Virus record (IMG/VR): IMGVR_UViG_3300050159_000048
DNA length: 64,000 bases
Origin: a virus
Lineage: Duplodnaviria; Caudoviricetes
Reading direction: 5' to 3' (one strand)
The notes under the pieces are model-generated. The model saw only the letters and a list, made by a program, of their open reading frames with translations, made no database searches and was not told where the DNA came from. Within the stretch, counting starts at the first letter, position 1; the number at the start of each line of letters is the position of its first letter. The position numbers were made by a program, and so were the translations under genes. Of the stretch, positions 1 through 64,000 are shown one piece after another.

Positions 1-2827
1 ACAAGCTGTCAACGAACAGACTTTGCTTGCTCGGAGGTCGCTTGTTGATTGCCTTCAGGATGTTAGCCAACGGGTTGTCAACGAGTCGCTCGATGTGGGC
101 GTCCACATCCACGTTGCAGTGGATGTTAAACCAAGGTGGCACAGTCTCTGTGTCGGTCGGTAGAGCGATGCTCTTAAACCGTCCGTTCTTGTTTTTCAGG
201 TAGTACACCTTAAGCTTCATGCCTGACACAATGGGGGCACTATTCTTATCGTTGTACTGCTTGAGGCACTGATTGTAGTGAATGGCAGCAGCGACGTGAC
301 CAGGAAGGCGCGTCCCAATGTCTGCATCGTATGCAATTGAGTAATCCTCCAGCTTCTTGACACCCTTCGGTAGGCCAATTCGTAGAAGATCACCGCCAGT
401 ACCCGCGTCAGTTAGCTCCGTCTTGTAGTCCACAATCGACACAGAAATGTCTTCCCACGTCTCACCCTTCAGGTATCGCTCGATGAAACCGTTCAACTTC
501 TTGGAGACGTCTGCGGGGAGGGTTGTCTTCTTGGTATCAAGACCCATCACCTTCATCTTATCGACTGGCTTACCGTCCAAGTCAACCAAGTGAAGAATGT
601 ACCGCTTCTTATCAACGAAGATGCCCTTATCAGACACAATTTCACGGCCTGCTTTAATAATGTCATCATAGCCGGGAGTGCACAAAAAAGTGTTACGCAT
701 GAAGTCCGGATACGACTTGTTGACAATGTCAGCGACCATATCAGCGACCTTAATCGCTTCTTCCTGCGAAGTCGCAAATGTGCGGAAATACGTGGAGTCA
801 GTGTCTCCGTAAATGACAGCTTCTGAGTGATGTTTCCCGTTGAATACTGGACCATCCATGGAGATCAGACGCGCTTCTTCCTCCGTATAACCGCTTTCCA
901 TTGCGTCCTTCAACGTCTCGTATAGCGGGAATTCGGAATCGTAACTATCCCCCAATGCTTCCGCAGCCGTCCGGCATTGGTGCTTCAGGATGATACGTCC
1001 AGAGCCAGTGGTAGATTCACCCAACCGCAAGTCGTAGAATCGGAAGTACAGATTAGTAAGTGCGCCGTATAAGCTGTTCAGCTTGATCTTGTACACATAC
1101 TGCAGCCGGTCGTAGTAGCCCGCCTTTTCGTAATCTCCTACGTCTCCAGCTTCCTTCTTCATCTTCTGGTACTTCTTACGTAGGTCGTACCAGTTAGCCA
1201 ACAGTCCTGGGATAAAGCCTTGCTTCGTCTGGTCAAACACCGTACCGTAACCTGAAATAGCCCAGTTACGCTCTGCTAACCAGTCACGCCATTCACTCGC
1301 AGGCATCGTCAGCTCGGATTTATCATGCTCAAGCACCATCGTACATAGTTTGAAGCTACCCGCCGCAATTTCAATGAAGTCCTTGACGTCACTCTTGAAC
1401 TGACCTCGTAGCGTCTCAGGCGAAATGTTCAGAGATCGAATAGCAGACGGATACAGTGAGTTAATGTCGATCGATCCAACCCATTCATGCAATCCAATCT
1501 GCGGGAACAGCACCAGAGCTCCGTCAATCGAGCGGTCGACCTCTGGCTCAGTCACATTGTTGACCACGCGGCGGAGTTCGTGGTGGCAATAGTTGACTAG
1601 CGCCAATTCAGCAAGTTTCAGAGTGCCGAGAACGTGAGGCATCAGACCTGTTGACAGGTGGTAGTTCACGTTAGCAATGTCGATGTATCCCAGCTTCTGT
1701 TCGAATCCGTACAGGATCTCAGTATCTCGGATGTTGTATCGCACGAAGAACGGGAAGTTTTCACGGTACAATTCACGCAATGTCTTTTCGTACGTTAGCT
1801 TAGGCAGCGTTGGTTCACCGGTCTTATCATCAACCAGGACTTCTTCAGAGATCGCTTCCAACTTATACGACGGCTTTTCGCCTGGTTCGTACTTCTTAAC
1901 CAAGTTCATGTAGTCGATGCGAATACGACCAACGAGGTCGAGCGTATTGCCCATCAACTTTCCGTTTTCCTTGTTCTGCACAGCTCGGAACGTAGGGCTT
2001 CCATGCATCGGAAAATCGAGACGTTTGAGCCAGCGATACTGTCCTTGCTTTGCGATTGCAGGGTTCGGATTCTGAGCGTATGTAAGGGACAGCTTGCCGG
2101 TGTACTCATTGATTGACTCAGCAGTCTCCAGCGACACTTCTTGGTTATCTAGAACGCGCACAATTCGTTGCGCAGTATATGGAACGTCGAAGAAGTCACT
2201 GTTCCAGCCGCCGATGACGTCACTCTGCTCAATTTCAACGAGAAAGTTCATGAGGAGTTCACGCTCATCCGCACACACAACATATCGAATGCGAAGGTTC
2301 GACATGATCGGGGCATCAGGAGCGCACGTATCAACCTCACGACGGAGGCGCTCCTCATCCCACCCCTCTTCGGGCGGAACGCACAACACAACAATCTCTT
2401 TCTTCCAGCAATGGATCAGTGAGACGGAGTTGATTGGGGCATACGGATTCGTAGCCACCATGTCTTGCACCGTGACGCCCATCTCCGGGTCGTAATCCAC
2501 CTCGATGTCAAACAGCGTTACGTTCAGCTTCGGAGCAGGAATACCGTAATAGTGGTTGGATAACACACGCATCTCGGGGGGAACGTCAGATTCCCACGTG
2601 CGAACACGCCGGACGTCAAATTCCTTCTTGGCAGCGTAGTATTCCGACGACGTGTCGAACTCAGCCTTCGACACTCTTGTGTCGTAGATGGTACGATACT
2701 CCCCATCCTCGTCGTCATAGTAGAAGTAGTACGGAGCAGGGTAGTCTGTGACGATTCGCTCCGTTTCAGACAATCGTTCCCACACGTAAACGCGATTGTT
2801 CTTTGTTACTGCAGAGATATAACTCAT
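1..2827 (-). CDS. Family B DNA polymerase (T4 gp43-like), 3' end outside window
   Basis: Manual translation from ATG 2827 stays open to position 1: exonuclease motifs FDIE and GWNSDFFD, polymerase motifs DINSLYPS, KIKLNSLYG, YGDTDS, KKRY. Missing from ORF track because there is no stop in the window. Confidence 0.97.
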   Translation of the reverse strand, partial: MSYISAVTKNNRVYVWERLSETERIVTDYPAPYYFYYDDEDGEYRTIYDTRVSKAEFDTSSEYYAAKKEFDVRRVRTWESDVPPEMRVLSNHYYGIPAPKLNVTLFDIEVDYDPEMGVTVQDMVATNPYAPINSVSLIHCWKKEIVVLCVPPEEGWDEERLRREVDTCAPDAPIMSNLRIRYVVCADERELLMNFLVEIEQSDVIGGWNSDFFDVPYTAQRIVRVLDNQEVSLETAESINEYTGKLSLTYAQNPNPAIAKQGQYRWLKRLDFPMHGSPTFRAVQNKENGKLMGNTLDLVGRIRIDYMNLVKKYEPGEKPSYKLEAISEEVLVDDKTGEPTLPKLTYEKTLRELYRENFPFFVRYNIRDTEILYGFEQKLGYIDIANVNYHLSTGLMPHVLGTLKLAELALVNYCHHELRRVVNNVTEPEVDRSIDGALVLFPQIGLHEWVGSIDINSLYPSAIRSLNISPETLRGQFKSDVKDFIEIAAGSFKLCTMVLEHDKSELTMPASEWRDWLAERNWAISGYGTVFDQTKQGFIPGLLANWYDLRKKYQKMKKEAGDVGDYEKAGYYDRLQYVYKIKLNSLYGALTNLYFRFYDLRLGESTTGSGRIILKHQCRTAAEALGDSYDSEFPLYETLKDAMESGYTEEEARLISMDGPVFNGKHHSEAVIYGDTDSTYFRTFATSQEEAIKVADMVADIVNKSYPDFMRNTFLCTPGYDDIIKAGREIVSDKGIFVDKKRYILHLVDLDGKPVDKMKVMGLDTKKTTLPADVSKKLNGFIERYLKGETWEDISVSIVDYKTELTDAGTGGDLLRIGLPKGVKKLEDYSIAYDADIGTRLPGHVAAAIHYNQCLKQYNDKNSAPIVSGMKLKVYYLKNKNGRFKSIALPTDTETVPPWFNIHCNVDVDAHIERLVDNPLANILKAINKRPPSKQSLFVDSL

Positions 2828-2914
2828 TTTTTCCTTTCTATCACCTGTCATTATCACGTCGAGGGTTGGGTCAAATCAAGCGCGGATGTGACAGGGGAGC
2901 TATTTATCACGCAT

Positions 2915-2945
2915 AAAAAAAGAGCCCCTTTCGGGGCTCTTTTTA
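2915..2945. terminator. Intrinsic terminator (bidirectional shape)
   Basis: aaaaaagagcccc-tttc-ggggctcttttt. Confidence 0.85.
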
Positions 2946-3302
2946 TTCATCAGACTTGTCTAAGGGGTCGTTATGCCCACCAACATCGTCGGGGTCGCGC
3001 AGCTTCCCTTCAATGACGGTTTCGTACAGCGTCTCGAAGTGGCGATTTTCCTCGAGCATAGATCCGTAGTTGTGCTTGTACATCGTGGCAGCAATCTTAC
3101 GAACCAGCTTCTTGTCAACACCGTATTCAGCAGCAATGTCTGCAACCGATTCCTTCATACCTTCCTTCAGATCGTCGATTTGTTGGTGGTAATGAGTCAC
3201 AGTGGCCAGTGCTGACTTGAACTTCTTGCGAATTTCCGGATCAGCCAGAATGTTGCCCTTGTTGTTATCGTCTGCGGAACGTGCTTTTACTGGTTTAACC
3301 AT
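2943..3302 (-). CDS. dsbA: T4 DsbA-like double-stranded DNA binding protein
   Basis: Helical 119 aa protein with IDDLKEGMKESVADIAAEYGVDKKLVRKIAATMYK..ETLYETV resembling T4 DsbA pattern. Confidence 0.65.
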   Translation of the reverse strand: MVKPVKARSADDNNKGNILADPEIRKKFKSALATVTHYHQQIDDLKEGMKESVADIAAEYGVDKKLVRKIAATMYKHNYGSMLEENRHFETLYETVIEGKLRDPDDVGGHNDPLDKSDE

Positions 3303-3338
3303 GATTTCTCCTTATTGTTATAGTCTAATCTTAGTGGG

Positions 3339-4052
3339 TCAAATACGTTGCGACAACAGGCCGTGTTTTTTGTTAAACGGCTGAACTTGCTTTGTAATCA
3401 AGCTCCGTACGCCTACAACGTAGGCGTATTGGGCTGGTGAGCGTAGATGTTCCACGTTACCGATGCCCATATTGTATGCTGCTACTGCCTTATCCCAGTT
3501 GCCGTTGCATAGGTCAAAGTACAACTTGAAATGCATTGCAGCGATTCGAATGTTTGCCTCGTCATTGTTTAGTAGCAAGGCTACGATCTCATCGTTGGTG
3601 ACTTTATCGTATGGTTTGTGGGGGAAGTAAACTTTCGCAACTTGGGGGTTGCGCTGCAAAACTGACCGTGCTGCAACCACTTGAACTTGCATCAATCCGT
3701 ATGATCGCTTGCTTGCTGCTGCTCCGCGGTTACCGATCGGGTCGCTCTGGCCACCCTTAGTTTCACGCAGCAAGATAGCTTGCAGGGTTTCTGGATGTCC
3801 TACCTCACTTCCAATCTGAAACACTCTCTTCATGTTGTCTACAGCAGTTCGCGTAAACGCTTGGAGTTGTGTTGTGGTTTCTGGCTGTGTACGCGTTGGT
3901 GTACGCACAACAGTTGCTTGTGGCTCTGCTACTACAACTTCTGGCAGCGCTGATTCAGTGGATGCTGAACCTTCTGCATATGCGAATGATTCAGTCATCA
4001 TCAACACGAATAGCAACAGAGACGCGGTTATTCGATGATTGCTCATCTTCAT
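3339..4052 (-). CDS. Lytic transglycosylase (SLT domain) with N-terminal signal/TM segment
   Basis: AILLRETKGG catalytic Glu, SYGLMQV, AVAAYNMG motifs; hydrophobic N-terminus. Confidence 0.9.
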   Translation of the reverse strand: MKMSNHRITASLLLFVLMMTESFAYAEGSASTESALPEVVVAEPQATVVRTPTRTQPETTTQLQAFTRTAVDNMKRVFQIGSEVGHPETLQAILLRETKGGQSDPIGNRGAAASKRSYGLMQVQVVAARSVLQRNPQVAKVYFPHKPYDKVTNDEIVALLLNNDEANIRIAAMHFKLYFDLCNGNWDKAVAAYNMGIGNVEHLRSPAQYAYVVGVRSLITKQVQPFNKKHGLLSQRI

Positions 4053-4101
4053 TCCTTTCGTCAAAAGTTATACCCTCCTGGTATTACTACCAAGAAGGGC
4101 G

Positions 4102-4130
4102 ATTATAGTTGAGATAGGGAGTTAAATCAA
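4102..4130 (-). promoter_or_regulatory. Sigma70-like promoter
   Basis: TTGATT-17-TATAAT upstream of SLT gene. Confidence 0.7.
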
Positions 4131-4759
4131 CTGGGTTGGTTTAGGTATGGTCCAAACCAAGTCGTATAGTTACCAGGGAAGCTACCTGGATTATACATAT
4201 ACGGCGTTTTAGCTACGATGTGGAATCGTGCTTGAAAGAGGTCACCCGCAAACACCTCTGTGGTGTTATTTATGAAGTGAGGATCACTGGGGAACACGAT
4301 TAGTGTGCCACGCTGCGGATTAAATCCGAAATGATGTTGAACAAACTCAAGTTTGCCGCCATATACATCAAATTCCTGTTCAAACGGAGTATTTTCTTGA
4401 TAATCTGACAGGAATAGAACTGCTGTCAGATCGCGAGCATTTGTGCGAACCCACTTGCCTCGTAAGTGCTCACTGTTCTCAGCCCGGAAGGTGCCAGAAC
4501 TTCCCGCAGGAAACCACTCAAATTCAACACTCTCCGTGCCACGGTACAGCATCTGATAGTGCCCTTGGATTTCGGGCAGTAACATAAGCAGCCGCTCATA
4601 AATCAAACCTTCAGCAGTTTCCGACCGTTTGGTCGTCTTCACATACTTCCCGTCCTTGTTTTGATCAGGGACATTGAAATCCACAATATCAACAATATCT
4701 TCACACATCAGAGGAGAAATGAACTCCTCAACAACATAAAACGGAGACTTATTCATCAT
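4127..4759 (-). CDS. 2OG-Fe(II) oxygenase-fold protein with degenerate metal ligands
   Basis: RDLTAVLFLSDY, GGKLEF, P.RGTLIVFPS fold motifs; HxD...H...R positions appear substituted. Confidence 0.7.
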   Translation of the reverse strand: MMNKSPFYVVEEFISPLMCEDIVDIVDFNVPDQNKDGKYVKTTKRSETAEGLIYERLLMLLPEIQGHYQMLYRGTESVEFEWFPAGSSGTFRAENSEHLRGKWVRTNARDLTAVLFLSDYQENTPFEQEFDVYGGKLEFVQHHFGFNPQRGTLIVFPSDPHFINNTTEVFAGDLFQARFHIVAKTPYMYNPGSFPGNYTTWFGPYLNQPS

Positions 4760-5291
4760 TATGGACTTTGAGAGTATTCAGGTACGTAACCAATTCCGGA
4801 ATAGTTACATTATGTTTTGCTAGAATTTGAACAGCTTCCATGATTTGCATATCGCGATCAATATTGGCGGCAGATTCGGAAGTTGGGGCGTCCGCCTCAT
4901 CCTGATTTGGGTTAATCAGGAAGTTACCTGCTTGCAGGATATTCTGACCGACAAGGATTGCTGTATCCATGTGTGAGCGATCATTCAAGTTGAACGTAGC
5001 AGCCTTGAGTTGAACTCCTTCAATTTCAACATCCAACCGCACCATTGGTCGATGCTCTCCACCGTGGTCTGCAGAATGCACTTCCTGTGTCCCGTCGACG
5101 TCAAGCGTGATTTGGTTCTTGGATAGCTGTGGACATACAAAAGTAACCGTTCCACGCTTTTCGTCCATCTGGATATTCTCAGCGTGGAGTGATGAGGTTG
5201 TTGCCCCAGTGTCAACCTTCCCCTCAAGGGAGCGACCCAATTGTAAGAAATTCACTGTTACACTGTTGCCAATTACCTTGTTGTTCATCAT
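4749..5291 (-). CDS. Retropepsin-like aspartic peptidase (RimK-associated 'Zn protease' family)
   Basis: GKVDTGATTSSLHA, RPMVRL, FNLNDRSHM...ILVGQN. Confidence 0.85.
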   Translation of the reverse strand: MMNNKVIGNSVTVNFLQLGRSLEGKVDTGATTSSLHAENIQMDEKRGTVTFVCPQLSKNQITLDVDGTQEVHSADHGGEHRPMVRLDVEIEGVQLKAATFNLNDRSHMDTAILVGQNILQAGNFLINPNQDEADAPTSESAANIDRDMQIMEAVQILAKHNVTIPELVTYLNTLKVHNDE

Positions 5292-5956
5292 TACACTCCA
5301 TACGTTTTGTGATACGTATTTATGCGTCGAAGAAGTGGCTCAATGTATGGCTCAATCGGTTGCTTGAATATCAACGGTACAGCTCCTCGTTCGCTGCTCA
5401 TGATGATCACAATTTGATCAATTTGAATGCCATACCGCTCCAGATACATCAATGCATACGCTGTTGTCTGTAGGAAATAGTCACCAATCATCGATTGCTT
5501 CTTATCGGTTGTTGATGTTTTGAAGTCGATGATTGCGGGCACTCCGTCGTATTCGCCAATACAATCAACACGCCCAGCAACACGCATTACATCACTCCAC
5601 AGCGCGGATTCTTGAGTGTGAATGTTATTGATCCGCTTTAGATGGACCTTCAGCATGTTGAAGTCTGGAATGTGGGCCGGTAACATATCGCGAGTAGGAT
5701 CTACCTCATTGTTGAGGTACCGCTCCACCATCAAGTGAACTGCTGACCCTCGGTCGGCTGCTCGCTTCATTTCAGCGTCTGCTCGATCTGCGCCCATACT
5801 GTCACGCCACTCTCGAAGCCACGGTTTGTCACCAGCTCCCAAAATGGTGGTAATTGACGGATACTTGTTGCCTTCTGGCGTCAAATAAAAACGCCCGTTA
5901 GGACCCTCTTCTGTGTTGAGGTTAACGGGCGTGATGTTGTTGAGATGCGTGAACAT
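5291..5956 (-). CDS. PD-(D/E)XK (Cas4-like) exonuclease
   Basis: YPSITTIL, RGSAVH, AGRVDC, IIDFKTS, QTTAY. Confidence 0.88.
   Translation of the reverse strand: MFTHLNNITPVNLNTEEGPNGRFYLTPEGNKYPSITTILGAGDKPWLREWRDSMGADRADAEMKRAADRGSAVHLMVERYLNNEVDPTRDMLPAHIPDFNMLKVHLKRINNIHTQESALWSDVMRVAGRVDCIGEYDGVPAIIDFKTSTTDKKQSMIGDYFLQTTAYALMYLERYGIQIDQIVIIMSSERGAVPLIFKQPIEPYIEPLLRRINTYHKTYGV
5317..5324 (-). promoter_or_regulatory. T4-like late promoter CATAAATA
   Basis: 26 nt upstream of peptidase start. Confidence 0.55.
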
Positions 5957-5966
5957 AATGTCCTAA

Positions 5967-6284
5967 TTATGCGACGCCACCTCCTGGGGTTGCAGCACCG
6001 GCACTGCCGGGAGTTGTCGTCATCGTGCGAGCCTGGGCATTTGGTGCTCCAGGTTGTGGAGTTTGAGCGTTTGGAGTTGCTCCGGAACGCTTGTCTTCCA
6101 TTTGTTTTTGCTTAGCCTTCAATGCGAGCATCTTAGACAATTGTTGCTTACGTTGAAGCAGCGGTGCAGTACGTTGGTTGATCTGAGCATCAATTTGAGC
6201 CATATCCGTGGAGATTTTGTCAATCTCAGCTTGCAGATCCTCATCCAGTCTAGTCAAAAACTGCTTAAAAGACAACTGGGTCAT
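5967..6284 (-). CDS. Hypothetical coiled-coil protein, possible internal head protein
   Basis: N-terminus SFKQFLTRLDE resembles T4-type capsid targeting sequence. Confidence 0.55.
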   Translation of the reverse strand: MTQLSFKQFLTRLDEDLQAEIDKISTDMAQIDAQINQRTAPLLQRKQQLSKMLALKAKQKQMEDKRSGATPNAQTPQPGAPNAQARTMTTTPGSAGAATPGGGVA

Positions 6285-7405
6285 TACTTAACCCTCCCGA
6301 TGATGTACTGAGCAATGTCGTGTGGGCGGAGACGACCCTTAGGAACATTCAACTTCTTGGTTGGGCGAAGCTTTGATACACCCGGAGCGCGATGCGTTTC
6401 TTCCTCTTCATGTGACGACATGGAGATTGGCTCTAGGCTGTCATCGTCTTGATCACCGCCGCCGTCTCGTTGGCCCATCTCATGTTTGAATTTGGCCAGC
6501 TGAGCCAAACGCTTAGCTTCGCGGTCTTCATCCTTGCGCGCCTTGTTGTATGTTTCCATGTCAAGGTACTGTTCTTCTTGCTTGACGCGAGACATTGCTT
6601 GAGCTACGATGGCATCAGCTTCCTTGGCCTTGGCTTCAGCCTCTTTGGCGCGAGCCTCAGCCTTGCGTGCTTCCGCGTCAGCCTTCATCATGTCAATCAC
6701 TTGGGTGAGCAAGTCCTGAACCTGACCATCTCCAGCGCCACCCGTATCCATGCCCATATCCATGTCAGCTGATGGGTCAAGATCGAGATCACCGCCTTCT
6801 GGGTCCGGTTCTTGGCCTTCACCACCCGCAAGTTGTGCTTCTTGCTCCTCATCTTCAGCGATTTCCGGCCACTGAACGTCAACAATGTTGAACTGGTCCT
6901 TTAGCTGGAACAAGATTTCTGCAATTTCGGGGACATCCTCGTCTGTACCTTCACGATCCATCAAGAACGATTCTAGGGCACGCTCAAAATCATCAGCTTC
7001 TTCAGATTGAACAACAACACGGATCAATCCACCGTTATCGTCTTGCAAGCCAAACGTTACTGTATTGCGGTTGTCTGTTGTTTCACGCTTTTCCAAACCC
7101 TTCAGCTTGCCGATTAGGCTGTCACGATCAAAGTTGTTGGTGTTACCTTCGTCTTCGTCGGGATTTGCCAGGTCTTCGGAAACAATGTTGAATGCTTCAC
7201 GAAGCTTGGTGGTCTTGGTGATTTTCTTGGCTTTGGGTTTGGTGCTAGGCTCAACAATTGGTTCTGCGACCTTTGGTTTCGCGCGCCGTACCATTTGGGC
7301 AAACAGAGGCGTGCCCGCAGAGGCAATTGAGCCCCCGCTGACTGCACCCATTGCTGCTTCTTCCGATACCATGGGGCGTGTGTTGAGTTTTTTGATTAGG
7401 TTCAT
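6284..7405 (-). CDS. Acidic hypothetical late protein (possible head core/internal protein)
   Basis: Start at MNLIKK after GAGG SD and late promoter; very acidic, coiled-coil C-terminus. Confidence 0.65.
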   Translation of the reverse strand: MNLIKKLNTRPMVSEEAAMGAVSGGSIASAGTPLFAQMVRRAKPKVAEPIVEPSTKPKAKKITKTTKLREAFNIVSEDLANPDEDEGNTNNFDRDSLIGKLKGLEKRETTDNRNTVTFGLQDDNGGLIRVVVQSEEADDFERALESFLMDREGTDEDVPEIAEILFQLKDQFNIVDVQWPEIAEDEEQEAQLAGGEGQEPDPEGGDLDLDPSADMDMGMDTGGAGDGQVQDLLTQVIDMMKADAEARKAEARAKEAEAKAKEADAIVAQAMSRVKQEEQYLDMETYNKARKDEDREAKRLAQLAKFKHEMGQRDGGGDQDDDSLEPISMSSHEEEETHRAPGVSKLRPTKKLNVPKGRLRPHDIAQYIIGRVK

Positions 7406-7430
7406 GAGCCGTCCTCGTATTAGTGTCGGG

Positions 7431-7438
7431 TATTTATG
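7431..7438 (-). promoter_or_regulatory. Late promoter CATAAATA
   Basis: 26 nt upstream of ATG 7405. Confidence 0.6.
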
Positions 7439-7450
7439 GACGGCAAAAGG

Positions 7451-7475
7451 AAAAGCCCGCACAAGGCGGGCTTTT
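7451..7475 (-). terminator. Intrinsic terminator
   Basis: aaaagcccgc-acaag-gcgggctttt after 7482 gene. Confidence 0.8.
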
Positions 7476-7481
7476 GTTGAG

Positions 7482-7778
7482 TTAGCGAAGACCGCTCTGC
7501 TTGAACGCTCGCCATTTCGGCTCAATCTTGTCACCTGTGGTATGTTCTACCCAAGTTTCGAAGTTGAACATCGTGGACATCATGCGGTCACGGTACTCAC
7601 GGTACTCTGCGTGCAGCTTCGCGATGCGCTCACGTTCAGCTGGCTCCACATCCGACAAGTCGATCGCACGAATCAAATCCGACGGCAGAGACACTGGCAG
7701 AATGACGCGGGTAGTGACATCCTGCTTGCCTTGACTTTCGTACACAATAGACGTGATTTGGTTCTCGGTCAGATTCAT
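7482..7778 (-). CDS. Hypothetical protein
   Basis: ORF coupled (ATGA) in minus-strand operon. Confidence 0.65.
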   Translation of the reverse strand: MNLTENQITSIVYESQGKQDVTTRVILPVSLPSDLIRAIDLSDVEPAERERIAKLHAEYREYRDRMMSTMFNFETWVEHTTGDKIEPKWRAFKQSGLR

Positions 7779-8059
7779 TCTGCCGCTCCCTCAGCACCGT
7801 CGTTGGCAGCGGGTAGGAGGCCCAGGTTCTGCGCCTTTTGCATGGCTTCTTCACGCTCCTGCTTCAGCATCTGAACCAGAGCGGTTTGAGCGTCGCGCAG
7901 CGCGCTTCGCACCATCAGCAGGTCAGACGACAGGTCCGCCTCCTTCTGACGCCAATCGTCAAAGAAGCCAACGAGCTGCTGCACTTGTTCGCTCATCTTG
8001 GCAACTTCATAGGTTGCATCGTCAAGTTGAATGGTCAGGGTGGGTTGTACGGGTTTCAT
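7775..8059 (-). CDS. Hypothetical coiled-coil protein
   Basis: GGAG SD, operon position after helicase. Confidence 0.65.
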   Translation of the reverse strand: MKPVQPTLTIQLDDATYEVAKMSEQVQQLVGFFDDWRQKEADLSSDLLMVRSALRDAQTALVQMLKQEREEAMQKAQNLGLLPAANDGAEGAAE

Positions 8060-8078
8060 ATAGTTCTCCTAGGAAATT

Positions 8079-9431
8079 TTACTGGCCGTCGCCAGTATCA
8101 AACAGATCATCCCAACCACGCTTAGTGGATTGGTTCTTTTTGATTTTGTTGGGGTCGATCACACCATCGTCATCGACCGGGTCGGCGTCTCGATTAAGAA
8201 TGCGTAGGAAGCCGTTGTCCCACTTGAGGAACAGTTGCTTACCGACAGCGTCGCTACTGCGGGACTTAAGGAAGACAAATCCAATTTCTCCTGCCGCCTT
8301 CATGGTTGCATTCATAATGATCGACACATACCAGTCAACGGTATTCACTTTACTGATACCGCCTGCGATGTGTCCCTGATTTAGTTCTTGTGCATCAATA
8401 GCTGAACGGTTCTGCTGCGATGCGGTTGCTCCGAACATATTGAAGTCAAACAAAATGTCGCGCAGCTGTTCTGTGGCACGCTTATCCTTTTCAAACACGT
8501 TATCGGCTGATACATGTTCATTAGCCCCCATCAGGTCGAGATAGTCAACGACTATCATATCGGGGACATACCCATGAACGAGCTCAAACTCCTTTAGATA
8601 CGCGCGAATGCGGTTGCTGTTAGTGCCAACAGGCATCCGCTTAATCGTCAGCTTGCCCATCTGTGGAGCAACAAGGTTAATCGTTTGAGCGATCTCATCC
8701 TTGTGTTGTGCCCAAATAACCGACGACACGCCCGACAGCATCTGGTCAAACCGCTGTGCGATCATTTCTTCGGAGAGTTCCAAAGAAAGATACAGCACGT
8801 TCATCTTCTCTTTGCTGCCCGGTGTCCGGGATTGCATCAGGAAGTTTAATGCTAGGTTGGCAAGCGTAATAGACTTACCACCACCTGAGTTGGCTGAGAA
8901 CAGTAGGATTTCTTTGCGTGCCAATCCACCACCAAGCAGATCATCAAATTCCTTCCAACGAGTTGGAGTGCGCAAGGGAACCCTGGATTGTTCATCGAGG
9001 CGAACATCTGGGTTCGAGAAGTAGTCCAACCCCAGGTCGCGGTTCAGAGAAATTGTGATCGCATCGCGGATTAGCTGCTCGGCCGTACCGTAGTCAACGT
9101 CCGATGCAACTTCGTTGATTAGCTTGGAAGATTTAACAATCGCTTGCTCGAATGCGCGTCGCTTGCAAAACGCTTCGATCTGGTCGGACATGAACTTGAT
9201 CTCTGCACGAGAAACGTCGTCACGAGCCTTTAGAGAGACATTGGTCTCAGCATCAATTTGAGAGGGCGTGGGGGTAGCGTTGTACTTGTCGTAGTACTCG
9301 TGGATAAAGTCCACAGTTTTGCGCAAGTCGGGGTCGAAGTAATCCGACTTGATGATGTGCTTACACAGAGCGAATGTGTCGGGTGACGACACCACATATT
9401 CAAGGAGCAATCGTTGTTTTTTGTTATTCAT
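8079..9431 (-). CDS. Replicative DnaB-like helicase (T4 gp41-like)
   Basis: Walker A ANSGGGKS, YLSLELSE, IVVDYLDL, TASQQNR, KSRSS. Confidence 0.95.
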   Translation of the reverse strand: MNNKKQRLLLEYVVSSPDTFALCKHIIKSDYFDPDLRKTVDFIHEYYDKYNATPTPSQIDAETNVSLKARDDVSRAEIKFMSDQIEAFCKRRAFEQAIVKSSKLINEVASDVDYGTAEQLIRDAITISLNRDLGLDYFSNPDVRLDEQSRVPLRTPTRWKEFDDLLGGGLARKEILLFSANSGGGKSITLANLALNFLMQSRTPGSKEKMNVLYLSLELSEEMIAQRFDQMLSGVSSVIWAQHKDEIAQTINLVAPQMGKLTIKRMPVGTNSNRIRAYLKEFELVHGYVPDMIVVDYLDLMGANEHVSADNVFEKDKRATEQLRDILFDFNMFGATASQQNRSAIDAQELNQGHIAGGISKVNTVDWYVSIIMNATMKAAGEIGFVFLKSRSSDAVGKQLFLKWDNGFLRILNRDADPVDDDGVIDPNKIKKNQSTKRGWDDLFDTGDGQ

Positions 9432-9453
9432 TAGTCATCCTCATCAGAAGGTG

Positions 9454-9482
9454 ACTATATTACAATACAGCGGTTACGTCAA
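9454..9482 (-). promoter_or_regulatory. Sigma70-like promoter
   Basis: GTTGACG-17-TATAGT upstream of helicase. Confidence 0.7.
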
Positions 9483-10478
9483 CAGAATGTGCGGGTAAAT
9501 TGACCGAATTACCGATTTTTGAGCATACGCTTTTCCCTGAGCATAGTACAATTCAGGTTGTGAGCTGTTAATGTACCCAAGGTCGATATACTGGTCATAG
9601 ACTCGGTCCACATTTGTGTGAGGAGAGCGACTCAGTAGTAGCAGCACTTCACCGGGCTGCGGTTGGCCCGATCCGTTGAAACTGTATGGGTAGAATAATG
9701 AACCGTTGGAGATTGCGCCAACAGAGAAATACAGTGGCGCGTTCGGAGTCGTCACGATGTTGAAACTACGTAGAATGTATTGATTACCGTTGGCAACAAT
9801 ACTCTCATACCCAGCCCAAGGCGAGTTGATTGACGGCACATAGTCAATACCAACATATTCAATGGTGTTGTTGGATGAGCTACCTGAGTAGAATGTGACA
9901 CCCAAACTAACCATTGGCGAAGTTGCCAACGTAGCAATCGTAATTTCGCCCGCATTTGTAGAAATCTGGACTGGGGCAGTATCGGAACTGGTTGACGACA
10001 GAGCCATTGGATTCACAGTGTTTTCCGATGACAATGCGATGCATTGTACCAATCCTGATACAGCAACGTCAAACGTCAGGATGACCGTGTTCGAGTCAAC
10101 GATTTGAGTACTCGTTGGAGTTCCGGGCTCTAGTGTGGCACTACCAGAGGAGGTGTCGCGATACACGTATACGTGTAGAATTGGACGGTTTGCTAGATTA
10201 TGCTTTACAATCCATTGATTGGATTGTACAGGTTGTTCGTGAGTGTACAACACCTTGCGTTGGTGCCAATCTTGCAAACCTTCTACCTCAGGAGGGAACG
10301 CTGGCGTGGCGTTAATCTCTTTGGTCTGAGTTACACGGTTTAGCTTACCTTGGCAGTTGTAAGTAATGATGCAGCGCTGCATCACTTCCATTCCCTGCTT
10401 ATTTGCAGGGACACGGACGCGACGCTTGCACGTCGTGCATTCATATACGCTTTCACCTTTGACTACAACTGCTGGCAT
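9474..10478 (-). CDS. Hypothetical beta-rich, probable virion structural protein
   Basis: N-terminal CxxC, WIVKHNL..RP motif seen in tail/baseplate proteins; S/T/N-rich. Confidence 0.55.
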   Translation of the reverse strand: MPAVVVKGESVYECTTCKRRVRVPANKQGMEVMQRCIITYNCQGKLNRVTQTKEINATPAFPPEVEGLQDWHQRKVLYTHEQPVQSNQWIVKHNLANRPILHVYVYRDTSSGSATLEPGTPTSTQIVDSNTVILTFDVAVSGLVQCIALSSENTVNPMALSSTSSDTAPVQISTNAGEITIATLATSPMVSLGVTFYSGSSSNNTIEYVGIDYVPSINSPWAGYESIVANGNQYILRSFNIVTTPNAPLYFSVGAISNGSLFYPYSFNGSGQPQPGEVLLLLSRSPHTNVDRVYDQYIDLGYINSSQPELYYAQGKAYAQKSVIRSIYPHILLT

Positions 10479-10480
10479 GA

Positions 10481-10795
10481 TTACATCATTTCAAGACGAT
10501 CTAGCTGACCAGCTAGAATGATTTTGGATGTGCGTTCCAAATAAGCCTTTTCCAGGTTGGCTGGGACCTTGACTGCGAACGACATCACGGTGTTCAGGTT
10601 GAATACATGCTGACCTTCAGCGTCAACCAGACTGTGAGGGAATAGATCCAGTACAACCGACTCGCCACGTTGCATTGGACGGATCACCAATGGTTGTTCC
10701 AGTGTGATTGTGTTTTGTTCGAGGTTGCGTTCAACAACACGCCCGATAACTTCTGCACCAGCGATGGTGACAAACAGCATTAGTTCTGTATTCAT
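10481..10795 (-). CDS. Hypothetical protein (possible Sm-like fold)
   Basis: G.EVIGRV...ITLEQPLVI pattern common in T4-like phages. Confidence 0.55.
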   Translation of the reverse strand: MNTELMLFVTIAGAEVIGRVVERNLEQNTITLEQPLVIRPMQRGESVVLDLFPHSLVDAEGQHVFNLNTVMSFAVKVPANLEKAYLERTSKIILAGQLDRLEMM

Positions 10796-10803
10796 AGTAT
10801 ACC

Positions 10804-11388
10804 TTATTTGTTATGATTAGTATTTAGTAGCTTACCGTATCCGTCACACGCACTGGCTCGGACCGCATAGTAGTACGGAATCCCATACAGTATCACCTCC
10901 GCGTCGGCAGAAATGCCTTCGTGAAGGTTATGCGTGACGTATGTGTACCTCACAACATCTGCAATGATGGAGGAGGCTTCTGCCTTGTCGTCTAGCTCTT
11001 CAACCAGGGCGGTTAGAGCCGTTTGGTAAGCCGTATTTGATTCATGTACTTCTTTGCTGTACATGAACTGATATCCGTCGATTGGGAAGACGTAGAACGG
11101 CTCTGTGTTTTGAGGCAGGGATGGAGTGTTTGGGTAAGCAAAGATTGCGCGTTGGCGAATATTACTGAACTGCTTACCGAATGCCATATTAAACGCGTCG
11201 GACACGTCGTCTTTGCGTTTTTGTTGGCGAACTTTCACCTTGTGAAAGTTGTGATACGTCACTGGGAGAGCTTTGAGTAAAGGCAATCCAGCCGACTCTT
11301 TTAGGAACTGTGCGCAATCAGTCTTGATCTTTTGCACCTCGCGAATTCCAAGACCAACGCTCGTTCCAATAATGTCCTCAATGAGCAT
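10804..11388 (-). CDS. Hypothetical late protein
   Basis: ORF with CTAAATA at 11407-11413 and GGAA SD. Confidence 0.65.
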   Translation of the reverse strand: MLIEDIIGTSVGLGIREVQKIKTDCAQFLKESAGLPLLKALPVTYHNFHKVKVRQQKRKDDVSDAFNMAFGKQFSNIRQRAIFAYPNTPSLPQNTEPFYVFPIDGYQFMYSKEVHESNTAYQTALTALVEELDDKAEASSIIADVVRYTYVTHNLHEGISADAEVILYGIPYYYAVRASACDGYGKLLNTNHNK

Positions 11389-11406
11389 ACTTTCCCCTTT
11401 GACGGG

Positions 11407-11413
11407 TATTTAG
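11407..11413 (-). promoter_or_regulatory. Late promoter CTAAATA
   Basis: Upstream of 11388 start. Confidence 0.5.
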
Positions 11414-11438
11414 GGCTCATTGAGGACGTTTCTGCGCC

Positions 11439-11804
11439 TTAGTTTTGGTAAGACGTTTCAGTTTGCTCAGCAGCCAGGTCTTGAATGGTCTGGTCGATGA
11501 ACGCATTGCAATCAGCAATGTGCTTCTGCATCATGCAGCGAGGGCCTTGTACGACCTCGTTCAGCCGGTACGCAAACTCAGTTTGCATCAGATACAAGCG
11601 GTTGGCACCACCGTTCTTCGAACGGAAAGGACGCTCCATACGAGCGGTTGCTTGATTGAAGGCAGACGACAGGTAACGAACGATCTGACCGACGTCCTTT
11701 TCCTTCACGGGTTCTTTTTCTGTCATAATGGTTCCTATGACGGGTTTATCAAGAGATAGCGCATCAACGCTATCAGCGGGTTTTTGCGAGAACGCACGAC
11801 TCAT
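11439..11804 (-). CDS. Hypothetical protein
   Basis: ORF divergent from dCMP deaminase. Confidence 0.55.
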   Translation of the reverse strand: MSRAFSQKPADSVDALSLDKPVIGTIMTEKEPVKEKDVGQIVRYLSSAFNQATARMERPFRSKNGGANRLYLMQTEFAYRLNEVVQGPRCMMQKHIADCNAFIDQTIQDLAAEQTETSYQN

Positions 11805-11938
11805 TATGCGGAAAAGAATTCGGGGGACAACAGTGTTGTTCTTACCGCTAAAAGCAGATACAGTATAACTATGCGAAATTTAGAGGGTTTTTGAACCCCC
11901 GCTATTGAAGAAAAACAAGAACACTAAATAGCCAACCT

Positions 11939-12349
11939 ATGAAACTACGACAAGCAATTGCCCACATGCAGGCGGCATACATTTACGCATCTTTATCGTA
12001 CTGTGTTCGCAGGCAAGTGGGGTGTGTTGTGGTTCGTGATAACCGAATCATCTCTATTGGGTACAACGGCACACCTGCAGGAGAAGACAATACTTGCGAA
12101 GCTGAAGACGGTAGCACAAAGTCCTGTGTCATTCATGCTGAAGACAACGCTCTACGTAAATTAGAGCGTTGTGGTGAGACTGCTGAGGGCGCCACATTAT
12201 TCGTCACGACCGCGCCGTGCAAGACGTGCGCTGAAAAGATCGCAGCACACAACGTTAGTCAAGTGCTATACGACGATCTGTATCGGAACGACGACGGAAT
12301 CCGTTACTTGCAATCTGTAGGGATTGCAATTGAACAAATGACCACATAA
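11939..12349 (+). CDS. cd: dCMP deaminase
   Basis: S.C.RRQVGCV, GYNG, HAEDN, PCKTC. Confidence 0.95.
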   Translation: MKLRQAIAHMQAAYIYASLSYCVRRQVGCVVVRDNRIISIGYNGTPAGEDNTCEAEDGSTKSCVIHAEDNALRKLERCGETAEGATLFVTTAPCKTCAEKIAAHNVSQVLYDDLYRNDDGIRYLQSVGIAIEQMTT

Positions 12350-12373
12350 CAACTACAAGAGGAAAACACCCCC

Positions 12374-14182
12374 ATGTCTCAAGACACATATTTGGGCATT
12401 AACATTGACCTATCACGAGACGCGCTTCTGGACGAAATCGGCATCCAGCGCTTGAAGGACTCGTACCTGATGGAAGATGAAACATCTCCCCAGCACCGAT
12501 ACGCGTACGTATCCAAGGCTTTCGGTAGCAATCCGGAACATGCACAGCGACTCTATGAATACGCCAGCAAGCATTGGATGGGTTATTCTACTCCCATCCT
12601 GTCGTTTGGTCGTAATGCTTCTGGCTTGCCGATCTCGTGCTTCCTGGTCAACGTTCACGACTCCAAGGAGGGTCTAGTTGAAGCCCTATCCGAAACCAAC
12701 TGGCTGTCGATGCTAGGCGGTGGTGTGGGCGTTTACTTCGGTATTCGTGGCACAGACGAAAAGTCGGTTGGTGTCATCCCCCACATGGGTGTGTATGACC
12801 GCTCTTGCTTGGCTTATAAGCAGGGTACAACACGTCGCGGTAGCTACGCGATGTATCTCGACATCAGTCACCCCGACATTCTCGAATTCCTTGATATGCG
12901 CAAGGAAACTGGTGACCAGAACCGTCGAGGTTTGAACCTTCACCACGGTGTAAACATTCCTAACAGCTTCATGGAAATCATTGAGCGTTGCATGCGCGAT
13001 GCCAATGCCGATGACTCGTGGGAGCTGCGCGACCCTGCTTCAGGTAAGGTTCACGAAGTTGTTTCAGCGAAGGATCTGTGGGTTAAGTTACTCGAACTAC
13101 GGGCCGGCCAAGGTCGTGGTGAGCCATACATCCACTTCGTCGACAATGTTAACAACGCTGTCAAACCATACTTGAAGGACAAAGGTTACAAGGTTGTCCA
13201 ATCAAATCTGTGCTCGGAAATCGAGCTGATGACTGACAAGGACACCACAGCTGTGTGCTGCCTGTCATCAATCAATCTGGAACATTGGGACGAATACTGC
13301 GACAATTACCAATTCTTCCGCGATATTGCAGAAATGTTGGACAACGTGTTGCAATACTTTATCGACAACGCCCCTCCGTCGATTGCTCGAGCAGTCAAGT
13401 CAGCTCGCGAAGAACGCAGCATTGGTATTGGTGTGATGGGTTTCCATTCATATCTGCAGAAGAACATAATCGCGTATGACGGCGTGATGGCAAAGGCTGC
13501 AAATAACCGCATCTTCACCCGGTTCCAAGCTCAACTGGATCGCGCCAATGCTGATCTCGGCGCTGAACGCGGTTCGCCTAAGTGGCTTGAAGGCACAGGT
13601 CTGCGGTTTGCGCACATGAGCGCGATCGCCCCAACGGCCAGCAATGCTCTGATCTGCGGTAATGTGTCGCCTTCAACCGAAGCATGGCGCGCTAATGCAT
13701 TCCGCCAAGACACATTGTCTGGTACGTTCATTCAGAAGAATAAGCATTTGGACGAACTACTAAAGAAGTTGGATGCTGATGGGGCGTGTGATTACCAAGA
13801 AGCTTGGCTGAAGATTGTTCAAGCCGAAGGTTCTGTTCAGGGACTGGAGTGTTTGTCGGATATTGAGAAGGATGTCTTCAAAACGGCTTCAGAAATTGAT
13901 CAGCTGTGGGCAGTTGAGTTGACGACTGATCGTCAACCCCGCATTGACCAGGGCCAGTCGTTCAACATCTACATTCGTCCAGATATCAGCATCGCTAAAC
14001 TGCACGCCATTCACTTCTCCTACTGGAAGAAGGGTGGCAAGGCCATGTACTACGTGCGCACAGAAAAGCTGGCTAACACAGACACAGTCGGCAAGAGGGT
14101 TGAGCGAGTCCGCATTGAAGAGGAAATCGACCAGTTGCGACAAATTGCTGAAGGCGTTGATTGCATCGCGTGCGAAGGCTAA
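12374..14182 (+). CDS. nrdA: Ribonucleotide reductase class Ia alpha subunit (no N-terminal ATP cone)
   Basis: STPIL, PISCF, SNLCSEI, IAPT, YYVR, C-terminal CIACEG. Confidence 0.97.
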   Translation: MSQDTYLGINIDLSRDALLDEIGIQRLKDSYLMEDETSPQHRYAYVSKAFGSNPEHAQRLYEYASKHWMGYSTPILSFGRNASGLPISCFLVNVHDSKEGLVEALSETNWLSMLGGGVGVYFGIRGTDEKSVGVIPHMGVYDRSCLAYKQGTTRRGSYAMYLDISHPDILEFLDMRKETGDQNRRGLNLHHGVNIPNSFMEIIERCMRDANADDSWELRDPASGKVHEVVSAKDLWVKLLELRAGQGRGEPYIHFVDNVNNAVKPYLKDKGYKVVQSNLCSEIELMTDKDTTAVCCLSSINLEHWDEYCDNYQFFRDIAEMLDNVLQYFIDNAPPSIARAVKSAREERSIGIGVMGFHSYLQKNIIAYDGVMAKAANNRIFTRFQAQLDRANADLGAERGSPKWLEGTGLRFAHMSAIAPTASNALICGNVSPSTEAWRANAFRQDTLSGTFIQKNKHLDELLKKLDADGACDYQEAWLKIVQAEGSVQGLECLSDIEKDVFKTASEIDQLWAVELTTDRQPRIDQGQSFNIYIRPDISIAKLHAIHFSYWKKGGKAMYYVRTEKLANTDTVGKRVERVRIEEEIDQLRQIAEGVDCIACEG

Positions 14183-14344
14183 CATGAAAGGTCCCAGGGG
14201 AACTCAAGGCGTATGTTTCGAACCATCGAAAAGGGCTCCGTGAGTTCCCTGGGACGATTTGGTCATCTTCAAGTGTGAGTGATGCAAGAAGTGGACCACC
14301 CGAAAGACCCGGAAATCAAAACAAGATAGAGAACTGGACCTATA

Positions 14345-15349
14345 ATGGTTAAGACTAACAAGAAAACAAAACTAACAGACACCCGCGCAACGTTCAAGCC
14401 GTTTGCGTACCCCAAGTGCTATGAACTGTGGCTCAAGCACGAACAGGTTCATTGGCTGCATACTGTGATCCCAATGCAGCAGGACGTGTACGACTTCAAG
14501 AAGCGTCTGTCTGAAGGCCAGAAGGACTTCCTTACGCAGATCCTGCGTCTGTTTACACAAGGCGATGTGGACGTCGCGGCTGGCTACGTGAACAACTACT
14601 TGCCGGTATTCCCACAGCCGGAAGTACGGATGATGTTGCTTGGGTTTGCAGCTCGTGAGGCTGTTCACATTGCTGCGTACAGCCATCTACTGGAAACCCT
14701 CGGCTTCCCGGACACTACGTACAATGAATTCATGGAATACAAGGCGATGGCCGATAAGCATGACTTTATTGCACAAATTACGCAGTCTGGCGATAACGCT
14801 AAGGTGATCCAGCAGATGTGTGCCATTAGCGCGTTTACTGAAGGCATGCAGTTGTTTAGTTCGTTTGTCATGTTGCTGAACTTTGGACGCAACAACATGA
14901 TGCCAGGCATGACCAAGATTGTCACATGGTCAATCATTGACGAAACGATGCACTGTGAAGGTATGACGTACCTGTTCCGTGAGTTTGTGAAAGAGAACAA
15001 GGACATCTGGAATGACGATCTGAAGCGTGAGTTGTATACGATCGCTGAAAAAATGGTTGAACTCGAGGATGCGTTCATCGACCTTGCATACAGCAAGCTG
15101 GATCCGTCAGAGTTCAAGCAGCAACTGTTGAAGGCTGACATGCATGCATACATTCGCTACATTGCTGACCGTCGGTTGATCGGGATGGGGCTGAAGGGCA
15201 TCTTTAAGCACAAGAAGAATCCGCTTCCGTGGGTTGACGAAATGCTTGCGCTGCCATCACACACCAACTTCTTCGAACAAACTGAGTCTAGCTATTCCAA
15301 GGGTGCGCTGCAAGGGACTTGGGATGATGTGTGGGGTGTGCTTAAGTAA
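14345..15349 (+). CDS. nrdB: Ribonucleotide reductase class Ia beta subunit
   Basis: FTQGDVDV, REAVHIAAY, EGMQLFSSF, DETMH, NFFE. Confidence 0.97.
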   Translation: MVKTNKKTKLTDTRATFKPFAYPKCYELWLKHEQVHWLHTVIPMQQDVYDFKKRLSEGQKDFLTQILRLFTQGDVDVAAGYVNNYLPVFPQPEVRMMLLGFAAREAVHIAAYSHLLETLGFPDTTYNEFMEYKAMADKHDFIAQITQSGDNAKVIQQMCAISAFTEGMQLFSSFVMLLNFGRNNMMPGMTKIVTWSIIDETMHCEGMTYLFREFVKENKDIWNDDLKRELYTIAEKMVELEDAFIDLAYSKLDPSEFKQQLLKADMHAYIRYIADRRLIGMGLKGIFKHKKNPLPWVDEMLALPSHTNFFEQTESSYSKGALQGTWDDVWGVLK

Positions 15350-15369
15350 GCTGAGCGGACACTTAGATC

Positions 15370-15397
15370 AAAAAAAGGGGCGTTGTCGCCCCTTTTT
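15370..15397 (+). terminator. Intrinsic terminator
   Basis: aaaaaggggcg-ttgt-cgccccttttt. Confidence 0.85.
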
Positions 15398-15433
15398 GTT
15401 TTGGGGTATACTGGATCAGAAGGAGTATTTGAT

Positions 15434-15940
15434 ATGATTGAAATTACAGAAATCAACATAGACCTGGACGGAGTCATGGTAGACTTTCGGAAAAAGGCGC
15501 TGGAAGTCGCCGGAATTGTCCCCGAACACGACCCCAACAACAAGCAACTGCGTCGCGACTTTTGGAAGCACATTGAGATGCATGTTCGATCCGGCAAGCC
15601 TTTCTTTGGTGCGATGGATCCCATGGAGGACGCGTTTGTGTTGTGGGGGTATTTGTTGGCCTCTGGCAAACCTCTGGTGATCAACTCAGCAACAGGACAC
15701 ATTCGTGGTGCTAGTGAAGAGAAGCGGTACTGGGTGCGAAAGCATCTCGGTCACGATGCTGCGAACGCGGCACGCTTCGTGCGCGATGCAGTAATGAAGT
15801 CGCAATATGCGCATCACACCAAGGTCCTGATTGACGATCGCAGGAAGGCAATTGATCCTTGGGTCGCGGCTGGTGGGATTGGAATACTACATACTAGTGC
15901 TGTAGAAACCATTGAGCAACTGAAGTTGCTAGGAGTATAA
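15434..15940 (+). CDS. HAD-family 5'(3')-deoxyribonucleotidase-like protein
   Basis: DLDGVMVDF, LIDDRRKAIDPWVAAGGIGILH; start after AGGAG. Confidence 0.88.
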   Translation: MIEITEINIDLDGVMVDFRKKALEVAGIVPEHDPNNKQLRRDFWKHIEMHVRSGKPFFGAMDPMEDAFVLWGYLLASGKPLVINSATGHIRGASEEKRYWVRKHLGHDAANAARFVRDAVMKSQYAHHTKVLIDDRRKAIDPWVAAGGIGILHTSAVETIEQLKLLGV

Positions 15941-15942
15941 TT

Positions 15943-16323
15943 ATGGGATATGAGGCTTTTGTATTGACGGAAGCATCTCGGGCGAGTTTGCTCGAGCAGT
16001 TTCCGCCAAAGTTCCCTGATGTGATCGCGCATCACATCACACACCGATTTGGTGTGCATAAGCCGGCAGAGATGCCGGCTCCTACACCTACGTCATTTGA
16101 GGTCGTAGGTTATGCTGCTGATGACAGCCTGGAAGCATTGGTTGTTCGTAAGCGTACCGCCGTCGGACAGAATCGTCCGGACGGTAAACCCTACCACATC
16201 ACGTGGTCGTTGGATCGTTCAAAGGGACGTAAGCCCGTTGATTCCAACGCGGTCATTGCGAACGGGTTTGAGCCGATCGATAAGCCAGTTATCGTGGCGG
16301 CTCAGTTCCATTACATTGATTAG
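15943..16323 (+). CDS. 2H phosphoesterase
   Basis: Two HxT motifs: HHIT and YHITWS. Confidence 0.75.
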   Translation: MGYEAFVLTEASRASLLEQFPPKFPDVIAHHITHRFGVHKPAEMPAPTPTSFEVVGYAADDSLEALVVRKRTAVGQNRPDGKPYHITWSLDRSKGRKPVDSNAVIANGFEPIDKPVIVAAQFHYID

Positions 16324-16574
16324 TAGTCGTCAGAATAGCGACTAGTTTTGGTGTGCTTAGAAGAGGAGGCTTGATATTCGTCAGCCTCCTCTTCGTCCAT
16401 CTGCTGAGTGTAAGCAGCCCACTCGTGCACCGTGTCGAACGACTTGTATTCAAACGGATCCCAGACAGAACCGTCGTCGGGATCGATTTCGATCCCGTAT
16501 TCTTCCATCAGTTGTTCAACGGACATAACGTGTGCGTCATGCAGAACAGTACTCTGCATGTGGTGCTTTGACAT
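16320..16574 (-). CDS. Small acidic hypothetical protein
   Basis: AGGAG SD; AATAAATA at 16613-16620. Confidence 0.6.
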   Translation of the reverse strand: MSKHHMQSTVLHDAHVMSVEQLMEEYGIEIDPDDGSVWDPFEYKSFDTVHEWAAYTQQMDEEEADEYQASSSKHTKTSRYSDDY

Positions 16575-16625
16575 GGAAACTCCTAGAGGGGATTGTTAGT
16601 ACTACGAGTGGATATTTATTTCAAA

Positions 16626-17972
16626 TCACAGAGTTGCGTAGATGTTTTTGGTATAGTTACCCAAAATCTCTTGCAATTCAGAGATATAAACCTTCTTCCG
16701 TTTGTCTTCGGAAGACAACAGATCGAGATATGTTTGCAGCTCAGCTTCCGCATCCTTGATTCGCTGCTCATTTTTGAGGCGCTCCTCTTCCGTGAAACGG
16801 TAAATGGGCAGATCAGCAATGTAATCAATGTGGACGATGCCAATACCGGCCAGCAATTCCTTTAGTTCAGACCGTGACTGAGTCTTGCCAGCAGTTGCAC
16901 TGATCTTGTGCTTGATTGCGGTGCGGATGTCGTAGTACCGCTGCAGGTCTAGCTTGATCAAGTCACGCAACCGCTCATAACGCTGCACGTACCACCCAAG
17001 ACGCCAATCCGTAAATTGACGAATCAAATCTACGGGATTGGTGCTCATAATGCTATCCCCAGAGAAGTCAACCAGATTCAAGTTCTCTGTGTGGCGGCAC
17101 GTCAGCTTCAACATCTGAATGAGTGTTTCTTCGGTGTAATCCTTCAGAAATCCACGTCGGAATTTGACATCAATGTTGATTGTATTGCGTGAATTATCGA
17201 CGTAGTCAACGAGCGTGTCACCTTCGAGAAGGGCGTCAAGACTTTCGAGGAATTTCGCGTGAGATAGTCCGTACGGAAGGGATGTTACCTTTGCTTCGGT
17301 TGTGTTCTTGATTACAACCGAACCAGAGAATACGTACACGTTATCCTTCACCGGGATTCCCGCCTGCTGCAGAGGCATGAACTTGGGGAGCGGTGAAGAG
17401 ATACGTTTAGCACCCTTCAGGTGGGCGATTTGGGCTAGAATGATGTCATCTAAGGCACGAGGCAAGATCGATGTCGCATACCCCAACGCAATGCCTTCGG
17501 CTGGGTTGATCATGGATACAGGAACCAATGGCAAGAAATGGGTCGGTTCATCCACCGTGCCATCATAGTTCTTCTGCATAGGAACAACTTCAATGTCGCG
17601 GAAGACCACATCCTTGGTGAATTTGGATACTTCGACGGAGGTGTATCGACTTGCACCGTATGCCTTGGGAGCTAGCAGAGTACCGAACGATCCATGCTTC
17701 CTGAACAGAGGAATGTTGTTGCCGTACGGAGCAGCCAGCGTATCGATGGCTCCTTCTGGTGCATCGTGCGGGTGCAGCGGCATTGCGGCACCTGCAAGAG
17801 TGGCGCTTTTGTATTTGTGGCCATCACGAGCAATCCACAAAACGCGTCGCGCCCCTGATTTCAGACCGTCAGCTGCTGACGGAATGGCACGCTGTTGCAT
17901 CACGTATAGAGCGTAACTCCGTCGGCAATCATTGACGTATTGTGAGCCTTGCTTCTTGGTCGTCTTACTCAT
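16626..17972 (-). CDS. DNA topoisomerase II small subunit (gp52/GyrA-like)
   Basis: DGLKSGARRV, HPH, catalytic ASRYT, GIALGYAT. Confidence 0.95.
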   Translation of the reverse strand: MSKTTKKQGSQYVNDCRRSYALYVMQQRAIPSAADGLKSGARRVLWIARDGHKYKSATLAGAAMPLHPHDAPEGAIDTLAAPYGNNIPLFRKHGSFGTLLAPKAYGASRYTSVEVSKFTKDVVFRDIEVVPMQKNYDGTVDEPTHFLPLVPVSMINPAEGIALGYATSILPRALDDIILAQIAHLKGAKRISSPLPKFMPLQQAGIPVKDNVYVFSGSVVIKNTTEAKVTSLPYGLSHAKFLESLDALLEGDTLVDYVDNSRNTINIDVKFRRGFLKDYTEETLIQMLKLTCRHTENLNLVDFSGDSIMSTNPVDLIRQFTDWRLGWYVQRYERLRDLIKLDLQRYYDIRTAIKHKISATAGKTQSRSELKELLAGIGIVHIDYIADLPIYRFTEEERLKNEQRIKDAEAELQTYLDLLSSEDKRKKVYISELQEILGNYTKNIYATL

Positions 17973-18664
17973 TTTTGTTCTAGATAGTTGCGAGCTTGAG
18001 CACACACGTCACGCAGATTGCGAGGTGCGCTGCCAGTATGTTCAACGCAGATGTTGATGTTCCACGGATTTGCAAGCCATTGGTGAATATGACCGTGCAC
18101 GTTCACGCTGTTGGCCGGAACACTATCCATCGGATAGTGGGTGAAGTGTAGTTGGTATTCAACACCATCGGGTTCAACAATCGATACAGGAAGGCACAGG
18201 TGTCGTTCGTCGAAATCGAGTTCGTACAGCGTGCCGTCGCGATGCATGTCATGGTTGCCGACAATTTGGATTTTGTACCCAGGCAAACTATGCAGAATGT
18301 CATTCATAGCATTTACGCTACCAAAACAAACGTCTCCACCAAAGATTACAATGTCTTCCGGCCCAACAACCGCCAGGTAATTTGCAATCATCACCGCATT
18401 CATCTCTTCCTTGGAAGCAAAAGGACGCAACGGTGCTGTGTACTTGATGATGTTATTGTGACCAAAATGAGTATCGCTCCACACCCAAACATCCCCGCGA
18501 AACGGGTCAATTGACGGTGCGGAACTCTCTTGCTTTACGTATGGAGTGATTGCCTTCCACGCAGCAATGTTCCGCACTTTAGGCGTATCACGCCCGTGAT
18601 GCACGTCGGGGAGTGTGAGGTCGTCCAGATACCACTTGGTTAGGACTTCTTGGGTAATCTTCAT
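17969..18664 (-). CDS. Calcineurin-like metallophosphoesterase
   Basis: SDTHFGH, GDV, GNHD, THYP, HGHIH. Confidence 0.92.
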   Translation of the reverse strand: MKITQEVLTKWYLDDLTLPDVHHGRDTPKVRNIAAWKAITPYVKQESSAPSIDPFRGDVWVWSDTHFGHNNIIKYTAPLRPFASKEEMNAVMIANYLAVVGPEDIVIFGGDVCFGSVNAMNDILHSLPGYKIQIVGNHDMHRDGTLYELDFDERHLCLPVSIVEPDGVEYQLHFTHYPMDSVPANSVNVHGHIHQWLANPWNINICVEHTGSAPRNLRDVCAQARNYLEQK

Positions 18665-20553
18665 TTGGTAATCCAATTCTTTCTCACGTCAGCATCATTG
18701 CCGAACAGTAGTTCGAGCGTCTGACGCATATTCCCATCATCTACGATAGGAATCAACGACTCAGTCTGACCAGATAGGATCATTTCCCAATCTTCAGGAG
18801 CCATCGAGCCTAGGCCCTTGTAATAGTCAACGTGATATCCTTTGTACTTGTGTGCAACAGCTTCATAGTCTGCTCGTGATGCGAAGTGAATCCGCTGCTT
18901 CCCTTTCGTCAGACAGACATTGGGTGCACAAAGTCGAAACACAATTGGTTCATACGATGCATCAAACATCTCAGGCCAAGATTGGTACAGAGCGCAAACC
19001 AATAGAGTAAAAATGTCGTCACCGTCAAAGTCAGCGTCAGTTGCAATTACCACCTGTCCGTAGTTCAGCTCACTCCGTCGAACCGACTTGCCAGGGGTAA
19101 CGCCAATTGCTGCGAATAGTTCCTTCAGCTTACCCATTGCCAGAATTTGGGCGGGTGTGCAACCCCAAGTGTTGTTGATCTTACCTGTTAGGGCAAATGC
19201 GGCTGTAGTGGCCGGATCACGAACTTCACAAATTTGTCCCTTTGCTGACTCACCTTCAGTGATCAGTAGGCGACATTCTAGACGGTTGCGACTTGTCGCA
19301 TCCAGCAGTCCAGGAATTCGTTGGGACTTACGCTTTTCGTGTTCCTCCTGAGCTTTCTTGTTGGCGCTCTTGTGGTGTCGCTCATTCGCACGTTCTAGTA
19401 CGGAAGCAAACCAGTCCACGTGCTTTCGAGTGAAAGCTCGCCACTCAGCATCAATCAAGGTGAACATTTCCTTACGCATGTCAGGACCCGTCAGCCGCGT
19501 TTTCGCTTGGCTGTCGTATTCAGGATTGCGTACCTTTAGGCTCGCCAACACCAACAGTCCTTGCCGGATATCGTTTCGGGTCACTTCTGACTTTGTCTTC
19601 TTTGCGTCCTTTTCTAGGTGCGCAATCACACGATCAAAAAATGCATTGAAGAACTGAGTGTTACATTTACCACCATCAAACAACAGTGAGCTGTTGACCC
19701 ACGTGTACATCTGCTCATCCTGACTTTGGTGTGCATCTAGGATCACATAAATTTCACCCGTCACGTTTGCAGTGTCCACTTGGAAGCAATACGATTGTTT
19801 ACCGTCAGCAATTTTGCTGATGATCTCCTGTAGTCCTTTACGGAAGCGATACTTTTCGCCGTTGTACACCACCGTTACGTCGGGGTTTGCCATAGCGATC
19901 TCAACAGCGCGATTGCGCATGAGGTCGTCAGGCAAGGCCACATTTTTGAACACCAGAGGATCGAGCTGGAACGTCACTTCCGTTCCTGTTGTCGTTACTG
20001 TAGTGTTTGTGATCTTCGGCGGTGAAACTTTGTCCGCGCCGTCGATGAATTTTTGATGGTACTTCTTGCCGTCGCGGTAGATCGTGACCTCAAAATCTGA
20101 AGAGCAGTAGTTAGTACATGCCGCACCAACACCGTTCTGGCCAATCACACCAACCATCTTGTCGTCGGAGAAATTTCGGCCTGCCTTCAAGCTACCGAGG
20201 GCAACTTCAGGCGTGCGCTTGCCGGTTGCGTGCATATCAATCGGAATGCCACGACCATTATCGCCAACCGAATACCAACCGGTTTCCGGCTTGGCATTGA
20301 ATGTTAACGTCTTGTTCTTCGACGATAGTTGTGAGAATTCATCCAACGCGTTGTCGACAACTTCACCAATTGCTTTGTACACGGATGGCACAAACTCCAC
20401 CTCTTTAACGGTGAGCGCGTCACCAGTTAGGATGGGGATATTGTATGTTGTCGGGGACATGCTACCCAGATAGATTTGGGTGCGCAGACGTACGTGTTCT
20501 CGGTCGGACAGGGATAGGATGTCCGCACCAGTGTATTTCTTGTCTTTTGCCAT
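18661..20553 (-). CDS. DNA topoisomerase II large subunit (GyrB/gp39+60-like, unsplit)
   Basis: EVVDNALDE, DNGRGIP, GQNGVG, TEGESA, TDADFDG, KGLGS. Confidence 0.96.
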   Translation of the reverse strand: MAKDKKYTGADILSLSDREHVRLRTQIYLGSMSPTTYNIPILTGDALTVKEVEFVPSVYKAIGEVVDNALDEFSQLSSKNKTLTFNAKPETGWYSVGDNGRGIPIDMHATGKRTPEVALGSLKAGRNFSDDKMVGVIGQNGVGAACTNYCSSDFEVTIYRDGKKYHQKFIDGADKVSPPKITNTTVTTTGTEVTFQLDPLVFKNVALPDDLMRNRAVEIAMANPDVTVVYNGEKYRFRKGLQEIISKIADGKQSYCFQVDTANVTGEIYVILDAHQSQDEQMYTWVNSSLLFDGGKCNTQFFNAFFDRVIAHLEKDAKKTKSEVTRNDIRQGLLVLASLKVRNPEYDSQAKTRLTGPDMRKEMFTLIDAEWRAFTRKHVDWFASVLERANERHHKSANKKAQEEHEKRKSQRIPGLLDATSRNRLECRLLITEGESAKGQICEVRDPATTAAFALTGKINNTWGCTPAQILAMGKLKELFAAIGVTPGKSVRRSELNYGQVVIATDADFDGDDIFTLLVCALYQSWPEMFDASYEPIVFRLCAPNVCLTKGKQRIHFASRADYEAVAHKYKGYHVDYYKGLGSMAPEDWEMILSGQTESLIPIVDDGNMRQTLELLFGNDADVRKNWITK

Positions 20554-20554
20554 C

Positions 20555-20809
20555 TTAGTACTTTGGTTGCTTTTCTTGTACACGATGATCAACGATTTCG
20601 TTGATCATGTCTAATGCTTGCTGGAGCGCATTATACAGCATTAGATAGGATGGAGGCGACGACGGGCCGATAATAGTGGAAAGTGTCGACAGTTTCTGGA
20701 TAGCTAGCTCTTGCTGCTGATTCAGCTGTTCAAGAGACATTGTGTGCCAAAGATCGGACCGTAACTCGGTTTTTGGATCGGTTCCTGGGGTATATGAGAT
20801 CGTAGTCAT
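20555..20809 (-). CDS. Hypothetical protein
   Basis: Operon position. Confidence 0.55.
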   Translation of the reverse strand: MTTISYTPGTDPKTELRSDLWHTMSLEQLNQQQELAIQKLSTLSTIIGPSSPPSYLMLYNALQQALDMINEIVDHRVQEKQPKY

Positions 20810-21215
20810 TGTGTTTGGTTTCGTCTAGGTTCTGCTCAAGCTTCAGTGTTGTGGTTCGTCTAATCCGATTTTGGTGTTGAAAGAATGAAGGACCGTGTCC
20901 CATCGTTAACTCGTTGAGATGTTCCCACGCGTGAACCATCTCGTGCACCAAAATTGTCAAGAACAGTCTGCGCGAATTCAACCGTGGACAAATTGAGAGA
21001 CGAACCCTCTTATTAGCCAACGGATAGCACCACGCATACGCCTTTCTGTGTTGGACCAAATCTACCCTCACTGGAGTTGGTAGTTTGCCGTCGAACACGG
21101 CAGTATTTAGAACTCTCCACCAATGGGTGACCACAGATGTCGTGAGTGTTATTGGCTCAAAACCTCTTCGCCGAAGATGATCTTTTATTCGCTGGCGCGC
21201 TACGTGTTGTTCCAT
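20730..21215 (-). CDS. SprT-like zinc metalloprotease domain protein
   Basis: LNTAVFDGKLP, ILVHEMVHAW, HGPSF. Confidence 0.8.
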   Translation of the reverse strand: MEQHVARQRIKDHLRRRGFEPITLTTSVVTHWWRVLNTAVFDGKLPTPVRVDLVQHRKAYAWCYPLANKRVRLSICPRLNSRRLFLTILVHEMVHAWEHLNELTMGHGPSFFQHQNRIRRTTTLKLEQNLDETKHNDYDLIYPRNRSKNRVTVRSLAHNVS

Positions 21216-22224
21216 TGCAATACAGTTCCACAAGGGCTTCCGCTATGAAGCCACTATATGTATTGGACATGATCGATTTCTGTGTATACAGCAGTCCGTA
21301 TCGTCCGACAGCCGCATCAACGTCTTTGCAATCGCCAATGTCGGGGAGTGCAACAGACCAGCCGAGTTCAAGCGCCTGTTTTGCTAGCAAATGACCGTCA
21401 CCGAATTTGTCTGGAATTACTACCTTGGTGCGGTGCGATCTATTGATCCACCTAATTTGATTGGCGGTCATCTTGTTGCTAAAAACAGCAACACCGTTCA
21501 TGTGGTAGGCATCAAACCACCCTTCTGTGATGTACAGCGGCTCATCTACATGTTGGTTGATTTCGCGATAGTCTGACAGAATGTTATCGCGCGCCACGTT
21601 AGGATTTAGGTACTTCTTCACATGCAAGTCGGTGAGGTCTCGACCTTGCCAGAAGATCACGTTCCCGTCCTTGTAGAACGGAATGATCAACCGACCGTAC
21701 CACCTGTCGTTGTCAGGGTGCTCTACCTTCCGAACAAGATAGAACGGTTGAGATTTCCAATTCACGTGCCGTGATTGCAGATATTCGATAGCGTATTGAG
21801 CCCACTCGTCCGTTGGATCGTCTGTTAGCGGATAGAAGAACGGCAGCAATTGCAGAACTGCTGGCTCCATTGCTGTCAGTTCAACACGCTGCTCGGTTGG
21901 CGTAGTGCCGTCTACCCGCTGAACGAGGGAGTTGAACAGTACTGGCTCCCAGTCCACTTTGGGAATGTCAAACGCGTCTAATACAGCCATCATGTCTTTC
22001 GGCATGGATTGGTGTTTTGCAGGGTCATATCCCGCACCGTGACCACAATTGAAGCAGTTGTAGCCAACAGCGTCGCCTTCAAACTTGAATCCAGCACGCT
22101 TACCCTTCTTACCGTGGTCGTTGCAAACTTTGCATAGCACAGTAAAAAATCCCCGGCCGTTTGCACGAGCGGGGAGTGAAATGTGATTGCGAATCACTTC
22201 TTGTAGGGTTGGAGCTTGAATCAT
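21157..22224 (-). CDS. DNA primase (T4 gp61-like)
   Basis: Zn finger CKVC..CFNC, RLIIPF, WQGR, TEGWFD, DVD. Confidence 0.92.
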   Translation of the reverse strand: MIQAPTLQEVIRNHISLPARANGRGFFTVLCKVCNDHGKKGKRAGFKFEGDAVGYNCFNCGHGAGYDPAKHQSMPKDMMAVLDAFDIPKVDWEPVLFNSLVQRVDGTTPTEQRVELTAMEPAVLQLLPFFYPLTDDPTDEWAQYAIEYLQSRHVNWKSQPFYLVRKVEHPDNDRWYGRLIIPFYKDGNVIFWQGRDLTDLHVKKYLNPNVARDNILSDYREINQHVDEPLYITEGWFDAYHMNGVAVFSNKMTANQIRWINRSHRTKVVIPDKFGDGHLLAKQALELGWSVALPDIGDCKDVDAAVGRYGLLYTQKSIMSNTYSGFIAEALVELYCNGTTRSAPANKRSSSAKRF

Positions 22225-22255
22225 TTTCGTATTATCGCTCCACCCCAACTAAAGG

Positions 22256-23005
22256 TCAAGCCTTCTTCGCAGGGGCTTTCTTCGCAGGGGCTTTCTTTGC
22301 GGGTGTCGGTTTTTGACTTTGAGCAATAGCAGCTTCAATTGCGTCAGCAATCGCTTGCTCGGCCTTTTGCAGCTCAGCAGCTTCTTCATTCATCTTTTCC
22401 ACCATCTTTTCCAGACGGGTACGAATCTCAGGAGACTGCATCCACTTGTCCTCACCGCGAGCGATCCGTTCGTACTCCTCTTCAGTAAGGAAGGGAATGT
22501 AGATGTCTTTTGCGAGGGAATTGAACCAGCTAACCGTCGCCTCCAGTTCTGCAACAAGCTCATTACCCTTACCGATCAGGCCACTGTTGAAGTTGTGGAA
22601 CATCATCATGCAGTGATCATTCACAACCATCTCGTCACCAGCAAGGAAGATCAGTGTTCCGAGGGAGTATGCTACACCCTCTAGCACAGTAACTACCTTA
22701 GCTTGGCTGTTTTGGATAGCGTTGATGATTTGGACACCAGTGTCCAAATGTCCGCCTGGTGTGTTCAAATGAATGAAGATCACGTCTGAAGGGCCAGCGG
22801 CACTGATTCGATAAATCATGTCCACGTAGTGTTCAGCTTCGCCGATCGTTTTGCTGATGTAGAAATGCGCATGCTGAGCCGTATACGTCTGCTCAAAATG
22901 GCGGTAGGGCTTTTTCTCGAGTTCAGCCAGCGGAAACTTGAGTTCCTGCTGTTCCTCGTCGTCTCCAGGTGTATTACGGCGTGCCGCTGCGTACTTGTAT
23001 TGCAT
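22256..23005 (-). CDS. clpP: ClpP-like serine protease with C-terminal PAKKA repeats
   Basis: LNTPGG, AYSLG (Ser), MFHN (His), GEDKW (Asp). Confidence 0.88.
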   Translation of the reverse strand: MQYKYAAARRNTPGDDEEQQELKFPLAELEKKPYRHFEQTYTAQHAHFYISKTIGEAEHYVDMIYRISAAGPSDVIFIHLNTPGGHLDTGVQIINAIQNSQAKVVTVLEGVAYSLGTLIFLAGDEMVVNDHCMMMFHNFNSGLIGKGNELVAELEATVSWFNSLAKDIYIPFLTEEEYERIARGEDKWMQSPEIRTRLEKMVEKMNEEAAELQKAEQAIADAIEAAIAQSQKPTPAKKAPAKKAPAKKA

Positions 23006-23067
23006 TCTCGTATTCCCTCCATAAGGTGCAGGTATATACGAGCGAAATGTTGGGGCGGAGAAACCCA

Positions 23068-23101
23068 AATAACGAGAGCACCCGAAGGTGCTCTCGTTAT
23101 T
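23068..23101 (-). terminator. Intrinsic terminator downstream of tmRNA
   Basis: 15-bp perfect stem, UUCG loop on minus strand, followed by U-rich tract. Confidence 0.8.
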
Positions 23102-23199
23102 AGTTTGGTAATAAGGTTAATCACACCTCATGCCGGTATGTTATTAAGCTGCAAGGGCACCTTTTTATCAAGGAGCGGATTACACACAGCAAATGGAAA

Positions 23200-23507
23200 G
23201 AGGTGGATGTTAGTCCACCTCTTTAATCATGTTGGGTTACAAGGTTGATCAGACCCCGTGGAGTTTACGCCGCTAGGCGCATTTCTCCGTAAAATGCATC
23301 GTTAGCATTTAGTTGATTTGCTTGATTTACGGTCATCGCCTACCGTGCTGTCCACTTCAATACTCATCGCCCAGTCGAAACCATGACATCCCCATTACAA
23401 ATCACACCAATTGGTGTGATTTGTGGTGGAGATGGCGGGAGTCGAACCCGCGTCCTGAACTCTTTCTATCCACTTCTGTTCCTACTTTTGTAGGATGTTC
23501 ACAGCAA
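23200..23507 (-). ncRNA. ssrA: Circularly permuted (two-piece) tmRNA; outer ends approximate
   Basis: Acceptor piece ends GCGGG-UUCGACU-CCCGC-CAUCUCC-A-CCA at 23424; coding piece starts GGGGAUG at 23393; G3:U70; tag frame 23306-23265 ANDAFYGEMRLAA*. Confidence 0.92.
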
Positions 23508-23539
23508 TACGTCTATTTACTCATATTTTGAGGGAAACG

Positions 23540-23749
23540 TCAACTGTCACAATCTAGCGATTCTTCGTCGTCGTGATCAATAATGTGTCTTAGTTGTTGC
23601 TTACCTATGTTGCGCTCGCGCTTATGGATCGCATGCTTGATCTTTTTGCGAGCCTCACGGACTTCTTTCTTATTGGATTGTGTTTCCACCTGACCCAACA
23701 AATCGTACGTCTCCTTCAAGTGCTGAGTTCTTTTGTCTTGTTGCTTCAT
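23540..23749 (-). CDS. Hypothetical basic protein
   Basis: Start MKQQDK after GAGG SD. Confidence 0.5.
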   Translation of the reverse strand: MKQQDKRTQHLKETYDLLGQVETQSNKKEVREARKKIKHAIHKRERNIGKQQLRHIIDHDDEESLDCDS

Positions 23750-24065
23750 AATTGGCCTCGTATTGTTCCACAAGGTAACGCACAATGTCACGAAGTTCGC
23801 CGCCAGTCAACTCACAAACCTTCATGACTTGTGTATCTTCGGCACCTAAATGATACCGAATGGGATTGATTGAGCCCATATCGTGCCGTTGGGCAATGAC
23901 GATATTGTCAAAATCAATTTCGTTGTAGCTGTCCCCTTCAGGCACAGTGAAGAACTCACCTTCACCCTCAATGTAGCCATCCTCGTCAATATTGACAGCG
24001 ACGAGTACTACTGAGGATTCTCCGGGCTCAGAGGGGACACGAATAATGGCTAGATCTGGTTTCAT
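23670..24065 (-). CDS. Hypothetical acidic protein
   Basis: ORF in minus operon. Confidence 0.6.
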   Translation of the reverse strand: MKPDLAIIRVPSEPGESSVVLVAVNIDEDGYIEGEGEFFTVPEGDSYNEIDFDNIVIAQRHDMGSINPIRYHLGAEDTQVMKVCELTGGELRDIVRYLVEQYEANYEATRQKNSALEGDVRFVGSGGNTIQ

Positions 24066-24078
24066 GATTGGTATTCAG

Positions 24079-24594
24079 TTATGTAGTAAGGATACGTACG
24101 TCAGCACGGTTTATGTCTTGATGAATGGACAACCGGCTGCAAGCCAATGCCTCCTCACGAGTTGCGCGGAGAGCATACCATATTCCGTTCTCACGCTTAC
24201 GAAACCCGGTACCGTGTTGGTATACACCGTCTGCAGCGTTGTAGTATTGAGGCGGGCTAGGAATGCTGTGATGCTTGGTAAGTGTCCATCCTTGATCAGT
24301 ATCAGCAGTGTTCCACGTAAAGAAAACAGTCACTGTATTTGGGTCAACAACCTCAATGCGATGAGCGGTTTTGTTGGTATGGAAAATGACAGAACCTACG
24401 TTGTGACGGGTGTATTTGAGCGAGCCGTTGCGGCTCATTGTAGCTTCTGTATAGCCACCTCTCACAACAACGGACACGTAGTGGAACGGGTGGGTGTGGA
24501 GGAACGGGGTGCGATCAGCTGTCTTGATTTCGTGTATGCGAACGCGAAGCCGACCAATGGAGCCCACATGCCAGCGATGCAGATACCCTGGCAT
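24079..24594 (-). CDS. Cupin-fold protein
   Basis: LHTHPF...GGYTE...HRI metal-binding cupin pattern. Confidence 0.7.
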   Translation of the reverse strand: MPGYLHRWHVGSIGRLRVRIHEIKTADRTPFLHTHPFHYVSVVVRGGYTEATMSRNGSLKYTRHNVGSVIFHTNKTAHRIEVVDPNTVTVFFTWNTADTDQGWTLTKHHSIPSPPQYYNAADGVYQHGTGFRKRENGIWYALRATREEALACSRLSIHQDINRADVRILTT

Positions 24595-24616
24595 GTGGTT
24601 GTAAGGTTTGGTGATC

Positions 24617-25144
24617 TTACGACTTAGTCTTCGCAGCCCAGTCCAAATCCAGGTCTTCGCCATACTCATGATTGATCTTGAGTTTGCTGATAGCGTCCGC
24701 AATATCTGGTAGGGTTTTTTCGTCCAAGTCGCCAATGTCATACGAGAGTGTGACGTGCGTTTTGTATTCGGGGAAGTCGTAGGTGGCATCATGCTCGTCC
24801 ATCAATTCCTTATGGCGATCGTTTAGCTCCTCACATTTGAACTTCATTACCAAGCAGCGCTTTGGTTCTTCGTCACGAAGCTTTCCTTTTGACTCCCACA
24901 CCTCCAACCCAACAGGAGTACCGATCCAAGCTGGATCAATGTCACCCTGTGGCTCATAATCTGGACAGTGTTTGCGACTGTACAGAACTGTGCAGTGCAG
25001 TTTTTCTGCTGGCACACCGTTTGGGATCTCGTTGTTCTCAATATACTTGCGAATGTTGTTGACGGTACTCTCGTCAAACTTCACCGCTGCATATGTACCG
25101 GGTTCTGGGCTGTCTTCTTTTTCGAGGAGTTCAAATAGTTTCAT
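24617..25144 (-). CDS. acb1: Acb1/T4 gp57B-like 2H phosphodiesterase (anti-CBASS nuclease homolog)
   Basis: YAAVKF, LHCTVLYSR, LEVW, ATYDFPEYKTHVTLSY, EYGEDLDLDWA match T4 57B pattern. Confidence 0.88.
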   Translation of the reverse strand: MKLFELLEKEDSPEPGTYAAVKFDESTVNNIRKYIENNEIPNGVPAEKLHCTVLYSRKHCPDYEPQGDIDPAWIGTPVGLEVWESKGKLRDEEPKRCLVMKFKCEELNDRHKELMDEHDATYDFPEYKTHVTLSYDIGDLDEKTLPDIADAISKLKINHEYGEDLDLDWAAKTKS

Positions 25145-25158
25145 TATTCACTTTTCGT

Positions 25159-26265
25159 TCACACCGGTTCAAATCCAGTGCGGCCCTCTTTCAATGTGTT
25201 AGGGATCACGGGTTGTCCATACATCCAGTGTCTGGTTGTATTGACGTGGCCTTTGCGAACGTATTTACCGACCATTTGTTTGAACTGACTGAAGTGGAAA
25301 GGCTCGTCAACACGAATGACATAGCCTTCAACCTCGCCTCTGGCGGCTTCGCGTTGCTGCTTCAGGGTGCTATATGATTGCTCAATCTTGGCTCGATCAT
25401 ACTCGCCCCAGTAAATCACCGGGCATGGAGTGACGCCAAGCAGTTCATACCACTGCAGCGTGTCTTGCCAGGTCAGGATGTGATTTGTGTCATCCCACAT
25501 GGCAAAACCATACGCATATGTTTCGAGGTCAACATATGTAATCGAGTGCTTTGCGTACATATTTTCGACGCTGAGCCTCCAACCTTCTGGAATGTCGTGT
25601 TGGAACTGAGAGGCGAACGCACGGATCCAATCACGAGACGGGTGTCCACCAGAAGTGACGGAGCGAGCATGCATGTAATCGTTGTAGATTGACGTGTTTT
25701 CACCGTCCAATTTCTCCATCACGACAACCTTTCGGCCTTCGAAGATGGAAACGTCTGGCATCATACGATCGTCATCGTGCATGCCCGGAGACCACGGCAA
25801 ATGGAAGGTTCGGGGGTATTTGACGTACTTGACAAAATCCCCAATCACGCCACCTTCAGTCAGAACCTTTTGGACGCTCTCGTCGTTAAACAGTTCGCCC
25901 CGCAGCCTGCGATTATCGTCAAGGATTACATTACCCCACTTATCGTATACGGTGTCGGTGTACATATGGGGAGGGAGGATTGGTTTGGTGATGCCGGCAT
26001 ATTCCCGAATTTGCTCAACAGTGATCTGAGTTCGTTCACACGCAAGGTGATGCTCGGAACATACGGATGCACCGTTGTTCAAGTGATATCCCTGACAATC
26101 ACCAAACAACCTTCGCTCAATTATATGATGGGCATCAACCGCTGGTGCCCCACACACAACGCAGCGGTAAGCGTCACGTTGGAATGTATGCTCACGAAAC
26201 TGATCACGTGTCAGTCGTTGATTGGTGGTGCAGCACGAGCTTGCACCAGCTGATAAATTGCTCAT
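25159..26265 (-). CDS. HNH-domain/RNA ligase fusion protein
   Basis: N-term CVVC..DAHHI..NGASVC..HH; C-term KYPRTFHL, EKLDGEN, EGYVIR, KYVR. Confidence 0.88.
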   Translation of the reverse strand: MSNLSAGASSCCTTNQRLTRDQFREHTFQRDAYRCVVCGAPAVDAHHIIERRLFGDCQGYHLNNGASVCSEHHLACERTQITVEQIREYAGITKPILPPHMYTDTVYDKWGNVILDDNRRLRGELFNDESVQKVLTEGGVIGDFVKYVKYPRTFHLPWSPGMHDDDRMMPDVSIFEGRKVVVMEKLDGENTSIYNDYMHARSVTSGGHPSRDWIRAFASQFQHDIPEGWRLSVENMYAKHSITYVDLETYAYGFAMWDDTNHILTWQDTLQWYELLGVTPCPVIYWGEYDRAKIEQSYSTLKQQREAARGEVEGYVIRVDEPFHFSQFKQMVGKYVRKGHVNTTRHWMYGQPVIPNTLKEGRTGFEPV

Positions 26266-26947
26266 CTGTCATATCTCGTTTCATTACGTTGATCATTTTA
26301 TGCACCCACTGAACATTGTCAACAGTATACCCTTTTGTTGAATCTATTCTATCTAGTGAGGCAGTGCATTTCTTATTCCAAGCTGTTCCAAATTCAATAT
26401 CCACCCCGCTTAACGCACATCGTTTTTGTTGGGCTACAAAAATATCCCAACCTTCCTGGGGGGTTAGTTCAAACGGAATATTTCGCTTCGCCGCACCACA
26501 TTTCCACCCACCCCATCGTGATCCGTATATTTCTTCATACCCTGTAAACGAGGCTTGGCGGCCATTGTTTTGTCGAACTTGATGGAAGGCAGCACATCCT
26601 GGGACTCCACAAGTTTTTCTACCGCCGTTGATAATCTTTCTTGTGACATCTTGGACAGGATTCCCACATTCACAACGACCAATGATATTCCATTCATGAT
26701 ACTTGTCATTGTAAATGAAGGCCTCAACAGTAATGGAATTGAACTGTTGACCAACCAAGGATTGGTCTGGAAGTGTCCGCGGGGGATACTTTCGTCTGAG
26801 CGGTAATCCTTGTTCACGTAAGTATCGTTTGATTGGTGCTTCTCCGACCTTAAGTTGTTTGCATATTTGTGTGACCGGAACGAGAGTGTTGTACAGCTCG
26901 TTGATTAGCTGCTGTTCTTGTTCTGTGAACTGACGTAGTGGTTGCAT
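26204..26947 (-). mobile_element. Free-standing HNH homing endonuclease
   Basis: CALSG..ASLDRIDSTKGYTVDNVQWVHKMIN; N-terminal HTH-like region; late promoter at 26975-26982. Confidence 0.88.
26295..26322 (-). promoter_or_regulatory. Sigma70-like promoter embedded in HNH 3' end
   Basis: GTTGACA-16-TAAAAT, about 30 nt upstream of ligase ATG 26265. Confidence 0.6.
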
Positions 26948-26974
26948 GTGGTGTTCCGTTCAAGACGTTGAAGG

Positions 26975-26982
26975 TATTTATG
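26975..26982 (-). promoter_or_regulatory. Late promoter CATAAATA for HNH endonuclease
   Basis: 28 nt upstream of ATG 26947. Confidence 0.6.
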
Positions 26983-27027
26983 CAACTCCCTTCTGAACTA
27001 CCAATCATTTGCGTCACTTAAATTCTC

Positions 27028-27153
27028 TTATTTGAACAGCCGACGTTCAATAATGTGGTGAGCATCAACAGCCGCAGCGCCACAAACAACGCATTTGTGG
27101 TGATCGCGGTTGAATACGCTTTCGCGGAAGACGTCTCTGGATAGTAGTATCAT
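27028..27153 (-). pseudogene. Orphaned 5' stub (41 aa) of the HNH-RNA ligase gene
   Basis: MILLSRDVFRESVFNRDHHKCVVCGAAAVDAHHIIERRLFK*; 28/37 residues identical to N-terminal region of 25159-26265. Confidence 0.9.
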
Positions 27154-27178
27154 GGTAGTTTTCTGGATTTTGTTAAGG

Positions 27179-27207
27179 ATGATACGGTATCACCCAAGGT
27201 CAAGCAA
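27179..27207 (-). promoter_or_regulatory. Sigma70-like promoter of the ligase stub
   Basis: TTGCTT-17-TATCAT. Confidence 0.5.
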
Positions 27208-27227
27208 CTACCAAAGATTACTAGTAA

Positions 27228-27473
27228 TTACAACCGCTTGATATCTGCGCCAACAATAGTGCATTCAAACGTGTCTTCTGACAGCTTCTTGGTCACACGC
27301 ACGCCATACAGATCAATGTCGTCTGTTTCGATTTTGTCAATTGTGCTGCCAACAGTCGCATTACCTTTGATGTTGACGGTCGTCCAAGAGTGGCCAGTAA
27401 TCTCACGCGTGCCGTTGGGGTGGATCTTTTCTACTGCGTTGAGAACAGGTTTAGTGAGGATTTCGTAAGTCAT
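27228..27473 (-). CDS. Hypothetical protein
   Basis: ATGA-coupled to DHFR. Confidence 0.6.
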   Translation of the reverse strand: MTYEILTKPVLNAVEKIHPNGTREITGHSWTTVNIKGNATVGSTIDKIETDDIDLYGVRVTKKLSEDTFECTIVGADIKRL

Positions 27474-28180
27474 TTGCGTCTCCAGACCGTAAAGCGCAAG
27501 TCAGGAGCGCTTTCAGCCTTAAACATTTTGTCCATGTTGAAGTGTTTGAGCACATAGTTCACGGGGAAGAACAGATCAGCTTCAACATCCTTGTTTACCA
27601 CAGTGATGTACGCCGTATCCGCTTTCGCGATTCCCTCACGATATATGCGCTCGCCGCCGATGAAGAACACCATCTTACTGATGTCCTCATCGATGATGTA
27701 CTTATCAACCTCCCCAATCGAAGTGACTGCCGTTGCATTATCCCGAGGCAGAGGACTGGAGGTAACCACAAAACATCTACGGTTAGGTAGCACACTACTT
27801 TGTGCCTTGTCGCCAAGACGTTTGTTGATATCATCGTACGTGGCACGACCCATCACACAGATTTGGTTCGACGTGGTCTGTTGAAACCACTTGAAATCTT
27901 CCGGATAATTCCACGGAATTTCCCCATCTTTGGAGAACCCACCTTTCTCGTCAACCGCGACAATTGCAGCGTATTGGCGCCGCGGAGCAGTATTGATCTC
28001 GTGCTGCGTCAGTTGAGCAAAGTGTGCTGCTTTCATCGCTTCAATTTCATGAACGCGTTGTTCGGCTCGGTGCTTGAGACGCGCTTCAAGTTCCACACGC
28101 ACTTGTTCCTTCTGCTCGGGAGGCATCCCGGTAGTAAACTCTTCAAATGCGCGTTTTTGATGGTCACTCATCATCGTCAT
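27470..28180 (-). CDS. folA: Dihydrofolate reductase with ~65 aa N-terminal extension
   Basis: AIVAVD..GGF..GEIPW..PEDF..F, VMGRAT, LPNR, IGGERIY, ADLFFP. Confidence 0.92.
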   Translation of the reverse strand: MTMMSDHQKRAFEEFTTGMPPEQKEQVRVELEARLKHRAEQRVHEIEAMKAAHFAQLTQHEINTAPRRQYAAIVAVDEKGGFSKDGEIPWNYPEDFKWFQQTTSNQICVMGRATYDDINKRLGDKAQSSVLPNRRCFVVTSSPLPRDNATAVTSIGEVDKYIIDEDISKMVFFIGGERIYREGIAKADTAYITVVNKDVEADLFFPVNYVLKHFNMDKMFKAESAPDLRFTVWRRK

Positions 28181-28421
28181 GGGTTTGCAGATCCTCTACG
28201 ATAGTTCTACGGCGGCGAGCCGGCGGCATGCGAACTGTGTCTTTGTACAGTTCGTAATATTCGTCAAATTCAGTGTGATCGGTGTTGCGGATGAAGTCCT
28301 TGAAGTCCATCAGCTGATCAGATTTTTGATCAGGTGTCAGTTCAGGGAGAGCCCAAATTTCTTGGCGTCGTCCTTCTAGAATGATACTGTACTTACTGCT
28401 AACACCATCACCGTGAATCAT
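28164..28421 (-). CDS. Hypothetical protein
   Basis: Coupled ORF. Confidence 0.5.
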   Translation of the reverse strand: MIHGDGVSSKYSIILEGRRQEIWALPELTPDQKSDQLMDFKDFIRNTDHTEFDEYYELYKDTVRMPPARRRRTIVEDLQTHDDDE

Positions 28422-28828
28422 ACGAAATCTTGCTCCATTATTGGGTTCCTGAGACAGGCCATCATGCTGATCCGCGCCTCTTCGTACCGCGGATCGTGAT
28501 GAAGGATATTCTCCCGCATCTGCGGCGTTAAGTCAAGGAAGTAACGATCAACGGACAGGCCGCACAGACCGCACCCCAGCAGGTGCGCTACAGATAAGAA
28601 ACGAAATTGTTGCCGTCCAACCTGTACGATATGGCGAACATTCCTAACCACCGGTTGTTTTTCAGCCATTAGCTTTGATGCAAACTGAGCGGCAGCTAAT
28701 TCTGCTGCTCTTGCGGTTGGTCCAATGTATACGTATTGGTTAGATGGATCGCCAAGATCCACCTCACCCATCAATAGATCAACATATTGAGTTGTTTGTT
28801 CATGATTCTTTTTCACGTAATGTGTCAT
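28418..28828 (-). CDS. Hypothetical protein
   Basis: ATGA-coupled to ligase C fragment. Confidence 0.6.
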   Translation of the reverse strand: MTHYVKKNHEQTTQYVDLLMGEVDLGDPSNQYVYIGPTARAAELAAAQFASKLMAEKQPVVRNVRHIVQVGRQQFRFLSVAHLLGCGLCGLSVDRYFLDLTPQMRENILHHDPRYEEARISMMACLRNPIMEQDFV

Positions 28829-29625
28829 AGCATAGCCTTCAGTTCGTCTTGAGAAATTACAGTAACGCCCAAATCGCGCGCCTTCACTGCTTTCCCAGAT
28901 GTGCTGTTGGGCTCTGCTGTGACCAGATACGTGGTCTTGCTGCTAACTCCGGTGCTCATCACACCACCCACATCAACGATTTGCGCTTCTAGTTCTTTGG
29001 AGCGGAACCCAGTGAACACGAACGACTTACCAGACAGATGGCCTTGTTTCTTCGCAACGAATGCGGCGATCGACACATACTTATCAATCGCGCTAAGGAA
29101 CTTCAAGAAAGTGGGGTAGCCAGCAACAATCTTCTTGGCCGTCTTGACGTCGAAGCCTTCCACAGCAACGATTGCATTCAGATCGGCACACTTTGCCATA
29201 TCACCAGCAAATGCTTCTTCCAGTTTCTTCATCTTTCGCACCCCAACGCCGCGTCCGAACGCGGCGCACGATCCCATCAGCACGTGCATCGGGATGTTGG
29301 TGAAACGCTCGCGCATGTTGGTGAAAATCTTCTTACCAATTGCCATACTACCGACCAAGCTGCCGATGTCTTCCAGCGTCAGAGGAATGATCTTTTCAGG
29401 AGTATCGAACCCCATGTCGAACATTTGGCGCAGATTGCCTTCACCGAGGTGAGGGATGTCAACGGATGAGAAGAAGTCAACCAGACGTTCAAACCGAGCA
29501 GTTTCGTTGTTTGCAGCATCAACGGCTACTGCATCGACCCCTGTCTCATTCCAATGCCAATCACCTAGGTTATCCAGTTGAGCGTTAAACCATGTTTCGT
29601 ATGCTTGTTTGTATTCGGGGGTCAT
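28825..29625 (-). CDS. ligA: NAD-dependent DNA ligase, C-terminal fragment (HhH + BRCT)
   Basis: WNETGVD, GVGVRKMKK HhH, BRCT LSGKSFVFTGF..GVSSKTTYLV..K..KARDLGV; GGAG SD. Confidence 0.9.
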   Translation of the reverse strand: MTPEYKQAYETWFNAQLDNLGDWHWNETGVDAVAVDAANNETARFERLVDFFSSVDIPHLGEGNLRQMFDMGFDTPEKIIPLTLEDIGSLVGSMAIGKKIFTNMRERFTNIPMHVLMGSCAAFGRGVGVRKMKKLEEAFAGDMAKCADLNAIVAVEGFDVKTAKKIVAGYPTFLKFLSAIDKYVSIAAFVAKKQGHLSGKSFVFTGFRSKELEAQIVDVGGVMSTGVSSKTTYLVTAEPNSTSGKAVKARDLGVTVISQDELKAML

Positions 29626-29634
29626 GGGGTTCTC

Positions 29635-29642
29635 CATAAATA
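29635..29642 (+). promoter_or_regulatory. Late promoter CATAAATA for endonuclease
   Basis: Overlaps the antisense GGAG SD of ligase C fragment. Confidence 0.55.
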
Positions 29643-29667
29643 AACGGAATGACATCACTTACCGTGT

Positions 29668-29696
29668 AGTATACGGTTGAATTTCGAAAAGATCAA
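29668..29696 (-). promoter_or_regulatory. Sigma70-like promoter for ligase C fragment
   Basis: GTTGATC-17-TATACT. Confidence 0.7.
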
Positions 29697-29698
29697 CA

Positions 29699-30442
29699 AT
29701 GAAACGACTAACATTTGACCAATTTGTCCAAAAGAGTAGGCTCATACATGGGGACAAATATCAGTACACGACCTATCATAAGAATTCTGTTAAGACAGAA
29801 ATAATTTGCCCCAACCACGGATCATTTTGGCAACGACCACTGGATCACATGCGTAGCGATGGTTGTCCAGTGTGTAAGTTTGAACACCTTGCTTCACTAA
29901 AGCGTGGAAATGTTGCATCGTTTATTAAGCGTGCTATTAATGTGCACGGAGACGTATACGATTATTCGCAAGTAATATATGTGAACGCTATTACGCCTGT
30001 TGAAATAATTTGTCCCAACCACGGATCATTTTGGCAAACTCCTGATAAGCACACTTCAGGCCAAACTCGCTGTCCCAAATGTTCACAACAATCGTCGCAT
30101 GGAGAGGCTGAGATTGAAAGGTGGTTAGACCAGCACGGTATTCAATACGAACGAGAGAAGCGGTTCGATGATTTGTGTGGTAGTACCCCAAATTCACGGC
30201 TGCGGTATGACTTCTTCTTACCAGCTTACAACATGCTGGTAGAGTTTGATGGCGAACAGCACTTTACCCCGGTTCGTACAAAGGGTAAGCTATCAACCGA
30301 GCAGGCTGTCGTCAAACATCAACGTACAGTTGAAAACGACGGTAAGAAAACAGCGTATGCGGAGAAGCATGGGTATCAGCTTCTCCGCATACGATATGAC
30401 CAGGACATCAATTCTCACCTTGCAGCGCGGGTGCGGTTATAG
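29699..30442 (+). mobile_element. Free-standing homing endonuclease (DUF723-like repeats + PD-(D/E)XK Vsr/DUF559-like nuclease), antisense within ligA
   Basis: IHGDKYQY, repeated ICPNHGSFWQ, RYDFFLP..LVEFDGEQH. Confidence 0.85.
29798..30037 (+). repeat. 36-bp direct repeat (29798-29833 and 30002-30037) encoding the endonuclease Zn-binding repeats
   Basis: gaaataatttg(c/t)cccaaccacggatcattttggcaa, one mismatch. Confidence 0.9.
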
Positions 30443-30722
30443 TGGGCGTGATTTCGTTTGAAGTGTTCGACCTTTCGGCATGTATGTGCTTGATGTTAAT
30501 GAGGGCAATTGGTATGTTGCCATACACACTACCTGTACCGATCCATTCATCCTTCTCATACAACTCCATTTGCATTTCTGGTGTCGGTCGACAACCATCC
30601 ATCCTAACAGTAACCTTTGCGTCACCCAAGTGTGGTTTTGCTTCCCGAAACCACACTTTAATTTGACAAGCAGGGCTGGTGAGAGGGGGACATTGCCAAT
30701 ACCAGAGCGTATAGTGTCTTTT

Positions 30723-31916
30723 TCATTTCATATTCTCCAAGGGCATGGGTTCAATGCACCGCAAAATTTGCGGAATGACATCGCCCGCGCGGGTAATTTC
30801 AATCTTGGCTCCAGGACCGATGCCGTTGTCCTTGATGAACTTAGCATTAAAGCCAGTCAGGTTGGAAATGGTGACGCCAACCAGATCAACCGGATGAATC
30901 TGAACGCGCGGCTTGTAGTAGCCATCCTTCGACACGTTCCACTCAACTTGTCGCACGGTAGCAACAGCAAGGTTTGATGAGTCAGCAACCTTGAACTTGA
31001 CCGCGTATTCTGGATTCAGCTCATCGGTTGCCAGGCGAGCGCGGGTTGCTGCTGCGTCGATGTCAATCACAATACCGTCAATTTCGTATTCCGTAACAGC
31101 CCGACGGTCGTTCAGCAGCTTGGTCAGGCGATCGTCGTTCCAATAGTCGGCTTGACCAATTGAGTATTCAGCAACCTTGAAGCCCCACTTTGCCAATTGT
31201 TCAAGTTGGTCAACCTTGGCCATCTTGCTGCCAACAATTTCGTACGCGACCGTATCAATCGCAGTGTACACTTCGGGATGGTTCTCCGACGAATTCATCA
31301 AGCCGGAGACCATGTTGCGGGGATTTTTGTAGATTCGGCCACCACGCGCAAACTTGCCGGTATTGATTCGACTAAATGATGCAGGGGAGATGATGTTTTC
31401 CGCACGAATCGTCACCGTGTCGCCAGTCAAGTTTGTGATTTGCTTGGGGACATTGTGAATTTTAGAAACGTGCCGTGTGATATCTGCACCCTCTTCGCCG
31501 TCGCCGCGTGAATATGCGATTTGCAGCTTGCCGTCAGTGTCGTACACAAGCATTGCGCTTGCACCGTCCAACTTATCGCTGATCACAATCAGATCGGTTG
31601 TCAGACCATGTTTGGCAATCCACCTGACGTAATCGCCTTGGTACACTTGATTCAGTGAGCCCATCTTGTATGGCAGCTTGATTTTTCCACCACGAACTGC
31701 ACTACCAATGCCAGTGAAGTAGGCATCAGCAGGACTGGTCTTCTGAGCGTACTGCTTCAGAGCGTCGTACTGGTTATCTTCCATCAAAGGCTCTTGATCA
31801 TTGAAGAACGCGTCATCCGCTGCTTTGAGCAACTCAATAACCGTGGCAATTTCAACGTCTTCGTATGAGCCGAAAACGAACATTTCTTCAACAAGGCGCT
31901 TATGATCAGTAGACAT
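30723..31916 (-). CDS. ligA: NAD-dependent DNA ligase, N-terminal fragment (adenylation + OB)
   Basis: DKLDG (adenylated Lys), YSRGDG..G.DIT, EIDGIV, AVKFK, TRAGDVIP; ends right after OB fold. Confidence 0.93.
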   Translation of the reverse strand: MSTDHKRLVEEMFVFGSYEDVEIATVIELLKAADDAFFNDQEPLMEDNQYDALKQYAQKTSPADAYFTGIGSAVRGGKIKLPYKMGSLNQVYQGDYVRWIAKHGLTTDLIVISDKLDGASAMLVYDTDGKLQIAYSRGDGEEGADITRHVSKIHNVPKQITNLTGDTVTIRAENIISPASFSRINTGKFARGGRIYKNPRNMVSGLMNSSENHPEVYTAIDTVAYEIVGSKMAKVDQLEQLAKWGFKVAEYSIGQADYWNDDRLTKLLNDRRAVTEYEIDGIVIDIDAAATRARLATDELNPEYAVKFKVADSSNLAVATVRQVEWNVSKDGYYKPRVQIHPVDLVGVTISNLTGFNAKFIKDNGIGPGAKIEITRAGDVIPQILRCIEPMPLENMK

Positions 31917-31932
31917 GGGTTCTCCAAACGAA

Positions 31933-31964
31933 AAGAGGACGGATGCTGAATTATCCGTCCTCTT
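31933..31964 (-). terminator. Hairpin after thyA overlapping the ligA promoter
   Basis: aagaggacggat...atccgtcctctt. Confidence 0.6.
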
Positions 31965-31978
31965 CGTGGATATGTCAA
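31950..31978 (-). promoter_or_regulatory. Sigma70-like promoter for ligA
   Basis: GTTGACA-17-GATAAT. Confidence 0.7.
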
Positions 31979-31981
31979 CGC

Positions 31982-32995
31982 TTACACTGCGACGTCCATA
32001 GTGATCGTTGGGTGTGATTGATAACCTTCAATAACAAAGTCTTCATATTTGAAGTCATCGATGTCAGAGACAGGTCGGGTGAACTTGAACTTTGGAGGAT
32101 CGTACGAATCCAACAGGAGTTGGCCACGCAGTTTGTCCACATGATTTTCGTAGATGTGAACATCGCCGCCATTCCACACAAAGTCTCCAGGGACCATGTT
32201 TGCAACTTCACACAACATTCGCAGTAAGATGCTGTATTGGACGATGTTGAACGGCACACCGAGACCCACGTCACATGAGCGCTGATTCAACATCAAAGAC
32301 AACTCATACCGCGGAATGTTGGCATCATCGAGCCAGGCAGACACATCTGACTCATTATCCAGAACGTCGTTGAGGCTGTATGTCTTACCAGCAATCTTCA
32401 TCCGCTCCACTTCTGTTAGAGGACGAGCGTAACATTGGAATGTGTAGTGACACGGAGGTAGAGCTTGGTTGCCCATAGCCACATTCTGATCAAACGACAG
32501 TGATGTATCAGGTAGAACTGAGGGATTCCAGCCAGTCACAATCATCCGACGATCTTCTGGGTTGGTGCGTAGGAGATGAACCAGTCGACCAATTTGATCA
32601 ATTGGTTGTTCATCGACATAGAACAGAGGTTCATCCGCTGGATTATCAAACTCTGTGATCACGTAATTGGGCCAGCTGCGCCACATAACACCATACACTG
32701 GACCGAGCTGACCGGACTTATCAGCCCACTCATCCCAGATCGTGACATTGTGCTCCTTGAGATAGCTGATGTCACCAGTGCCCATCATATACCACAAGAT
32801 TTCACGAACGATACCGCGGGTGAACATCTTCTTTGTGGTCAGCATTGGGATAGTGCCGTCTCGCAGATTGAACCGCATTTGGTATCCAAAAACCGAACGG
32901 GCGGGTTTACCTGTCCGGTTTTGTTTAACAATGCCGTTATCTAAGACGTACTGTACCAAATCGTGGTATTGCTTATCGTGTTTATTTAGAGTCAT
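31982..32995 (-). CDS. thyA: Thymidylate synthase
   Basis: TTKK, IWDEW, RRMIV, LPPCH, QRSCDVGLGVPFN, HIYENH. Confidence 0.97.
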   Translation of the reverse strand: MTLNKHDKQYHDLVQYVLDNGIVKQNRTGKPARSVFGYQMRFNLRDGTIPMLTTKKMFTRGIVREILWYMMGTGDISYLKEHNVTIWDEWADKSGQLGPVYGVMWRSWPNYVITEFDNPADEPLFYVDEQPIDQIGRLVHLLRTNPEDRRMIVTGWNPSVLPDTSLSFDQNVAMGNQALPPCHYTFQCYARPLTEVERMKIAGKTYSLNDVLDNESDVSAWLDDANIPRYELSLMLNQRSCDVGLGVPFNIVQYSILLRMLCEVANMVPGDFVWNGGDVHIYENHVDKLRGQLLLDSYDPPKFKFTRPVSDIDDFKYEDFVIEGYQSHPTITMDVAV

Positions 32996-33170
32996 TTTTC
33001 ACTACAAAGAGTACGTCGTCCCGTACCCACTTTTTCCAGGTTCCGACGATCGTGTCCACAGGCGTAACCTCGTGGACAATATCAACACGCTTACTGGGGA
33101 GGGTATTGGTGGCGGTCCTCCCCGTCTTGCGCACCTCTACGTTGTCGTAGACGTATGTTACTTCACTCAT
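32982..33170 (-). CDS. Small hypothetical protein
   Basis: ATGA-coupled to Thg1. Confidence 0.55.
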   Translation of the reverse strand: MSEVTYVYDNVEVRKTGRTATNTLPSKRVDIVHEVTPVDTIVGTWKKWVRDDVLFVVKNDSK

Positions 33171-33907
33171 TCTGCCACCTTATCGATGTACACGTGTTGT
33201 TCAATATATGCCCGGTCTTGGGAGAAGATCGGGATGTTCTTATCAACCCCGTCGCGGGTCACGCATGTACCCCGTCGCATCCACGTTGGCAAATCATTCC
33301 AGTTGGCGCTGTGTTCGGCCATCAGCATATCTTGAACTTCACTGTTGCTCTTGCCGTGCATTTGCTTGGAAGAGAAGAAGTGACGACCATACATCTGCAC
33401 ACTGTTCCTGGACGCGTCGTTTTGGCGCCACAAGAAGTAATTGGCAACTTCTTCTTTGGGGAGGTTATACGCTCGGCTATCAAATTTAGCCATATCTTTC
33501 ATAGACATTGGAGTGCGAACTTCACCAAACTTGAAGTTGAAAGCTGCGGTGGCTTCAGCGGCTGATACCGATACAATCTTCTGTAAGTTGTTGTCAAACC
33601 AAGCTTCCGTCTCAAATGTATCCCAGTCACGCAGAAGTAGTGAGATTTCATCACTCTGTGTATAGCCGAGGACACATCCTTGCATGGTGTCAACAAGGTG
33701 TTGTGTGGTGAATGTCATCACTTCATTCATGATCACGCTGAAAGGTGTCTTGTCGAGTGAGACATCATATTTTGATAGGCACTTGGTCCAGGTGTGGAAC
33801 GCTTTGCCGTCAATGCGCACGATTACGGGCGTGCGCTTCATCAGATCACTTTGCGTGACCGATTCGTACCGCTTCATGCGGTCGCCCAAACTGTCTTTGG
33901 TTGTCAT
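33167..33907 (-). CDS. thg1: tRNA-His guanylyltransferase / Thg1-like 3'-5' polymerase
   Basis: LGDRMKRYE, VRIDGKAFH, YTQSDEISL, FDSR, YFLWRQND. Confidence 0.95.
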   Translation of the reverse strand: MTTKDSLGDRMKRYESVTQSDLMKRTPVIVRIDGKAFHTWTKCLSKYDVSLDKTPFSVIMNEVMTFTTQHLVDTMQGCVLGYTQSDEISLLLRDWDTFETEAWFDNNLQKIVSVSAAEATAAFNFKFGEVRTPMSMKDMAKFDSRAYNLPKEEVANYFLWRQNDASRNSVQMYGRHFFSSKQMHGKSNSEVQDMLMAEHSANWNDLPTWMRRGTCVTRDGVDKNIPIFSQDRAYIEQHVYIDKVAE

Positions 33908-33965
33908 GGTAGGGTAATCCTTAGTTGAAATTACCCTACCATTTTACTCTAGGTCAACAATTACC

Positions 33966-34748
33966 TCAACCAGCTAAAGCATTCATTTCTTCAGCCGCGA
34001 TGATCCACGATTTCACAAAATCACTACGAATGATGTCGTGCTGCGTGAATGTTACGTTTGTAAATGCACCCATGCGGTCCGTAACTTTCATCATCATTTC
34101 CATACCGCTAACTTCACCCTTCTTACGAAGGTCGGTTTGGGGCAGGTCTCCTGCAAGAATGATGCGAGAATTGCGTCCCAGGCGAGTCATGATGGTGTTA
34201 ATCTCATGGAACGTCATTGATTGAACTTCGTCCACCACAATCACCGCATCATCCCAAGTAAGACCGCGAATGAAAGACGTGGTTTGGAAATCAACCATGT
34301 TGCTTTCCTTCATGTCTTGGTATGTTGTCGAGCGACCCATCAGTTCGTGGAAGATGTCCTTGTAAGGCATTTCATACAGGGCTGCCTTTTCTTCAAGTGT
34401 ACCTGGCATGAAGCCGAGGTCGCGGGTAGGTACGGCGGATCGAACAAGAATGATCTTCTTGCATTCGGATTCTGGGTTCAACACTTCCTGCAATGCCAGA
34501 TAGATTGCCAAGAATGTCTTACCAGTGCCGGCAGAACCTGATGCTACGATGTTTTGTCCCTCCATGAAATCGTAGATCATTTCGCGCTGTGCTGGTGTAA
34601 GTGGCTTGATGTCGTGGAGATCGTGACGAGACCAGTGCTTGCGCTTCGTCGGACCTTCTGTGACTGCTCGTCCGTTAGCGAGCAGTGCTTGTTCTAGTTG
34701 ATATACGTTATTGCGAACTGATGCTTTAAGGGCACGTTTACGGGACAT
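33966..34748 (-). CDS. phoH: PhoH-like ATPase
   Basis: GSAGTGKT, RSAV, GFMPG, IRGLT, DEVQ, GDLPQTD. Confidence 0.95.
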   Translation of the reverse strand: MSRKRALKASVRNNVYQLEQALLANGRAVTEGPTKRKHWSRHDLHDIKPLTPAQREMIYDFMEGQNIVASGSAGTGKTFLAIYLALQEVLNPESECKKIILVRSAVPTRDLGFMPGTLEEKAALYEMPYKDIFHELMGRSTTYQDMKESNMVDFQTTSFIRGLTWDDAVIVVDEVQSMTFHEINTIMTRLGRNSRIILAGDLPQTDLRKKGEVSGMEMMMKVTDRMGAFTNVTFTQHDIIRSDFVKSWIIAAEEMNALAG

Positions 34749-34933
34749 AGGTCAAGCCTCCTAAGTGAATAGGTGTTGTTTAGGTTGGTGGGGATTGCGC
34801 GGAGAACTCCGCAGAGGAACTTGAACGGGAAAAGAAAAAGAGACAGTGTGTGATATGCATCATTTTCCTAACCGGTGATAGGGTAGGTAAAGATATTTAT
34901 CACACACTGTCTCCAAACGAAAAAAATGTGAGT

Positions 34934-35260
34934 TCACCGCGGTTTACGTGGTGGTTTCGCGGGATCTTTGAACCAGTTGTCGATTGCGCCAATCGTATAC
35001 AGGTTTGTGAATCCGTACTGCTCCAAGTAGCCTAAAACTGTGTTGACGGTTGTGTCAGTATCAGTCACGCCGAAAGCAATGATTCGTGTTGCTTTCGGGT
35101 GTTTAAGCATTTGAGCAAGTTGGTGTGTTGCTAGATTTACAGCACCAGGGATAGTACCGTCACGAAAGTGGACGGGTGTCCGAGCATCCAACAGGACAGC
35201 CCCCTTAGCTAGGAGCTGTTTTGCCTTTGCGACGCTGATGCGTTGTCCTGTTGTATTCAT
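34934..35260 (-). CDS. Rhodanese-like domain protein
   Basis: LLDART..HF..GTIPGAVN. Confidence 0.8.
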   Translation of the reverse strand: MNTTGQRISVAKAKQLLAKGAVLLDARTPVHFRDGTIPGAVNLATHQLAQMLKHPKATRIIAFGVTDTDTTVNTVLGYLEQYGFTNLYTIGAIDNWFKDPAKPPRKPR

Positions 35261-35269
35261 ATCATGTCC

Positions 35270-35914
35270 TTAGAATCCCTCAGCGTCTGCGTCAGGCACA
35301 TTACCAGCATTCAGGCGCTCCTCTAGTAGGTTACGCTCGGCGTCAATGTCGCGATCAATCGTCGCTTCAGCGCTGAACTTGCTCCCCTTGTTGCGCGAAC
35401 GCAACTTGGCGATATTTACTTCTTGAATTTGCTCCCAATCACCACCCAAGGCGTCGACGGCGATTGCGTGGTACCAGTTCAAATCACCCAACTCTTCCAG
35501 AATGTTGATGCCATCAATCTCTGTGTCTTCGGTGATTGCTGTGTGCAGGGCTTCCAACAGTTCTACAGCCTCAGTGGCCAGACCAATGATGGCATGAGCC
35601 ACACGTGGGTTGATTTTCTGCAGTGTACGGACGGGGGATGGGCCAGCAGAGTCACCAGGGAAAGTACCAGCTGATGCAAGCGGAGCTGCTCGGCGGAGTG
35701 CTTGAGCGTTGAGGGCGAGGCGATCCTGACGCGCGGATGCTTTCTTAGGGTCCGTTGGCAGACCGTAGAATGTGTCTTTCTTGATTACGTCCAGCAGGTT
35801 ACCTGCTGCGATCGTTGCTTCAAGCACATAGGTCAGGTGTTGAACGTCGGTAGTAACGTTGTCGATGACGCTCTCTGTTTCGATAGCTTTGGAGATGTAG
35901 TCTTGTAGGTTCAT
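35270..35914 (-). CDS. MazG-like NTP pyrophosphohydrolase
   Basis: GLATEAVELLE, EELGDLNWY, NIAKLRSR. Confidence 0.85.
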   Translation of the reverse strand: MNLQDYISKAIETESVIDNVTTDVQHLTYVLEATIAAGNLLDVIKKDTFYGLPTDPKKASARQDRLALNAQALRRAAPLASAGTFPGDSAGPSPVRTLQKINPRVAHAIIGLATEAVELLEALHTAITEDTEIDGINILEELGDLNWYHAIAVDALGGDWEQIQEVNIAKLRSRNKGSKFSAEATIDRDIDAERNLLEERLNAGNVPDADAEGF

Positions 35915-35969
35915 GGGATTGTATCCTCTTATGGTTGTGTGGATACAATCCCAGTTTATTTGGGGGTTG

Positions 35970-36554
35970 TCAACTGTCGAATACGGTTTCAACGATTGTG
36001 TTGATGGTTTCTTGGTGCAGTAGCACTTCGAAATGATTAGTGCCAATCTCCACATGATTAGCATACCACACCGCTCGTTGACTGGCAAGACTGACAACAC
36101 CGTCTGTCTGACCAATGCCGGGATACGTGCGACCGTTGGTGGCGATGATGCTGGTGATGCGATCGAAGTCAATTCGGTCAGCTGACCGAATTGTTTGGTA
36201 TACAGGATGGTTTGGATGAACGTTGGCTAGTACCGGAGAGAAGTGAGATGCAAACGGAACACGAGACACCTCACACCCACCAAGAGGAGAAGCGATTGTG
36301 GTAATCGATTCAACGTTGTCACTGCGAAGGGCAGCGAATAGAGAGATCACGCCACCAAGACTGTGGCCAACCAAATGAACCTTTTCGGGATAGGTCGTCA
36401 GTAGAGTTTGCAAGCGATCACACGTCTCGAGCAACGGAGCTGTTGCATCATATGCAAACAGGTCTTCGTTGTGGTCAGGCAGACTGTTAATGATGTGTTC
36501 AAAACTGAGCGGAGTCATGTAGGCTCCGTGAACGTATACGATTGTAGGTTTCAT
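35970..36554 (-). CDS. Alpha/beta hydrolase (lipase/esterase-like)
   Basis: VHG, GHSLGG, IASPLGG, DGVV, NH. Confidence 0.88.
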   Translation of the reverse strand: MKPTIVYVHGAYMTPLSFEHIINSLPDHNEDLFAYDATAPLLETCDRLQTLLTTYPEKVHLVGHSLGGVISLFAALRSDNVESITTIASPLGGCEVSRVPFASHFSPVLANVHPNHPVYQTIRSADRIDFDRITSIIATNGRTYPGIGQTDGVVSLASQRAVWYANHVEIGTNHFEVLLHQETINTIVETVFDS

Positions 36555-36562
36555 GGCAATGA

Positions 36563-36586
36563 AGAAAGGGCCCGGAGGCCCTTTCT
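36563..36586 (-). terminator. Intrinsic terminator
   Basis: agaaagggcc-cgga-ggccctttct. Confidence 0.75.
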
Positions 36587-36587
36587 G

Positions 36588-37175
36588 TTAGTTGAGTTTG
36601 ATTGGGTGCAGGATTCGACTGTCCTTTGTCACTCGACTTTTCAGAAATTCCATCTGATCCGCAAGGATGTTGCGGTTCATCAGGATCAGGTATTCTGATC
36701 GGTTCGGAGCGTACGGCAGATACAGAAGCTTCATGCCAGCTTGTTCCAGCGTGCGGTCATCCTTCAGTTTGTTGCAGCCGCCACATGCAGTGACAACGTT
36801 AGTCCAGACGTCCGGGCCACCACGAGAGCGCGCCACAATGTGGTCACGGGTCAAGTGGTCATGACCGAATTCGTTACCGCAGTATGCGCAAATGTGTTGG
36901 TCACGTCTGAACAGGGCTCGATTGGTAAGAGTGGGAATGCGAAAGCGACCCTTATCACCAATCTCACCCTTGACTGCAATGATCGTGTTCAGATCCATTG
37001 ATGATTGTTCACCCGTTAGGGCGTTTTCACCACCATAAATCGTGAACTCATCCTCTCCATAGACCCATGCGATGAGGTCTTTTGCCTTGTAGTAGGCAGC
37101 ATCCTCATATGTCATCCAACGGCATGGATTGCCTGCGACGTCAAGTTGTAGAATCAGCGGGTGTTCTCTCGCCAT
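36588..37175 (-). CDS. HNH endonuclease (bacterial McrA-like family)
   Basis: LFRRD..CAYCG..LTRDHIV..SRGG..W.NVVTAC..CN..K. Confidence 0.9.
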   Translation of the reverse strand: MAREHPLILQLDVAGNPCRWMTYEDAAYYKAKDLIAWVYGEDEFTIYGGENALTGEQSSMDLNTIIAVKGEIGDKGRFRIPTLTNRALFRRDQHICAYCGNEFGHDHLTRDHIVARSRGGPDVWTNVVTACGGCNKLKDDRTLEQAGMKLLYLPYAPNRSEYLILMNRNILADQMEFLKSRVTKDSRILHPIKLN

Positions 37176-37233
37176 GATAATCTCCAGAAATTGTGGGGGA
37201 TTCCCACAATTTATTTATCGTGGGAATTTCATC

Positions 37234-37262
37234 ACTATAACAGAGGGGTTGAGGTAAGTCAA
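37234..37262 (-). promoter_or_regulatory. Sigma70-like promoter
   Basis: GTTGACT-17-TATAGT. Confidence 0.7.
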
Positions 37263-37280
37263 CCCCTCTCCGCCGGTAGA

Positions 37281-37580
37281 TTAGGTGTGCAAGCTAAACC
37301 GCTCAAGCGGTTTGCGCTGATCACCAATCAGAGGTTGGGTACAGATAGCGGTGTATCCGAGGTTGTTATCAGGCTCGAAGAACATTTGGTACTGAATGTT
37401 CGACCTCTCAAGGAACAAGGCCTGCTTCTCAAGCTCTGCCTGTGATGAGGAGCGCAGGCAGATAAGATGAGAATGTTCACCAAATCGCTCACCGGCTTCG
37501 TGGGCTGCGTGTGCTGCCTGCACAATTTGCTGTGCAGGCGTCAGGTCGCCACGAATGAACAAATAGGTATATTGAGTCAT
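37281..37580 (-). CDS. Peptidyl-tRNA hydrolase 2-like protein
   Basis: IRGDL..AQQIVQAAHA, F.EPD...YTAIC..P. Confidence 0.75.
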   Translation of the reverse strand: MTQYTYLFIRGDLTPAQQIVQAAHAAHEAGERFGEHSHLICLRSSSQAELEKQALFLERSNIQYQMFFEPDNNLGYTAICTQPLIGDQRKPLERFSLHT

Positions 37581-37918
37581 TACATTTCCTTCGTGAGGTA
37601 GATGGAAATGTCAGTCTCAATGGCCTGAACTTGCTCGGTGGTAAGCTCAACACCAAACACAGAAGGCGTTTGGTATGCACGCTTCCAGTGGCGGCAGCCG
37701 TATGTCACTTCGTTCAGGGCATCACAAAGTGAACGAGAGGGATTTTGCCCGTTTGCTAGTTTGGTGTTGTTGGTAATCTTGGAGAAACCGCGGCCGAGGG
37801 GGAGTCCTCGGATCCAGTTGTAGATTACGTGGTCTTTGGCAGAGCCGTGGATCTTTTTGTGTGCCTTGCACAGGGCATGGAACTGGTCGATGGTCAGATG
37901 TGTGTTTGTCGGCGTCAT
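37580..37918 (-). CDS. Hypothetical protein
   Basis: AAGGA SD, coupled to Pth2-like gene. Confidence 0.6.
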   Translation of the reverse strand: MTPTNTHLTIDQFHALCKAHKKIHGSAKDHVIYNWIRGLPLGRGFSKITNNTKLANGQNPSRSLCDALNEVTYGCRHWKRAYQTPSVFGVELTTEQVQAIETDISIYLTKEM

Positions 37919-38052
37919 GATGTATCCTTAGGAAAATGGTTAAAAGTTGCAAGAGACAAAGATAACCATACCCTCGGAGGGCCAACATTACGAATCAAAA
38001 CCTACAGTGCCATGATTTGCTCCAGTTAGACATGCGTTATTGCATGGATGTC

Positions 38053-38081
38053 AGTATATATGACGGTTTTTCTAAAGTCAA
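38053..38081 (-). promoter_or_regulatory. Sigma70-like promoter
   Basis: GTTGACT-17-TATACT. Confidence 0.75.
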
Positions 38082-38353
38082 CTGTCCCACTCAGCGTATT
38101 GGGTAATCATAGGGGGAGACGTTGTGTTGGTGAGTTCCCACAGGGCTTCATACTCAACGCCATCAATGACGTACGTCAACGATGCACAATGAAGAGAAAG
38201 ACCGTCACGAACGGGTTCAATTTGTCGCGCTTGGATCATTTCCCACACAACTGCTGATTGCTCAGCAGTTAGTTGCGTCATCTTTCTTGGGAACGCCTTC
38301 TTGAGGAAGTTGATAGCTTCCTCACGCGTTAGATTCGGTATCTCCTTGGTCAT
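38078..38353 (-). CDS. Hypothetical protein
   Basis: ATGA-coupled to prs. Confidence 0.55.
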   Translation of the reverse strand: MTKEIPNLTREEAINFLKKAFPRKMTQLTAEQSAVVWEMIQARQIEPVRDGLSLHCASLTYVIDGVEYEALWELTNTTSPPMITQYAEWDS

Positions 38354-39306
38354 GATTGTGCAATCTCGCTAACTGACGTTCCGTTGTGCACCCGCTTGAT
38401 CGTCTCTGCGAGCAAAGACGCTACGCTGATTTGACGAACCTTTTCAAAACCAACAAACGAGTCAGTGAGAGGGATGGAATCTGTGACAACCAGTTCTTCA
38501 AGCTTGGATTCAGCCAAGTTCGTCAACGCCTTGCCAGACAGCACGCCGTGAGATGCGTACGCTACAACACGCCGTGCACCACCACGATCAATCAGCGCGT
38601 TCGCTGCTTTGGCAAGCGTACCGGCGGTATCCACCATGTCGTCGATCATAATGCAGGTACGATCTTCAACATTGCCAATGATGTTCATCACTTCAGATTC
38701 ATTTGCCCGTTCACGTCGCTTGTCAACGATCGCAAGTTCCATGTTATTCAGCTGGCTGGCCGTAGCACGAGCTCGCGCCACACCACCAACGTCAGGTGAC
38801 ACAATAATCGGATTTTCCGTACGCCACCTGTGGTAGATGTCACTAACGAACAGTGATTGTGCACCCATGTTATCAACCGGAATTGTGAAGAACCCCTGGA
38901 TTTGGGTTGCGTGCAAGTCGATTGTGACAACATGATCAATGCCGACACCTTCCAGCATGTGCGCCACAACGCTGGCGGAGATTGGGACGCGAGAGTATCC
39001 GGGACGGCGGTCTTGCCGAGCATACCCAAAGTACGGAATCACCGCGACAATCTTTTGAACGGACGACCGGCGCAGCGCATCCGCAATCAGCATCGTCTCC
39101 ATGAGGGTGTCGTTGGCGGGTGCGCATGTTGGTTGAACGATGAATGCTGTACAGCCACGAACGTTGTCTTTCAGCTCTACGCGGATTTCTCCGTCGCTGA
39201 ACCGCTCAACGTCTACACGCTCAAGGCCAATGTTGAGTTTTTGTGCAATTGCTTGCGCCAATTTACGGTTTGCTGTTCCTGCAAACAATTTGATCTCACC
39301 GTTCAT
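38350..39306 (-). CDS. prs: Ribose-phosphate pyrophosphokinase
   Basis: FSDGE, PYFGYARQDRR, DLHA, SPDVGG, DKRR, DDMVDTAGT. Confidence 0.97.
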   Translation of the reverse strand: MNGEIKLFAGTANRKLAQAIAQKLNIGLERVDVERFSDGEIRVELKDNVRGCTAFIVQPTCAPANDTLMETMLIADALRRSSVQKIVAVIPYFGYARQDRRPGYSRVPISASVVAHMLEGVGIDHVVTIDLHATQIQGFFTIPVDNMGAQSLFVSDIYHRWRTENPIIVSPDVGGVARARATASQLNNMELAIVDKRRERANESEVMNIIGNVEDRTCIMIDDMVDTAGTLAKAANALIDRGGARRVVAYASHGVLSGKALTNLAESKLEELVVTDSIPLTDSFVGFEKVRQISVASLLAETIKRVHNGTSVSEIAQS

Positions 39307-39337
39307 GGGGGATCTCCTCAAATAAAGAGGAATAATA

Positions 39338-39344
39338 CTAAATA
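39338..39344 (+). promoter_or_regulatory. Late promoter CTAAATA
   Basis: Upstream of tailspike. Confidence 0.5.
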
Positions 39345-39382
39345 ACACCACAATAATCAACTTAGGGTAAAGGACCTAATGC

Positions 39383-41578
39383 ATGCCAAATCCGTCATAT
39401 GTCAAGTCCATGAATGTTAACTTCAGCGATAGGAAACAAGATGTAGTACAAATTGTGTCATCGCCAAACATTGTTGCACTTTGGTATTCGATGAGTGATG
39501 CTGATAGGGCCAATCTTGCAACATTGGCTACAGCCAACGGAGGTTCTCTACCACTACCGTCAATGGCGCTCGCACATTCAACCCTAATGCCGAACGGAAT
39601 GAGTTGGTGGCAGACGTATCAAGGTATGTGCAAAACCATTCCCGCAAGCCTCAAGTCGTCTGTTGGATCAGCCGCTGATGGAATGAGTTCGGCTGATGTT
39701 TCTAAAATCCAGTCGTTGGTGTCAGGGGATGAATTTCGTGAGTACCCGCTGAGACAGTACGGTGATGCGCGCAGGGCCACCCGCTTTAAGGCCGCGGGCG
39801 CCATGGACATCATTTCGACCGAGCTGCGCATCACCGGCTACACGTTCACCGACTCGGACGTCGGCAAGACCGCGGCGATCAAGGGCCCCGGCGTTGGCTC
39901 CCCAACCTCAGACTTTGCTGTCGTCGCCAATGACGGCGTGCTGATCGGCACCATCCTGTCGGTCAGTGGTGGCAAGGCATACCTGTCGGTGGCGGCCACC
40001 CAGACGGCATCCAACTGCGAAGTGATCTTCGGGTGGCCGTGCGACGACGCGTTCGTGGCCGCCGTGGCCAAGTGCCGTGCCGACTACGTAGCCGACGGCG
40101 TGCCGGGCAAGGTCATCATTCCCGGTGGTGACTACATGGTCACTGGCCGCCTGCCGGTCAGTTCGGGCGTGTCGATGGGAGGCTGCCGACGCGACGGCAC
40201 GAGTGTCTACGTGTGCAAGGTCGTCGCCAACGCCGACGACTCGAACACGGCGCCCTGGATTGCTCGCGAAAGCTCCTTTGCAGTCGGCGGGTACTACGAC
40301 TGCGTGTGCCTGGAGAATTTCAGCCTGATCGGCACCTTCTTCGCATCCAGCGGGCCCTACGGCAGCGACATGAAGATGATCTCGATGGATGGCACGAACC
40401 AGTCGTTTGTGCGGCACATGCGGATCGTGGACAACCCGAGCACGGCGCTGGGCTACGATAAGTCCATCGCCTGCGAGCTGGCCCACAACCTCATCATCCG
40501 CCCCGCACGGCTGGCAAGGCCCAGCACCAGCGGCAACTCGGGCGGCGCGGGCGGCTCCGGCATCGGTATCGCGGTCGGCGATACCGAGCTGTCGATGCAC
40601 GTCCACCACAACACCATCATCGGCACACTGGCGGCGGGCATGGGCAACTTGGCCGCAGGCGCGGTCGGCCGCAGCGGTATCAACATCGAGGCGTCAGCCG
40701 AGACGCCTAACCCGCCCGCATTCGGCGGTTCCGGCCTCATCATCGAAGCCAACATCGTCCGCGGCTTCTTCAACGGCGTCGTGGACAGCGGCGCGCAGGG
40801 TACGCGCATCGTTCACAACGTCATCAGCCAGTGCGTCCACGGGATCAAGGCGGGCAGCAACGGGGTGACATACGGCCGCGTAGCGCGCGACACGCTGATC
40901 GCACACAACGATATCAGCAACTTGTTCACCTGGAATGCCCAGTACAGCGCGGGCATCATGGTCAACAGCGCCGTTGGCGCGACTGCCAACGGTCAGTCTG
41001 GTATCGCGCTCGCCTATGGTCGCTCGCGCGTGCTGGACAACACCATCCGCGCCGCCGCTGGCGGGTACGGAATCGCGCTGATCGTCAACGCGGGAAAGCC
41101 GCTGCTCGGACTTACGGTGCGCGGCAACCTGGTGTCCGACTGCGACCTGTCGGGCATCCGGTTGTTCGGTGGGTTCATCGACTTGGAGCTTACTGACAAC
41201 ATGATGATCTCCAACGGCCGCGCTGCCACCGCGGGGAACAAGGCTCCGATCCGGTTCGATACCGGCACCACCTGGGTGGGCGGCAAGTACTCGGGCAATC
41301 ACTACCTGGACCCCGAGTCGAGCCCGACGCAGGACGCGGCGCCGACCGTCAACAACGCAACGCTCACGAACGTGTGGGCAGCCGAAAAGGTGTTGGCGCT
41401 CGCCAGCAACGCGGTCGCCAACTTGCCGGCCGCTTCGGCTGCGTACAAGGGATTCCGCGCGACCGTGACGGATGCGTCCACGGCGTACACGTCGGCCAAC
41501 GTTGGCGTCACGGTCGCGGCCGGCGGCGCCAACACCGCGCCTGTGTTCTGCAACGGCACCAACTGGGTGATCGGCTGA
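39383..41578 (+). CDS. Tailspike/tail fibre with pectate-lyase-like parallel beta-helix
   Basis: Repeated N-x-I beta-helix pattern, G/A/S/N rich, C-terminal TVAAGGAN..PVFCNGTNW motif; high GC after ~39770. Confidence 0.8.
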   Translation: MPNPSYVKSMNVNFSDRKQDVVQIVSSPNIVALWYSMSDADRANLATLATANGGSLPLPSMALAHSTLMPNGMSWWQTYQGMCKTIPASLKSSVGSAADGMSSADVSKIQSLVSGDEFREYPLRQYGDARRATRFKAAGAMDIISTELRITGYTFTDSDVGKTAAIKGPGVGSPTSDFAVVANDGVLIGTILSVSGGKAYLSVAATQTASNCEVIFGWPCDDAFVAAVAKCRADYVADGVPGKVIIPGGDYMVTGRLPVSSGVSMGGCRRDGTSVYVCKVVANADDSNTAPWIARESSFAVGGYYDCVCLENFSLIGTFFASSGPYGSDMKMISMDGTNQSFVRHMRIVDNPSTALGYDKSIACELAHNLIIRPARLARPSTSGNSGGAGGSGIGIAVGDTELSMHVHHNTIIGTLAAGMGNLAAGAVGRSGINIEASAETPNPPAFGGSGLIIEANIVRGFFNGVVDSGAQGTRIVHNVISQCVHGIKAGSNGVTYGRVARDTLIAHNDISNLFTWNAQYSAGIMVNSAVGATANGQSGIALAYGRSRVLDNTIRAAAGGYGIALIVNAGKPLLGLTVRGNLVSDCDLSGIRLFGGFIDLELTDNMMISNGRAATAGNKAPIRFDTGTTWVGGKYSGNHYLDPESSPTQDAAPTVNNATLTNVWAAEKVLALASNAVANLPAASAAYKGFRATVTDASTAYTSANVGVTVAAGGANTAPVFCNGTNWVIG

Positions 41579-41638
41579 TTCCCATCCCCCGCCAGTAGAT
41601 ATTGAAAAGAAACGCTAACTAACACAAGGAGATTGTGC

Positions 41639-42211
41639 ATGGCTTATACAAACGAAGACTATAAACGCGTTGCAGAACAACTAAAGTGCGAACCAGCAGC
41701 GGTTGCCGCAGTTGCTGCCGTGGAATCTGCTGGCAGTGGTTTTGATCCCGAGGGATTTCCAAAGACCCTATTCGAAGGACATTGGTTCTACAAGCTAACA
41801 AACGGTAAGTATGCTCAATCTCATCCCGATCTGTGCTATCCGAAGTGGACCAAGCAGTTCTACGGAAAGACCTGGCGTGAGGAGAAGGATCGTCTTAATC
41901 GAGCGATTGCTCTAGATAGGAATGCGGCATTGATGTCTGCGTCGTGGGGTTCGTTCCAAATCATGGGATACAACTTCGCTAAGTGTGGGTACAAAACCGT
42001 GCAGCAGTTCGTTAATGATATGTGTAAGGGCGACGGTGCTCAACTTGATGCGTTTGCAGAGTTTGTTCACGAATCCGGAATGGCTGACGAGCTTCAAGAT
42101 AAGCGGTGGGCTGATTTTGCGCGCCTGTATAATGGCCCTGGATACGCACAAAACAGCTACGATAAGAAGCTAGCGGCAGCATATGCAAAAGCCCTACAAA
42201 CCCTAGGTTGA
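41639..42211 (+). CDS. N-acetylmuramidase endolysin (DUF3380-type)
   Basis: AVAAVES.G.GF, LFEGHWF, SASWG.FQIMG.N, FARLYNGP.Y..N.YD. Confidence 0.92.
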   Translation: MAYTNEDYKRVAEQLKCEPAAVAAVAAVESAGSGFDPEGFPKTLFEGHWFYKLTNGKYAQSHPDLCYPKWTKQFYGKTWREEKDRLNRAIALDRNAALMSASWGSFQIMGYNFAKCGYKTVQQFVNDMCKGDGAQLDAFAEFVHESGMADELQDKRWADFARLYNGPGYAQNSYDKKLAAAYAKALQTLG

Positions 42212-42237
42212 CTTAACGCATTCTGATAACGTATAAT
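42208..42237 (+). promoter_or_regulatory. Sigma70-like promoter
   Basis: GTTGACT-18-TATAAT. Confidence 0.7.
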
Positions 42238-42263
42238 CGCCTCCATCAATCCAATTTGGGTTA

Positions 42264-42767
42264 ATGGAGGCGATTTTGTTTCTAGACGTTTCATCTATAA
42301 CTGACTGGCGGTCCGCAACAAAGACTCGCCCCATTGTGGCTAAGCACGTCACAGCTCTCACCACAGATCAGCGTTTGCTTTCACAGCTGCTGATTGGTAC
42401 GTTGGAAGGGCGTGAGCCTATCGACGCACATAATGTGATCTGTGTTGGTGAGCATGGTGATGCTTGGCAATCTACTCCAAAGAAGTTGCTGGCAAAGTAC
42501 AGCATTTCTAGTATTGACCAGGATGGGTGGTTGGTATGCGACCCCAAACCCGACAACGCTGTTGATTGTTTTGAGGTCACGTCTGATCACATTGACGGCG
42601 ATCAATTCTACGTAGTTGGTTTGTGGGGTGAGACGTTGCCGGATGGTACAAAGAACGTACAAACCGGTCTTCGAGGCGATATCGTCTGTCGAAGCCAAAC
42701 CGACCAATCAGACATCTGGATTGTTCGTCGAAAATTGTTCAATTCAACATACGAAATCAGAGGATAA
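42264..42767 (+). CDS. Hypothetical protein (weak PGDYG-family resemblance)
   Basis: TLEG.EPI..ICVGEHGD.W and ..GDIVCR...D.WIVRR..F..TY halves. Confidence 0.55.
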   Translation: MEAILFLDVSSITDWRSATKTRPIVAKHVTALTTDQRLLSQLLIGTLEGREPIDAHNVICVGEHGDAWQSTPKKLLAKYSISSIDQDGWLVCDPKPDNAVDCFEVTSDHIDGDQFYVVGLWGETLPDGTKNVQTGLRGDIVCRSQTDQSDIWIVRRKLFNSTYEIRG

Positions 42768-42796
42768 CATGAAAATCCGTACAACGAGTGATGAAA

Positions 42797-43462
42797 TTAT
42801 GCAAGACGCCAGCCTTTTGCCGTTCGTTGAGTGCCTTTAATGAGGGCTGTAATCATAGGACGAGGGACGTTGTGCGTTGTATGAAAGTCCTGTCTCGTTC
42901 CCACAAAAGTCTCACCTAATATATGTTGGAAGGTCAGCACTTCTGGATTGAAGTTAGGGTTGGCTGTCCCTACGCCGGAGCGAGATCGGCGAATGCGTTT
43001 CATATCTTCCGAACGTGTTTGTCGCAGAATAGCTGCCAATGCTTCACCGTGTCGCTCTTCGTATGATTTTCCGGTATACCGGTCTTTTGCACCCTGGGAT
43101 AAGCGTTGACGTACTTCTGAGGTATGTGTCTTACCCCACATGCCGTTGGAAGTTCCATGCAGGATTGGTCCTCTATCACCACCCAGTGTCATATTGTATC
43201 CAATGTATCGCTTGTGCGTTCCATTTTCCAATATGAATCTCTCCTCCGCCCACCAAGCGTCTTGTTCTGTGTATGCTACGAATAACACTTCCGATGTCCA
43301 GTTGCGTGCTCCATGTTTTCGTATGGCTCGGTGAAAAGGTGTTTTTGACCCACCATTCGCCGCGCTGATATGTTGGGAGAAACGCTCTTGCATGGTGTGT
43401 TTAGTGTAACCAACATATGACTTGCCGTTGACTGTATTTGTGTGTTTGTAGATAGTGAACAT
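42797..43462 (-). mobile_element. GIY-YIG homing endonuclease (Seg-like) with NUMOD-type repeats
   Basis: TIYKHTN..NGKSYVGYT, ERF..H, E..FI..GYNMT.GG, MWGKTHT.E. Confidence 0.92.
43428..43456 (+). promoter_or_regulatory. Sigma70-like promoter embedded antisense in GIY-YIG 5' end
   Basis: GTTGACT-17-GATAGT, 41 nt upstream of ATG 43498. Confidence 0.5.
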
Positions 43463-43479
43463 TCAATGTCTCCGTTATC

Positions 43480-43487
43480 TATTTATG
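43480..43487 (-). promoter_or_regulatory. Late promoter CATAAATA for GIY-YIG
   Basis: Followed by GGAG SD and ATG 43462. Confidence 0.65.
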
Positions 43488-43497
43488 AAAGATCAAT

Positions 43498-44295
43498 ATG
43501 AAGTTGAGGATTTGTTCAGATTTACACCTTGAATTTGCTGACTATGAAGTTCCAGCTCTCGAAGGAGACAAGGAGACGGTGTTGGTGCTTGCTGGTGACA
43601 TCGGCCTCGTGCACAAAAAGAGCAACATGACGGAGCGGTATATTCCGTTTCTGGCGCGGGCGAGTGCTCAGTTTCGTAAGGTGGTGATGATTGTTGGTAA
43701 TCACGAACATTACCACGGATCGTTCAAGAAGACTCACGCCCTGCTGCGAGCTGCCATCGAGGCAGCTGGATTGCAGAATGTGGCTTTGCTGGAAAAGTCG
43801 TCCTGTGTGGTGGATGATGTTGCGTTCATTGGATCCACTTTGTGGACTGAATGTGACAATCAGAGTCCGTATGCAAACATGCTGTTTCGTGGGATGAATG
43901 ATAGTCGTCTTATCCGCACAGGCATCAACGACCCATACGAGCGAGCGTTTAGTGCTACCGCGTCATGGGTGGATTTTTCGAAGGCTGTGATGTATACAAT
44001 GGATGAGCTTGCTAAGCAGCGAGCTGATGGCAAGAAGACGGTTGTGGTTACTCACCACGCTCCGTCACATCTGTCGATCCATCATTTGTACGTTGGGTCA
44101 CCCATGAATATGTTCTATGCATCCGATTTGTCAAATTACATTCGAGAGGCGAAGCCTAATTTGTGGATCCATGGTCATACCCACCACCAGTTTGATTATG
44201 CCCTATACGACACTCGTGTGGTTGCGAATCCTCGCGGATATCACGGACACGAGGACACGTCAGGGTTTAACGAAACTTTGGTGATCGAAGTATGA
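43498..44295 (+). CDS. Calcineurin-like metallophosphoesterase
   Basis: SDLHLE, LAGDI, GNHEHY, THHAP, WIHGHTH, NPRGY. Confidence 0.93.
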   Translation: MKLRICSDLHLEFADYEVPALEGDKETVLVLAGDIGLVHKKSNMTERYIPFLARASAQFRKVVMIVGNHEHYHGSFKKTHALLRAAIEAAGLQNVALLEKSSCVVDDVAFIGSTLWTECDNQSPYANMLFRGMNDSRLIRTGINDPYERAFSATASWVDFSKAVMYTMDELAKQRADGKKTVVVTHHAPSHLSIHHLYVGSPMNMFYASDLSNYIREAKPNLWIHGHTHHQFDYALYDTRVVANPRGYHGHEDTSGFNETLVIEV

Positions 44296-44861
44296 GGATT
44301 GTTGTCACAGGCAACATGGGGTGTGGCAAGAGCACATTCGTCAAACTGATGAGTGAGTGTTTGCCACACTATACTGTGTTTGATTTTGATGCTGCAGTTC
44401 ATTCACTGTATGAGGATGAGGACATCCAGCTGAAGTTGGATGAGGCGTTCGGTACGCACATTCGTCAAGAAGTTAGAGAGCAGGTATTTGCTGATCCGCA
44501 TAAAATGCGACAGCTTGCCAACATTACCAACCAAAAGCTGTTGCTCCGTACCCTATCCGCCGCGGAGCATGAGAACAGGATTTTGGATATTCCCCTGTAC
44601 TTTGAATACTATGCTCGTTCCATTAAGCAATACACCCACATAGACAAGGTGATCTGTGTCACAGCATCACCCGAAATCCAACGGGCTCGCATCAAGGTTC
44701 GGAACGGACATTCTGACAGCATGATCGACGCGATTTTGTCGAAGCAGATGGATCCGGTACACAAAGCGAAACTGAGTGATGTTGAGTTTATCAATAATTT
44801 CAGTACAGTAGATGAAATGAGAAATGCTGTTCGGCATTTCGTTACACAGGAGATTTTGTAA
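44292..44861 (+). CDS. coaE: Dephospho-CoA kinase-like protein
   Basis: VTGNMGCGKST, D.D..VH.LY, RQEVREQVF, LDIPLYFE, QRARI..R. Confidence 0.8.
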   Translation: MRIVVTGNMGCGKSTFVKLMSECLPHYTVFDFDAAVHSLYEDEDIQLKLDEAFGTHIRQEVREQVFADPHKMRQLANITNQKLLLRTLSAAEHENRILDIPLYFEYYARSIKQYTHIDKVICVTASPEIQRARIKVRNGHSDSMIDAILSKQMDPVHKAKLSDVEFINNFSTVDEMRNAVRHFVTQEIL

Positions 44862-45358
44862 TGCGGCGTGGTATGATTGCTGGGTCATTTGATCCAATTA
44901 CACACGGACATACATGGATGATTGAGCAAGCTGCACAGCTTGTCGACAAGCTGTATGTTGTTGTCGGTAACAATCCCGCCAAAAAGTACATGTTCAATGC
45001 TAACGACCGAATGGACATGGTCAATAATGTGTGTGACCGGGTTTGTGGAGTTGGGTATACCGCTCTGTACTTGCCGCATGACCAGTTGCTGATCGACATG
45101 GCGAAGGAGCATCAGTGCGATATCCTTATCCGCGGCATCCGCAATAATGAAGACTACAACTATGAAGCTCAACTACGGTTGATCAACCGTAGGATTTCTC
45201 CTGAGATTGAGACGATCTTTCTGATGCCTCCTAGAGAGCTGTCGGATGTAAGTTCCTCAGCGGTGAAGGGATTGGTTGGTTGTGGTAACTGGCGGCAGAT
45301 TGTGTCCGAATATGTTGATCCTTACGTGATGACGTATTTGGAATCAATCCCCAAATAA
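44861..45358 (+). CDS. coaD: Phosphopantetheine adenylyltransferase
   Basis: AGSFDPITHGH, NPAKK.MF...R, RGIR...DY.YE, VSSSAVK. Confidence 0.9.
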   Translation: MRRGMIAGSFDPITHGHTWMIEQAAQLVDKLYVVVGNNPAKKYMFNANDRMDMVNNVCDRVCGVGYTALYLPHDQLLIDMAKEHQCDILIRGIRNNEDYNYEAQLRLINRRISPEIETIFLMPPRELSDVSSSAVKGLVGCGNWRQIVSEYVDPYVMTYLESIPK

Positions 45359-45373
45359 AACGGAGAATTTAAG

Positions 45374-45649
45374 GTGACATTCCAAACCATCAAAGTTGAA
45401 AAGCTTGAGCCGCATACGTTCAATTCATGGACCGACGGAGCGAAAGTGCTTCTGGCCACTCGAGCGTGCATGGATGTACCTTACCGACCACTCGGACTAC
45501 CCTCTGTTTGGGCAAGAGCTGAGCGGTTACTTGAAGAGATTGGTAACTGGCCGGCTATTACAACATTCTACGTGTATGCTGATCTTGGCGAATTTCTACC
45601 AATGGTGTACGCATACCCGGATCGAGATTTGCGGTTGCTGATTGATTGA
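45374..45649 (+). CDS. Hypothetical protein
   Basis: GTG start after GGAG. Confidence 0.5.
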   Translation: MTFQTIKVEKLEPHTFNSWTDGAKVLLATRACMDVPYRPLGLPSVWARAERLLEEIGNWPAITTFYVYADLGEFLPMVYAYPDRDLRLLID

Positions 45650-45670
45650 CGAGCAACGATAGATACTAAA

Positions 45671-46030
45671 GCCTGCCAACGAAGTAGGCCGCTGAAACAA
45701 CACAGCGTAATAACTAGAAACATCAGGAGTGCATGCCTTTTCTGCCTCCGGAGTGGGAACAGAGACTGTGGAGCCAGTCTAACGAGCCTTTGGCTATAGA
45801 AGCCATAAAGTTGACCACCTTGGGAGTAATGGCTCCTTTTTTACCAAAACAGTAAGCCTGTGTTCTCAGGCCGCGAGGTATCTTCCAAATCAGCTGCGTT
45901 AATGCGGGGGCAGGGGATGATTAAAGAGCCCGGCTTGTATTAACCGAGTATGACAGCTTCCGAACTATGGCAACGTTATGAACGTAGTGAGTAACGTGCT
46001 GATAGTTCGCCGCCTGTAAAGGCGGTCTCT
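45671..46030 (+). ncRNA. Candidate structured non-coding RNA(s)
   Basis: ORF-free 360 nt with at least 8 hairpins, G-U pairs and a GNRA loop favouring the plus strand. Confidence 0.5.
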
Positions 46031-46056
46031 CTATGATGCCGGCATGGATCTGCGTG

Positions 46057-46085
46057 TTGATTTCCGTTAACGGTTAAACTACTAT
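46057..46085 (+). promoter_or_regulatory. Sigma70-like promoter
   Basis: GTTGATT-17-TACTAT upstream of NadM-Nudix. Confidence 0.55.
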
Positions 46086-46140
46086 ATACGCATGTGATGG
46101 ATAGACCGTCACATATCAAATCAATTTGAAGGAGTTTCAA

Positions 46141-47175
46141 ATGTCCCAAAAGCCCTATGACCTGATTGTCTTTATCGGTCGTTTTCAACCCGTCCATACC
46201 GGACACATCAACGTAATCCAAACCGCACTTTCCATGGCAGAAGATGTTGTTGTCCTTGTTGGCAGCAGCAACCAACCCCGTACCAGCAAGAATCCGTGGC
46301 TGTTTCATGAACGTGAAGCCATGATCTACGGGGGCCTGGATGAAGCTGATCGTTGCCGCACTGAGGTGAAGCCGCTGCACGACCAGAAGTACAACGATCA
46401 AGCTTGGGCATCAGAAGTCCAACGTCTCGTGGACGAAGCCGCTGCGCAGATTAGCAGCACTCGCTCCCTCAAGATCGCCCTGATCGGCCACAACAAGGAT
46501 GAATCGTCGTACTACCTGAAGATGTTCCCGCAGTGGAAGCTGATCGATCACGAGATGAACGAGAACATCAATGCTACCGACCTGCGTGAAATCATGTTTG
46601 AAGGCAAGAGCCTGAAGTTCCTGTCTGGCGTTCTCCCTCAATCAGTCTTGGTTGAGCTGGAGCGGTTCACTTACACGGAAGACTTCAAGCTGCTCCAACG
46701 CGAATACAACATGATCAAGTCGTACAAGAAGGCATGGGAAGCTGCTCCATACGCCCCCATCTTCGTTACGGTTGATGCTGTGGTTGTTCAATCTGGCCAC
46801 ATTCTGTTGGTTGAACGCGATGCCGCTCCTGGTGAGGGTCTGTTTGCAATGCCTGGTGGATTCCTCAACCAGGACGAATGGATCGAGGACGGTGTGTTGC
46901 GTGAACTCCGTGAGGAGACCAAGCTGCGGGTGCCTACTCCAGTCCTAAAGGGAAGCATCAAGTACCGGGGCGTGTTTGACCGCCCTGACCGCTCCTTGCG
47001 TGGCCGCACGATCACCCACGCGTACCTGATTGAGTTGCCGCCTGGTGAGCTCCCCACAGTGAAAGGGAGCGACGATGCACGCAGCGCCTTCTGGCTCCCG
47101 ATCAGTGAGCTGTCTGAGTCGCAAATGTTTGAGGATCACTACCACGTGATCAAGGCCCTGCTCGGCAAGCTGTAA
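46141..47175 (+). CDS. nadM: Bifunctional NMN adenylyltransferase / ADP-ribose pyrophosphatase (NadM-Nudix)
   Basis: GRFQPVHTGH, KNPW..ER, NATDLR, Nudix box GGFL...E...GVLRELREET. Confidence 0.95.
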   Translation: MSQKPYDLIVFIGRFQPVHTGHINVIQTALSMAEDVVVLVGSSNQPRTSKNPWLFHEREAMIYGGLDEADRCRTEVKPLHDQKYNDQAWASEVQRLVDEAAAQISSTRSLKIALIGHNKDESSYYLKMFPQWKLIDHEMNENINATDLREIMFEGKSLKFLSGVLPQSVLVELERFTYTEDFKLLQREYNMIKSYKKAWEAAPYAPIFVTVDAVVVQSGHILLVERDAAPGEGLFAMPGGFLNQDEWIEDGVLRELREETKLRVPTPVLKGSIKYRGVFDRPDRSLRGRTITHAYLIELPPGELPTVKGSDDARSAFWLPISELSESQMFEDHYHVIKALLGKL

Positions 47176-47185
47176 TCAGCTGTTG

Positions 47186-47219
47186 AAAACCCCACCGTCA
47201 TTGAGTATGGTGGGGTTTT
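47186..47219 (+). terminator. Intrinsic terminator
   Basis: aaaaccccacc...ggtggggtttt. Confidence 0.75.
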
Positions 47220-47238
47220 CCTGTTTTCGGAGACACAC

Positions 47239-47580
47239 ATGATTGACCTAGACCACCTCATCAACACTGTTACGGTTGTTGACCATGCTGTGGGGGATAT
47301 TGTGTATACCATGTACGGTCACGATTACGCCAAGACAACCCCCTATACAGCCAAGGTGGTCAGTGTAGTTGACAATGAGACTTCGCAAGGCCTCGGTGTG
47401 CATTATGTGTTGCATGTTGACACTCATGTGGGGGACTATCTTGACCTAAAGTCCGCCAACCGAGTATGGAAAACGCGTGAGGAGTGGGAGGTTGCACGAA
47501 AGTTGTCGATCCGCAAAATCCAAGAATTCAATGAGCGGATCAATGCCGCCAAAAGGAAGCTGAATGAACCCAACAAATAA
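47239..47580 (+). CDS. Hypothetical protein
   Basis: GGAG SD. Confidence 0.6.
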   Translation: MIDLDHLINTVTVVDHAVGDIVYTMYGHDYAKTTPYTAKVVSVVDNETSQGLGVHYVLHVDTHVGDYLDLKSANRVWKTREEWEVARKLSIRKIQEFNERINAAKRKLNEPNK

Positions 47581-48154
47581 ACATACACGGCCGTGGGCTG
47601 ACAACAAGAAGTTGAAGGTAATCAACTTCTTTGGTGGCCCTGGCACAGGAAAGTCAACGTGCGCTGCTGATCTGTACTCCCTGATGAAAAAGCGGGGGTA
47701 CAAGGTTGAACTGATTCACGAGATTGCAAAAGACTTCGTGTGGGAGCGATGGGATCACATCTTCCGTGAACAAGATTACATCTTTGCTCATCAACACCGT
47801 TTACAACGCCGACTGGTTGGTCACGATATTGACTATGTGATTGTTGATAGCTCATTGATCCTTGGGTTGTTCTACATGCCTGACGACTTTCCGCCGTCAT
47901 TCAAGCAATTCATACAAGATGTGTACAACAGCTACTCAAACATCAATATCTACCTGTTGCGTAGTGATGCGTTTGAGTACGTGCAAGAAGGTCGCAATCA
48001 GACTGAGGAAGAGGCAAAAGAGATTGATCAACGAGTGTTAGAATATTTGCTCACTGAGGAGATCGACTTCTACACGACAGAATCGGGTGATGACGCTGCT
48101 GCCGCAATTCTGCACACGATCAAAGACCTTGCTTCTCGAGAAAGCTGTCAATGA
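47564..48154 (+). CDS. NadR/AAA_28-like P-loop kinase
   Basis: FGGPGTGKST, EIAK..V, IVDSSL, GRNQTEEEA..ID. Confidence 0.8.
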   Translation: MNPTNKHTRPWADNKKLKVINFFGGPGTGKSTCAADLYSLMKKRGYKVELIHEIAKDFVWERWDHIFREQDYIFAHQHRLQRRLVGHDIDYVIVDSSLILGLFYMPDDFPPSFKQFIQDVYNSYSNINIYLLRSDAFEYVQEGRNQTEEEAKEIDQRVLEYLLTEEIDFYTTESGDDAAAAILHTIKDLASRESCQ

Positions 48155-48824
48155 ACAACATCCCGCGCTTGACCAATTGACGGTAGGTGCGGGACTTTGT
48201 CTTTTCAGGGAACAACTGCTCAATCTGACGAGCACGCATTGCCTCCCCAAAGCGCTTAATAGCCACATCGCGAGCATTCGCTGGATTCTCACGTAACGCC
48301 TTGCGCATTACTCCTGTCATCAAATGGAGAACCTCAGAGAATCGCGCATTGAGCTCCATTGGACTAGCTAGGTACTGATAATCTCGATCGGAGTTAGACG
48401 CATCTGGTGCCTGAGTGTACCGATCACTACTCGTTGCGCGGTATCCCGACAAGATATCATCCAGCGCATGACGCAATTCGTGGGTAATAATCGTCCGCAT
48501 GCGAGATTCACCCAACCGATCGCGATTGAGCACAAGCATCTTATATTCAGGATCCCAAAATCCCATATACCGCTCTGCATTTTCTTCGCTGTATTCCTGT
48601 CGAGCGAATGCTTGCATCTCTTCAGCGCCATACAGGACAACATCAATAGCATCAATCTGCTTATTGCCTGTGTTAACAAACTTGCCAATAGGCCCCAACA
48701 TTTGCGCTTCGCTTGGCTGAAACTCTGATGTTGCCATTGGCTTCAACTTTGCATACAATGAGTTAGCTGCACGTATCAATGTGTGCTGATCTTCAATGCC
48801 TTCCAGTACTTGTTGCAGCTTCAT
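48120..48824 (-). CDS. Late protein with HExxH zincin motif
   Basis: THELRHALD..ELNAR; N-terminus MKLQQVLE; CTAAATA upstream. Confidence 0.7.
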   Translation of the reverse strand: MKLQQVLEGIEDQHTLIRAANSLYAKLKPMATSEFQPSEAQMLGPIGKFVNTGNKQIDAIDVVLYGAEEMQAFARQEYSEENAERYMGFWDPEYKMLVLNRDRLGESRMRTIITHELRHALDDILSGYRATSSDRYTQAPDASNSDRDYQYLASPMELNARFSEVLHLMTGVMRKALRENPANARDVAIKRFGEAMRARQIEQLFPEKTKSRTYRQLVKRGMLFIDSFLEKQGL

Positions 48825-48845
48825 GTTAACGATCTCCAGATAGGG

Positions 48846-48852
48846 TATTTAG
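48846..48852 (-). promoter_or_regulatory. Late promoter CTAAATA
   Basis: 21 nt upstream of ATG 48824. Confidence 0.6.
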
Positions 48853-48860
48853 CAGGTCCG

Positions 48861-48889
48861 TTGACTTAATCTTTACCCTTTGCTATAGT
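48861..48889 (+). promoter_or_regulatory. Sigma70-like promoter
   Basis: GTTGACT-17-TATAGT upstream of large ncRNA and tRNAs. Confidence 0.75.
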
Positions 48890-49019
48890 TCACTGCATCG
48901 GTTAAACGACACGTTGTTGAGAAGGGCGGGATTGATCCCCACAACAGCAACTCTCTTTTACCCGATACTAAATAGATGCCCGTTGACTTAAAGACGAAAA
49001 CGTAATACAGATGACGACA

Positions 49020-49945
49020 TCGCAAGCAACAACAGCTTGCAACGCTCTTTAAGAAATTAGTAGTAAATCGAAACTACTTTCACAGACGACTGTGAAAGAC
49101 GGTTTTCCGTGAAAGTAGTTTTGGGGCATGGCCCCGATAAGCGTGGCGACACGTAAAAGCAGAATGTCCTACACATCTGCGCCAAAACCGAAAGGTGGTG
49201 GTCAATCCATGCAAGCCTAAACCTCTTCCGAAAGGAAGTAATCGCTGACCGCGGTTATAGGTAGGAAGTCAGTGTTGTGGAAAGAACGTTTGCTCAAGCG
49301 CCCGCAAGGGTAACGCAAGTAGACGGAAAGTAACGCGTGGTGGCGACTTCACAACAAAACCAACTGACCAATACGTATGGTTAAAGGTAGTGTTATGGTC
49401 TGAGATTCGCACTCAAAGGCTGTAATGCAAACTGATAGGGCATCGGTGACTGAGATATGTTGTCAGTGTTCTTGAAAGTTGATTGAGTAGCCGGCAGGTG
49501 AAAGATATGAGGTGTGTTGTATTTCGTAGCCCAAAAGGTTATGAAGCAACTGGACGCACACATCTCGGTAGGTTATGCAGCGGGTGATTCCGCACATTTC
49601 AATAGGTATGAAATCTTTATCAAAAACGCAAAGTTGCGTCCGGTGCAACGTGAAAGTGGCTTAATCCTGCAGCTGAAAAGTAATGCAGGCAATCAAAGCT
49701 CGCAAGGCAGAGATTGTTGAAGAAGAATCGCACGTAGAGAGTTAGCGCTCTTGAACAGCCCGCAAGGTTGGCGGTAGAGGAAACTTCGAATAGCGTTGTA
49801 CGACGAGCGAACCGCCACGCTCTAAATAAGGCAGTCATGTTAGTGTACATCCTTGAGGATGTGGATAAGAGTAGAACCGCTGGTGTAGCAACTAGTTGGA
49901 TAATGACTCAAAAGTGCTAACATTAATGGTGTAATCTCAACCATA
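49020..49945 (+). ncRNA. Large structured ncRNA, GOLLD-like
   Basis: ~925 nt without credible ORF, many GNRA hairpins, 3' domain AAGGCAGUCAUG..GAGUAG..ACUCAAAAG..GUAAUCUCA directly before a tRNA. Confidence 0.7.
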
Positions 49946-49950
49946 CTCAT

Positions 49951-50025
49951 CTCGGTGTAGCGCAGTCTGGTTAGCGCATCTGCTTTGGGAGCAGAGGGTC
50001 GTAGGTTCGAATCCTACTACCGAGA
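49951..50025 (+). tRNA. tRNA-Pro(UGG)
   Basis: Cloverleaf, tctgc-tt TGG ga-gcaga; CCA not encoded. Confidence 0.95.
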
Positions 50026-50043
50026 CATAAATAGAAGTACAAT

Positions 50044-50119
50044 GCGGACATAGTACAATTGGTAGTACATCACCTTGCCAAGGTGAAGGTTGCGGGTTCG
50101 AGACCCGCTGTCCGCTCCA
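50044..50119 (+). tRNA. tRNA-Gly(GCC)
   Basis: tcacc-tt GCC aa-ggtga, CCA encoded. Confidence 0.95.
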
Positions 50120-50120
50120 A

Positions 50121-50558
50121 ATGATAACGTGTGTAGTTTGCAAACAAATAAAACCCGATGAAGATTTTAATTGGCGAAATAAAAGCCAAGGCCTCAGAAA
50201 GAACAATTGCAAACCATGTGATCGTGAAATGAAACGGCGGTTTTATGTAAACCATCGTGAGCAGGTGATTGCTGAGAATGTTGACCGAAATCTAAGGAAG
50301 AAGCAAACCTTCCAATCTTGGAAACAATCTCTGTCATGTTGCATGTGTGGTGAAACAGATGAAGCATGTTTAGACTTTCACCACAAGGACCCAACTCAGA
50401 AAGAATTCTTGATCTCTAAGTTGGTAACCAATAGCTCTTTTGAAAAGTTGAAAGCAGAATTGTCTAAGTGTGTTTGTGTGTGCGCAAACTGCCATCGCAA
50501 AATACATAAATACAATCTGTCAGTTCCTGATAATGCGGGTGTAGTGTTTAACGGTTAG
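50121..50558 (+). mobile_element. HNH endonuclease inserted in tRNA cluster
   Basis: CVVC..CKPC N-terminus; CCMCG..CLDFHH..KCVCVCANCH. Confidence 0.85.
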
Positions 50559-50612
50559 CACGAAAGTCTTCCAAACTTTAGGTGAGGAGTTCGAATCTCC
50601 CCACCCGCTCCA
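50535..50612 (+). tRNA. tRNA-Gly(UCC)
   Basis: aaagt-ct TCC aa-acttt, CCA. Confidence 0.93.
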
Positions 50613-50628
50613 AAAGAAGAAAAACAAT

Positions 50629-50702
50629 TGCGGGTGAGTGTGATGGTAGCACGCGAGTCTCATAAGCTTGAGGGCCGGTTCGATTCCGAGACCACGCAAC
50701 CA
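50629..50702 (+). tRNA. tRNA-Met/Ile2(CAU), irregular acceptor and T stems
   Basis: cgagt-ct CAT aa-gcttg; bulges in acceptor and T stem. Confidence 0.7.
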
Positions 50703-50812
50703 AACAACAAATAGTACATATTGACTTCGTAGAGTTGGGATAGCCGAACTCTACACTAACTGACTTTAATAAAATGGGTTCTTAGTCAGTGAGCCGTTGG
50801 AAAGAGGAAATC

Positions 50813-51685
50813 ATGATGTATGGCAATAAGCTAGCCTTTGCTGTGAAGCATAATGGCAAAATTCTTCGCGAACTCAATCGCGACACAGTGTACGTTCCGT
50901 TCGGGGCTGAATACACAATCCTAATCAAAAATCTGAACAATGTCCGTGCTCTCGTAAACATTACGATTGACGGCACAGACGCTGTCGAAGGCGGCCTTGT
51001 GGTTGACGCTAACCGGGAGGTTGAGCTGAAGCGATTCGTCAAGAATGGCAACATGACACAAGGTAATAGCTTCAAGTTCATCGAACGTACCGCTGGCGTA
51101 GAACAACACCGCGGCATTGGTATTGAAGACGGACTGATCCGTGTCGAATATCAATTTGAAGATGCTGTGGCTTATCGGCCAACACCAGTATGGCGCGAGC
51201 GTTGGGTCAAAGACGGATACTGGGACTACGAAACAGACCGGCGTCTGTTGGGATCAACCAACACTTCATATTCCGGCAGTGGTGGTGTGAGCGGTAGTCT
51301 GGGTGATGGTCTCGCAAGCATGGCGCTTAAGAGCTACACTGCTCCAACCAGCCGCACTCTACGGTCTCACTCTGTCACTGCGAGTGCCTCAATTGCTAAC
51401 ACCACCCAATCAATCAATGTGGTAGCACAGAATGCTTCATTAAATGATGTTGGCGTTACCGTCCCAGGTAGCCTAAATGATCAAAAGTTTAGCCAAGCAT
51501 CCTGGTTCCCTGTAGAAGCCACGAAGCACGTGCTTGTAGTTAAGCTCCTGGGAGAAACCGCAAGCGGCCCGGTTGTTCAAGCCGTCACCGTAAACGTCAA
51601 GCCAAAGTGTGTGACGTGTGGTAAGCAAAACAAAGCCACGTCTAAATTCTGCACGGATTGTGGAACATCACTAACAATCGTCTAA
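50813..51685 (+). CDS. Conserved phage hypothetical protein with C-terminal zinc ribbon
   Basis: C-terminal CVTCG...FCTDCGT; GAGG SD. Confidence 0.8.
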   Translation: MMYGNKLAFAVKHNGKILRELNRDTVYVPFGAEYTILIKNLNNVRALVNITIDGTDAVEGGLVVDANREVELKRFVKNGNMTQGNSFKFIERTAGVEQHRGIGIEDGLIRVEYQFEDAVAYRPTPVWRERWVKDGYWDYETDRRLLGSTNTSYSGSGGVSGSLGDGLASMALKSYTAPTSRTLRSHSVTASASIANTTQSINVVAQNASLNDVGVTVPGSLNDQKFSQASWFPVEATKHVLVVKLLGETASGPVVQAVTVNVKPKCVTCGKQNKATSKFCTDCGTSLTIV

Positions 51686-51761
51686 GCAGACGACTAATAT
51701 GTGGGGTAAAATACCCCACATCCCCCAGTTATGACCCCACATCGGGCCCGTCGCCCCAGTG

Positions 51762-51790
51762 TTGACATTGTTGAATAACCGCCGTATAAT
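51762..51790 (+). promoter_or_regulatory. Consensus sigma70 promoter
   Basis: TTGACA-17-TATAAT 9 nt upstream of suppressor tRNA. Confidence 0.9.
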
Positions 51791-51799
51791 AGCCGCCAT

Positions 51800-51875
51800 G
51801 CGCTCGTAGCTCAGTGGTTAGAGCGGCGGTCTCTAAAACCGTTTGTCGCGGGTTCGAATCCCGCCGAGCGCACCA
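51800..51875 (+). tRNA. Amber suppressor tRNA (CUA)
   Basis: gcggt-ct CTA aa-accgt; complete cloverleaf, A73, CCA. Confidence 0.92.
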
Positions 51876-51904
51876 GGCTTTGTGGTAGGCGTCAAGGGTA
51901 TTCG

Positions 51905-51912
51905 CATAAATA
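51905..51912 (+). promoter_or_regulatory. Late promoter CATAAATA inside a hairpin
   Basis: gggtatt-cgcata-aataccc upstream of vWA gene. Confidence 0.55.
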
Positions 51913-51983
51913 CCCCTGTCGTCGGCTATGCTGGCTGACGAATTTGTTCAGATCTGAACTAGACTTTTAGAAGGGAAATTGAC

Positions 51984-53276
51984 ATGAAGAAGACCTACAT
52001 TGGCATTAGCCGTGACCACTCCGTCTCGATGCGATCGCTGACCAAAGCAGCCGCTAAGGACTACAACGAAACGATCAGCTCCATTGCCGCAGAAGCGGCA
52101 GCTGTCAGTCAAGACACGATTGTCAGCGTGGTGGAATGTGGCCAAACCACGAAGCGCGTCGTCGTTAACAGCTCTGTCAACGCTCTCAAGCCCCTGAATG
52201 AGGGTGAGTATCTTGCCTACGCTGGCAGTACTGCACTGTTTGACAGTATCGGTGACCTGATCACCCAACTCGAAGCCACTCCCGATGCCAACGATCCTGA
52301 CGTCACGTTCCTCGTGATGGCGATCACTGATGGTGAAGAAAATTCCAGCCGCAACTGGCCTGCCTATCGCCTGATGGACAAGATCCAACAACTACAGCGA
52401 TCGGACCGCTGGACGTTTGTGTTTCGCGTCCCTCGTGGCTATGCTGCCAGCCTGGCCCGACAAGGTGTGCCGATTGGCAACATCCTGGAATGGGACCAAA
52501 CTGACCGCGGCTTTGCTGCTTCGACGGAAGCCACTCGCTCCGCATTCTCTGACTACTACAAGGGCGTATCGTCTGGCGCCATGAAGTCGACCACCAAGTT
52601 CTACGCGAACATGGCTGATGTGTCGCTGAAGGACGTCAAGAAGACGCTGACTGACATCAGCCCGTATGTCAACCTGTGGTATGTGGATCAGAAGGATTCG
52701 ATCCGTCCGTTCTGCGAACGCAAGAGTGGTAAGGCATTCGTCAAGGGTGCTGCATTCTACCAGTTGACAAAGACGGAAGACGCTGTGCAGGACTACAAGC
52801 AAGTGGTGGTTCGCCACAAGCCGACCGGCGCTATCTACGGTGGTGCCGGTGCTCGCCAAATGCTCGGTCTGCCCGCAGTCGGCACCATCCGCGTCCACCC
52901 TGGCGATCACGGTGATTACGAAATCTTCCTGCAGTCGACATCGGTGAACCGCGCCCTGCCCGCCGGCACTCAACTGCTGTACTGGCCTGGGTACAACCAA
53001 CCGATCCCCGTCGCAACCCCTGTGGTCGCCAAGACTCCTAAAGTGGCTGTTGCAAAGAGCAATCTGCCGAAGCCGGCAGCGACGCCGAAGGCCAATTACG
53101 CTGGCACGACGGTTGGTGTGTCGCAACACTACGTTGATGGCTACATTGCTGGCTTTGAAAGCGGCAAGGCTAAGAGTGCTAACCGCACGACCACCGTCGG
53201 TACTGCAGACTTCCGCAAGGGTTGGGCCGACGGTTACAAGGACGGCCGCGGCAAGAAGAAGCGCCTGTACAAGTAA
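51984..53276 (+). CDS. vWA domain protein
   Basis: MIDAS DHSVS..T(ALFD)..ITDGEEN. Confidence 0.85.
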   Translation: MKKTYIGISRDHSVSMRSLTKAAAKDYNETISSIAAEAAAVSQDTIVSVVECGQTTKRVVVNSSVNALKPLNEGEYLAYAGSTALFDSIGDLITQLEATPDANDPDVTFLVMAITDGEENSSRNWPAYRLMDKIQQLQRSDRWTFVFRVPRGYAASLARQGVPIGNILEWDQTDRGFAASTEATRSAFSDYYKGVSSGAMKSTTKFYANMADVSLKDVKKTLTDISPYVNLWYVDQKDSIRPFCERKSGKAFVKGAAFYQLTKTEDAVQDYKQVVVRHKPTGAIYGGAGARQMLGLPAVGTIRVHPGDHGDYEIFLQSTSVNRALPAGTQLLYWPGYNQPIPVATPVVAKTPKVAVAKSNLPKPAATPKANYAGTTVGVSQHYVDGYIAGFESGKAKSANRTTTVGTADFRKGWADGYKDGRGKKKRLYK

Positions 53277-53292
53277 TCGTCGTTGACGACAC

Positions 53293-53329
53293 AAAGGGTG
53301 ATGTAGGAAACTACATCACCCTTTCTTTA
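53293..53329 (+). terminator. Intrinsic terminator
   Basis: aaagggtgatgtag-gaaa-ctacatcacccttt then U-rich. Confidence 0.85.
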
Positions 53330-53343
53330 TTCGGAGAACTATA

Positions 53344-53598
53344 ATGGCAGGCAAGAAATTTTACGCGCTGCCGGACTACGCCAAAGTCACCGCTGACATT
53401 GATGAGTACATCAGCGCATGGCAAGGTATGGCGAAGCCGGTTGAAACTGCTCTCAACCTGACGTTGTCAGGATTCGACCCTGAGTTTGTGTTTACCAAAG
53501 GTAACCCAAACAGCGGTAACGCGATCACAGTATCGCTTCCTGTTTGGTTTGTTCGCGACCTATCACAGAGCCTGACGGGAGCTCAAAATGCGGTGTAA
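53344..53598 (+). CDS. Hypothetical protein
   Basis: GGAG SD. Confidence 0.6.
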   Translation: MAGKKFYALPDYAKVTADIDEYISAWQGMAKPVETALNLTLSGFDPEFVFTKGNPNSGNAITVSLPVWFVRDLSQSLTGAQNAV

Positions 53599-54163
53599 TC
53601 TAGACATCGAATCCAAGCGGCTGAAAAAGCTACACTCCGATGTGCTGGAGATTCTCACCCCCGGAGGCGTGTGGCTGGCTGGTGGCTCGCTTCGCACTGT
53701 AATCGACCCAACCCACGATGTGGCTGACTATGATCTGTTCTTTGCCAACGCAAGGTTGGCGGAGGGAGTTGTCAAGCAGCTGGAAATCATGGGTTGGACA
53801 GTTGTCTGGCAGTGCCCGAAAGGCGAGCTAACCACACTGAAGGATGAAGACGACACCAAGATTCAGTGCATCACAAAGCGGTACTACCGTACAATGAGTG
53901 AGTTGATTCACTCATTTGACTTCACAGTGTGTATGGCTGCGTATGACGGCGAAGTGTTTGAATTTGACCCCAGGTTCATTCGTCATGTCAAACGCAAGCG
54001 GCTGTCGATCAATGCTGTCACCTTTCCGGTTGCGACAATCAACCGAATTTACAAATACCGCGCCCGTGATTTTGTGATGTATGAACAAGACGTGGTTGAC
54101 CTCGTGTGTCAGATCAATGAGATGACTCTGAGTGCTGACAACATGGCCCTATACGTGGACTAA
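53588..54163 (+). CDS. Pol-beta superfamily nucleotidyltransferase (CCA/polyA polymerase head-like)
   Basis: LAGGSLR...DYDLFF, SFDFTVC. Confidence 0.8.
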   Translation: MRCNLDIESKRLKKLHSDVLEILTPGGVWLAGGSLRTVIDPTHDVADYDLFFANARLAEGVVKQLEIMGWTVVWQCPKGELTTLKDEDDTKIQCITKRYYRTMSELIHSFDFTVCMAAYDGEVFEFDPRFIRHVKRKRLSINAVTFPVATINRIYKYRARDFVMYEQDVVDLVCQINEMTLSADNMALYVD

Positions 54164-54164
54164 A

Positions 54165-54665
54165 ATGATCTTCCCAATCAACTCTTACGACATTTCGCAG
54201 TTGCCAACCAGTGAGCATCCGGGTGCTTTCGGAACGATTCGGAAGCATCATAGGCACGAAGGAATTGATTTATATGCAGGAAAGAACGCACTGGTTCAAG
54301 CGATCTCATCTGGCGTAATCGTTGCACTGTATCAATTCACTGGCGAAGCTGTTGGGATGCCGTGGTGGGAAGATACTTGGGCAATGGCTGTGCAGGACGA
54401 TACGGGGATTTGGGTGTACGGTGAAATCCAACGCCCCGTCACGCGAGCAGTCGGTGATGTGGTGGTAGAGGGGCAGTACATTGCCCAACTCAAGCGCGTC
54501 CTGAAAACAGACAAGGGTCGTCCAATGGACATGCTGCATCTGGAGCGGTGGAAGAAGTACAGTGCACCACACACAATGCTCTGGCAGGTGGATCAATCAC
54601 AACCAGACTTTCTGCTCGACCCAACCCCGTTACTACAGGAGATCCAGCATGATGCTAGAACTTGA
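54165..54665 (+). CDS. M23-family peptidase-like protein
   Basis: HEGIDLY (HxxxD), V..GDVV..GQ.IA, MLHLE. Confidence 0.8.
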   Translation: MIFPINSYDISQLPTSEHPGAFGTIRKHHRHEGIDLYAGKNALVQAISSGVIVALYQFTGEAVGMPWWEDTWAMAVQDDTGIWVYGEIQRPVTRAVGDVVVEGQYIAQLKRVLKTDKGRPMDMLHLERWKKYSAPHTMLWQVDQSQPDFLLDPTPLLQEIQHDART

Positions 54666-54870
54666 CTGTCTTGATGAACCATTGGAATTTGATGATTCTG
54701 AAGTGATTGAGCAAGAAGGTGCAAAGGCGTTCGATGCGTCCTTGCTAGACACTGATAACCCATACCCAAAAGGTGACAAATATGATGGCTCACCTTGGGC
54801 CATGTGGGATGATGGGTGGTGGCAAGCGGCTGATGCTTGGATGAGGCAACAATACCCCGACCGCTTTTGA
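54649..54870 (+). CDS. Small acidic protein, RMF/CrpP-like motif
   Basis: EGAKAF..DNPY..W..W..GW. Confidence 0.55.
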   Translation: MMLELDCLDEPLEFDDSEVIEQEGAKAFDASLLDTDNPYPKGDKYDGSPWAMWDDGWWQAADAWMRQQYPDRF

Positions 54871-54880
54871 GGATACTAAG

Positions 54881-55045
54881 ATGACCGAACTATCACAGCG
54901 AGCGATTGAGAACGCATATTGGTATGGAGTGTCAGCTCAACAGAGTGATCTCCCTATGACTGACAACGAGTATGACCCCACCAAAGAACCCGAATTGTAT
55001 GAATCCTGGTGTAGGGGATACCACGATTCAGAAGACGATGAGTGA
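54881..55045 (+). CDS. Small acidic protein (54 aa, below ORF track cut-off), RMF/CrpP-like motif
   Basis: MTELSQRAIENAYWYGVSAQQSDLPMTDNEYDPTKEPELYESWCRGYHDSEDDE; GAGG SD. Confidence 0.55.
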   Translation: MTELSQRAIENAYWYGVSAQQSDLPMTDNEYDPTKEPELYESWCRGYHDSEDDE

Positions 55046-55117
55046 ATGCAGTAGTCATTACCAATGATAAGATAACGACAATTTCACGAGTTGAGATACT
55101 TCCAGAAACGGATCAAA

Positions 55118-55870
55118 ATGAAGAAACCATATATTGGCGTAACTGACTTCAAGAGCCTGGACCAAATCAATCAAGCTCTTACGTGTATTCCTCCCGAAGC
55201 AAATCGTCGTCTGCACGTTGGATTGATGTGTAGCTGGAAGACGATCAACGATGTTCCGACAGCTACAGGATGGGAAAACATCTGGCCTACTCCTGAAGAG
55301 ATTCACAGCATGTTTCTCCGCAGGCATGAGGTGTACAACGTAATCCACTACGCAGATTACGACGATCGCAGTAACCTGGTTGACTTGATGCGGGCTGTTG
55401 ACCGGTGTGGGCACAATGCCGTAGATGCAATTCAGTTGGATATGAAGTGGCCAGACCCCAAATTGCTGTCTGGATTGAAAGCTGTGTACCCCCACGTTGA
55501 AATCATTCAGCAAATTGGACACACGGCGATTAGTGAATCGCCTGATTGGGAGCGTGATCTCGCAATGTACGAAGGTCTTGCTGATTACGTGCTCCTTGAC
55601 TGTGGGATGGGCCGTGGCACTCCGTTCAATCCTCAACACATGGTTGAGATGGTTGAAACTGCCTTGAAGCACTTTGGTGAAGATCAGATTGCTGTTGCAG
55701 GCGGCCTTGGCCCTGACACGTACATGAATTTAGCGCCCATCTTGAAGGCGTATCCGAACATTTCATGCGACGCACAAGGCCAACTACGGACATCACTCAA
55801 GGCCACTGATCCGATTGAAATGGATCGGGTATGTGCATACATCAGCGGCGTATGCTCGTTGATTGAGTGA
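55118..55870 (+). CDS. TIM-barrel protein, TrpF/ribulose-phosphate-binding-like
   Basis: AIQLD, VLLDCGMGRG, IAVAGGLGP, SCDAQG. Confidence 0.6.
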   Translation: MKKPYIGVTDFKSLDQINQALTCIPPEANRRLHVGLMCSWKTINDVPTATGWENIWPTPEEIHSMFLRRHEVYNVIHYADYDDRSNLVDLMRAVDRCGHNAVDAIQLDMKWPDPKLLSGLKAVYPHVEIIQQIGHTAISESPDWERDLAMYEGLADYVLLDCGMGRGTPFNPQHMVEMVETALKHFGEDQIAVAGGLGPDTYMNLAPILKAYPNISCDAQGQLRTSLKATDPIEMDRVCAYISGVCSLIE

Positions 55871-55874
55871 CCCG

Positions 55875-55903
55875 TTGACCCTAGACGCGATCTCTGATAG
55901 AGT
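55875..55903 (+). promoter_or_regulatory. Sigma70-like promoter
   Basis: GTTGACC-17-TAGAGT. Confidence 0.55.
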
Positions 55904-55927
55904 AGCGTCTATTGATTTCAAGGAGAT

Positions 55928-57064
55928 GTGATGAACTTCAACCAATTGTACCAAGAGCTGATGGCCCTGACCGCCAACGAAGCGTTTTACTTCCAGGACT
56001 TTGACCTGGACGGTGTGAAGTACCGCATCTTCAACTACCGCTTGGCGTCGTATTCGGATTTCCTGATGCCCTCGGCAATTGAATGCCGTGGCATCATGTT
56101 TGAGGTTGATGCTGCTGGCAACGCTGTGCGTCTGGCTTCTCGGCCCATGCCCAAATTCTTCAACCTCAACGAGAATCCCATTACCATGGGTCTCGATCTG
56201 TCGCTTGTGGATACTGTTGAGCTGAAGGCTGATGGTTCGCTGATGTCAACGTATTCCCATAACGGTGAGTTGCGTCTGAAGTCCAAAGGCTCACTGTTTT
56301 CTGAACAAGCGCTCGACGCAATGAAGTGGTTGGGTGTAAACGCACCAAGCCCGTCTCACTTTTACATGCAACTGCTGGCGGCGGAACAAGACGGCTACAC
56401 AGTGAACATGGAGTGGTGTGCTCCCCACAACCGCATTGTGATCGGTTACGATCACGCCCACCTGAAGGTACTGAACGCTCACCATCGCGATTCTGGTACG
56501 TTCATGTCTCGTGGCAGTTTGGAAATGCGGTTTGGTCCGCATGTAATCGATCGTGTTGACACGTGGGGTATGGATGTTGCAAACTTTGTCCAAACCATCC
56601 CTTCGATGCAAGCCGATATTGAGGGGTATGTGTGCCGGATTGGTGAACTGTGGTTCAAGGTGAAAACTGAGAAGTACATGTCGCTGCATCATGCAAAGGA
56701 CAGCATCACGAACCCCCGTCGCCTGTTTGAGGCTGTGGTGGACGAAGGCGTTGATGACCTGCGCTCAATGTTCGCTCATGATGCACTGGCAATCAGCCAG
56801 ATCGACGAGATGCAAACCAAGGTTACCAAGATGTACAACCATCTGGTGGCTGTTGTTGAGCAGTATCACGAAGCCAACAAGCATTTGGACCGCAAGGACT
56901 ATGCGATTGGCGCTCAATCGATGAACATGAACGGCATCAAGTTGCTAGGTCTTCTGATGAACAAATATCTCGGCAAAGATGCTGATTACAAGGACTTCTT
57001 GAAAAGCAAGTACAAGGAACTTGGCTTCAAGGACACCGCAACGGAGAAGACCAGTGCTGAATGA
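55928..57064 (+). CDS. rnlA: RNA ligase 1 (T4 RnlA-like)
   Basis: IFNYRLASY..F, ECRGIMF, KFFNLNE, K.DGSL, EGYV, FKVKT. Confidence 0.93.
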   Translation: MMNFNQLYQELMALTANEAFYFQDFDLDGVKYRIFNYRLASYSDFLMPSAIECRGIMFEVDAAGNAVRLASRPMPKFFNLNENPITMGLDLSLVDTVELKADGSLMSTYSHNGELRLKSKGSLFSEQALDAMKWLGVNAPSPSHFYMQLLAAEQDGYTVNMEWCAPHNRIVIGYDHAHLKVLNAHHRDSGTFMSRGSLEMRFGPHVIDRVDTWGMDVANFVQTIPSMQADIEGYVCRIGELWFKVKTEKYMSLHHAKDSITNPRRLFEAVVDEGVDDLRSMFAHDALAISQIDEMQTKVTKMYNHLVAVVEQYHEANKHLDRKDYAIGAQSMNMNGIKLLGLLMNKYLGKDADYKDFLKSKYKELGFKDTATEKTSAE

Positions 57065-57211
57065 TCCAGCTAAGGGAGTGGGAGTGTGGCTCCCACTCCC
57101 TACTCATTGCAGCATTCCACAGTTGGTTCCAGTTGGCCCTACCACAATGTCTAGTGCTACCCGTCCGTTGTGGATGGGCAAGATCAACCTAGTCCAACCA
57201 AAGGATACAAA

Positions 57212-57439
57212 ATGACAACCGCTTCGTGGCCTACCCATCGACCGTACACGTACCACCGGTCTGCGAAAAATTGGTTCAGTGATGATGAATGGTCGATCGT
57301 GTTTGAAGGCAGCGTTGTTCGTGTGATGCACGGCACCAAATCTGATGCCGATCACATCGTCAATACCCTAAACATCGCATACACGCTCGGTGTGATGGAA
57401 GGTGAGCGCAATGCCAACATCCAAATCCAACCCACTTGA
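57212..57439 (+). CDS. Hypothetical protein
   Basis: AAGGA SD. Confidence 0.55.
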   Translation: MTTASWPTHRPYTYHRSAKNWFSDDEWSIVFEGSVVRVMHGTKSDADHIVNTLNIAYTLGVMEGERNANIQIQPT

Positions 57440-57683
57440 CCAACTGATCCACCGCGCCGTATCGCCTCTCGGAGGCTCTGACGGTCCGTACCTGCATCAT
57501 AGCGTCCAGACGACCCTACTGCGCCGCACCTGGAATCCCAATTACAATCAGAATGCTGAATGTAAGTGTGGACATGAGTATCATCGCCACTTTGATTCGT
57601 ATGAAGAGATGTGGCCGATTGGATGTAAGTACTGTGAGTGTGGTGAATTCAAACAGACGGAGCATACTGATTCTGGAGAGTAA
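57402..57683 (+). CDS. Hypothetical protein with Cys/His cluster
   Basis: CKCGH..H...CKYCEC. Confidence 0.55.
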   Translation: MSAMPTSKSNPLDQLIHRAVSPLGGSDGPYLHHSVQTTLLRRTWNPNYNQNAECKCGHEYHRHFDSYEEMWPIGCKYCECGEFKQTEHTDSGE

Positions 57684-57705
57684 TGGCTAAGTTCAACGTT
57701 GCGTG

Positions 57706-57713
57706 CATAAATA
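57706..57713 (+). promoter_or_regulatory. Late promoter CATAAATA
   Basis: Heads operon 57741-60335. Confidence 0.65.
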
Positions 57714-57740
57714 TCCGACACATTTCCTCAAGGAACACAT

Positions 57741-58781
57741 ATGTCGAAACAAGGATACTTGATTGCACGCAACCGCCAAATTGGTGCATTCTTCACAACA
57801 GCTAGTGCGTATGACCGTCCTCGCTGGGTTGCTCTAGATGAAGCAACCAAATACATGTCGGTTGACATGGCTCAGGCTGCACTCAAGAAACTGCTTGGCT
57901 ACGGAGCGTTCGAGGCTCGCTTGGTGCCTATCCAAGAGGTAATCTCTCTTGAGCTACCCGACGACGCGCCAGCTGACCCTGCTGGCGACCTACCACCAAC
58001 CGATGCCCTTCCTCCTGAAGGCGACCTGTCCCCTGAAGATCAGATGCCAGGCGACGATCCAATGGACGACCAAGGAATGGTTGCTGATAACTCTGGCGAC
58101 GTTTGTCCAGGTTGTCAGCATGAGCCATGCACATGCGAGCAACATGATGACGACTTGGGCGATGATGTCAGTGATGAGACTGACATTGATGCGGAAGTTG
58201 ATGAACTGTTGAATCGCGGTGAGTTTGAAGGCCGTGATATCGCCAAGCGCAAGGCGTTGGACGACGAACTGAGCGATCAGGTCCAATTCCGCGAATCAGC
58301 TACAATGCCTGCAAAGCCAGCTCTGAACGGTCGCGCTGACAATAAGAATACTGTCGATTCAGCCAAAAAGCCTGAGAAGGTTAAGTTCAAGGATGATCTG
58401 CGCAATGCAGATGCTGCCCCCGGTAAGTCTGAGCCAAATGTTGGCGATGATTCCGAGAAGGTAAATGTCCCTGCATCCGTACTATCAGCACTGCAGAAGG
58501 TCTCTTCCGAGATGACAGCTGAAGCTAACAAGTACAAAGAGCGCGATGATGCACGCTCTTCATTCTGCATGACTGTTGCTGCTGCAATGGACACTCTGAA
58601 AATGCACCTGTCTACCGGCACTGTGGACGGCGTTAAGCAAGCTCAAATTCAACTGGGCACGATGATGAGCCCAATCACACAACATATCCCAGATGACGTT
58701 AAGAAGTACATCCACACAGGTGGTCGTAAACCATCTCTGAAGGATATGTTTTCAGTAAAGTGGGAAGCTAAGCGAGGTTAA
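57741..58781 (+). CDS. Acidic late protein (possible head core/internal protein)
   Basis: AAGGA SD, D/P-rich linker. Confidence 0.75.
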   Translation: MSKQGYLIARNRQIGAFFTTASAYDRPRWVALDEATKYMSVDMAQAALKKLLGYGAFEARLVPIQEVISLELPDDAPADPAGDLPPTDALPPEGDLSPEDQMPGDDPMDDQGMVADNSGDVCPGCQHEPCTCEQHDDDLGDDVSDETDIDAEVDELLNRGEFEGRDIAKRKALDDELSDQVQFRESATMPAKPALNGRADNKNTVDSAKKPEKVKFKDDLRNADAAPGKSEPNVGDDSEKVNVPASVLSALQKVSSEMTAEANKYKERDDARSSFCMTVAAAMDTLKMHLSTGTVDGVKQAQIQLGTMMSPITQHIPDDVKKYIHTGGRKPSLKDMFSVKWEAKRG

Positions 58782-58782
58782 T

Positions 58783-59238
58783 ATGCGTCTAATTGACTAT
58801 TTGTTTGAACAAGCTGATACGAAAGCTAGTTTGGAAAAGAAGCTAGCGCAAGCTCGCAAAGACCTTCGTGCCATGGGTAACGGCACCTTGACCAGCCAAA
58901 CTCACGCAGACTCAATTGATGATCAACGTGCCCTGATCAAGAAGCTAGAGCGCCAGCTTGATCAAATTTCTGAAGCTGTTGAAGACCAAGCTGTTGACGT
59001 TGGTTCGCAGTCACCGGATATGGAAGAAGATTACAGCCGTCACGCACGACCAAACCGCGCATACGACATTCTGACAGCTAAGATCACAAAGCTGACACAA
59101 TCAATCCAACAAAAGTTGTCACAACATCAAGAATCATACCGCAAAGACGATCGCAACTGGGGCTACATTGGTGACCTTGAGCACGCAGTTGAACTGTTGG
59201 AACGACTTGACAGCCACCTGACCACCGGAGCAGTATAA
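58783..59238 (+). CDS. Hypothetical late protein
   Basis: N-terminus MRLIDYLFE; coiled coil. Confidence 0.7.
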   Translation: MRLIDYLFEQADTKASLEKKLAQARKDLRAMGNGTLTSQTHADSIDDQRALIKKLERQLDQISEAVEDQAVDVGSQSPDMEEDYSRHARPNRAYDILTAKITKLTQSIQQKLSQHQESYRKDDRNWGYIGDLEHAVELLERLDSHLTTGAV

Positions 59239-59480
59239 TGAAGCTCGCCGATATCACCGAAGCCCACAACTGGCAAGCGGAAATGTATCGGCGTTGGGTT
59301 CAGGCTGTTCGGGCAGCGTGGCCCAATGCGACATTTACCGGATCCAAGTATCAAGCGCAAGCGGTAGATTGGATGTCTCGGGCCAATGAAGTAGCGGGCG
59401 ATTGGGAAAATGACAAAGGTGTTGTGTATAAGCCAGGATCGATGGGTCGTGAGGTCCTAGAGGTCATTGGAGAACGATAA
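59238..59480 (+). CDS. Hypothetical late protein
   Basis: N-terminus MKLADITE; TAATG coupling. Confidence 0.7.
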   Translation: MKLADITEAHNWQAEMYRRWVQAVRAAWPNATFTGSKYQAQAVDWMSRANEVAGDWENDKGVVYKPGSMGREVLEVIGER

Positions 59481-59644
59481 TGCTAGACTTCCTAAAGAAG
59501 CACGGCGTTCCAGCAGGTCTGGCAGCTCTCATTGTGCTTATCGCAACGATTGGCCCAATGTACCGACAATACAAATTGGACAAAGAGCAAGATGCTCGCA
59601 TTGCAGCTCTAGAAGCACGGATTCGCACCAATGAAGCTAAGTGA
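59480..59644 (+). CDS. Small membrane protein (54 aa, not in ORF track)
   Basis: MLDFLKKHGVPAGLAALIVLIATIGPMYRQY...; TAATG coupling. Confidence 0.6.
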   Translation: MLDFLKKHGVPAGLAALIVLIATIGPMYRQYKLDKEQDARIAALEARIRTNEAK

Positions 59645-60335
59645 TATTCTGCTTGAAGCGATCAACACGCCGGCCCATCCAACCAAGACCACAATGGGGC
59701 GAGTGACGGCTGCCATGCTTAACAGGCAGGGGCGGACTGAAACTTCGCCTGAACGGATTGGGCGTGGTGCGTATGGGTCAGTATTCGATCAACCAAATGC
59801 TGACGTTGACCATGTGCTGAAAATATCTCGATCGTCCGGAACCTCAAACGAGGAACCTGACGGGTATGCATCGTACATTGAGCGTATTCTCAATCTACAC
59901 AATCCGTACTTCCCTCAAATTGGCGAGTTCAAAGTGCTGCGCAATCGTGATACGGGTCGAGATATGTATAAAACTCGCATTGAGACACTCGCGCCGTTAC
60001 AGACCCTGACAGACCAGGAAGTTCAGATGTTGTGGAAACGAATTTTCGGAGACCACACACGACGGACAACCATCGATCGTAGTGATCGTGACTCTGCTCT
60101 TGACTACATCATGCAGGTGATTAGAGCAGCAGTGGCAGGATACGACATGGACGGATATTGGGTAGATGTAGACAACATCGCTGACCCATCTTTCATCGAA
60201 GCGTTAAACGTCATTAGGCAGATCAAGAATGACGACCCAGAGCATGAGCTCGGAAGTGACATCCACTACGGGAATGTGATGGTTCGCCGGACGAAATACG
60301 GTCCGCAGCTCGTAATTACTGACCCTTTTGTATGA
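59631..60335 (+). CDS. T7 gp0.7-like protein kinase
   Basis: GRGAYGSV, VLKI, DGYASY, DIHYGNVM, ITDPF. Confidence 0.8.
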   Translation: MKLSDILLEAINTPAHPTKTTMGRVTAAMLNRQGRTETSPERIGRGAYGSVFDQPNADVDHVLKISRSSGTSNEEPDGYASYIERILNLHNPYFPQIGEFKVLRNRDTGRDMYKTRIETLAPLQTLTDQEVQMLWKRIFGDHTRRTTIDRSDRDSALDYIMQVIRAAVAGYDMDGYWVDVDNIADPSFIEALNVIRQIKNDDPEHELGSDIHYGNVMVRRTKYGPQLVITDPFV

Positions 60336-60340
60336 CGGTG

Positions 60341-60370
60341 TTGACTTTTTGACAACGAAGCATATATACT
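60341..60370 (+). promoter_or_regulatory. Sigma70-like promoter at head of tRNA array
   Basis: GTTGACT-18-TATACT; further GTTGAC copies at 60432, 60441, 60469; CATAAATA at 60453. Confidence 0.6.
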
Positions 60371-60508
60371 CTCATCATTGATTGATAACCGCTTAGGAAA
60401 TCAATCGCAAAACGAACCCCAACTGCGAAAAGTTGACCCCGTTGACTTCTAGCATAAATAGAAAGACAGTTGACGTAATCGTTCAACAACATTCAAGGAT
60501 TTAATCAA

Positions 60509-60640
60509 ATGCAACACTCTCTGCGACATTTTGGAAGCCAACTGAGCCAGCAATGGTTTAGCATGGACTCCGTCCGTCCAGAATTGTGTGGTGATTATAG
60601 CCTCGAACCTACGATCGCCCTTTGTGGAGGAACTGTATAA
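60509..60640 (+). CDS. 43 aa leader-like peptide
   Basis: AAGGA SD; MQHSLRHFGSQLSQQWFSMDSVRPELCGDYSLEPTIALCGGTV*. Confidence 0.4.
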   Translation: MQHSLRHFGSQLSQQWFSMDSVRPELCGDYSLEPTIALCGGTV

Positions 60641-60672
60641 GCGAAAGCAAAATACAAGTTCAGAATAAACGC

Positions 60673-60709
60673 AAAGGGCCTCGGGTAAAACCAAGGCCCT
60701 TTTCTTTTG
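60673..60709 (+). terminator. Intrinsic terminator/attenuator before tRNA array
   Basis: aaagggcct...aggcccttttctttt. Confidence 0.75.
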
Positions 60710-60884
60710 TCCTGTACAAAAACCGGTGGAAGGCCATCGGTATAGCAAAATAAACTGACCGCGTTGACTCAGCCGAGTACTCTTCAGGCTGCCGAGTGCG
60801 ATAAAGGGAAGCATTGGGAAACGGTGCTTGTGAAAACAAGCATTGTTTCTACAGAGCATACAAAATGTGTTCTGTAAAAACAAT

Positions 60885-60961
60885 GGTGTACGTAGCTCAA
60901 TTGGTAGAGCCCAGGATTGTGATTCCTGCCGTTGCGAGTTCGAATCTCGTCGTACACCCCA
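60885..60961 (+). tRNA. tRNA-His(GUG) with encoded G-1
   Basis: cagga-tt GTG at-tcctg; G-1:C73; CCA. Confidence 0.95.
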
Positions 60962-60970
60962 AATTTCAAT

Positions 60971-61044
60971 GGTGGTTGTAGTGTAGTGGCAGCAAAACAC
61001 GCTGTGAACGTGTAGGCGAGGGTTCGATTCCCCCATCCACCCCA
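60971..61044 (+). tRNA. Second tRNA-His(GUG), degenerate stems
   Basis: acacg-ct GTG aa-cgtgt; mismatches in D, T and acceptor stems. Confidence 0.65.
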
Positions 61045-61053
61045 AATTTCAAT

Positions 61054-61145
61054 GGAGCGCGGGCTGTGTGGCAAAGGCAGCACCCTGCTAAGGTGTAGGC
61101 CGGTGATGAGCCGGCCGCTGGGTTCGATTCCCAGGCGCTCCGCCA
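61054..61145 (+). tRNA. tRNA-Ser(GCU)
   Basis: gcacc-ct GCT aa-ggtgt, long variable arm, G73. Confidence 0.93.
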
Positions 61146-61162
61146 AACAATGTGTGTAGTGT

Positions 61163-61249
61163 CTGGGTGTAACTCAGCCAGGTCAGAGTGCCAGTTTTGG
61201 AAGCTGGAAGCCCGAAGGGATCTCGCAGGTTCGAATCCTGCCATCCAGA
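61163..61249 (+). tRNA. tRNA-Pro(UGG) with long variable arm
   Basis: ccagt-tt TGG aa-gctgg; 17-nt variable region. Confidence 0.85.
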
Positions 61250-61264
61250 CAGTACACATATTAT

Positions 61265-61340
61265 GCCCTTGTAGCTCAATTGGTAGAGCGCAGGATTGAA
61301 GATCCTGGCGTTGCTGGTTCAAGTCCGGTCGGGGGCACCA
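61265..61340 (+). tRNA. tRNA-Phe(GAA)
   Basis: cagga-tt GAA ga-tcctg, CCA. Confidence 0.95.
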
Positions 61341-61351
61341 AAACAATCAAT

Positions 61352-61428
61352 ACCTCTGTAACTCAGTGGACTAGAGTACTTCGCTACGAACGAAGGAGTC
61401 GCAGGTTCGAATCCTGCCAGAGGTACCA
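61352..61428 (+). tRNA. tRNA-Arg(ACG)
   Basis: cttcg-ct ACG aa-cgaag, CCA. Confidence 0.95.
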
Positions 61429-61446
61429 AACAATGCAAAGATATAG

Positions 61447-61535
61447 AGGGGCGTAGTGTAATTGGTTAACATCCCAGGCTTTGAACCTGGAGACCGAGAA
61501 GGTATATGTAGGTTCGAGTCCTACCGCCCCCGCCA
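61447..61535 (+). tRNA. tRNA-Gln(UUG) with long variable arm
   Basis: ccagg-ct TTG aa-cctgg; 17-nt variable region; A1:C72 mismatch, G73, CCA. Confidence 0.85.
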
Positions 61536-61540
61536 ACAAT

Positions 61541-61670
61541 GGAGTTTTAGTGTAATGGATAGCACAGAAACAATACTCAAGTTGATTTTGACTCACGAAA
61601 GTGCTGCGTAAACGTAGAGTTACTTCGTATGTGAAACGACTAGACCGCGGTTCGATTCCCGGAAACTCCA
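61541..61670 (+). ncRNA. tRNA-like RNA with expanded anticodon domain
   Basis: Acceptor GGAGUUU/AAACUCC, D arm GUGU..GCAC, T loop UUCGAUU, ~75 nt multi-hairpin insert instead of anticodon arm. Confidence 0.65.
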
Positions 61671-61777
61671 CAAATGAAAGTAGTTACAGCGCTGTGTGCT
61701 TAGTCGGATGGTCCGTAACTGTAATGCCTGCCCGTTCGATTCGGGATGTAGGGTAATAGCACACGCTTTCATCCAAT

Positions 61778-61850
61778 CTCTCGCTCATATAACTGGATAA
61801 TATACAACCCTACGAAGGTTGGAATACGGGTTCGAATCCTGTGCGAGGGT
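61778..61850 (+). tRNA. Second tRNA-Arg(ACG)
   Basis: caacc-ct ACG aa-ggttg; CCA not encoded. Confidence 0.8.
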
Positions 61851-61875
61851 CAGATACACACGAGGAAAGGTCAAC

Positions 61876-62775
61876 GTGACAGATGCAGAGGCACTTCTCC
61901 TAGTTTGGAAGTACGTCAACGGTTCAATACCGCGCGTGTCGCAACAATCTGCAGACATGATCGCACTAGTTGCTCCACCGTACAATCAAACAATGGGATC
62001 AGCGTTAATGATGCTGACGGGCTATGCAAATCGTCCTGCAAGCATCCAATGCATCGCACAGCTAATTGATCATATCAACCGTGTGAATGGTCCGACTAAT
62101 GATCTTTTTCATTGGGTTGAAAAAACACTGATTAATCTGACAAGTCATGTGACTGACGAGATTGGTGTTGAATTCTGGCCTGACGGTGTGAGTAAGATTG
62201 CGTTCCCTGATACAAACCATTACAAATGGCAGCTGGTTCAGTCGGAACAGCAAGCAGGTCACGGTGAGTGGATGCAACACTGTCTACGCAATCCAGATGT
62301 TGTGTGGAACAAAATTGCAACAGTCTATTCATTGGTTAATACCAACGGTGTAGCAGTACGTACAGCAGCGTGCTCGTTAAACGGACATGGATTGTTTGTA
62401 GTTGCAGGCAAGCAAAGCTCACAGCAAAGCACGCTAGCGCGTGTACAAGCGTTGTGTGAGCTTCTCAACACAAACCCTTCTCTGCTGTTGACGTTATCAG
62501 ATCCGATCCTACATAATCAAGGAATTGTTTATGCAGACGAACATTGGCAGCGGTTGTCAACGTTGGGGTTAAAGCAGATAATTAGTGGTAGTTTGAACTG
62601 CAACAACTACCACCAAGCAATCAATTTGCGTCCAAGCCTTGTAATTCAAGGAAACGCTTTTTGGTGCAATACGCGAGCAACACCGCAATGCATAGTTGAA
62701 GGGGATGTGATCACACATCCATCTCAATTGCATAGTAAAGTTTGTGAGCTGTATGGTGAAAGTATAATGGCGTAG
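61876..62775 (+). CDS. Hypothetical protein embedded in tRNA array
   Basis: GTG start after GAGGAAAGG; stop runs 7 nt into tRNA-Asp. Confidence 0.65.
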   Translation: MTDAEALLLVWKYVNGSIPRVSQQSADMIALVAPPYNQTMGSALMMLTGYANRPASIQCIAQLIDHINRVNGPTNDLFHWVEKTLINLTSHVTDEIGVEFWPDGVSKIAFPDTNHYKWQLVQSEQQAGHGEWMQHCLRNPDVVWNKIATVYSLVNTNGVAVRTAACSLNGHGLFVVAGKQSSQQSTLARVQALCELLNTNPSLLLTLSDPILHNQGIVYADEHWQRLSTLGLKQIISGSLNCNNYHQAINLRPSLVIQGNAFWCNTRATPQCIVEGDVITHPSQLHSKVCELYGESIMA

Positions 62776-62844
62776 TAGCATAGCGGCTAATGCACCTCTC
62801 TGTCTAAGAGGTTTACGAGGGTTCGAGTCCCTTCTACGTCGCCA
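62769..62844 (+). tRNA. tRNA-Asp(GUC)
   Basis: cctct-ct GTC ta-agagg, G73, CCA. Confidence 0.93.
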
Positions 62845-62997
62845 ATTGTGTGCGGCTGAAAGCAGCGGCGGATTTAGCTCCCGTCGTCACAGTAAGCCAG
62901 AAACCCAGGCTCTGACCGGAGGATATTTGAACAAACCGGTGTAGCATTTCAAGTAATCTGGCCAGAGAACGAAATGTGAGGTAACACAATGAACAAT

Positions 62998-63072
62998 GGG
63001 GTGTTGATATATGGGTTATTATCCTTGACTGTCTATCAGGGCAAACGGGTTCGAGTCCCGTACACCTCGCCA
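62998..63072 (+). tRNA. Second tRNA-Asp(GUC)
   Basis: cttga-ct GTC ta-tcagg, G73, CCA. Confidence 0.9.
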
Positions 63073-63078
63073 AACAAT

Positions 63079-63150
63079 GAGCCCGTTGACGCTGGGACAT
63101 GCGCGCGCCCAACGATAGTGGATTTGCCGGTTCGATTCCGGTCGGGTTCG
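63079..63150 (+). pseudogene. Pseudo-tRNA
   Basis: Acceptor gagcccg/cgggttc and T arm intact; anticodon arm does not pair; no CCA. Confidence 0.6.
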
Positions 63151-63164
63151 CAGAGAGAAACAAT

Positions 63165-63247
63165 GTAGGTGCCATCCTTGGAGAGATAAGCACGCTGTAA
63201 ACGTGTGGCCTTTGGCTGAGTAGGTTCGATTCCTACCACCTACACCA
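63165..63247 (+). tRNA. tRNA-Tyr(GUA)
   Basis: gcacg-ct GTA aa-cgtgt, long variable arm, A73, CCA. Confidence 0.88.
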
Positions 63248-63293
63248 ATTTAACCCTGTTGACCGAAAGACCGGGTTAGAATACAATGAAATC

Positions 63294-63491
63294 ATTCGCT
63301 AATCTCAACCTCTGATACAGCATCAAATGGATGTTACTTAGTTTGAAAAAGGTCGGCACAACGCGAGGAACGCTCAGTCCAAGCAAAACCGGCGCCTATT
63401 CTGAGCAAATAGGAAAGTCTTCGGCGGTACGGCGGACTACCCGTGAAAGGGCGGTCAGGAAACCGGAGCTCGGAGGTTGAGATTAGTGAAT
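63294..63491 (+). ncRNA. Unclassified ~200 nt structured RNA with pseudoknot
   Basis: 19-bp closing stem 63294-63312/63473-63491; loop CUGAGC pairs with GCUCAG. Confidence 0.7.
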
Positions 63492-63497
63492 ACAAAT

Positions 63498-63584
63498 GGG
63501 TGATGAGCAGCACTGGCGACTGCAGCAGACTGTAAATCTGTGTGCCTTCGGGCAAACTAGGTTCGACTCCTAGATCACCCACCA
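63498..63584 (+). tRNA. Second tRNA-Tyr(GUA)
   Basis: gcaga-ct GTA aa-tctgt, variable arm tgcc-ttcg-ggca, CCA. Confidence 0.93.
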
Positions 63585-63729
63585 AATATGAGGGGGCGGA
63601 AGCACTACCTCGGAAACTGAAGGTTGATCCATATCTCAAAGGATACCGCCTAATTAGCGGGAAAGTATGGCAGGGGTGGATCGTGAAGACTGCGGAACGA
63701 CCGATATGCCGCTAGTTTCCAAATACAAT

Positions 63730-63804
63730 GTCCCGTTAGATTAATGGTGAGATCAGCAGGCTTTCAACCTGCAGGGAGGGGATCGTGACCCCTACGGGAT
63801 GCCA
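63730..63804 (+). tRNA. tRNA-Glu(UUC)
   Basis: gcagg-ct TTC aa-cctgc; T loop AUCGUGA; CCA. Confidence 0.9.
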
Positions 63805-63807
63805 AAT

Positions 63808-64000
63808 GCAGTGGTACGAGAATTGGTATATCGGCTGGCCTAAAGCCAGTGTGCGGAGGCATTAATAGACAGATTCAATCTAGATGCGATGAAGTCTAAG
63901 TGATGTCCCTGGTTAAGTGAATGAATCCTAAGACGGATGAGGTAAACCTAGCGCTGGGTTCTCAACGATCAAAGGTAAAAAGCCGCTAATTGTGGGTTCG
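63808..64000 (+). ncRNA. tRNA-Leu-like 5' half with large insertion; truncated by window end
   Basis: GCAGUGG + Leu-type D arm, then ~150 nt before GUGGG-UUCG at window end. Confidence 0.5.

What the first reader, a model, noticed from the sequence alone, without database searches (positions are those of the whole stretch)
23200..23507. Phage-encoded circularly permuted (two-piece) tmRNA
On the minus strand the tmRNA 3' end (T arm, CAUCUCC-A-CCA ending 23424) comes before its 5' end (GGGGAUG at 23393). The strands form a perfect 7-bp acceptor stem with the G3:U70 alanine determinant, and P2 pairing UGGGC/GUUCA is present. The 30-nt intervening segment is almost entirely a perfect 28-nt palindrome (23397-23424, acaaatcacaccaattggtgtgatttgt) that includes the terminal A of CCA. 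The tag ANDAFYGEMRLAA* follows a UAAAU-G resume context. Permuted tmRNAs are established in alphaproteobacteria, some betaproteobacteria and marine cyanobacteria; the phage tmRNAs I know of are one-piece. The palindromic spacer looks like a distinctive processing signal.
Basis: partly seen in the sequence, partly recalled or inferred. Interest (0 to 1): 0.85.

Follow-up and report, generated by a model that had tools for sequence, protein, structure and literature searches.

The report
Two-piece tmRNA gene in T4-like phage
This large T4-like phage carries a complete "back-to-front" (two-piece) copy of tmRNA, the RNA that rescues stalled ribosomes, but such phage genes are already published and common in viral metagenomes, and its hairpin spacer is shared by the whole gene family.

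Summary
ARAGORN and two Rfam models call a circularly permuted tmRNA at 23197-23524 (-), tag ANDAFYGEMRLAA*. It sits in a 183-kb contig of a T4-like phage.

It is of the betaproteobacterial type: it scores 116.9 bits on the beta model, and below threshold on the alpha and cyanobacterial models.

The novelty claim fails. Phage two-piece tmRNAs were published in 2022 (PMC9004378). I found the same type in about 80 IMG/VR contigs and, unannotated, in two cultured phages. This scan has noted phage permuted tmRNAs on other DNA many times.

The window's copy is a divergent member of a mostly viral clade. It is 71% identical or less to any other row of the tree alignment, and BLAST found at most about 78% identity over about 190 nt. 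No close bacterial donor turned up. Its 13-residue tag recurs in 53 viral contigs.

The 28-nt palindrome is real, but it is the local and unusually perfect form of a hairpin conserved across this gene type. That hairpin is closed by A76 pairing with U at -4 and leaves a 3-nt leader before G1. Rfam's consensus structure does not draw it.

Processing into two pieces and function in trans-translation are inferred. Public RNA data gave no verdict.

Verdict: a new member of a known kind, of modest interest.

The parts
23514..23543 (-). Candidate promoter, weak and inferred only: TTGACG (23543-23538), an 18-nt spacer, then TAAATA (23519-23514), ending 8 nt before the first paired base of the RNA
   Evidence: Read directly. 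Its position matches the TTGAC..TATAAT promoters in front of the bacterial relatives in alignment A1. The consensus scan did NOT call it.
23424..23505 (-). Acceptor piece; the 5' end is not mapped, and 23505 is the first base of the outer P2 helix. It contains the outer P2 strand GCUGU (23505-23501) and an inserted hairpin CCUAC-AAAA-GUAGG (23494-23481). It also contains the inner P2 strand GUUCAG (23460-23455), the T arm (23451-23435), the acceptor 3' strand (23434-23428), A73 (23427) and CCA (23426-23424).
   Evidence: Rfam alignments, sequence, and co-folding of the two P2 strands with comparison to relatives.
23397..23424 (-). Hairpin of the intervening sequence: a 12-bp perfect stem (23424-23413 with 23408-23397) and an AAUU loop (23412-23409). 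Its first pair is A76 (23424) with U-4 (23397). The excised spacer itself is 23423-23394, and AAU (23396-23394) is the 3-nt leader before G1.
   Evidence: dG -17.6, z -9.5. The same register is conserved in 78 unique spacers: 87% of cells pair, against 36-54% in slid registers.
23197..23393 (-). Coding piece. It has the acceptor 5' strand GGGGAUG (23393-23387), UGGUUUCGAC (23383-23374) and the inner P2 strand CUGGGC (23374-23369). It then has the outer P2 strand ACAGC (23351-23347) and the PK1-region hairpin (23345-23330). After the tag come a hairpin (23251-23246 with 23229-23224) and a terminal 10-11 bp hairpin (23224-23197).
   Evidence: Rfam beta_tmRNA alignment over model positions 1-331, sequence.
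23265..23306 (-). Tag reading frame: resume codon GCU (23306-23304), 13 codons giving ANDAFYGEMRLAA, and stop UAA (23267-23265). It is preceded by UAAAU (23311-23307).
   Evidence: ARAGORN, Rfam alignment, and comparison with L071, which shows 6 synonymous and 1 non-synonymous codon differences.

Best explanation
This is a working ssrA gene of the betaproteobacterial two-piece type, carried as an accessory translation gene by a large T4-like phage found in leaf-litter and freshwater samples.

Shown by the sequence: the gene order is acceptor piece, 30-nt spacer, then coding piece. The tRNA-Ala-like domain is complete, with a 7-bp acceptor stem, G3:U70, A73, an encoded CCA and a consensus T arm. 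P2 helices join the two halves. A 13-codon tag frame ends in LAA.

Inferred from what is established for Caulobacter and beta-type two-piece tmRNAs: the gene is transcribed as one precursor. The spacer hairpin clamps the CCA end and the 5' leader together, so the acceptor stem forms. RNase P then cuts before G1 (23393). An endonuclease, followed by 3' trimming, removes the hairpin down to CCA (23424). The two RNAs stay paired through the acceptor stem and P2. Host AlaRS charges the RNA and host SmpB and EF-Tu deliver it to stalled ribosomes. The nascent chain receives (A)ANDAFYGEMRLAA, an AAND..Y...LAA degron of the kind read by SspB and ClpXP.

The likely benefit to the phage is to keep ribosomes free while mRNAs are being broken during infection or by host defences. 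That last point is a guess.
For: - Detection.
- Lineage type: 116.9 bits on the beta model (cut-off 84), against 40.3 on the alpha model (cut-off 50) and 54.8 on the cyanobacterial model (cut-off 70).
- Phage setting: the window lies in a 183-kb IMG/VR virus record. The flanks carry topoisomerase II, primase, DHFR, RNA ligase and Acb1, and the record encodes a gp23-type capsid protein. An independent 15.9-kb metagenome contig spans the region with no differences, and many samples hold it.
- Selection on the tag: relatives found through the tRNA-like domain alone (L012, L019, L021, L029) encode ANDAFYGEDRLAA. Against L071 there are 6 synonymous and 1 non-synonymous codon differences.
- Helices: compensatory changes occur in the acceptor stem and in the inner and outer P2 helices.
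- Spacer hairpin: it is conserved in register, shows many pair types and includes G.U pairs.
- Phylogeny: the window falls in a 48-row clade (support 92/99) made of 44 viral rows, the window itself and 3 bacterial rows.
Against: - There is no direct evidence of transcription, of processed ends at 23424 and 23393, of alanylation or of tagging. The public RNA runs held only conserved fragments of other organisms' tmRNAs.
- No convincing sigma-70 promoter or U-tract terminator was called.
- No SmpB or ClpX gene lies in the 183 kb held, so the RNA would depend on host factors. The record is only about 52% complete.
- The window's branch is long (0.35) and its place inside the clade is unresolved.
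Confidence: 0.85

Rival explanations
1. It is a passenger: a host ssrA picked up by the phage, with no role of its own and on its way to decay.
For: The gene is clearly of a bacterial (beta) type. Three bacterial genomes (G400, G070, G250) sit in the same clade, and in G400, the only one tested, the permuted gene is the only tmRNA found.
Against: No bacterial sequence searched exceeds 75% identity over about 160 nt. This covers 401 genomes of the order and 32 motif matches across the GTDB species representatives. Every functional element is intact. The tag is shared with 53 viral contigs and differs from that of L071 mostly by synonymous changes. All four tmRNA-bearing viral records tested are T4-like, which points to long residence in phages.
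Confidence: 0.08
2. It is a decoy that soaks up host SmpB or AlaRS to block host trans-translation, as proposed for the tRNA-like-domain-only gene of mycobacteriophage DS6A.
For: Phage tRNA-like-domain-only tmRNA genes exist and inhibit tmRNA when expressed in E. coli (PMC4131195, PMC11915505).
Against: Here the full coding piece is present: the resume context, a 13-codon frame, a stop codon and the downstream hairpins. The peptide is conserved through synonymous changes. A decoy would not need any of these.
Confidence: 0.04
3. The 28-bp palindrome acts at the DNA level, as a protein-binding site, recombination site or terminator, and not as an RNA hairpin of the precursor.
For: It is a perfect palindrome, so it reads the same on both strands. 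Its centre, CAATTG, is itself a short palindrome.
Against: Relatives keep a hairpin at the same place with unrelated sequences. Their spacer lengths run from 9 to 138 nt, and 61 of 429 paired cells are G.U, which pair only in RNA of this strand. No U-tract follows the stem.
Confidence: 0.03
4. It is an assembly chimera: a bacterial ssrA joined to phage DNA by mis-assembly.
For: The contig comes from a metagenome.
Against: Phage genes flank the gene closely on both sides. A separate run's 15.9-kb contig covers 22200-24200 with no differences, and 14 runs hold at least half of the sampled words. Some of these runs may be the source sample. Fifty-three other viral contigs carry the same tag clade.
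Confidence: 0.01

Closest known systems
Betaproteobacterial two-piece tmRNA (Rfam RF01850; Sharkady and Williams 2004, cited from PMC9004378 and PMC3985003, not readable here)
   Same: The match covers the full model at 116.9 bits. The gene order is the same. The tRNA-like domain, the P2 helices, the PK1-region hairpin, the UAAAU-GCN resume context, the AND...LAA tag and the two hairpins after the tag are all shared. The stem-closed spacer is shared too.
   Different: It is carried by a phage. Identity to any bacterial copy searched is 75% or less. The tag is 13 codons, against the usual 10. There is an extra hairpin (23494-23481) and about 25 extra nt in the acceptor piece, and these threw off Rfam's alignment of the outer P2 helix. 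The canonical TTGAC/TATAAT promoter of the bacterial genes is missing.
Viral clade with tag ANDAFYGExRLAA in uncultured T4-like phages (for example IMG/VR 3300032249_000542, a complete 169,777-bp genome with terminal repeats)
   Same: The tag is the same except at one position. The gene is the same beta type, scoring 158-173 bits. The phages have the same gp23-type capsid. The spacer is stem-closed with a 3-nt leader.
   Different: Identity is only 71% in the tree alignment (best row L119) and 76-78% over about 190 nt by BLAST against L012, L019, L021 and L029. The sequence of the spacer stem is unrelated. None of the window's flanking genes has a homologue in the loci fetched up; the tag-clade loci fetched were not compared.
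Two-piece ssrA of OM43 phage Melnitz and pelagimyophages (PMC9004378)
   Same: It is also a permuted tmRNA gene in T4-like aquatic myophages, with a proposed role in maintaining translation or tagging proteins.
   Different: The Melnitz gene is related to alphaproteobacterial (SAR11) ssrA and carries a glutamine riboswitch. The window's gene is beta-type, and Rfam found no riboswitch next to it.
Unannotated permuted tmRNAs in the cultured phages Synechococcus phage BUCT-ZZ01 (ON615601) and Stenotrophomonas phage DLP_6 (KU682439)
   Same: Both score above threshold on the beta model (94.5 and 103.7 bits) and both are large phages: BUCT-ZZ01 is filed in Kyanoviridae, and I know DLP_6 as T4-like only from memory. 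BUCT-ZZ01 also has a tRNA(CUA) nearby, as this window does.
   Different: Their tags differ (ANDETFSMALAA and ANDDSFAPMAIAA). Their hosts are not betaproteobacteria. The GenBank records annotate no feature under the match.

Membership tests
tmRNA (ssrA), permuted two-piece form | tRNA-Ala-like domain: 7-bp acceptor stem with G3:U70, discriminator A73, CCA, and a T arm with the GGUUCGAnUCC consensus | tested here: met
   Sequence read; Rfam alignments.
tmRNA (ssrA), permuted two-piece form | Circular permutation: the 3' acceptor strand and CCA lie upstream of the 5' acceptor strand, separated by an intervening sequence | tested here: met
   CCA ends at 23424 and G1 is at 23393 on the minus strand. 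ARAGORN flags it tmRNA*. RF04321 scores 125.2 bits against a cut-off of 47.
tmRNA (ssrA), permuted two-piece form | P2 pairing that holds the acceptor piece and the coding piece together | tested here: met
   The inner helix has 6 of 7 pairs, with a U-A to A-U swap. The outer helix is GCUGU with ACAGC, with compensatory changes in relatives.
tmRNA (ssrA), permuted two-piece form | Tag reading frame with a GCN resume codon, a hydrophobic C-terminus and a stop codon | tested here: met
   ANDAFYGEMRLAA*. UAAAU-GCU matches the family consensus. Differences from L071 are mostly synonymous.
tmRNA (ssrA), permuted two-piece form | Pseudoknot PK1 between P2 and the resume codon | tested here: inconclusive
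   The conserved hairpin CGGU..ACCG (23345-23330) is present and aligned. The second stem of the pseudoknot is not modelled by Rfam and I did not establish it.
tmRNA (ssrA), permuted two-piece form | Mature RNA exists as two pieces, meaning the spacer is removed | not testable with these tools
   The RNA runs hold only conserved fragments from other organisms, and contigs cannot show RNA ends.
tmRNA (ssrA), permuted two-piece form | Alanylation, SmpB binding and trans-translation activity | not testable with these tools
   No SmpB gene in the 183 kb held. Host factors are assumed.
Betaproteobacterial subtype (RF01850), as against the alpha (RF01849) and cyanobacterial (RF01851) subtypes | Score above the subtype's gathering threshold and above the other subtypes | tested here: met
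   116.9 bits against a cut-off of 84. The alpha model gives 40.3 against 50 and the cyanobacterial model 54.8 against 70.
Phage-encoded tmRNA | The gene lies inside a phage genome and not at a prophage-host junction | tested here: met
   It is a virus record with a gp23 capsid gene. Replication and anti-defence genes lie on both sides.
Intrinsic terminator (considered for the palindrome) | A G+C-rich stem followed by a U-tract | tested here: not met
   The stem is A+U-rich and is followed by AAUGGGG. The scan called no terminator.

The most novel reading that the evidence does not exclude
The stem-closed spacer, with A76 paired to U-4 and a 3-nt leader, may be a required maturation element of beta-type two-piece tmRNA precursors, setting both cleavage sites. 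Rfam's consensus structure does not include it, and I found no description in the literature I could read. In addition, the ANDAFYGExRLAA clade may be a self-standing viral tmRNA lineage. It would move among T4-like phages and work with the SmpB and ribosomes of unrelated hosts, as the beta-type copies in phages of Synechococcus and Stenotrophomonas suggest.
Probability: 0.35. Interest if true: 0.5.

Novelty: new member of a known kind. Interest (0 to 1): 0.3.

Why it matters
As a find it adds one more phage ssrA to a list already in print, so it changes little on its own.

Two by-products may be useful. First, they give a defined and testable model for how permuted tmRNA precursors mature. 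A 2014 review still described this step only as "probably" RNase P plus tRNase Z (PMC3985003). Second, beta-type two-piece tmRNAs turn out to be a common, mostly unannotated accessory gene of T4-like phages with a conserved tag of their own. This is a handle for asking why phages invest in ribosome rescue.

Tried and rejected
- **Expression and processing from public data.** Two run searches and one read-laying gave no verdict. The RNA runs matched only at 90-95% identity over the conserved T arm and resume region, so the reads came from other organisms. All data were contigs. The contig breaks at 23422 and 23469 in run X21 coincide with the conserved T arm and probably reflect assembly, not RNA ends.
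- **A ClpP link.** A ClpP-family protease gene lies about 130 nt downstream, and I considered a tag-and-degrade module. The protein is only distantly ClpP-like, although the active-site Ser and His align. The phage has no ClpX. The adjacency is absent in the other tmRNA phages tested. I dropped it as unsupported.
- **Stop-codon reassignment linked to the tRNA(CUA).** The window is densely coding under the standard code, and TAG ends 7 of 76 long frames. Rejected.
- **Whole-RNA minimum-free-energy folding**. It recovers the T arm, the acceptor stem, the spacer hairpin and the terminal hairpin, but not P2. I used comparative evidence for P2 instead.
- **Two regular-expression scans** missed loci, including the window itself, because of non-overlapping matching. 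I redid them properly.
- **The exact spacer sequence** occurs nowhere else in IMG/VR.
- **Founding papers.** The papers on two-piece tmRNA (PMC16621, PMC516066) are not held. I therefore could not check whether the spacer hairpin was already drawn there.

Full report
**1. The observation**

- The T arm is 23451-23435 and the acceptor 3' strand CAUCUCC is 23434-23428.
- A73 is at 23427 and CCA at 23426-23424.
- A 30-nt spacer follows, and then GGGGAUG at 23393-23387.
- The seven acceptor pairs are all standard and include G3:U70.
- GUUCA (23460-23456) pairs with UGGGC (23373-23369).
- UAAAU precedes GCU at 23306, and the frame reads ANDAFYGEMRLAA before UAA at 23267-23265.
- The 28-nt palindrome at 23424-23397 is perfect and includes the last A of CCA.

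ARAGORN independently calls a permuted tmRNA with this tag. Rfam gives tmRNA_permuted 125.2 bits and beta_tmRNA 116.9 bits, each over the whole model. The spacer folds at -17.6 kcal/mol, with z = -9.5 against shuffles.

**2. Where it sits**

The window is part of a 183-kb IMG/VR virus record that CheckV rates about 52% complete. The neighbouring genes are:
- topoisomerase II subunits, a primase and a ClpP-family protease just downstream;
- an RNA ligase carrying an HNH insertion;
- DHFR and part of a NAD-dependent ligase;
- an Acb1 anti-CBASS gene.

The record encodes a gp23-type major capsid protein, so this is a large T4-like phage. Its DNA recurs in many leaf-litter and some freshwater metagenomes. 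A separate 15.9-kb contig covers the region without a difference. It is therefore a phage gene, not a host junction or a chimera.

**3. Which kind of two-piece tmRNA**

The beta model scores 116.9 bits against a cut-off of 84. The alpha model scores 40.3 against 50, and the cyanobacterial model 54.8 against 70. The gene is of the betaproteobacterial type.

Rfam's alignment marks the outer P2 helix as unpaired, but that is an alignment artefact. The acceptor piece has about 25 extra nucleotides, including a hairpin CCUAC-AAAA-GUAGG (23494-23481). GCUGU (23505-23501) pairs with ACAGC (23351-23347). Relatives keep this helix through compensatory changes. No SmpB or ClpX gene lies in the 183 kb held.

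**4. Is a phage two-piece tmRNA new? No.**

Buchholz et al. 2022 (PMC9004378) describe one in OM43 phage Melnitz. They counted 53 two-piece forms among 133 unique phage tmRNAs, 50 of them from aquatic phages.

A motif scan for CCA, a spacer, and then GGGGNUG...UGGUUUCGAC found 29 IMG/VR contigs. A scan for the tag ANDAFYGExRLAA found 53, a few of them already among those 29. They include a complete 169,777-bp genome with terminal repeats and a 331,776-bp genome. Both score above threshold on the beta model and both are gp23-type phages.

Two cultured phages in GenBank carry beta-type permuted tmRNAs with no annotated feature under the match: Synechococcus phage BUCT-ZZ01 and Stenotrophomonas phage DLP_6. 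This scan has itself noted phage permuted tmRNAs many times on other DNA.

**5. Capture or resident?**

I sampled 401 genomes from the order of a Gallionellaceae genome. The best matches to the window were 75% identical over about 160 nt. None of the 32 motif matches across the GTDB species representatives is closer.

In a tree of 80 sequences the window falls in a 48-row clade (support 92/99). That clade holds 44 viral rows, the window and three bacterial genomes. The window's branch is long (0.35), its best identity is 71%, and its position inside the clade is unresolved.

Relatives found through the tRNA-like domain alone encode ANDAFYGEDRLAA. Against L071 the tag frame differs at seven codons, six of them synonymously. 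That is what selection on a translated peptide looks like.

So this is not a recent simple capture. It is a divergent member of a mostly viral lineage that probably came from small-genome betaproteobacteria.

**6. The palindromic spacer**

I anchored on position 76 and on G1, with no fitting, and scored the pairing of base 76+i with base G1-4-i for i = 0 to 9. The set was 78 unique spacers from 115 loci, with lengths of 9-138 nt.
- In this register 87% of cells are standard pairs.
- In registers slid by 1-3 bases, 36-54% are pairs.
- A76:U-4 occurs in 71 of 78 spacers.
- In an earlier set of 37 spacers, dealing the 3' arms among sequences gave 194 +/- 9 pairs (maximum 221 in 1000 trials), against 285 observed.
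- Most positions show several pair types. In the 48-spacer set, 61 of 429 paired cells are G.U, which pair only in RNA of this strand.

The sequences are related, so these figures overstate independence. The slid-register control does keep relatedness, and it is clear.

The hairpin is therefore a trait of the beta-type precursor, in bacteria and phages alike. The window has an unusually perfect version of it. A few relatives lack it (for example L009, L015 and L072, with 20-nt spacers), so it is not indispensable. Rfam's consensus lines leave the spacer unpaired. I could not read the founding papers to see whether it was drawn there.

**7. How it most likely works**

Shown: the gene has everything a two-piece tmRNA needs.

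Inferred: one precursor is made. The hairpin holds the CCA end and the leader together, so the acceptor stem forms with a small internal loop (A73, C74, C75 opposite the 3-nt leader). This leaves the RCCA end largely unpaired for RNase P. Leader-RCCA pairing is known to hinder RNase P (abstract of PMC9433436, as listed). RNase P cuts before G1. The hairpin is then a 3' trailer, removed by an endonuclease and by trimming that stops at CCA. The 2014 review names RNase P and tRNase Z only as probable (PMC3985003).

With the charged alanine, the tag reads AANDAFYGEMRLAA. From my own knowledge of the E. coli tag, this keeps the AAND..Y and LAA elements read by SspB and ClpX, with a longer spacer between them. 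Why the phage carries the gene is open. Keeping ribosomes free during mRNA breakdown, or during host defence by RNases, is the simplest idea. The nearby Acb1 and RNA ligase genes fit a counter-defence neighbourhood but prove nothing.

**8. Verdict**

The novelty claim is not. This is a new member of a known kind, of modest interest. The side results (the conserved stem-closed spacer, and a large and mostly unannotated viral clade with its own tag) are worth a short note, not a headline.

Noticed in passing
window 49509-49943 (+): A GOLLD RNA (Rfam RF02032, 218.8 bits, full length) lies immediately upstream of a tRNA cluster that starts at 49951.
   Followed up: no
window 51800-51875 (+): A tRNA with anticodon CUA (an amber-suppressor type, which ARAGORN labels Pyl) is the best-scoring tRNA in the window at 76.6 bits. 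TAG still ends 7 of 76 long frames, so there is no sign of reassignment. Phage BUCT-ZZ01 also has a tRNA(CUA), about 1.1 kb from its permuted tmRNA.
   Followed up: partly
window 24617-25144 (-): An Acb1 anti-CBASS phosphodiesterase (Pfam PF23474, E 2.6e-35) lies two genes upstream of the tmRNA, beside an RNA ligase (25159-26265) that carries an HNH domain.
   Followed up: no
window 22256-23068 (-): A divergent ClpP-family serine protease lies about 130 nt downstream of the tmRNA. The active-site Ser and His align with ClpP (E 6e-8 to solved ClpP structures). No ClpX is present in the record, and the adjacency is not conserved in other tmRNA phages.
   Followed up: partly
window 60886-63804 (+): A second tRNA array contains several duplicated specificities (His x2, Arg x2, Asp x2, Tyr x2), giving 17 tRNA genes in the window in all.
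   Followed up: no
L042, L048, L057 (Stenotrophomonas genomes G406-G408): These Stenotrophomonas genomes carry a standard one-piece tmRNA (191-194 bits) and also a second, beta-type permuted tmRNA. Herbaspirillum (G409) and G400 have only the permuted form. The extra copy looks horizontally acquired.
   Followed up: partly
L102 1289-1725 (ON615601) and L103 1447-1810 (KU682439): The cultured phages Synechococcus phage BUCT-ZZ01 and Stenotrophomonas phage DLP_6 carry beta-type permuted tmRNA genes, and their GenBank records annotate no feature under the match. Neither host is a betaproteobacterium.
   Followed up: yes
L111, L113, L126, L134, L143 and others (IMG/VR): Within the ANDAFYGExRLAA clade the spacer grows to 60-138 nt while keeping the same basal stem. 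The distal part is variable and was not examined for small genes.
   Followed up: no
L104 (IMG/VR 3300032296_002278): One clade member has an aberrant T arm in which the GGUUCGA consensus is lost, although its tag frame is intact. It may be a decaying or unusual copy.
   Followed up: no

Follow-up and report, generated by a model that had tools for sequence, protein, structure and literature searches.

The window that we analyzed, a 64,000-nucleotide stretch of DNA, belongs to a jumbo phage in which the RNA ligase locus consists, in minus-strand order, of a ligase N-terminal stub, an HNH-type endonuclease gene, and a full-length HNH-RNA-ligase ORF. The locus is probably explained by one-sided homing, in which the head of the ligase gene would have been co-converted together with a free-standing homing endonuclease gene (HEG) and the upstream end would have been joined illegitimately.

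Organization of the ligase locus

The features described in the initial annotation (stub, HEG, ligase, second copy of the ligase N-terminus, and motifs) were all recovered in place. On the upstream side of the stub, the minus strand carries a resident gene of unknown function encoding 81 aa (27228-27473) and, 5' of it, as in endonuclease-free relatives, a DHFR-like gene (28180-27470). The gene order DHFR, small ORF, ligase, Acb1 was common to the window and the loci L004, L031, and L196; the RNA ligase gene is clustered with Acb1.

Nineteen contigs, assembled independently by JGI and Logan from separate samples, had the stub-HEG-ligase structure. Short contigs from four further runs, spanning positions 26775-27522, 26204-26872, and 25205-26675, did not differ from the window at any position, and no variant joints were found in them at the stub/HEG or HEG/ligase junctions. 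The structure is not an assembly artefact. A megablast search of the region against GenBank phages gave no match, and the closest relatives of the locus were found in metagenomes only.

The ligase stub and the second N-terminal copy

The stub ORF (27028-27153, minus strand; 41 aa) carries the resident ligase start codon and the first 40 codons of the gene. Its last residues are ...ERRLFK*; the last codon homologous to the ligase family is the TTC at 27034, and the terminal AAA TAA (27033-27028) comes from the inserted DNA. A family N-terminal HMM matched the stub over positions 2-41 with 69.9 bits (E=4e-19), which agrees with the earlier description of the stub as the remnant of an older ligase start, and every conserved family position was intact. 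The codon usage of the stub was genome-typical (22nd percentile), and the stub and the resident genes upstream of it are collinear. Its sequence recurs as residues 18-54 of the full-length ORF downstream, in which the second, HEG-linked copy of the N-terminal 37 codons (LTRD...ERRLF) occupies 26104-26214 on the minus strand. The duplication of the N-terminus is far above chance.

The two copies were identical at 28 of 37 residues and had a nucleotide identity of 60%. A different codon was used at 21 of the 28 identical residues and the same codon at seven; over the last 13 residues, the codon differed at 10. These counts reproduced the residue and codon numbers of the initial annotation, which had interpreted them as a synonymously recoded 5' end. 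The codon differences are real, but they call for no special device: 17.2 of 28 would be expected at saturation, with codons drawn at random from the usage of the window genome, against the 21 observed (P(>=21)=0.09). Among orthologues at 70-75% amino-acid identity, approximately 51% of the identical residues differed in codon, a level that the two copies exceeded (P=0.01). Saturated synonymous divergence between the stub and the downstream copy was also seen in L031 and L034. Judged by these codon counts, the apparent recoding is ordinary saturated donor-recipient allele divergence of the kind expected from co-conversion, and not a designed feature; donor and recipient alleles would have evolved in separate lineages under purifying selection, so that the imported head and the stub came to differ at nearly all synonymous positions.

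Identity to the nearest ligase clade over the 37 codons was 0.80 for the stub and 0.78 for the downstream copy, compared with 0.89 within the clade, and was uninformative as a test of residency. Because identity over so short a stretch does not discriminate, we infer from linkage, collinearity, and codon usage that the resident copy is the stub and the imported one the downstream head. Ahead of the stub, and again ahead of the HEG, lies the short motif TTGGTAGTT, which occurs three times in the window where 0.37 would be expected; as evidence for a junction or a promoter, this repeat was discarded.

The endonuclease gene and its leader

The HEG (26204-26947, minus strand) is free-standing and encodes 247 aa; its ORF does not include the stub and is read in a different frame from the ligase. 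Its product has an HTH at the N-terminus, a Cys-rich region in the middle, and an HNH/EndoVII-like nuclease at the C-terminus, and matched the PHROG families endonuclease (3.5e-22), endonuclease VII (1.5e-19), and HNH (6.9e-14). Pfam gave a weak HTH_7 match and no HNH model above the threshold, an NCBIfam search gave no match, and when PDB sequences were searched with the HEG profile, only the HTH was matched and no nuclease domain. An AlphaFold model (pLDDT 81.8) had its best Foldseek matches to PacI, Gme HNH, and Cas9 HNH, with high probability and weak E-values. The family matches and the predicted structure together argue for a homing-type nuclease domain with an HNH/EndoVII beta-beta-alpha-metal fold that is combined with a putative DNA-binding module.

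The GC3 of the HEG was 0.405, compared with a genome mean of 0.543 +/- 0.072, and its codon score was -0.086. Foreign-looking codon usage was found in the HEG and in ligase codons 41-80; the stub and the remainder of the ligase gene were genome-typical.

The cassette leader (26948-27027, minus strand) contains the late-type promoter motif CATAAATA at 26982-26975 on the minus strand, 27 nt 5' of the endonuclease ATG, so that the late promoter proposed ahead of the HNH gene corresponds to a phage-type motif. The window contains 11 copies of this motif, compared with 1.33 expected (none of 100 shuffles reached 11), and most of them are located 25-35 nt 5' of ORF starts. ATAAATA-type motifs also lie 5' of the endonuclease in L031, L032, and L034. 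An alignment of the upstream leaders across loci left the ATAAATA motif alone in common and did not serve to fix the left edge of the cassette.

The downstream ligase ORF and its putatively imported head

The downstream ORF (25159-26265, minus strand) encodes a full-length HNH-domain RNA ligase (PF09414) of 368 aa from the ATG at 26265. It matched Pfam RNA_ligase over residues 179-336 (2.5e-23) and the PHROG RNA ligase family over residues 17-359 (1.7e-127), contains the KxDG motif and the N-terminal CxxC...DAHH...C..HH motif, and aligned with its homologues from residue ~17 through its end; ligase homologues number roughly 3,400. The first 17 codons overlap the 3' end of the HEG in another frame, the family N-terminus begins at 26214, and no alternative start (ATG, GTG, or TTG) was found between 26265 and the LTRD codons. 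An in-frame ATG followed by an open frame was present at the equivalent place in six of seven close HEG-bearing loci (the window, L028, L031, L032, L113, and L199); at the seventh, L195, the gene caller placed the ligase start at the equivalent upstream ATG.

A near-consensus sigma70-like putative promoter, TTGACA-16-TAAAAT (26295-26322, minus strand; 11/12 match), lies within the 3' end of the HEG and faces the ligase. Within the window, the exact sequence occurs only here, and four sites, this one included, score at least 11/12; the homologous positions in L028, L031, L032, L113, and L034 scored at most 8/12. It is possibly an embedded ligase promoter.

The likely end of the imported tract lies at 26026-26103 (minus strand), as indicated by an extra-codon loop and codon usage. 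This segment contains the most atypical codon usage of the ligase gene: codons 41-80 had a score of -0.161 and a GC3 of 0.40, the 5th percentile of genome windows being -0.057, and the GC3 of blocks further downstream was 0.53-0.65. The loop GDCQGYH (26103-26083) is one codon longer than usual. An 8-residue loop, mostly PDGGYY, was found in all 26 of the closest ligases, and a 9-residue G-x-C-Q-G-Y-H loop occurs also in the HEG-bearing loci L032 and L195. We considered the 9-residue loop as a strict marker of immunity and rejected it because loops of this length are also present in the HEG-less ligases P0057/L193 and P0031/L196. The identity of the ligase to its nearest clade was anomalously low at the 5' end only, and block-wise nucleotide identity gave weak support for a 5' breakpoint. 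These identities suggest a mosaic breakpoint near codon 80, which is statistically not decisive; codon usage, the extra-codon loop, and the 5' drop in identity together point to a putative imported head of ~60-80 codons.

Distribution of the endonuclease and of stubs among relatives

The HEG clade adjoins or overlaps the start of the same ligase gene in ~14 unrelated phage backbones. We looked up the context of the five closest HEG homologues, P0122-P0125 (49-52% identity) and P0130 (45%), which have differing gene contexts; all five lie directly 5' of a PF09414 ligase sequence. Four of them overlap the start of a full-length ligase, and at P0130 (L200) the ligase C-terminal domain alone remains. 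The HEG is also directly 5' of the ligase in L034, L035, L065, L077, L113, L114, and L195. The HEG tree places the window in a nine-member clade (support 96) whose members are all ligase-linked, and the ligase-linked label changes four times on the tree, compared with 12.5 times when shuffled (0/500 shuffles were that low). This clade is dedicated to the ligase locus, where it always lies immediately upstream of the gene and usually overlaps its start.

At syntenic loci the HEG was sporadic, being present in the window and L031 and absent from L004, L005, and L196. Alignment to these endonuclease-free relatives showed one intact, uninterrupted ligase directly after the DHFR gene or the small ORF, and no HEG-less locus was found with two copies of the ligase N-terminus. 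HEG-bearing loci and HEG-less syntenic relatives support the proposed insertion of a homing endonuclease at the ligase 5' end. The runs listed as containing the stretch are DNA. Four runs with partial k-mer shares yielded no HEG-less variant of the window phage and had the structure of the window throughout, at low coverage and without alternative joints; the empty site was therefore deduced from relatives whose ligases are 63-76% identical to that of the window.

Resident-type stubs lie directly 5' of the HEG in the window (40 codons) and at three other loci, L034 (51 codons, through ...PDGGYYL), L200 (20 codons), and L031/L033 (14 codons), and are absent from most HEG-bearing loci. The junctions at the four stub-bearing loci were all different, and the stubs were 59-73% identical in nucleotide sequence to the downstream copies at their own loci. 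The conserved unit across HEG-bearing loci was the 3' end of the HEG together with the ligase head. The initial annotation had the insertion breaking the ligase after ...ERRLF; this junction is real, but it is not necessarily the site of cleavage, as stubs end at codons 14, 20, 40, and 51.

Origin of the locus

Under one-sided homing, the enzyme would, during co-infection, cut a HEG-less ligase allele in the region of the N-terminal HNH-like domain, at some point between ~codon 51 and codon 134. The HEG-bearing genome would act as the repair template, with homology inside the ligase gene used on the downstream side, and repair would copy the HEG together with the first ~60-80 ligase codons of the donor. 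Homology would be missing on the upstream side because the upstream neighbours differ between phages, so that illegitimate joining would link the resected end to donor sequence upstream of the HEG promoter, leaving the start codon and first 40 codons of the recipient as a redundant stub. The stub end fits such an illegitimate-repair junction, and may differ from the cut site; the initial annotation proposed the AVDAHHIIERRLF-coding site as a putative cleavage site. The stub and the imported head would have diverged in separate lineages under purifying selection. Their divergence and the altered loop GDCQGYH plausibly make the linked allele uncuttable and hence immune to the endonuclease, and the divergence between the copies would block recombination that removes the HEG. 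The ligase would now be translated from the ATG inside the HEG 3' end, possibly by way of the embedded promoter. The same scar is seen in three other phages, so the mechanism is probably that of an ordinary homing endonuclease with an unusually clear footprint.

A complete donor ligase might instead have arrived with the HEG, the resident 3' part being deleted without any intragenic crossover. Whole-gene replacement is suggested at L034, where the downstream ligase is ~47% identical to the query LIG2 (P0002) and the stub 79%, and the mosaic signal of the window is weak at the level of sequence identity. From ~codon 98 onward, however, the window ligase resembles the syntenic HEG-less clade as closely as the members of that clade resemble one another (ratio ~1.0), its codon usage and GC3 are again genome-typical after ~codon 80, and the extra-codon loop is common to distant HEG-linked alleles that are otherwise only 40-60% identical; we consider replacement of the whole gene unlikely in the window. 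An in-situ tandem duplication of the ligase 5' end, followed by HEG insertion between the copies and divergence in place, would account for their direct orientation ~930 nt apart and for the short motif TTGGTAGTT 5' of both the stub and the HEG. Synonymous sites are saturated, yet 28 of 37 residues and all family-invariant positions were kept in both copies. Such saturation with a conserved protein implies that both copies were long under purifying selection, to which a redundant stub of 41 aa would not have been exposed. The same architecture, with other junctions, also recurs in three other phages, always adjoining this HEG clade, and the HEG-less loci offer no duplicated precursor, which makes a duplication in place quite improbable.

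Many phage HNH endonucleases are intron-encoded, and the end of the stub coincides exactly with the end of the repeat in the second copy, as would be expected if the HEG were part of a self-splicing element and splicing joined the stub to the sequence after 26103 in the mature ligase mRNA. A permissive Rfam intron search (E<=1) of both strands of 24500-28000 gave no match, the non-coding space available for a ribozyme is only ~80 nt, and the downstream ORF, which has an in-frame ATG of its own, is of full length as it stands. The locus has neither the ribozyme core nor the exons in need of splicing that characterize group I intron-encoded endonucleases. Given that Rfam gave no intron and that homologues match the downstream ORF from residue ~17 through to its C-terminus, this ORF is complete without splicing, as the initial annotation had claimed. 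The stubs at other loci end at codons 14, 20, and 51, and such differing ends are incompatible with a fixed splice site; splicing has very little probability here. A chimeric assembly of HEG-bearing and HEG-less strains was a concern with a metagenome source, the more so as one JGI contig (L025) terminates inside the HEG 3' end; with an identical structure from separate samples and two assembly pipelines, and with the junctions spanned without a difference in four further runs, its probability is negligible.

Beyond one-sided homing at this locus, we propose, tentatively and with some doubt, that evolution may have shaped the HEG clade into a 'gene-head replacement' cassette: a cleave-and-rescue element of natural origin that works without splicing, and not just a homing endonuclease accompanied by an accidental duplication. 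Such a cassette would combine a late promoter, a nuclease, and an uncuttable target head whose start codon lies inside the nuclease 3' end, and would jump between non-syntenic phages, leaving decaying resident stubs as scars. As it would bring its own head, a single homology arm, the conserved ligase body, would suffice, and the cassette could therefore move between phages without shared synteny.

Comparison with known homing systems

The locus provides a natural record, in four lineages, of how free-standing HEGs may enter genomes without homology on one side, a route previously documented mainly in T4 laboratory constructs. It also adds a previously undescribed endonuclease clade dedicated to the RNA ligase gene of large environmental phages. 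The stub ends bracket the probable cut region of the enzyme, and annotators may note that short 'hypothetical' ORFs next to HEGs may be relics of target genes. We searched Barth et al. 2023 (PMC10448857) for such stubs and found no matching description there.

As in the intronless homing of T4 (SegF/gene 56, SegG/gene 32, and MobE/nrdB), a free-standing nuclease gene adjoins its target gene. As with the T4 free-standing HEGs, it is sporadic among related phages, its flanking target sequence would have been co-inherited (PMC2988022; PMC2790892), and the nuclease has its own late-type promoter motif. In the case of segG/gene 32, the promoter of the downstream gene lies inside the nuclease ORF (PMC2988022), and a putative promoter lies within the nuclease ORF here. 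The window locus, known from its sequence, differs from the T4 HEGs in its nuclease clade and in its target, an HNH-RNA-ligase of jumbo phages; in addition, the HEG 3' end overlaps the translation start of the target, and a duplicated target stub is kept.

One-sided homing in T4 involves illegitimate repair of double-strand breaks at microhomologies after extensive resection (PMC2988022). In the laboratory td intron/I-TevI system of Parker, Belisle and Belfort 1999, as far as it is described in PMC2988022, homology is likewise present on one side and the junctions form at non-homologous sites after extensive resection, whereas the footprints reported here are natural and come from four metagenomic phage lineages. 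The nrdA gene of Aeromonas phage Aeh1, split by mobE (Friedrich et al. 2007), is similar in that a free-standing HNH endonuclease gene lies within a formerly single coding region. According to the account in PMC2988022, however, both Aeh1 pieces are needed and reassemble as protein, whereas in the window the ORF downstream of the HEG is complete by itself and the piece upstream of it is redundant: genes in pieces consist of non-redundant parts, and the stub repeats residues 18-54 of the downstream ORF. The likeness to synthetic cleave-and-rescue (ClvR) drives, noted in the initial annotation, would be one of logic only, in that a nuclease is linked to a diverged and presumably uncuttable copy of its target; unlike in those drives, the 'rescue' here would be the co-converted allele of natural homing. 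The locus is a further case of known intronless homing, with an instructive natural footprint.

Organization of the ligase locus and its repeated N-terminus

The source record is a 183-kb IMG/VR viral contig with an estimated completeness of ~52%, which makes the source phage a jumbo phage; leaf-litter and some freshwater metagenomes contain the same phage. The minus strand of the locus carries, in order, a DHFR-like gene (28180-27470), an 81-aa ORF (27473-27228), a 41-aa ORF with a ligase-family N-terminus (the stub, 27153-27028), a 247-aa ORF (the homing endonuclease gene, HEG, 26947-26204), a 368-aa RNA ligase ORF that overlaps the HEG 3' end (26265-25159), and the Acb1 gene (25144-24617). 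The stub matched the ligase-family HMM at positions 2-41 (69.9 bits, E=4e-19) and ends in ERRLF, followed by a lysine and a stop codon that lack a family counterpart. The same 37 residues are repeated in the ligase ORF, with 28 identities and 60% nucleotide identity, and the same codon is kept at only 7 of the 28 identical residues. ATG 26265, the sole canonical start ahead of the conserved ligase head, is the predicted start of ligase translation. The ORFs, the repeat and its codon differences, described in the initial annotation, are all present, and our codon comparison bore out the different codons at 10 of the last 13 identical residues. Independent assemblies yielded 19 contigs with this arrangement unchanged, and contigs of four further runs showed it too.

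The motif CATAAATA lies 27 nt ahead of the HEG ATG. It occurs 11 times in the window, compared with 1.3 expected, on the minus strand at 4274, 5324, 7438, 26982 and 43487 and on the plus strand at 29635, 50026, 50505, 51905, 57706 and 60453. Since most copies are located 25-35 nt upstream of ORF starts, this excess indicates that CATAAATA behaves like a late promoter, and it is probably the late-promoter consensus of the phage. No copy of TATAAATA was found across the window. The candidate promoter TTGACA-16-TAAAAT is one of four window sites scoring at least 11/12, and five related loci lack it at the equivalent position. The 9-mer TTGGTAGTT (three window copies; 0.37 expected) is present at 27206-27214 and 26996-27004 on the minus strand, ~50 nt upstream of the stub and HEG ATGs, and GGTAGTT precedes the HEG of the related locus L034 at a similar distance. 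TTGGTAGTT is possibly a leader element conserved at the ligase locus, one that travelled with the cassette.

An NAD-dependent DNA ligase at 28825-31916 appears split. Between its 277-aa C-terminal piece (HhH/BRCT; 28825-29658, minus strand) and the remainder lies an oppositely oriented gene for a DUF723-type nuclease (29699-30442, plus), preceded by a CATAAATA copy of its own at 29635. LigA is intact (640-660 aa) in the compared loci L005 and L031, and the split ligase may be a genes-in-pieces case.

A ligase-dedicated clade of homing endonucleases

A Pfam search of the HEG product returned only a weak HTH match, and PHROG profiles for endonuclease, endonuclease VII and HNH endonuclease matched its C-terminal 100-150 residues (E values from 1e-22 to 1e-14). 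The closest structural neighbours of its AlphaFold model (pLDDT 81.8) in Foldseek were PacI, the Gme HNH nickase and Cas9 HNH domains, with high probability and weak E-values. Both the GC3 (0.405 versus 0.543 +/- 0.072) and the codon-usage score (-0.086) of the HEG were the minimum of its neighbourhood.

We compared the contexts of the five closest homologues for which context was looked up, P0122-P0125 (49-52% identity) and P0130 (45%). All five are immediately upstream of PF09414 ligase sequence in gene contexts unrelated to one another; in four cases the HEG runs into the start of a full-length ligase, and at P0130 (locus L200) the ligase is reduced to its C-terminal domain. More distant HEGs occupy the same place in L034, L035, L065, L077, L113, L114 and L195, and the L036 homologue precedes a stand-alone copy of the ligase HNH-like domain. 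In a tree of 133 relatives, the window HEG grouped with support in a nine-row clade whose members are all linked to the ligase, and the ligase-linked label required 4 changes versus 12.5 with shuffled labels (0/500 shuffles as low). In the HEG-less syntenic relatives L004, L005 and L196, a single ligase, uninterrupted, comes immediately after DHFR or a small ORF. This pattern is characteristic of a free-standing homing endonuclease, in line with the insertion proposed in the initial annotation.

L197 (660-4403) has an arrangement unlike the other HEG-ligase loci: a related HEG (44% identity) lies between a 155-aa ORF equal to ligase residues ~13-157, on its upstream side, and an AAA_33/HD (PNK-like) gene, on its downstream side, with a separate 324-aa PF09414 ligase further upstream. 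The L032 ligase is flanked by two different homing-type nucleases, since a SegE-like GIY-YIG gene (5247-5978) immediately follows it on the opposite strand. The related viral contig L008 (4001-4228) has an in-frame stop in the conserved ligase motif NGASVC*QHH, which could reflect a pseudogene, a sequencing error or stop-codon recoding.

Origin of the two ligase heads

Like the intact ligase of HEG-less relatives, the stub comes after the resident upstream genes. Across HEG-bearing loci, a single conserved unit joins the HEG 3' end to the downstream ligase head; it includes the in-frame ATG created by the HEG's conserved D-E/A-E-F codons and the open frame into the ligase. Codon usage is genome-typical in the stub, atypical in the HEG and ligase codons 41-80 (-0.161 versus -0.057; 5th percentile of genome windows), and typical again after ~codon 80. 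The loop after ERRLF has 8 residues in 26/26 of the closest ligases, mostly PDGGYY; the window ligase has a 9-residue form, GDCQGYH, common to the HEG-linked alleles of L032 and L195, which are otherwise only 40-60% identical to it. Identity to the nearest clade is 0.66 at residues 18-37, versus 0.86 within the clade, and is anomalously low at the 5' end only, being normal from ~residue 98. No single line is decisive; taken together, they favour the stub as the resident start and a downstream head of about 60-80 codons as imported.

The initial annotation had read the synonymous differences as a recoding of the 5' end. This reading was not borne out: codons differ at 21 of the 28 identical residues, against 17.2 expected from random draws on the genome's usage (P=0.09), so the divergence of the copies has simply reached saturation. 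Orthologues at 70-75% protein identity are less diverged, with different codons at ~51% of identical residues (P=0.01). The pattern has the look of two long-separated alleles, each under purifying selection, and selection as a recode would not be needed to account for it. As a by-product, this divergence should prevent the two copies from recombining and should also block nuclease recognition.

Recurrent stubs and the proposed mechanism

When six-frame translations were searched with the N-terminal HMM, three independent loci besides the window had ligase heads of resident type immediately 5' of the HEG, and no HEG-less locus had two head copies. The L034 stub (51 codons) reads through ERRLFPDGGYYL into unrelated sequence, and the L031/L033 stub (14 codons, MAQLLTRDQFREGV) gives way to an ATAAATA motif and then the HEG. 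In L200 (2380-3881), a 20-codon stub precedes the HEG and the ligase C-terminal domain; ligase homology resumes at ~residue 134, the HNH-domain region is deleted and no downstream copy of the stub region is retained. There, invasion appears to have removed the HNH-like domain instead of rebuilding it. The junction differs in every stub-bearing locus, and in L031 and L034 the stub and downstream copy are divergent (59-73% DNA identity).

We propose that the nuclease makes its cut in the part of HEG-less ligase alleles coding for the N-terminal domain, and that repair copies the HEG and donor head with the ligase body as the sole homology arm. The upstream end, lacking homology, would undergo variable resection and illegitimate joining, leaving stubs of 14-51 codons or none. 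Because the phage would otherwise cut itself, the stub should lack a complete recognition site, which would then span or lie downstream of the longest stub end (~codon 51), and presumably upstream of ~codon 134, where L200 homology resumes. Cleavage of the HEG-less allele and immunity of the linked allele are predictions of the model.

In T4, it is established that homing can be one-sided, with illegitimate repair following extensive resection, and that free-standing HEGs can contain a promoter for the gene downstream (segG/gene 32) (PMC2988022). Within the coding region of the window HEG (26446-26460, minus strand), upstream of the embedded promoter-like site TTGACA-16-TAAAAT, a weak hairpin that resembles a terminator and has a T-run recalls the internal terminators of T4 mobE and segF. 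An Rfam search gave no intron match at the locus. On this sequence evidence, the mechanism is probably known intronless homing with co-conversion and not a new category; what the locus adds is a natural, recurrent footprint of apparent one-sided repair and a new HEG clade with a new target.

Follow-up and report, generated by a model that had tools for sequence, protein, structure and literature searches.

Three free-standing nuclease genes lie in or against enzyme genes

The window, that is, the whole 64,000-nucleotide stretch analysed, belongs to a 183-kb record (ca. 52% complete) of an uncultivated large phage. It contains three free-standing nuclease genes, of the HNH, Vsr-like PD-(D/E)XK and GIY-YIG families, associated respectively to an RNA ligase, an NAD-dependent DNA ligase and a metallophosphoesterase gene (Table 1). 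The three loci follow a common plan, consisting of a late-type box, an outward sigma-70-like site and two diverged copies of a piece of the target gene that flank the nuclease. The first-pass annotation had described a layout shared by three nuclease families and lacking introns. The layout is real and its elements are kept in relatives; likewise, neither introns nor inteins were found at the nuclease genes, with no match in an Rfam scan and no intein domains detected. Additionally, each of the three nuclease genes is present in some of the related phages compared and absent, at the same site, from others.

Table 1. Features of the three nuclease loci, in window coordinates.
Feature	Position	Strand	Remarks
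RNA ligase, complete (restart)	25159..26265	-	HNH-like N-domain and PF09414
HNH homing endonuclease gene	26204..26947	-	247 aa; phrog_3322/1035/3118
G-TTGACA-16-TAAAAT promoter-like site	26295..26323	-	Within HNH motif codons; 29 nt upstream of restart ATG
CATAAATA late-type box	26975..26982	-	27 nt upstream of HNH ATG
RNA-ligase 5' stub	27028..27153	-	41 codons; native start; ends ...HHIIERRLF, then K-stop
LigC	28825..29625	-	HhH and BRCT ligase part; 266 aa counted from linker Met
Target-segment relic (right copy), (S)DVIPFIYGEP	29623..29656	-	Out of frame; supplies GGAG and ATG of LigC
CATAAATA box of PD-(D/E)XK gene	29635-29642	+	Inside relic, opposite strand
G-TTGATC-17-TATACT promoter-like site	29668..29697	-	Adjoins nuclease start codon; points at LigC
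PD-(D/E)XK (Vsr-like, DUF723/DUF559) nuclease gene	29699..30442	+	Antisense to ligase
Cassette cargo ORF	30628..30726	-	22 codons; overlaps LigN stop (ATGA); followed by 11-bp hairpin
Left copy of duplicated segment, with tail EPMPLENMK-stop	30723-30782	-	Last ~20 LigN codons
LigN	30723..31916	-	397 aa; NAD-dependent DNA ligase part with adenylation and OB domains; PF01653, PF03120
Native G-TTGACT-18-TATAAT promoter (predicted)	42207..42237	+	Overlaps muramidase stop
orf167	42264..42767	+	Function not assigned; between native promoter and stub
Phosphoesterase 5' stub	42769..42792	+	8 codons, MKIRTTSD; own RBS; one base past orf167 stop
GIY-YIG homing endonuclease gene	42797..43462	-	221 aa; antisense to neighbours; PF01541; phrog_314 at 2e-31
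G-TTGACT-17-GATAGT promoter-like site	43427..43456	+	Overlaps first GIY-YIG codons; points at phosphoesterase
CATAAATA late-type box	43480..43487	-	17 nt upstream of GIY-YIG ATG
Metallophosphoesterase gene, complete	43498..44295	+	PF00149; heads phosphoesterase-coaE-coaD run

RNA ligase and phosphoesterase loci

The RNA ligase restart overlaps the last 62 nt of the HNH gene in a different frame. Its match to phrog_24030 (2e-127) begins at residue 17, and the preceding 16 residues extend the N-terminus; this extension is encoded within the 3' end of the HNH gene and is kept in relative L003. Stub and restart are clearly related (tblastn E 1e-16; 74% amino-acid and 60% nucleotide identity), with identical third positions in 11 of 37 codons. 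The dS versus dN comparison suggested with the first-pass annotation gave pS ~1 and pN 0.20, with saturated silent sites, a divergence that equals the one between orthologues from different phages. The stub shares 72% identity with the N-termini of nuclease-free relatives, both starting with M-x-LL(T/S)RD, and exactly at its end the nuclease-carrying RNA ligase alleles have a G(D/E)CxG indel in common.

A homologue of the HNH gene (49%) occupies the same place in L003/L004, with a TATAAATA box and its own, shorter stub (~13 codons versus 41 in the window), and L028, L029 and L150 have no HNH gene before their RNA ligase; the gene content upstream of this ligase varies among relatives. The promoter-like site internal to the HNH gene is either lineage-specific or a chance match, because it has no conserved counterpart in L003. 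Nucleotide identity with the closest relative is 61% over the first 41 codons of the restart and ~71% downstream, a drop that is only suggestive of a co-conversion tract.

Homologues of the GIY-YIG nuclease (53-71%) occur in L145-L148, always antisense and between the muramidase and phosphoesterase genes, and the gene is absent from this site in L132-L134. The phosphoesterase homologues begin at the same residue as the window gene. The native promoter position precedes the phosphoesterase gene in relatives and orf167, which is not found at this place in relatives, in the window; the predicted phosphoesterase promoter exists in two copies in the window, the native one being that before orf167. 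The stub, whose frame continues antisense into the GIY-YIG 3' end, resembles the start of the gene (MKLRICSD), and the family pattern M.[LVI]R..SD occurs at just these two of the 6104 ATGs in the record. Nevertheless, no other duplicated piece is as weak as this one. It is lacking in three of the four GIY-YIG-carrying relatives, with lengths of 8, 4 or 0 codons across lineages. L145-L148 keep equivalent outward promoter-like sites despite their differing nuclease N-termini, and in L146-L148 the CATAAATA box overlaps the phosphoesterase start codon.

To judge from their sequences, the RNA ligase and phosphoesterase stubs both look like dead 5' ends of the recipient genes. Both enzymes are full length, a sign that function is kept. 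The description of the targets as interrupted genes does not hold for two of the three cases, where the nuclease precedes a complete gene and the stub appears to be a dead leftover.

The NAD-dependent DNA ligase is split by a nuclease cassette

An antisense DUF723 gene splits the ligase at the same place and in the same orientation in the window, L130, L131, L149 and L150; the ligase is intact in L001, L002, L003, L005 and L029. The nuclease matches Pfam DUF723/DUF559 and phrog_559 (5e-50), and its AF2 model (pLDDT 91.9) has a C-terminal domain that matches Vsr and the catalytic domain of I-Bth0305I (Foldseek prob 1.00). The left copy of the duplicated segment and the relic share a 12-nt exact core, a length reached by 1 of 2000 shuffles, and the relic plus the CATAAATA box are kept in all six split ligase loci. 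In L131 and L149, too, a motif GTTGA(C/T)...TATA(C/A)T adjoins the start of the nuclease gene; L130, L150 and L129 have looser forms of it. The L129 locus is a scar: the nuclease gene has been deleted, leaving its first codons, the promoter-like site and the relic, with both ligase ORFs unharmed. The ligase cassette carries a conserved two-way promoter module on a target relic. Its cargo segment differs among relatives, with a 170-aa ORF in L131 and nothing in L130, and the fold of the hairpin after the cargo ORF is not significant (z -1.2).

LigN and LigC sum to 663 aa in the alignment, versus 643-655 aa in intact ligases, and both L129 and L131 keep the LigN tail (EPMPxENM). At least 19 free-standing LigC-only homologues have a common start point. 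The predicted LigN-LigC complex scored 0.77, a value attained for 51 of 78 solved complexes and for 2 of 108 mismatched pairs, versus 0.21 for the best control; the predicted interface involves the OB domain and LigN tail on one side and LigC residues 1-50 on the other. This prediction may be a recall of the intramolecular packing of intact LigA. A literature search found no published case of a split NAD-dependent DNA ligase.

In the ligase tree, split and intact alleles are interleaved, requiring 10 changes, no fewer than under shuffled labels; at least four of these are forced by well-supported branches, and a single split-ligase clade is rejected (AU test, p 2e-62). Nuclease identity does not follow ligase identity: the window shows 55% (nuclease) and 52% (ligase) with L131, and 41% and 67%, respectively, with L130. 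Judged by these comparisons, the split is a widespread and polyphyletic mobile cassette.

Late-type boxes and outward promoter-like sites

The proposed late box before each nuclease gene was borne out. The window contains 11 copies of CATAAATA versus 1.33 +/- 1.16 expected, a count not reached in any of 100 shuffles, and each nuclease gene starts 17-56 nt downstream of one copy. The 183-kb record contains 26 copies, 14 of which lie 17-31 nt upstream of a called ATG; boxes elsewhere stand before portal, phrog_211 and tail-tube genes.

The outward promoters fared less uniformly. A sigma-70-like site lies upstream of all three restarts, the background frequency being 24 in 211 genes, but the strict pattern GTTGAY-N16-17-TANNNT has a single match in a scan of the window, the site within the HNH gene, with 1.9 expected and hence no enrichment; the sites at the other two loci depart from it. 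Genome-wide, 36 sigma-70-like sites were observed before starts versus 9.4 expected, 24 of them preceded by a G, although such sites are common anyway across the region (31 versus 22 +/- 4.8).

Proposed mechanism and alternative explanations

We consider it likely that the three genes are homing endonuclease genes, and that intron-less homing spreads them within a clade of large phages from soil and litter. During mixed infection, the nuclease would be produced late from the T4-like CATAAATA promoter and would cut, in the nuclease-free allele, a motif that the target gene conserves; the candidate motifs are, for the RNA ligase, ...HHIIERRLF; for the NAD ligase, GDVIP, where the OB domain ends; and for the phosphoesterase, SD-LH. 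Repair of the break templated by the donor would then copy the nuclease gene along with flanking donor sequence. In the RNA ligase and phosphoesterase loci, the nuclease gene lies where the target begins, at its extreme 5' edge, and the upstream gene varies between phages, so that repair homology would exist on one side only. The recipient 5' end would thus persist as a dead stub, and the donor 5' end would have arrived with the nuclease gene, bringing a start codon and a promoter, and become the working gene front. Only the NAD-ligase cassette, in the OB-HhH linker, truly splits the enzyme, into LigN and LigC, which would reassemble. A duplicated target segment of ~15 codons flanks this cassette: the left copy terminates LigN, whereas the right copy has decayed to regulatory DNA, providing the predicted nuclease late promoter on one strand and, on the other, the ribosome-binding site and start codon of LigC (the native linker Met), adjoined by the outward sigma-70-like promoter.

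The first-pass annotation read the layout as self-rescue by recoding, which implies duplication of the target in place, selection on silent sites against self-cutting and against cassette loss by repeat recombination, and adaptive convergence of the three families. The maximal silent-site difference between stub and restart with the protein kept, the Arg and Ser codons of the phosphoesterase stub switched between codon families, and a ligase relic clearly reshaped into promoter and ribosome-binding site are as this predicts. We nevertheless find it unlikely: a dead 41-codon stub offers no reason for protein-level selection lasting long enough to saturate silent sites, its divergence from the restart is that seen between different phages, and the restart has an indel in common with the other nuclease-carrying lineage, L003. 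Besides, stub lengths vary by lineage for both RNA ligase and phosphoesterase, which separate one-sided repair events fit better than a designed module. Of the claimed duplicated and recoded target pieces, what stands is the two diverged copies per locus, and not adaptive recoding; the supposedly recoded copies are best read, on their sequences, as different lineages, with donor flank beside recipient remnant. A simpler account of the convergence combines a single common mechanism, namely double-strand-break repair with co-conversion that is one-sided wherever upstream flanks differ, with one shared phage promoter grammar and selection against target-silencing insertions. The term self-rescuing cassette is still apt for the outcome.

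It is similarly improbable that the nucleases are domesticated and no longer homing, being kept for some benefit, such as excluding co-infecting relatives, or locked in as carriers of the only promoter and start of an essential neighbour, in which case the layout would reflect retention and not mobility. Target-gene promoters and start codons do lie inside or against nuclease genes, a placement argued to favour retention in T4 (PMC2988022), and the arrangement is kept among relatives at 40-70% identity. However, the ligase tree intermingles split with intact alleles, nuclease similarity does not track that of the host gene, relatives without nuclease are common, and nuclease loss in L129 left the two ligase ORFs unharmed. 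Finally, coincidental short similarities and promoter-like strings around ordinary small genes, or annotation artefacts, are a very improbable explanation, because, despite the unenriched strict promoter pattern, the abundance of sigma-70-like sites and the mere 8 codons of the phosphoesterase stub, the RNA-ligase stub similarity, the unique phosphoesterase pattern, the six conserved relics with box, the strong enrichment and good placement of CATAAATA and, already, the same-site polymorphism of all three genes contradict it.

Comparison with known systems

The first-pass annotation had suggested a general route, without splicing, by which homing endonucleases come to sit in coding genes; this route is already established by the T4 seg/mob genes and Aeh1 mobE/nrdA (PMC2988022). 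The seg and mob genes are free-standing GIY-YIG and HNH genes located between or inside conserved genes, vary in presence among related phages, are expressed from late promoters and spread by double-strand-break repair with flank co-conversion (PMC2988022). Promoters of downstream genes are embedded in segG (for gene 32), segA, segE, mobB and mobC, and segD is antisense to its neighbours (PMC2988022). The window shares with them the families, the site polymorphism, the late-type box (CATAAATA here, TATAAATA in T4), the embedded downstream promoter and the antisense placement; it differs in the participation of a Vsr-like PD-(D/E)XK family, in the antisense orientation of two of the three genes, which have a compact two-way promoter module, and in that displaced target 5' ends persist as recognisable stubs. 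The translation-locking, RBS-hiding hairpin of T4 nuclease genes was not found in a fold check of the three genes.

Friedrich et al. reportedly described in 2007 the 'genes in pieces' ribonucleotide reductase of Aeh1 mobE/nrdA. In this system, a free-standing nuclease gene splits an essential enzyme gene into two reassembling ORFs, with short insertion-made tails at the new ends (PMC3045599). A comparable tail would be the conserved LigN EPMPxENM, within the predicted LigN-LigC interface; here, however, an NAD-dependent DNA ligase is targeted, the nuclease gene belongs to a different family and runs antisense, at least 19 alleles make the split widespread as well as polyphyletic, and the right-hand repeat has turned into promoter and ribosome-binding-site DNA.

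When homology exists on only one side of the break, elements are still acquired via microhomology junctions, as seen in experiments with engineered intron donors (PMC2988022). The same mechanism is proposed for our two stubs, although these would be natural events of free-standing genes, read from sequence alone. Likewise, a look-alike of the I-TevI homing site overlaps the late promoter of its own gene and acts as an operator for autorepression (PMC2988022); the CATAAATA box of the ligase cassette similarly sits within a target-segment relic, but one that obviously comes from target duplication and that would also serve the downstream gene. The PD-(D/E)XK nuclease has the same catalytic fold as phage I-Bth0305I (PDB 3r3p; Foldseek prob 1.00, target-normalised TM 0.65-0.67), with just 16-18% sequence identity. 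I-Bth0305I is intron-encoded, whereas the gene here is free-standing and its product has two N-terminal DUF723/treble-clef repeats.

Paquin et al. are said to have described in 1994, in Allomyces atp6, a nuclease gene with a partial duplication of the target C-terminus. Such free-standing genes occur in fungal mitochondria, e.g. in atp6 and cob (PMC6279837), and also leave a second, partial copy of the neighbouring gene, one copy working and one left over; there, the DNA is organellar and the duplication concerns the 3' end, whereas ours are in phage DNA, affect the 5' end and include promoter replacement. In fractured genes, a nuclease gene lies between split-intein halves (PMC2677866); the split ligase also consists of two gene pieces with an endonuclease gene in between, but without intein halves, with LigN and LigC summing to the intact length. 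Each ingredient, be it the late promoter, the embedded outward promoter, the splitting of genes or the repair from one side, has been published for T4-type phages (PMC2988022, PMC3045599). The three nuclease genes, in or at the front of useful enzyme genes, are not a new type of element but a well-supported variation on T4-type intron-less homing.

The three nuclease genes and their targets

Each of the three nuclease genes lies at a different target, the HNH gene at an RNA ligase gene, the PD-(D/E)XK gene at a NAD-dependent DNA ligase gene and the GIY-YIG gene at a metallophosphoesterase gene, and all three are present or absent at identical sites among related genomes. The layout that the first-pass annotation had described for them, with a late box, an outward promoter and a duplicated piece of the target, was confirmed and is extended here by comparison with relatives. 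The window corresponds to bases 42039-106038, read on the opposite strand, in a single IMG/VR virus record of 183,069 bases, which is only ca. 52% complete (CheckV), so this uncultivated phage is probably jumbo-sized. Megablast of window positions 26000-34000 against GenBank phages gave no match, none being close at the DNA level, and the nearest named phages, Xanthomonas phages XacN1 and Xoo-sp13, reach at most ca. 49% ligase identity. Our argument rests mostly on metagenomic relatives with 50-74% protein identity; an IMG/VR pattern scan found no relatives of the GIY-YIG gene, and these were taken from the protein database.

All three nucleases belong to recognised homing-endonuclease families, according to Pfam and PHROGs and, for the PD-(D/E)XK nuclease, to its fold. 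In this protein D171, E182, D184 and K217 are invariant in an alignment with 22 homologues, and its AF2 model (pLDDT 91.9) has as best structural matches Vsr and the catalytic domain of I-Bth0305I (probability 1.00, target-normalised TM 0.52-0.67). This fold search settled the PD-(D/E)XK assignment, which holds. PDB sequence searches with each of the three nucleases retrieved nothing significant.

Features of the three target loci and of other nuclease-related genes (window positions unless another sequence is named)
Feature	Coordinates	Strand	Assignment or context
HNH endonuclease gene	26204-26947	-	phrog_3322, 1035, 3118
PD-(D/E)XK nuclease gene	29699-30442	+	two DUF723/treble-clef repeats and DUF559-like C-terminal domain (Pfam); phrog_559, 5e-50
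GIY-YIG nuclease gene	42797-43462	-	Pfam; phrog_314, 2e-31
RNA-ligase stub	27028-27153		41 codons
Recurrence of stub segment	26104-26214		within full-length RNA ligase gene, E 1e-16
Relic of NAD ligase segment	29623-29656		directly upstream of LigC
NAD ligase segment, first copy	30723-30782		end of LigN
Native phosphoesterase promoter	42207-42237		overlaps muramidase stop
orf167	42264-42767	+	between native promoter and stub
Fibre- or lyase-like ORF (probable)	39383-41578	+	731 aa
HNH/HNH_5 gene	36588-37175	-	195 aa
PD-(D/E)XK paralogue	own genome G000:C1:5896-6681 (L143 897-1682)		37% identical
HNH gene	own genome G000:C1:~23050-23586		next to apparent tRNA gene end
HNH paralogues	own genome G000 1491-1814, 2288-2752		
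RNA-ligase fusion	L129 7105-9258		ENA contig of 195,828 bases
Thymidylate synthase ORF	L003 4179-5921		580 aa
Weak GIY-YIG match	L002 3393-3632		35%, 86 residues

The insertions had been described as intron-less, and this stands. Rfam found no family at E <= 0.1 across 24500-45000, so no group I or II intron is found in this region, and we reject an intron-encoded homing endonuclease on these grounds and because what borders the nuclease genes are ORF ends, a relic and promoters. Pfam detected no intein domains and the nuclease genes are separate ORFs with their own starts; a gene fractured by split inteins is likewise rejected, there being neither intein domains nor spare length in the two ligase pieces.

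Other nuclease genes, certain or possible, occur in the genome and in a relative. Beyond the window there is a fourth one, an antisense PD-(D/E)XK paralogue that lies between a 105-aa ORF and the CCA-adding-enzyme gene and is without a stub; cTATAAATA stands 20 nt upstream of the ATG and is overlapped by the -10 of an outward site, G-TTGTCA-17-TATAGT. An HNH gene, also beyond the window, begins 6 nt past a CATAAATA box, and the own genome holds two more HNH paralogues. The HNH/HNH_5 gene within the window follows an early-type promoter, TTGACT-17-TATAGT, and behaves as a core and not a mobile gene, because it keeps the same place in three relatives (L132-L134). In the related locus L002, the weak GIY-YIG match between the thymidylate synthase and intact ligase genes may be another nuclease gene of the same neighbourhood.

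Late box and outward promoters

Against an expectation of 1.33, the window has 11 copies of the octamer CATAAATA, and none of 100 shuffles reached that number. The record has 26 copies, 14 of which sit 17-31 nt upstream of a called ATG, among them those at the portal, phrog_211 and tail-tube genes. In sequence and placement the phage's box resembles a T4-type late promoter: it is an A/T-rich octamer near TATAAATA, enriched, and located shortly upstream of late (structural) genes. As had been proposed, each nuclease gene has one copy upstream, at 27 nt (HNH), 56 nt (PD-(D/E)XK) and 17 nt (GIY-YIG). Among relatives, the box before the nuclease gene is again CATAAATA in seven loci (L129, L131, L149, L150 and L146-L148), TATAAATA in L003 and L130, and CATAAGTA in L145.

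The outward promoter had been written as GTTGA(C/T)-N16-17-TAnnnT, and this strict early-type pattern has a single match in the window and is not enriched. We replaced it by a genome-wide count of sigma-70-like sites, and a site of this kind preceded by G is present at all three targets: TTGACA-16-TAAAAT at the RNA ligase, TTGATC-17-TATACT at the NAD ligase and TTGACT-17-GATAGT at the phosphoesterase. Of 215 sigma-70-like sites in the whole record, 36 lie 5-80 nt upstream of a start, against 9.4 expected, and G precedes 24 of the 36, which makes GTTGAC a real feature of the early-type promoters of this phage. Since only ca. 11% of genes have a G-preceded site, its presence at three out of three targets would be unlikely for ordinary genes (ca. 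0.001, calculated post hoc). In relatives the outward sites of the NAD ligase and the phosphoesterase stay in place, also where the nuclease codons that they overlap have changed; L003 has not conserved the promoter-like site that lies within the HNH gene. Hairpins hiding the ribosome-binding site, as in T4, were sought in the three nuclease 5' regions, which fold no better than shuffles (z -0.6, +1.2 and +0.6), and this is neither support for such hiding nor evidence against it.

The NAD ligase split is widespread and mobile

Intact ligases from five relatives have 643-655 aa, and in the window no part of the protein is missing from the N- and C-terminal ORFs, LigN (397 aa) and LigC (266 aa), taken together. 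The stretch that runs from GDVIP up to the Met of the linker is present twice, once at the end of LigN and once as a decayed relic that is out of frame with LigC in the window and in frame with it in the related locus L131; both copies share an exact core of 12 nt, which only 1 of 2000 shuffles reaches. Using LigC alone as a query, with a length filter that leaves out full-length ligases, we retrieved at least 19 free-standing LigC-only proteins of 260-278 aa, with 41-67% identity and an identical start point. The order LigN, antisense DUF723 nuclease gene, LigC is found in all contexts examined (L130, L131, L149 and L150) bar L129, where the nuclease gene is deleted; there, both ligase ORFs are intact and are separated by a scar of 150 nt that keeps the first nuclease codons, the promoter and the relic. 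Both ligase ORFs are likewise intact in L131, L149 and L150, and in L130 the contig ends within LigN.

On a tree built from the C-terminal 245 residues of the ligase, split alleles are scattered among intact ones. It requires 10 changes between both states, as many as with shuffled labels, and well-supported branches force at least 4 of these. That all split alleles form one clade is rejected by the AU test (p 2e-62), and nuclease similarity does not track ligase similarity, their identities being uncoupled. At the ligase, the target to which these tests apply, the distribution hence departs from host-gene phylogeny. Scattered split alleles together with uncoupled nuclease similarity are the signature of repeated homing into one site, and the split NAD ligase is a widespread mobile cassette.

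All six split loci have conserved a regulatory module, which runs from the nuclease start codon through an outward promoter of GTTGA(C/T) type and then the relic, (D)VIP(F)IY(G), to GGAG and the LigC ATG. The codons of the relic spell the late box on the opposite strand; the intact gene of L003 reads ...CCG TTT ATT GTT GGG there, and two base changes produce the box. LigC begins with the Met that intact ligases have in their linker (Q/D-M-P), and the LigN tail EPMPxENM is conserved in the window, L129 and L131. Complex prediction for LigN and LigC scores 0.77, against 0.21 for the best control; among solved complexes 51 of 78 attain this score, among mismatched pairs 2 of 108. The predicted interface places the OB domain and the tail against LigC residues 1-50. 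The model supports binding of the pieces to each other, but it may do no more than reproduce how intact LigA packs.

RNA ligase: stub and restart of probably different descent

The stub, a leftover 5' piece of the target, has the same kind of beginning, M-x-LL(T/S)RD..., as the native gene in nuclease-free relatives, and breaks off past HHIIERRLF. In those relatives (L028, L029, L150 and others), the RNA ligase gene directly follows DHFR or a small variable gene. The loci L003 and L004 have an HNH homologue (49%) at the same place, which overlaps the RNA ligase so that its start codon lies within the HNH 3' end, together with a TATAAATA box and their own shorter stub (MAQLLTRDQFREGV...). Both nuclease-carrying RNA-ligase alleles share a G(D/E)CxG indel exactly at the window stub end, where nuclease-free alleles have (S/P)DGGYY, and this indel likely marks the cleavage and immunity region.

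Stub and restart, the start of the complete gene beyond the nuclease gene, show 74% protein and 60% DNA identity, with third positions alike in 11 of 37 codons, pS about 1 and pN 0.20. Their divergence equals that of either copy to other phages, and a dead fragment could not keep its protein sequence for so long; most likely, therefore, they come from different lineages and met recently. We rejected duplication in place as the main reading of their origin, because silent sites are saturated and divergence matches that of orthologues. The first 41 codons of the restart have 61% nucleotide identity to L028, against ca. 71% downstream, which is no more than suggestive of a co-conversion tract.

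Two in-frame insertions were seen in relatives. The RNA ligase of L129 is a 717-aa fusion matching LAGLIDADG_2 and RNA_ligase; a fourth endonuclease family therefore entered this target, as an intein or in-frame insertion. In L003, the thymidylate synthase ORF contains ca. 245 extra residues between TS residues ca. 108 and ca. 133; Rfam found no intron in this insertion, which may be intein-like or a domain insertion.

Phosphoesterase: a stub probably left by one-sided repair

One base past the stop of orf167 there is a stub of 8 codons, MKIRTTSD, whose ribosome-binding site is good, and among 6104 ATGs only the gene and the stub fit the phosphoesterase N-terminal pattern. In the four relatives with GIY-YIG homologues (53-71%) the nuclease gene is always antisense between the muramidase and phosphoesterase genes, and in three relatives without it a 54-nt spacer carries the phosphoesterase promoter. 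The window has, in order, the native promoter, orf167, which is absent at this place in relatives, the stub, the cassette, a second promoter and the complete phosphoesterase gene. A muramidase-GIY-phosphoesterase donor and a muramidase-orf167-phosphoesterase recipient would share homology only downstream of the break, and one-sided repair between them would yield exactly this arrangement. Three of the relatives carrying the GIY-YIG gene lack a stub, and what L145 retains amounts to about four codons, so the stub is an accident of particular events and not part of the element.

Further upstream, between the PRPP-synthetase and muramidase genes, the 731-aa ORF has a G+C content of about 62%, against 48-50% around it, and no counterpart there in L132-L134 and L145-L147; a fibre- or lyase-like gene acquired not long ago is the probable explanation.

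Flanking duplications at other loci

In a comparison of both flanks at 72 IMG/VR loci of the PD-(D/E)XK family, 5 scored higher than the 99th percentile of control pairs. Loci in this range are L116, L060, L062/L064 and L050, where the nuclease gene lies between direct repeats 20-30 codons long. As for the four repeat loci inspected, L116 has a protein-level duplicate, 16 of 25 identical, that resembles a stub and restart pair. Stops occur in L060 and L050, and L062 resembles a DNA-level repeat. The test misses short duplications, including the ligase and GIY-YIG cases of the window, so the survey shows only that duplication is not unique.

Origin and meaning of the layout

The first-pass interpretation is supported in part. 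Target pieces are duplicated at all three genes, as had been claimed; the suggestion that they were recoded was not supported, the RNA-ligase copies having diverged like orthologues. Rather than by convergence of three nuclease families on a designed recoding, the layout is best explained by a shared repair mechanism, a promoter grammar in common and selection in favour of insertions with which the target stays expressed. The locus suggests that the 'rescue' stems from repair on one side only and from donor flanks that were co-converted. Another reading goes further, with the nuclease genes of this phage clade travelling as evolved 'split-and-rescue' modules, each an antisense nuclease gene plus a compact two-way early/late promoter switch made from its own homing-site relic. 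For the nuclease this relic would double as an operator or a decoy, in the manner of I-TevI, and the split would be reversible, because the flanking direct repeats would permit precise excision restoring an intact ligase. We regard this whole combination as rather unlikely.

The locus offers a natural series of selfish nuclease genes entering coding genes without intron or intein and without killing the gene, from intact alleles to nuclease-split alleles, one allele still split after nuclease loss, and stubs of differing lengths. Target DNA is reused as promoter and ribosome-binding site. The split enzyme is apparently the first widespread two-piece NAD-dependent DNA ligase, and a ready-made system to study how ligase domains assemble. 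As a practical warning, gene callers and pangenome tools will score such split genes as fragments.

Comparison with known systems

In the open-access literature we found no description of a split NAD-dependent ligase, of a two-way promoter module made from a target relic, of 5' stubs in phage genomes, or of a Vsr-like family beside HNH and GIY-YIG in one genome. All the ingredients have published T4-type precedent, and none is new in principle. In T4-type phages late promoters drive homing endonuclease genes, seg and mob genes embed promoters of downstream genes, which favours retention of the nuclease, and one nuclease gene, segD, is antisense (PMC2988022). Also known from these phages are genes split by insertion of mobE, mobA or a seg gene and illegitimate repair that is one-sided, and the late promoter of I-TevI is overlapped by an operator resembling its homing site (PMC2988022). 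In fungal mitochondria, the end of the target is partly duplicated beside free-standing nuclease genes (PMC6279837). Finally, the LigN tail EPMPxENM recalls Aeh1 NrdA, in which insertion-derived tails assemble the split enzyme (PMC3045599).
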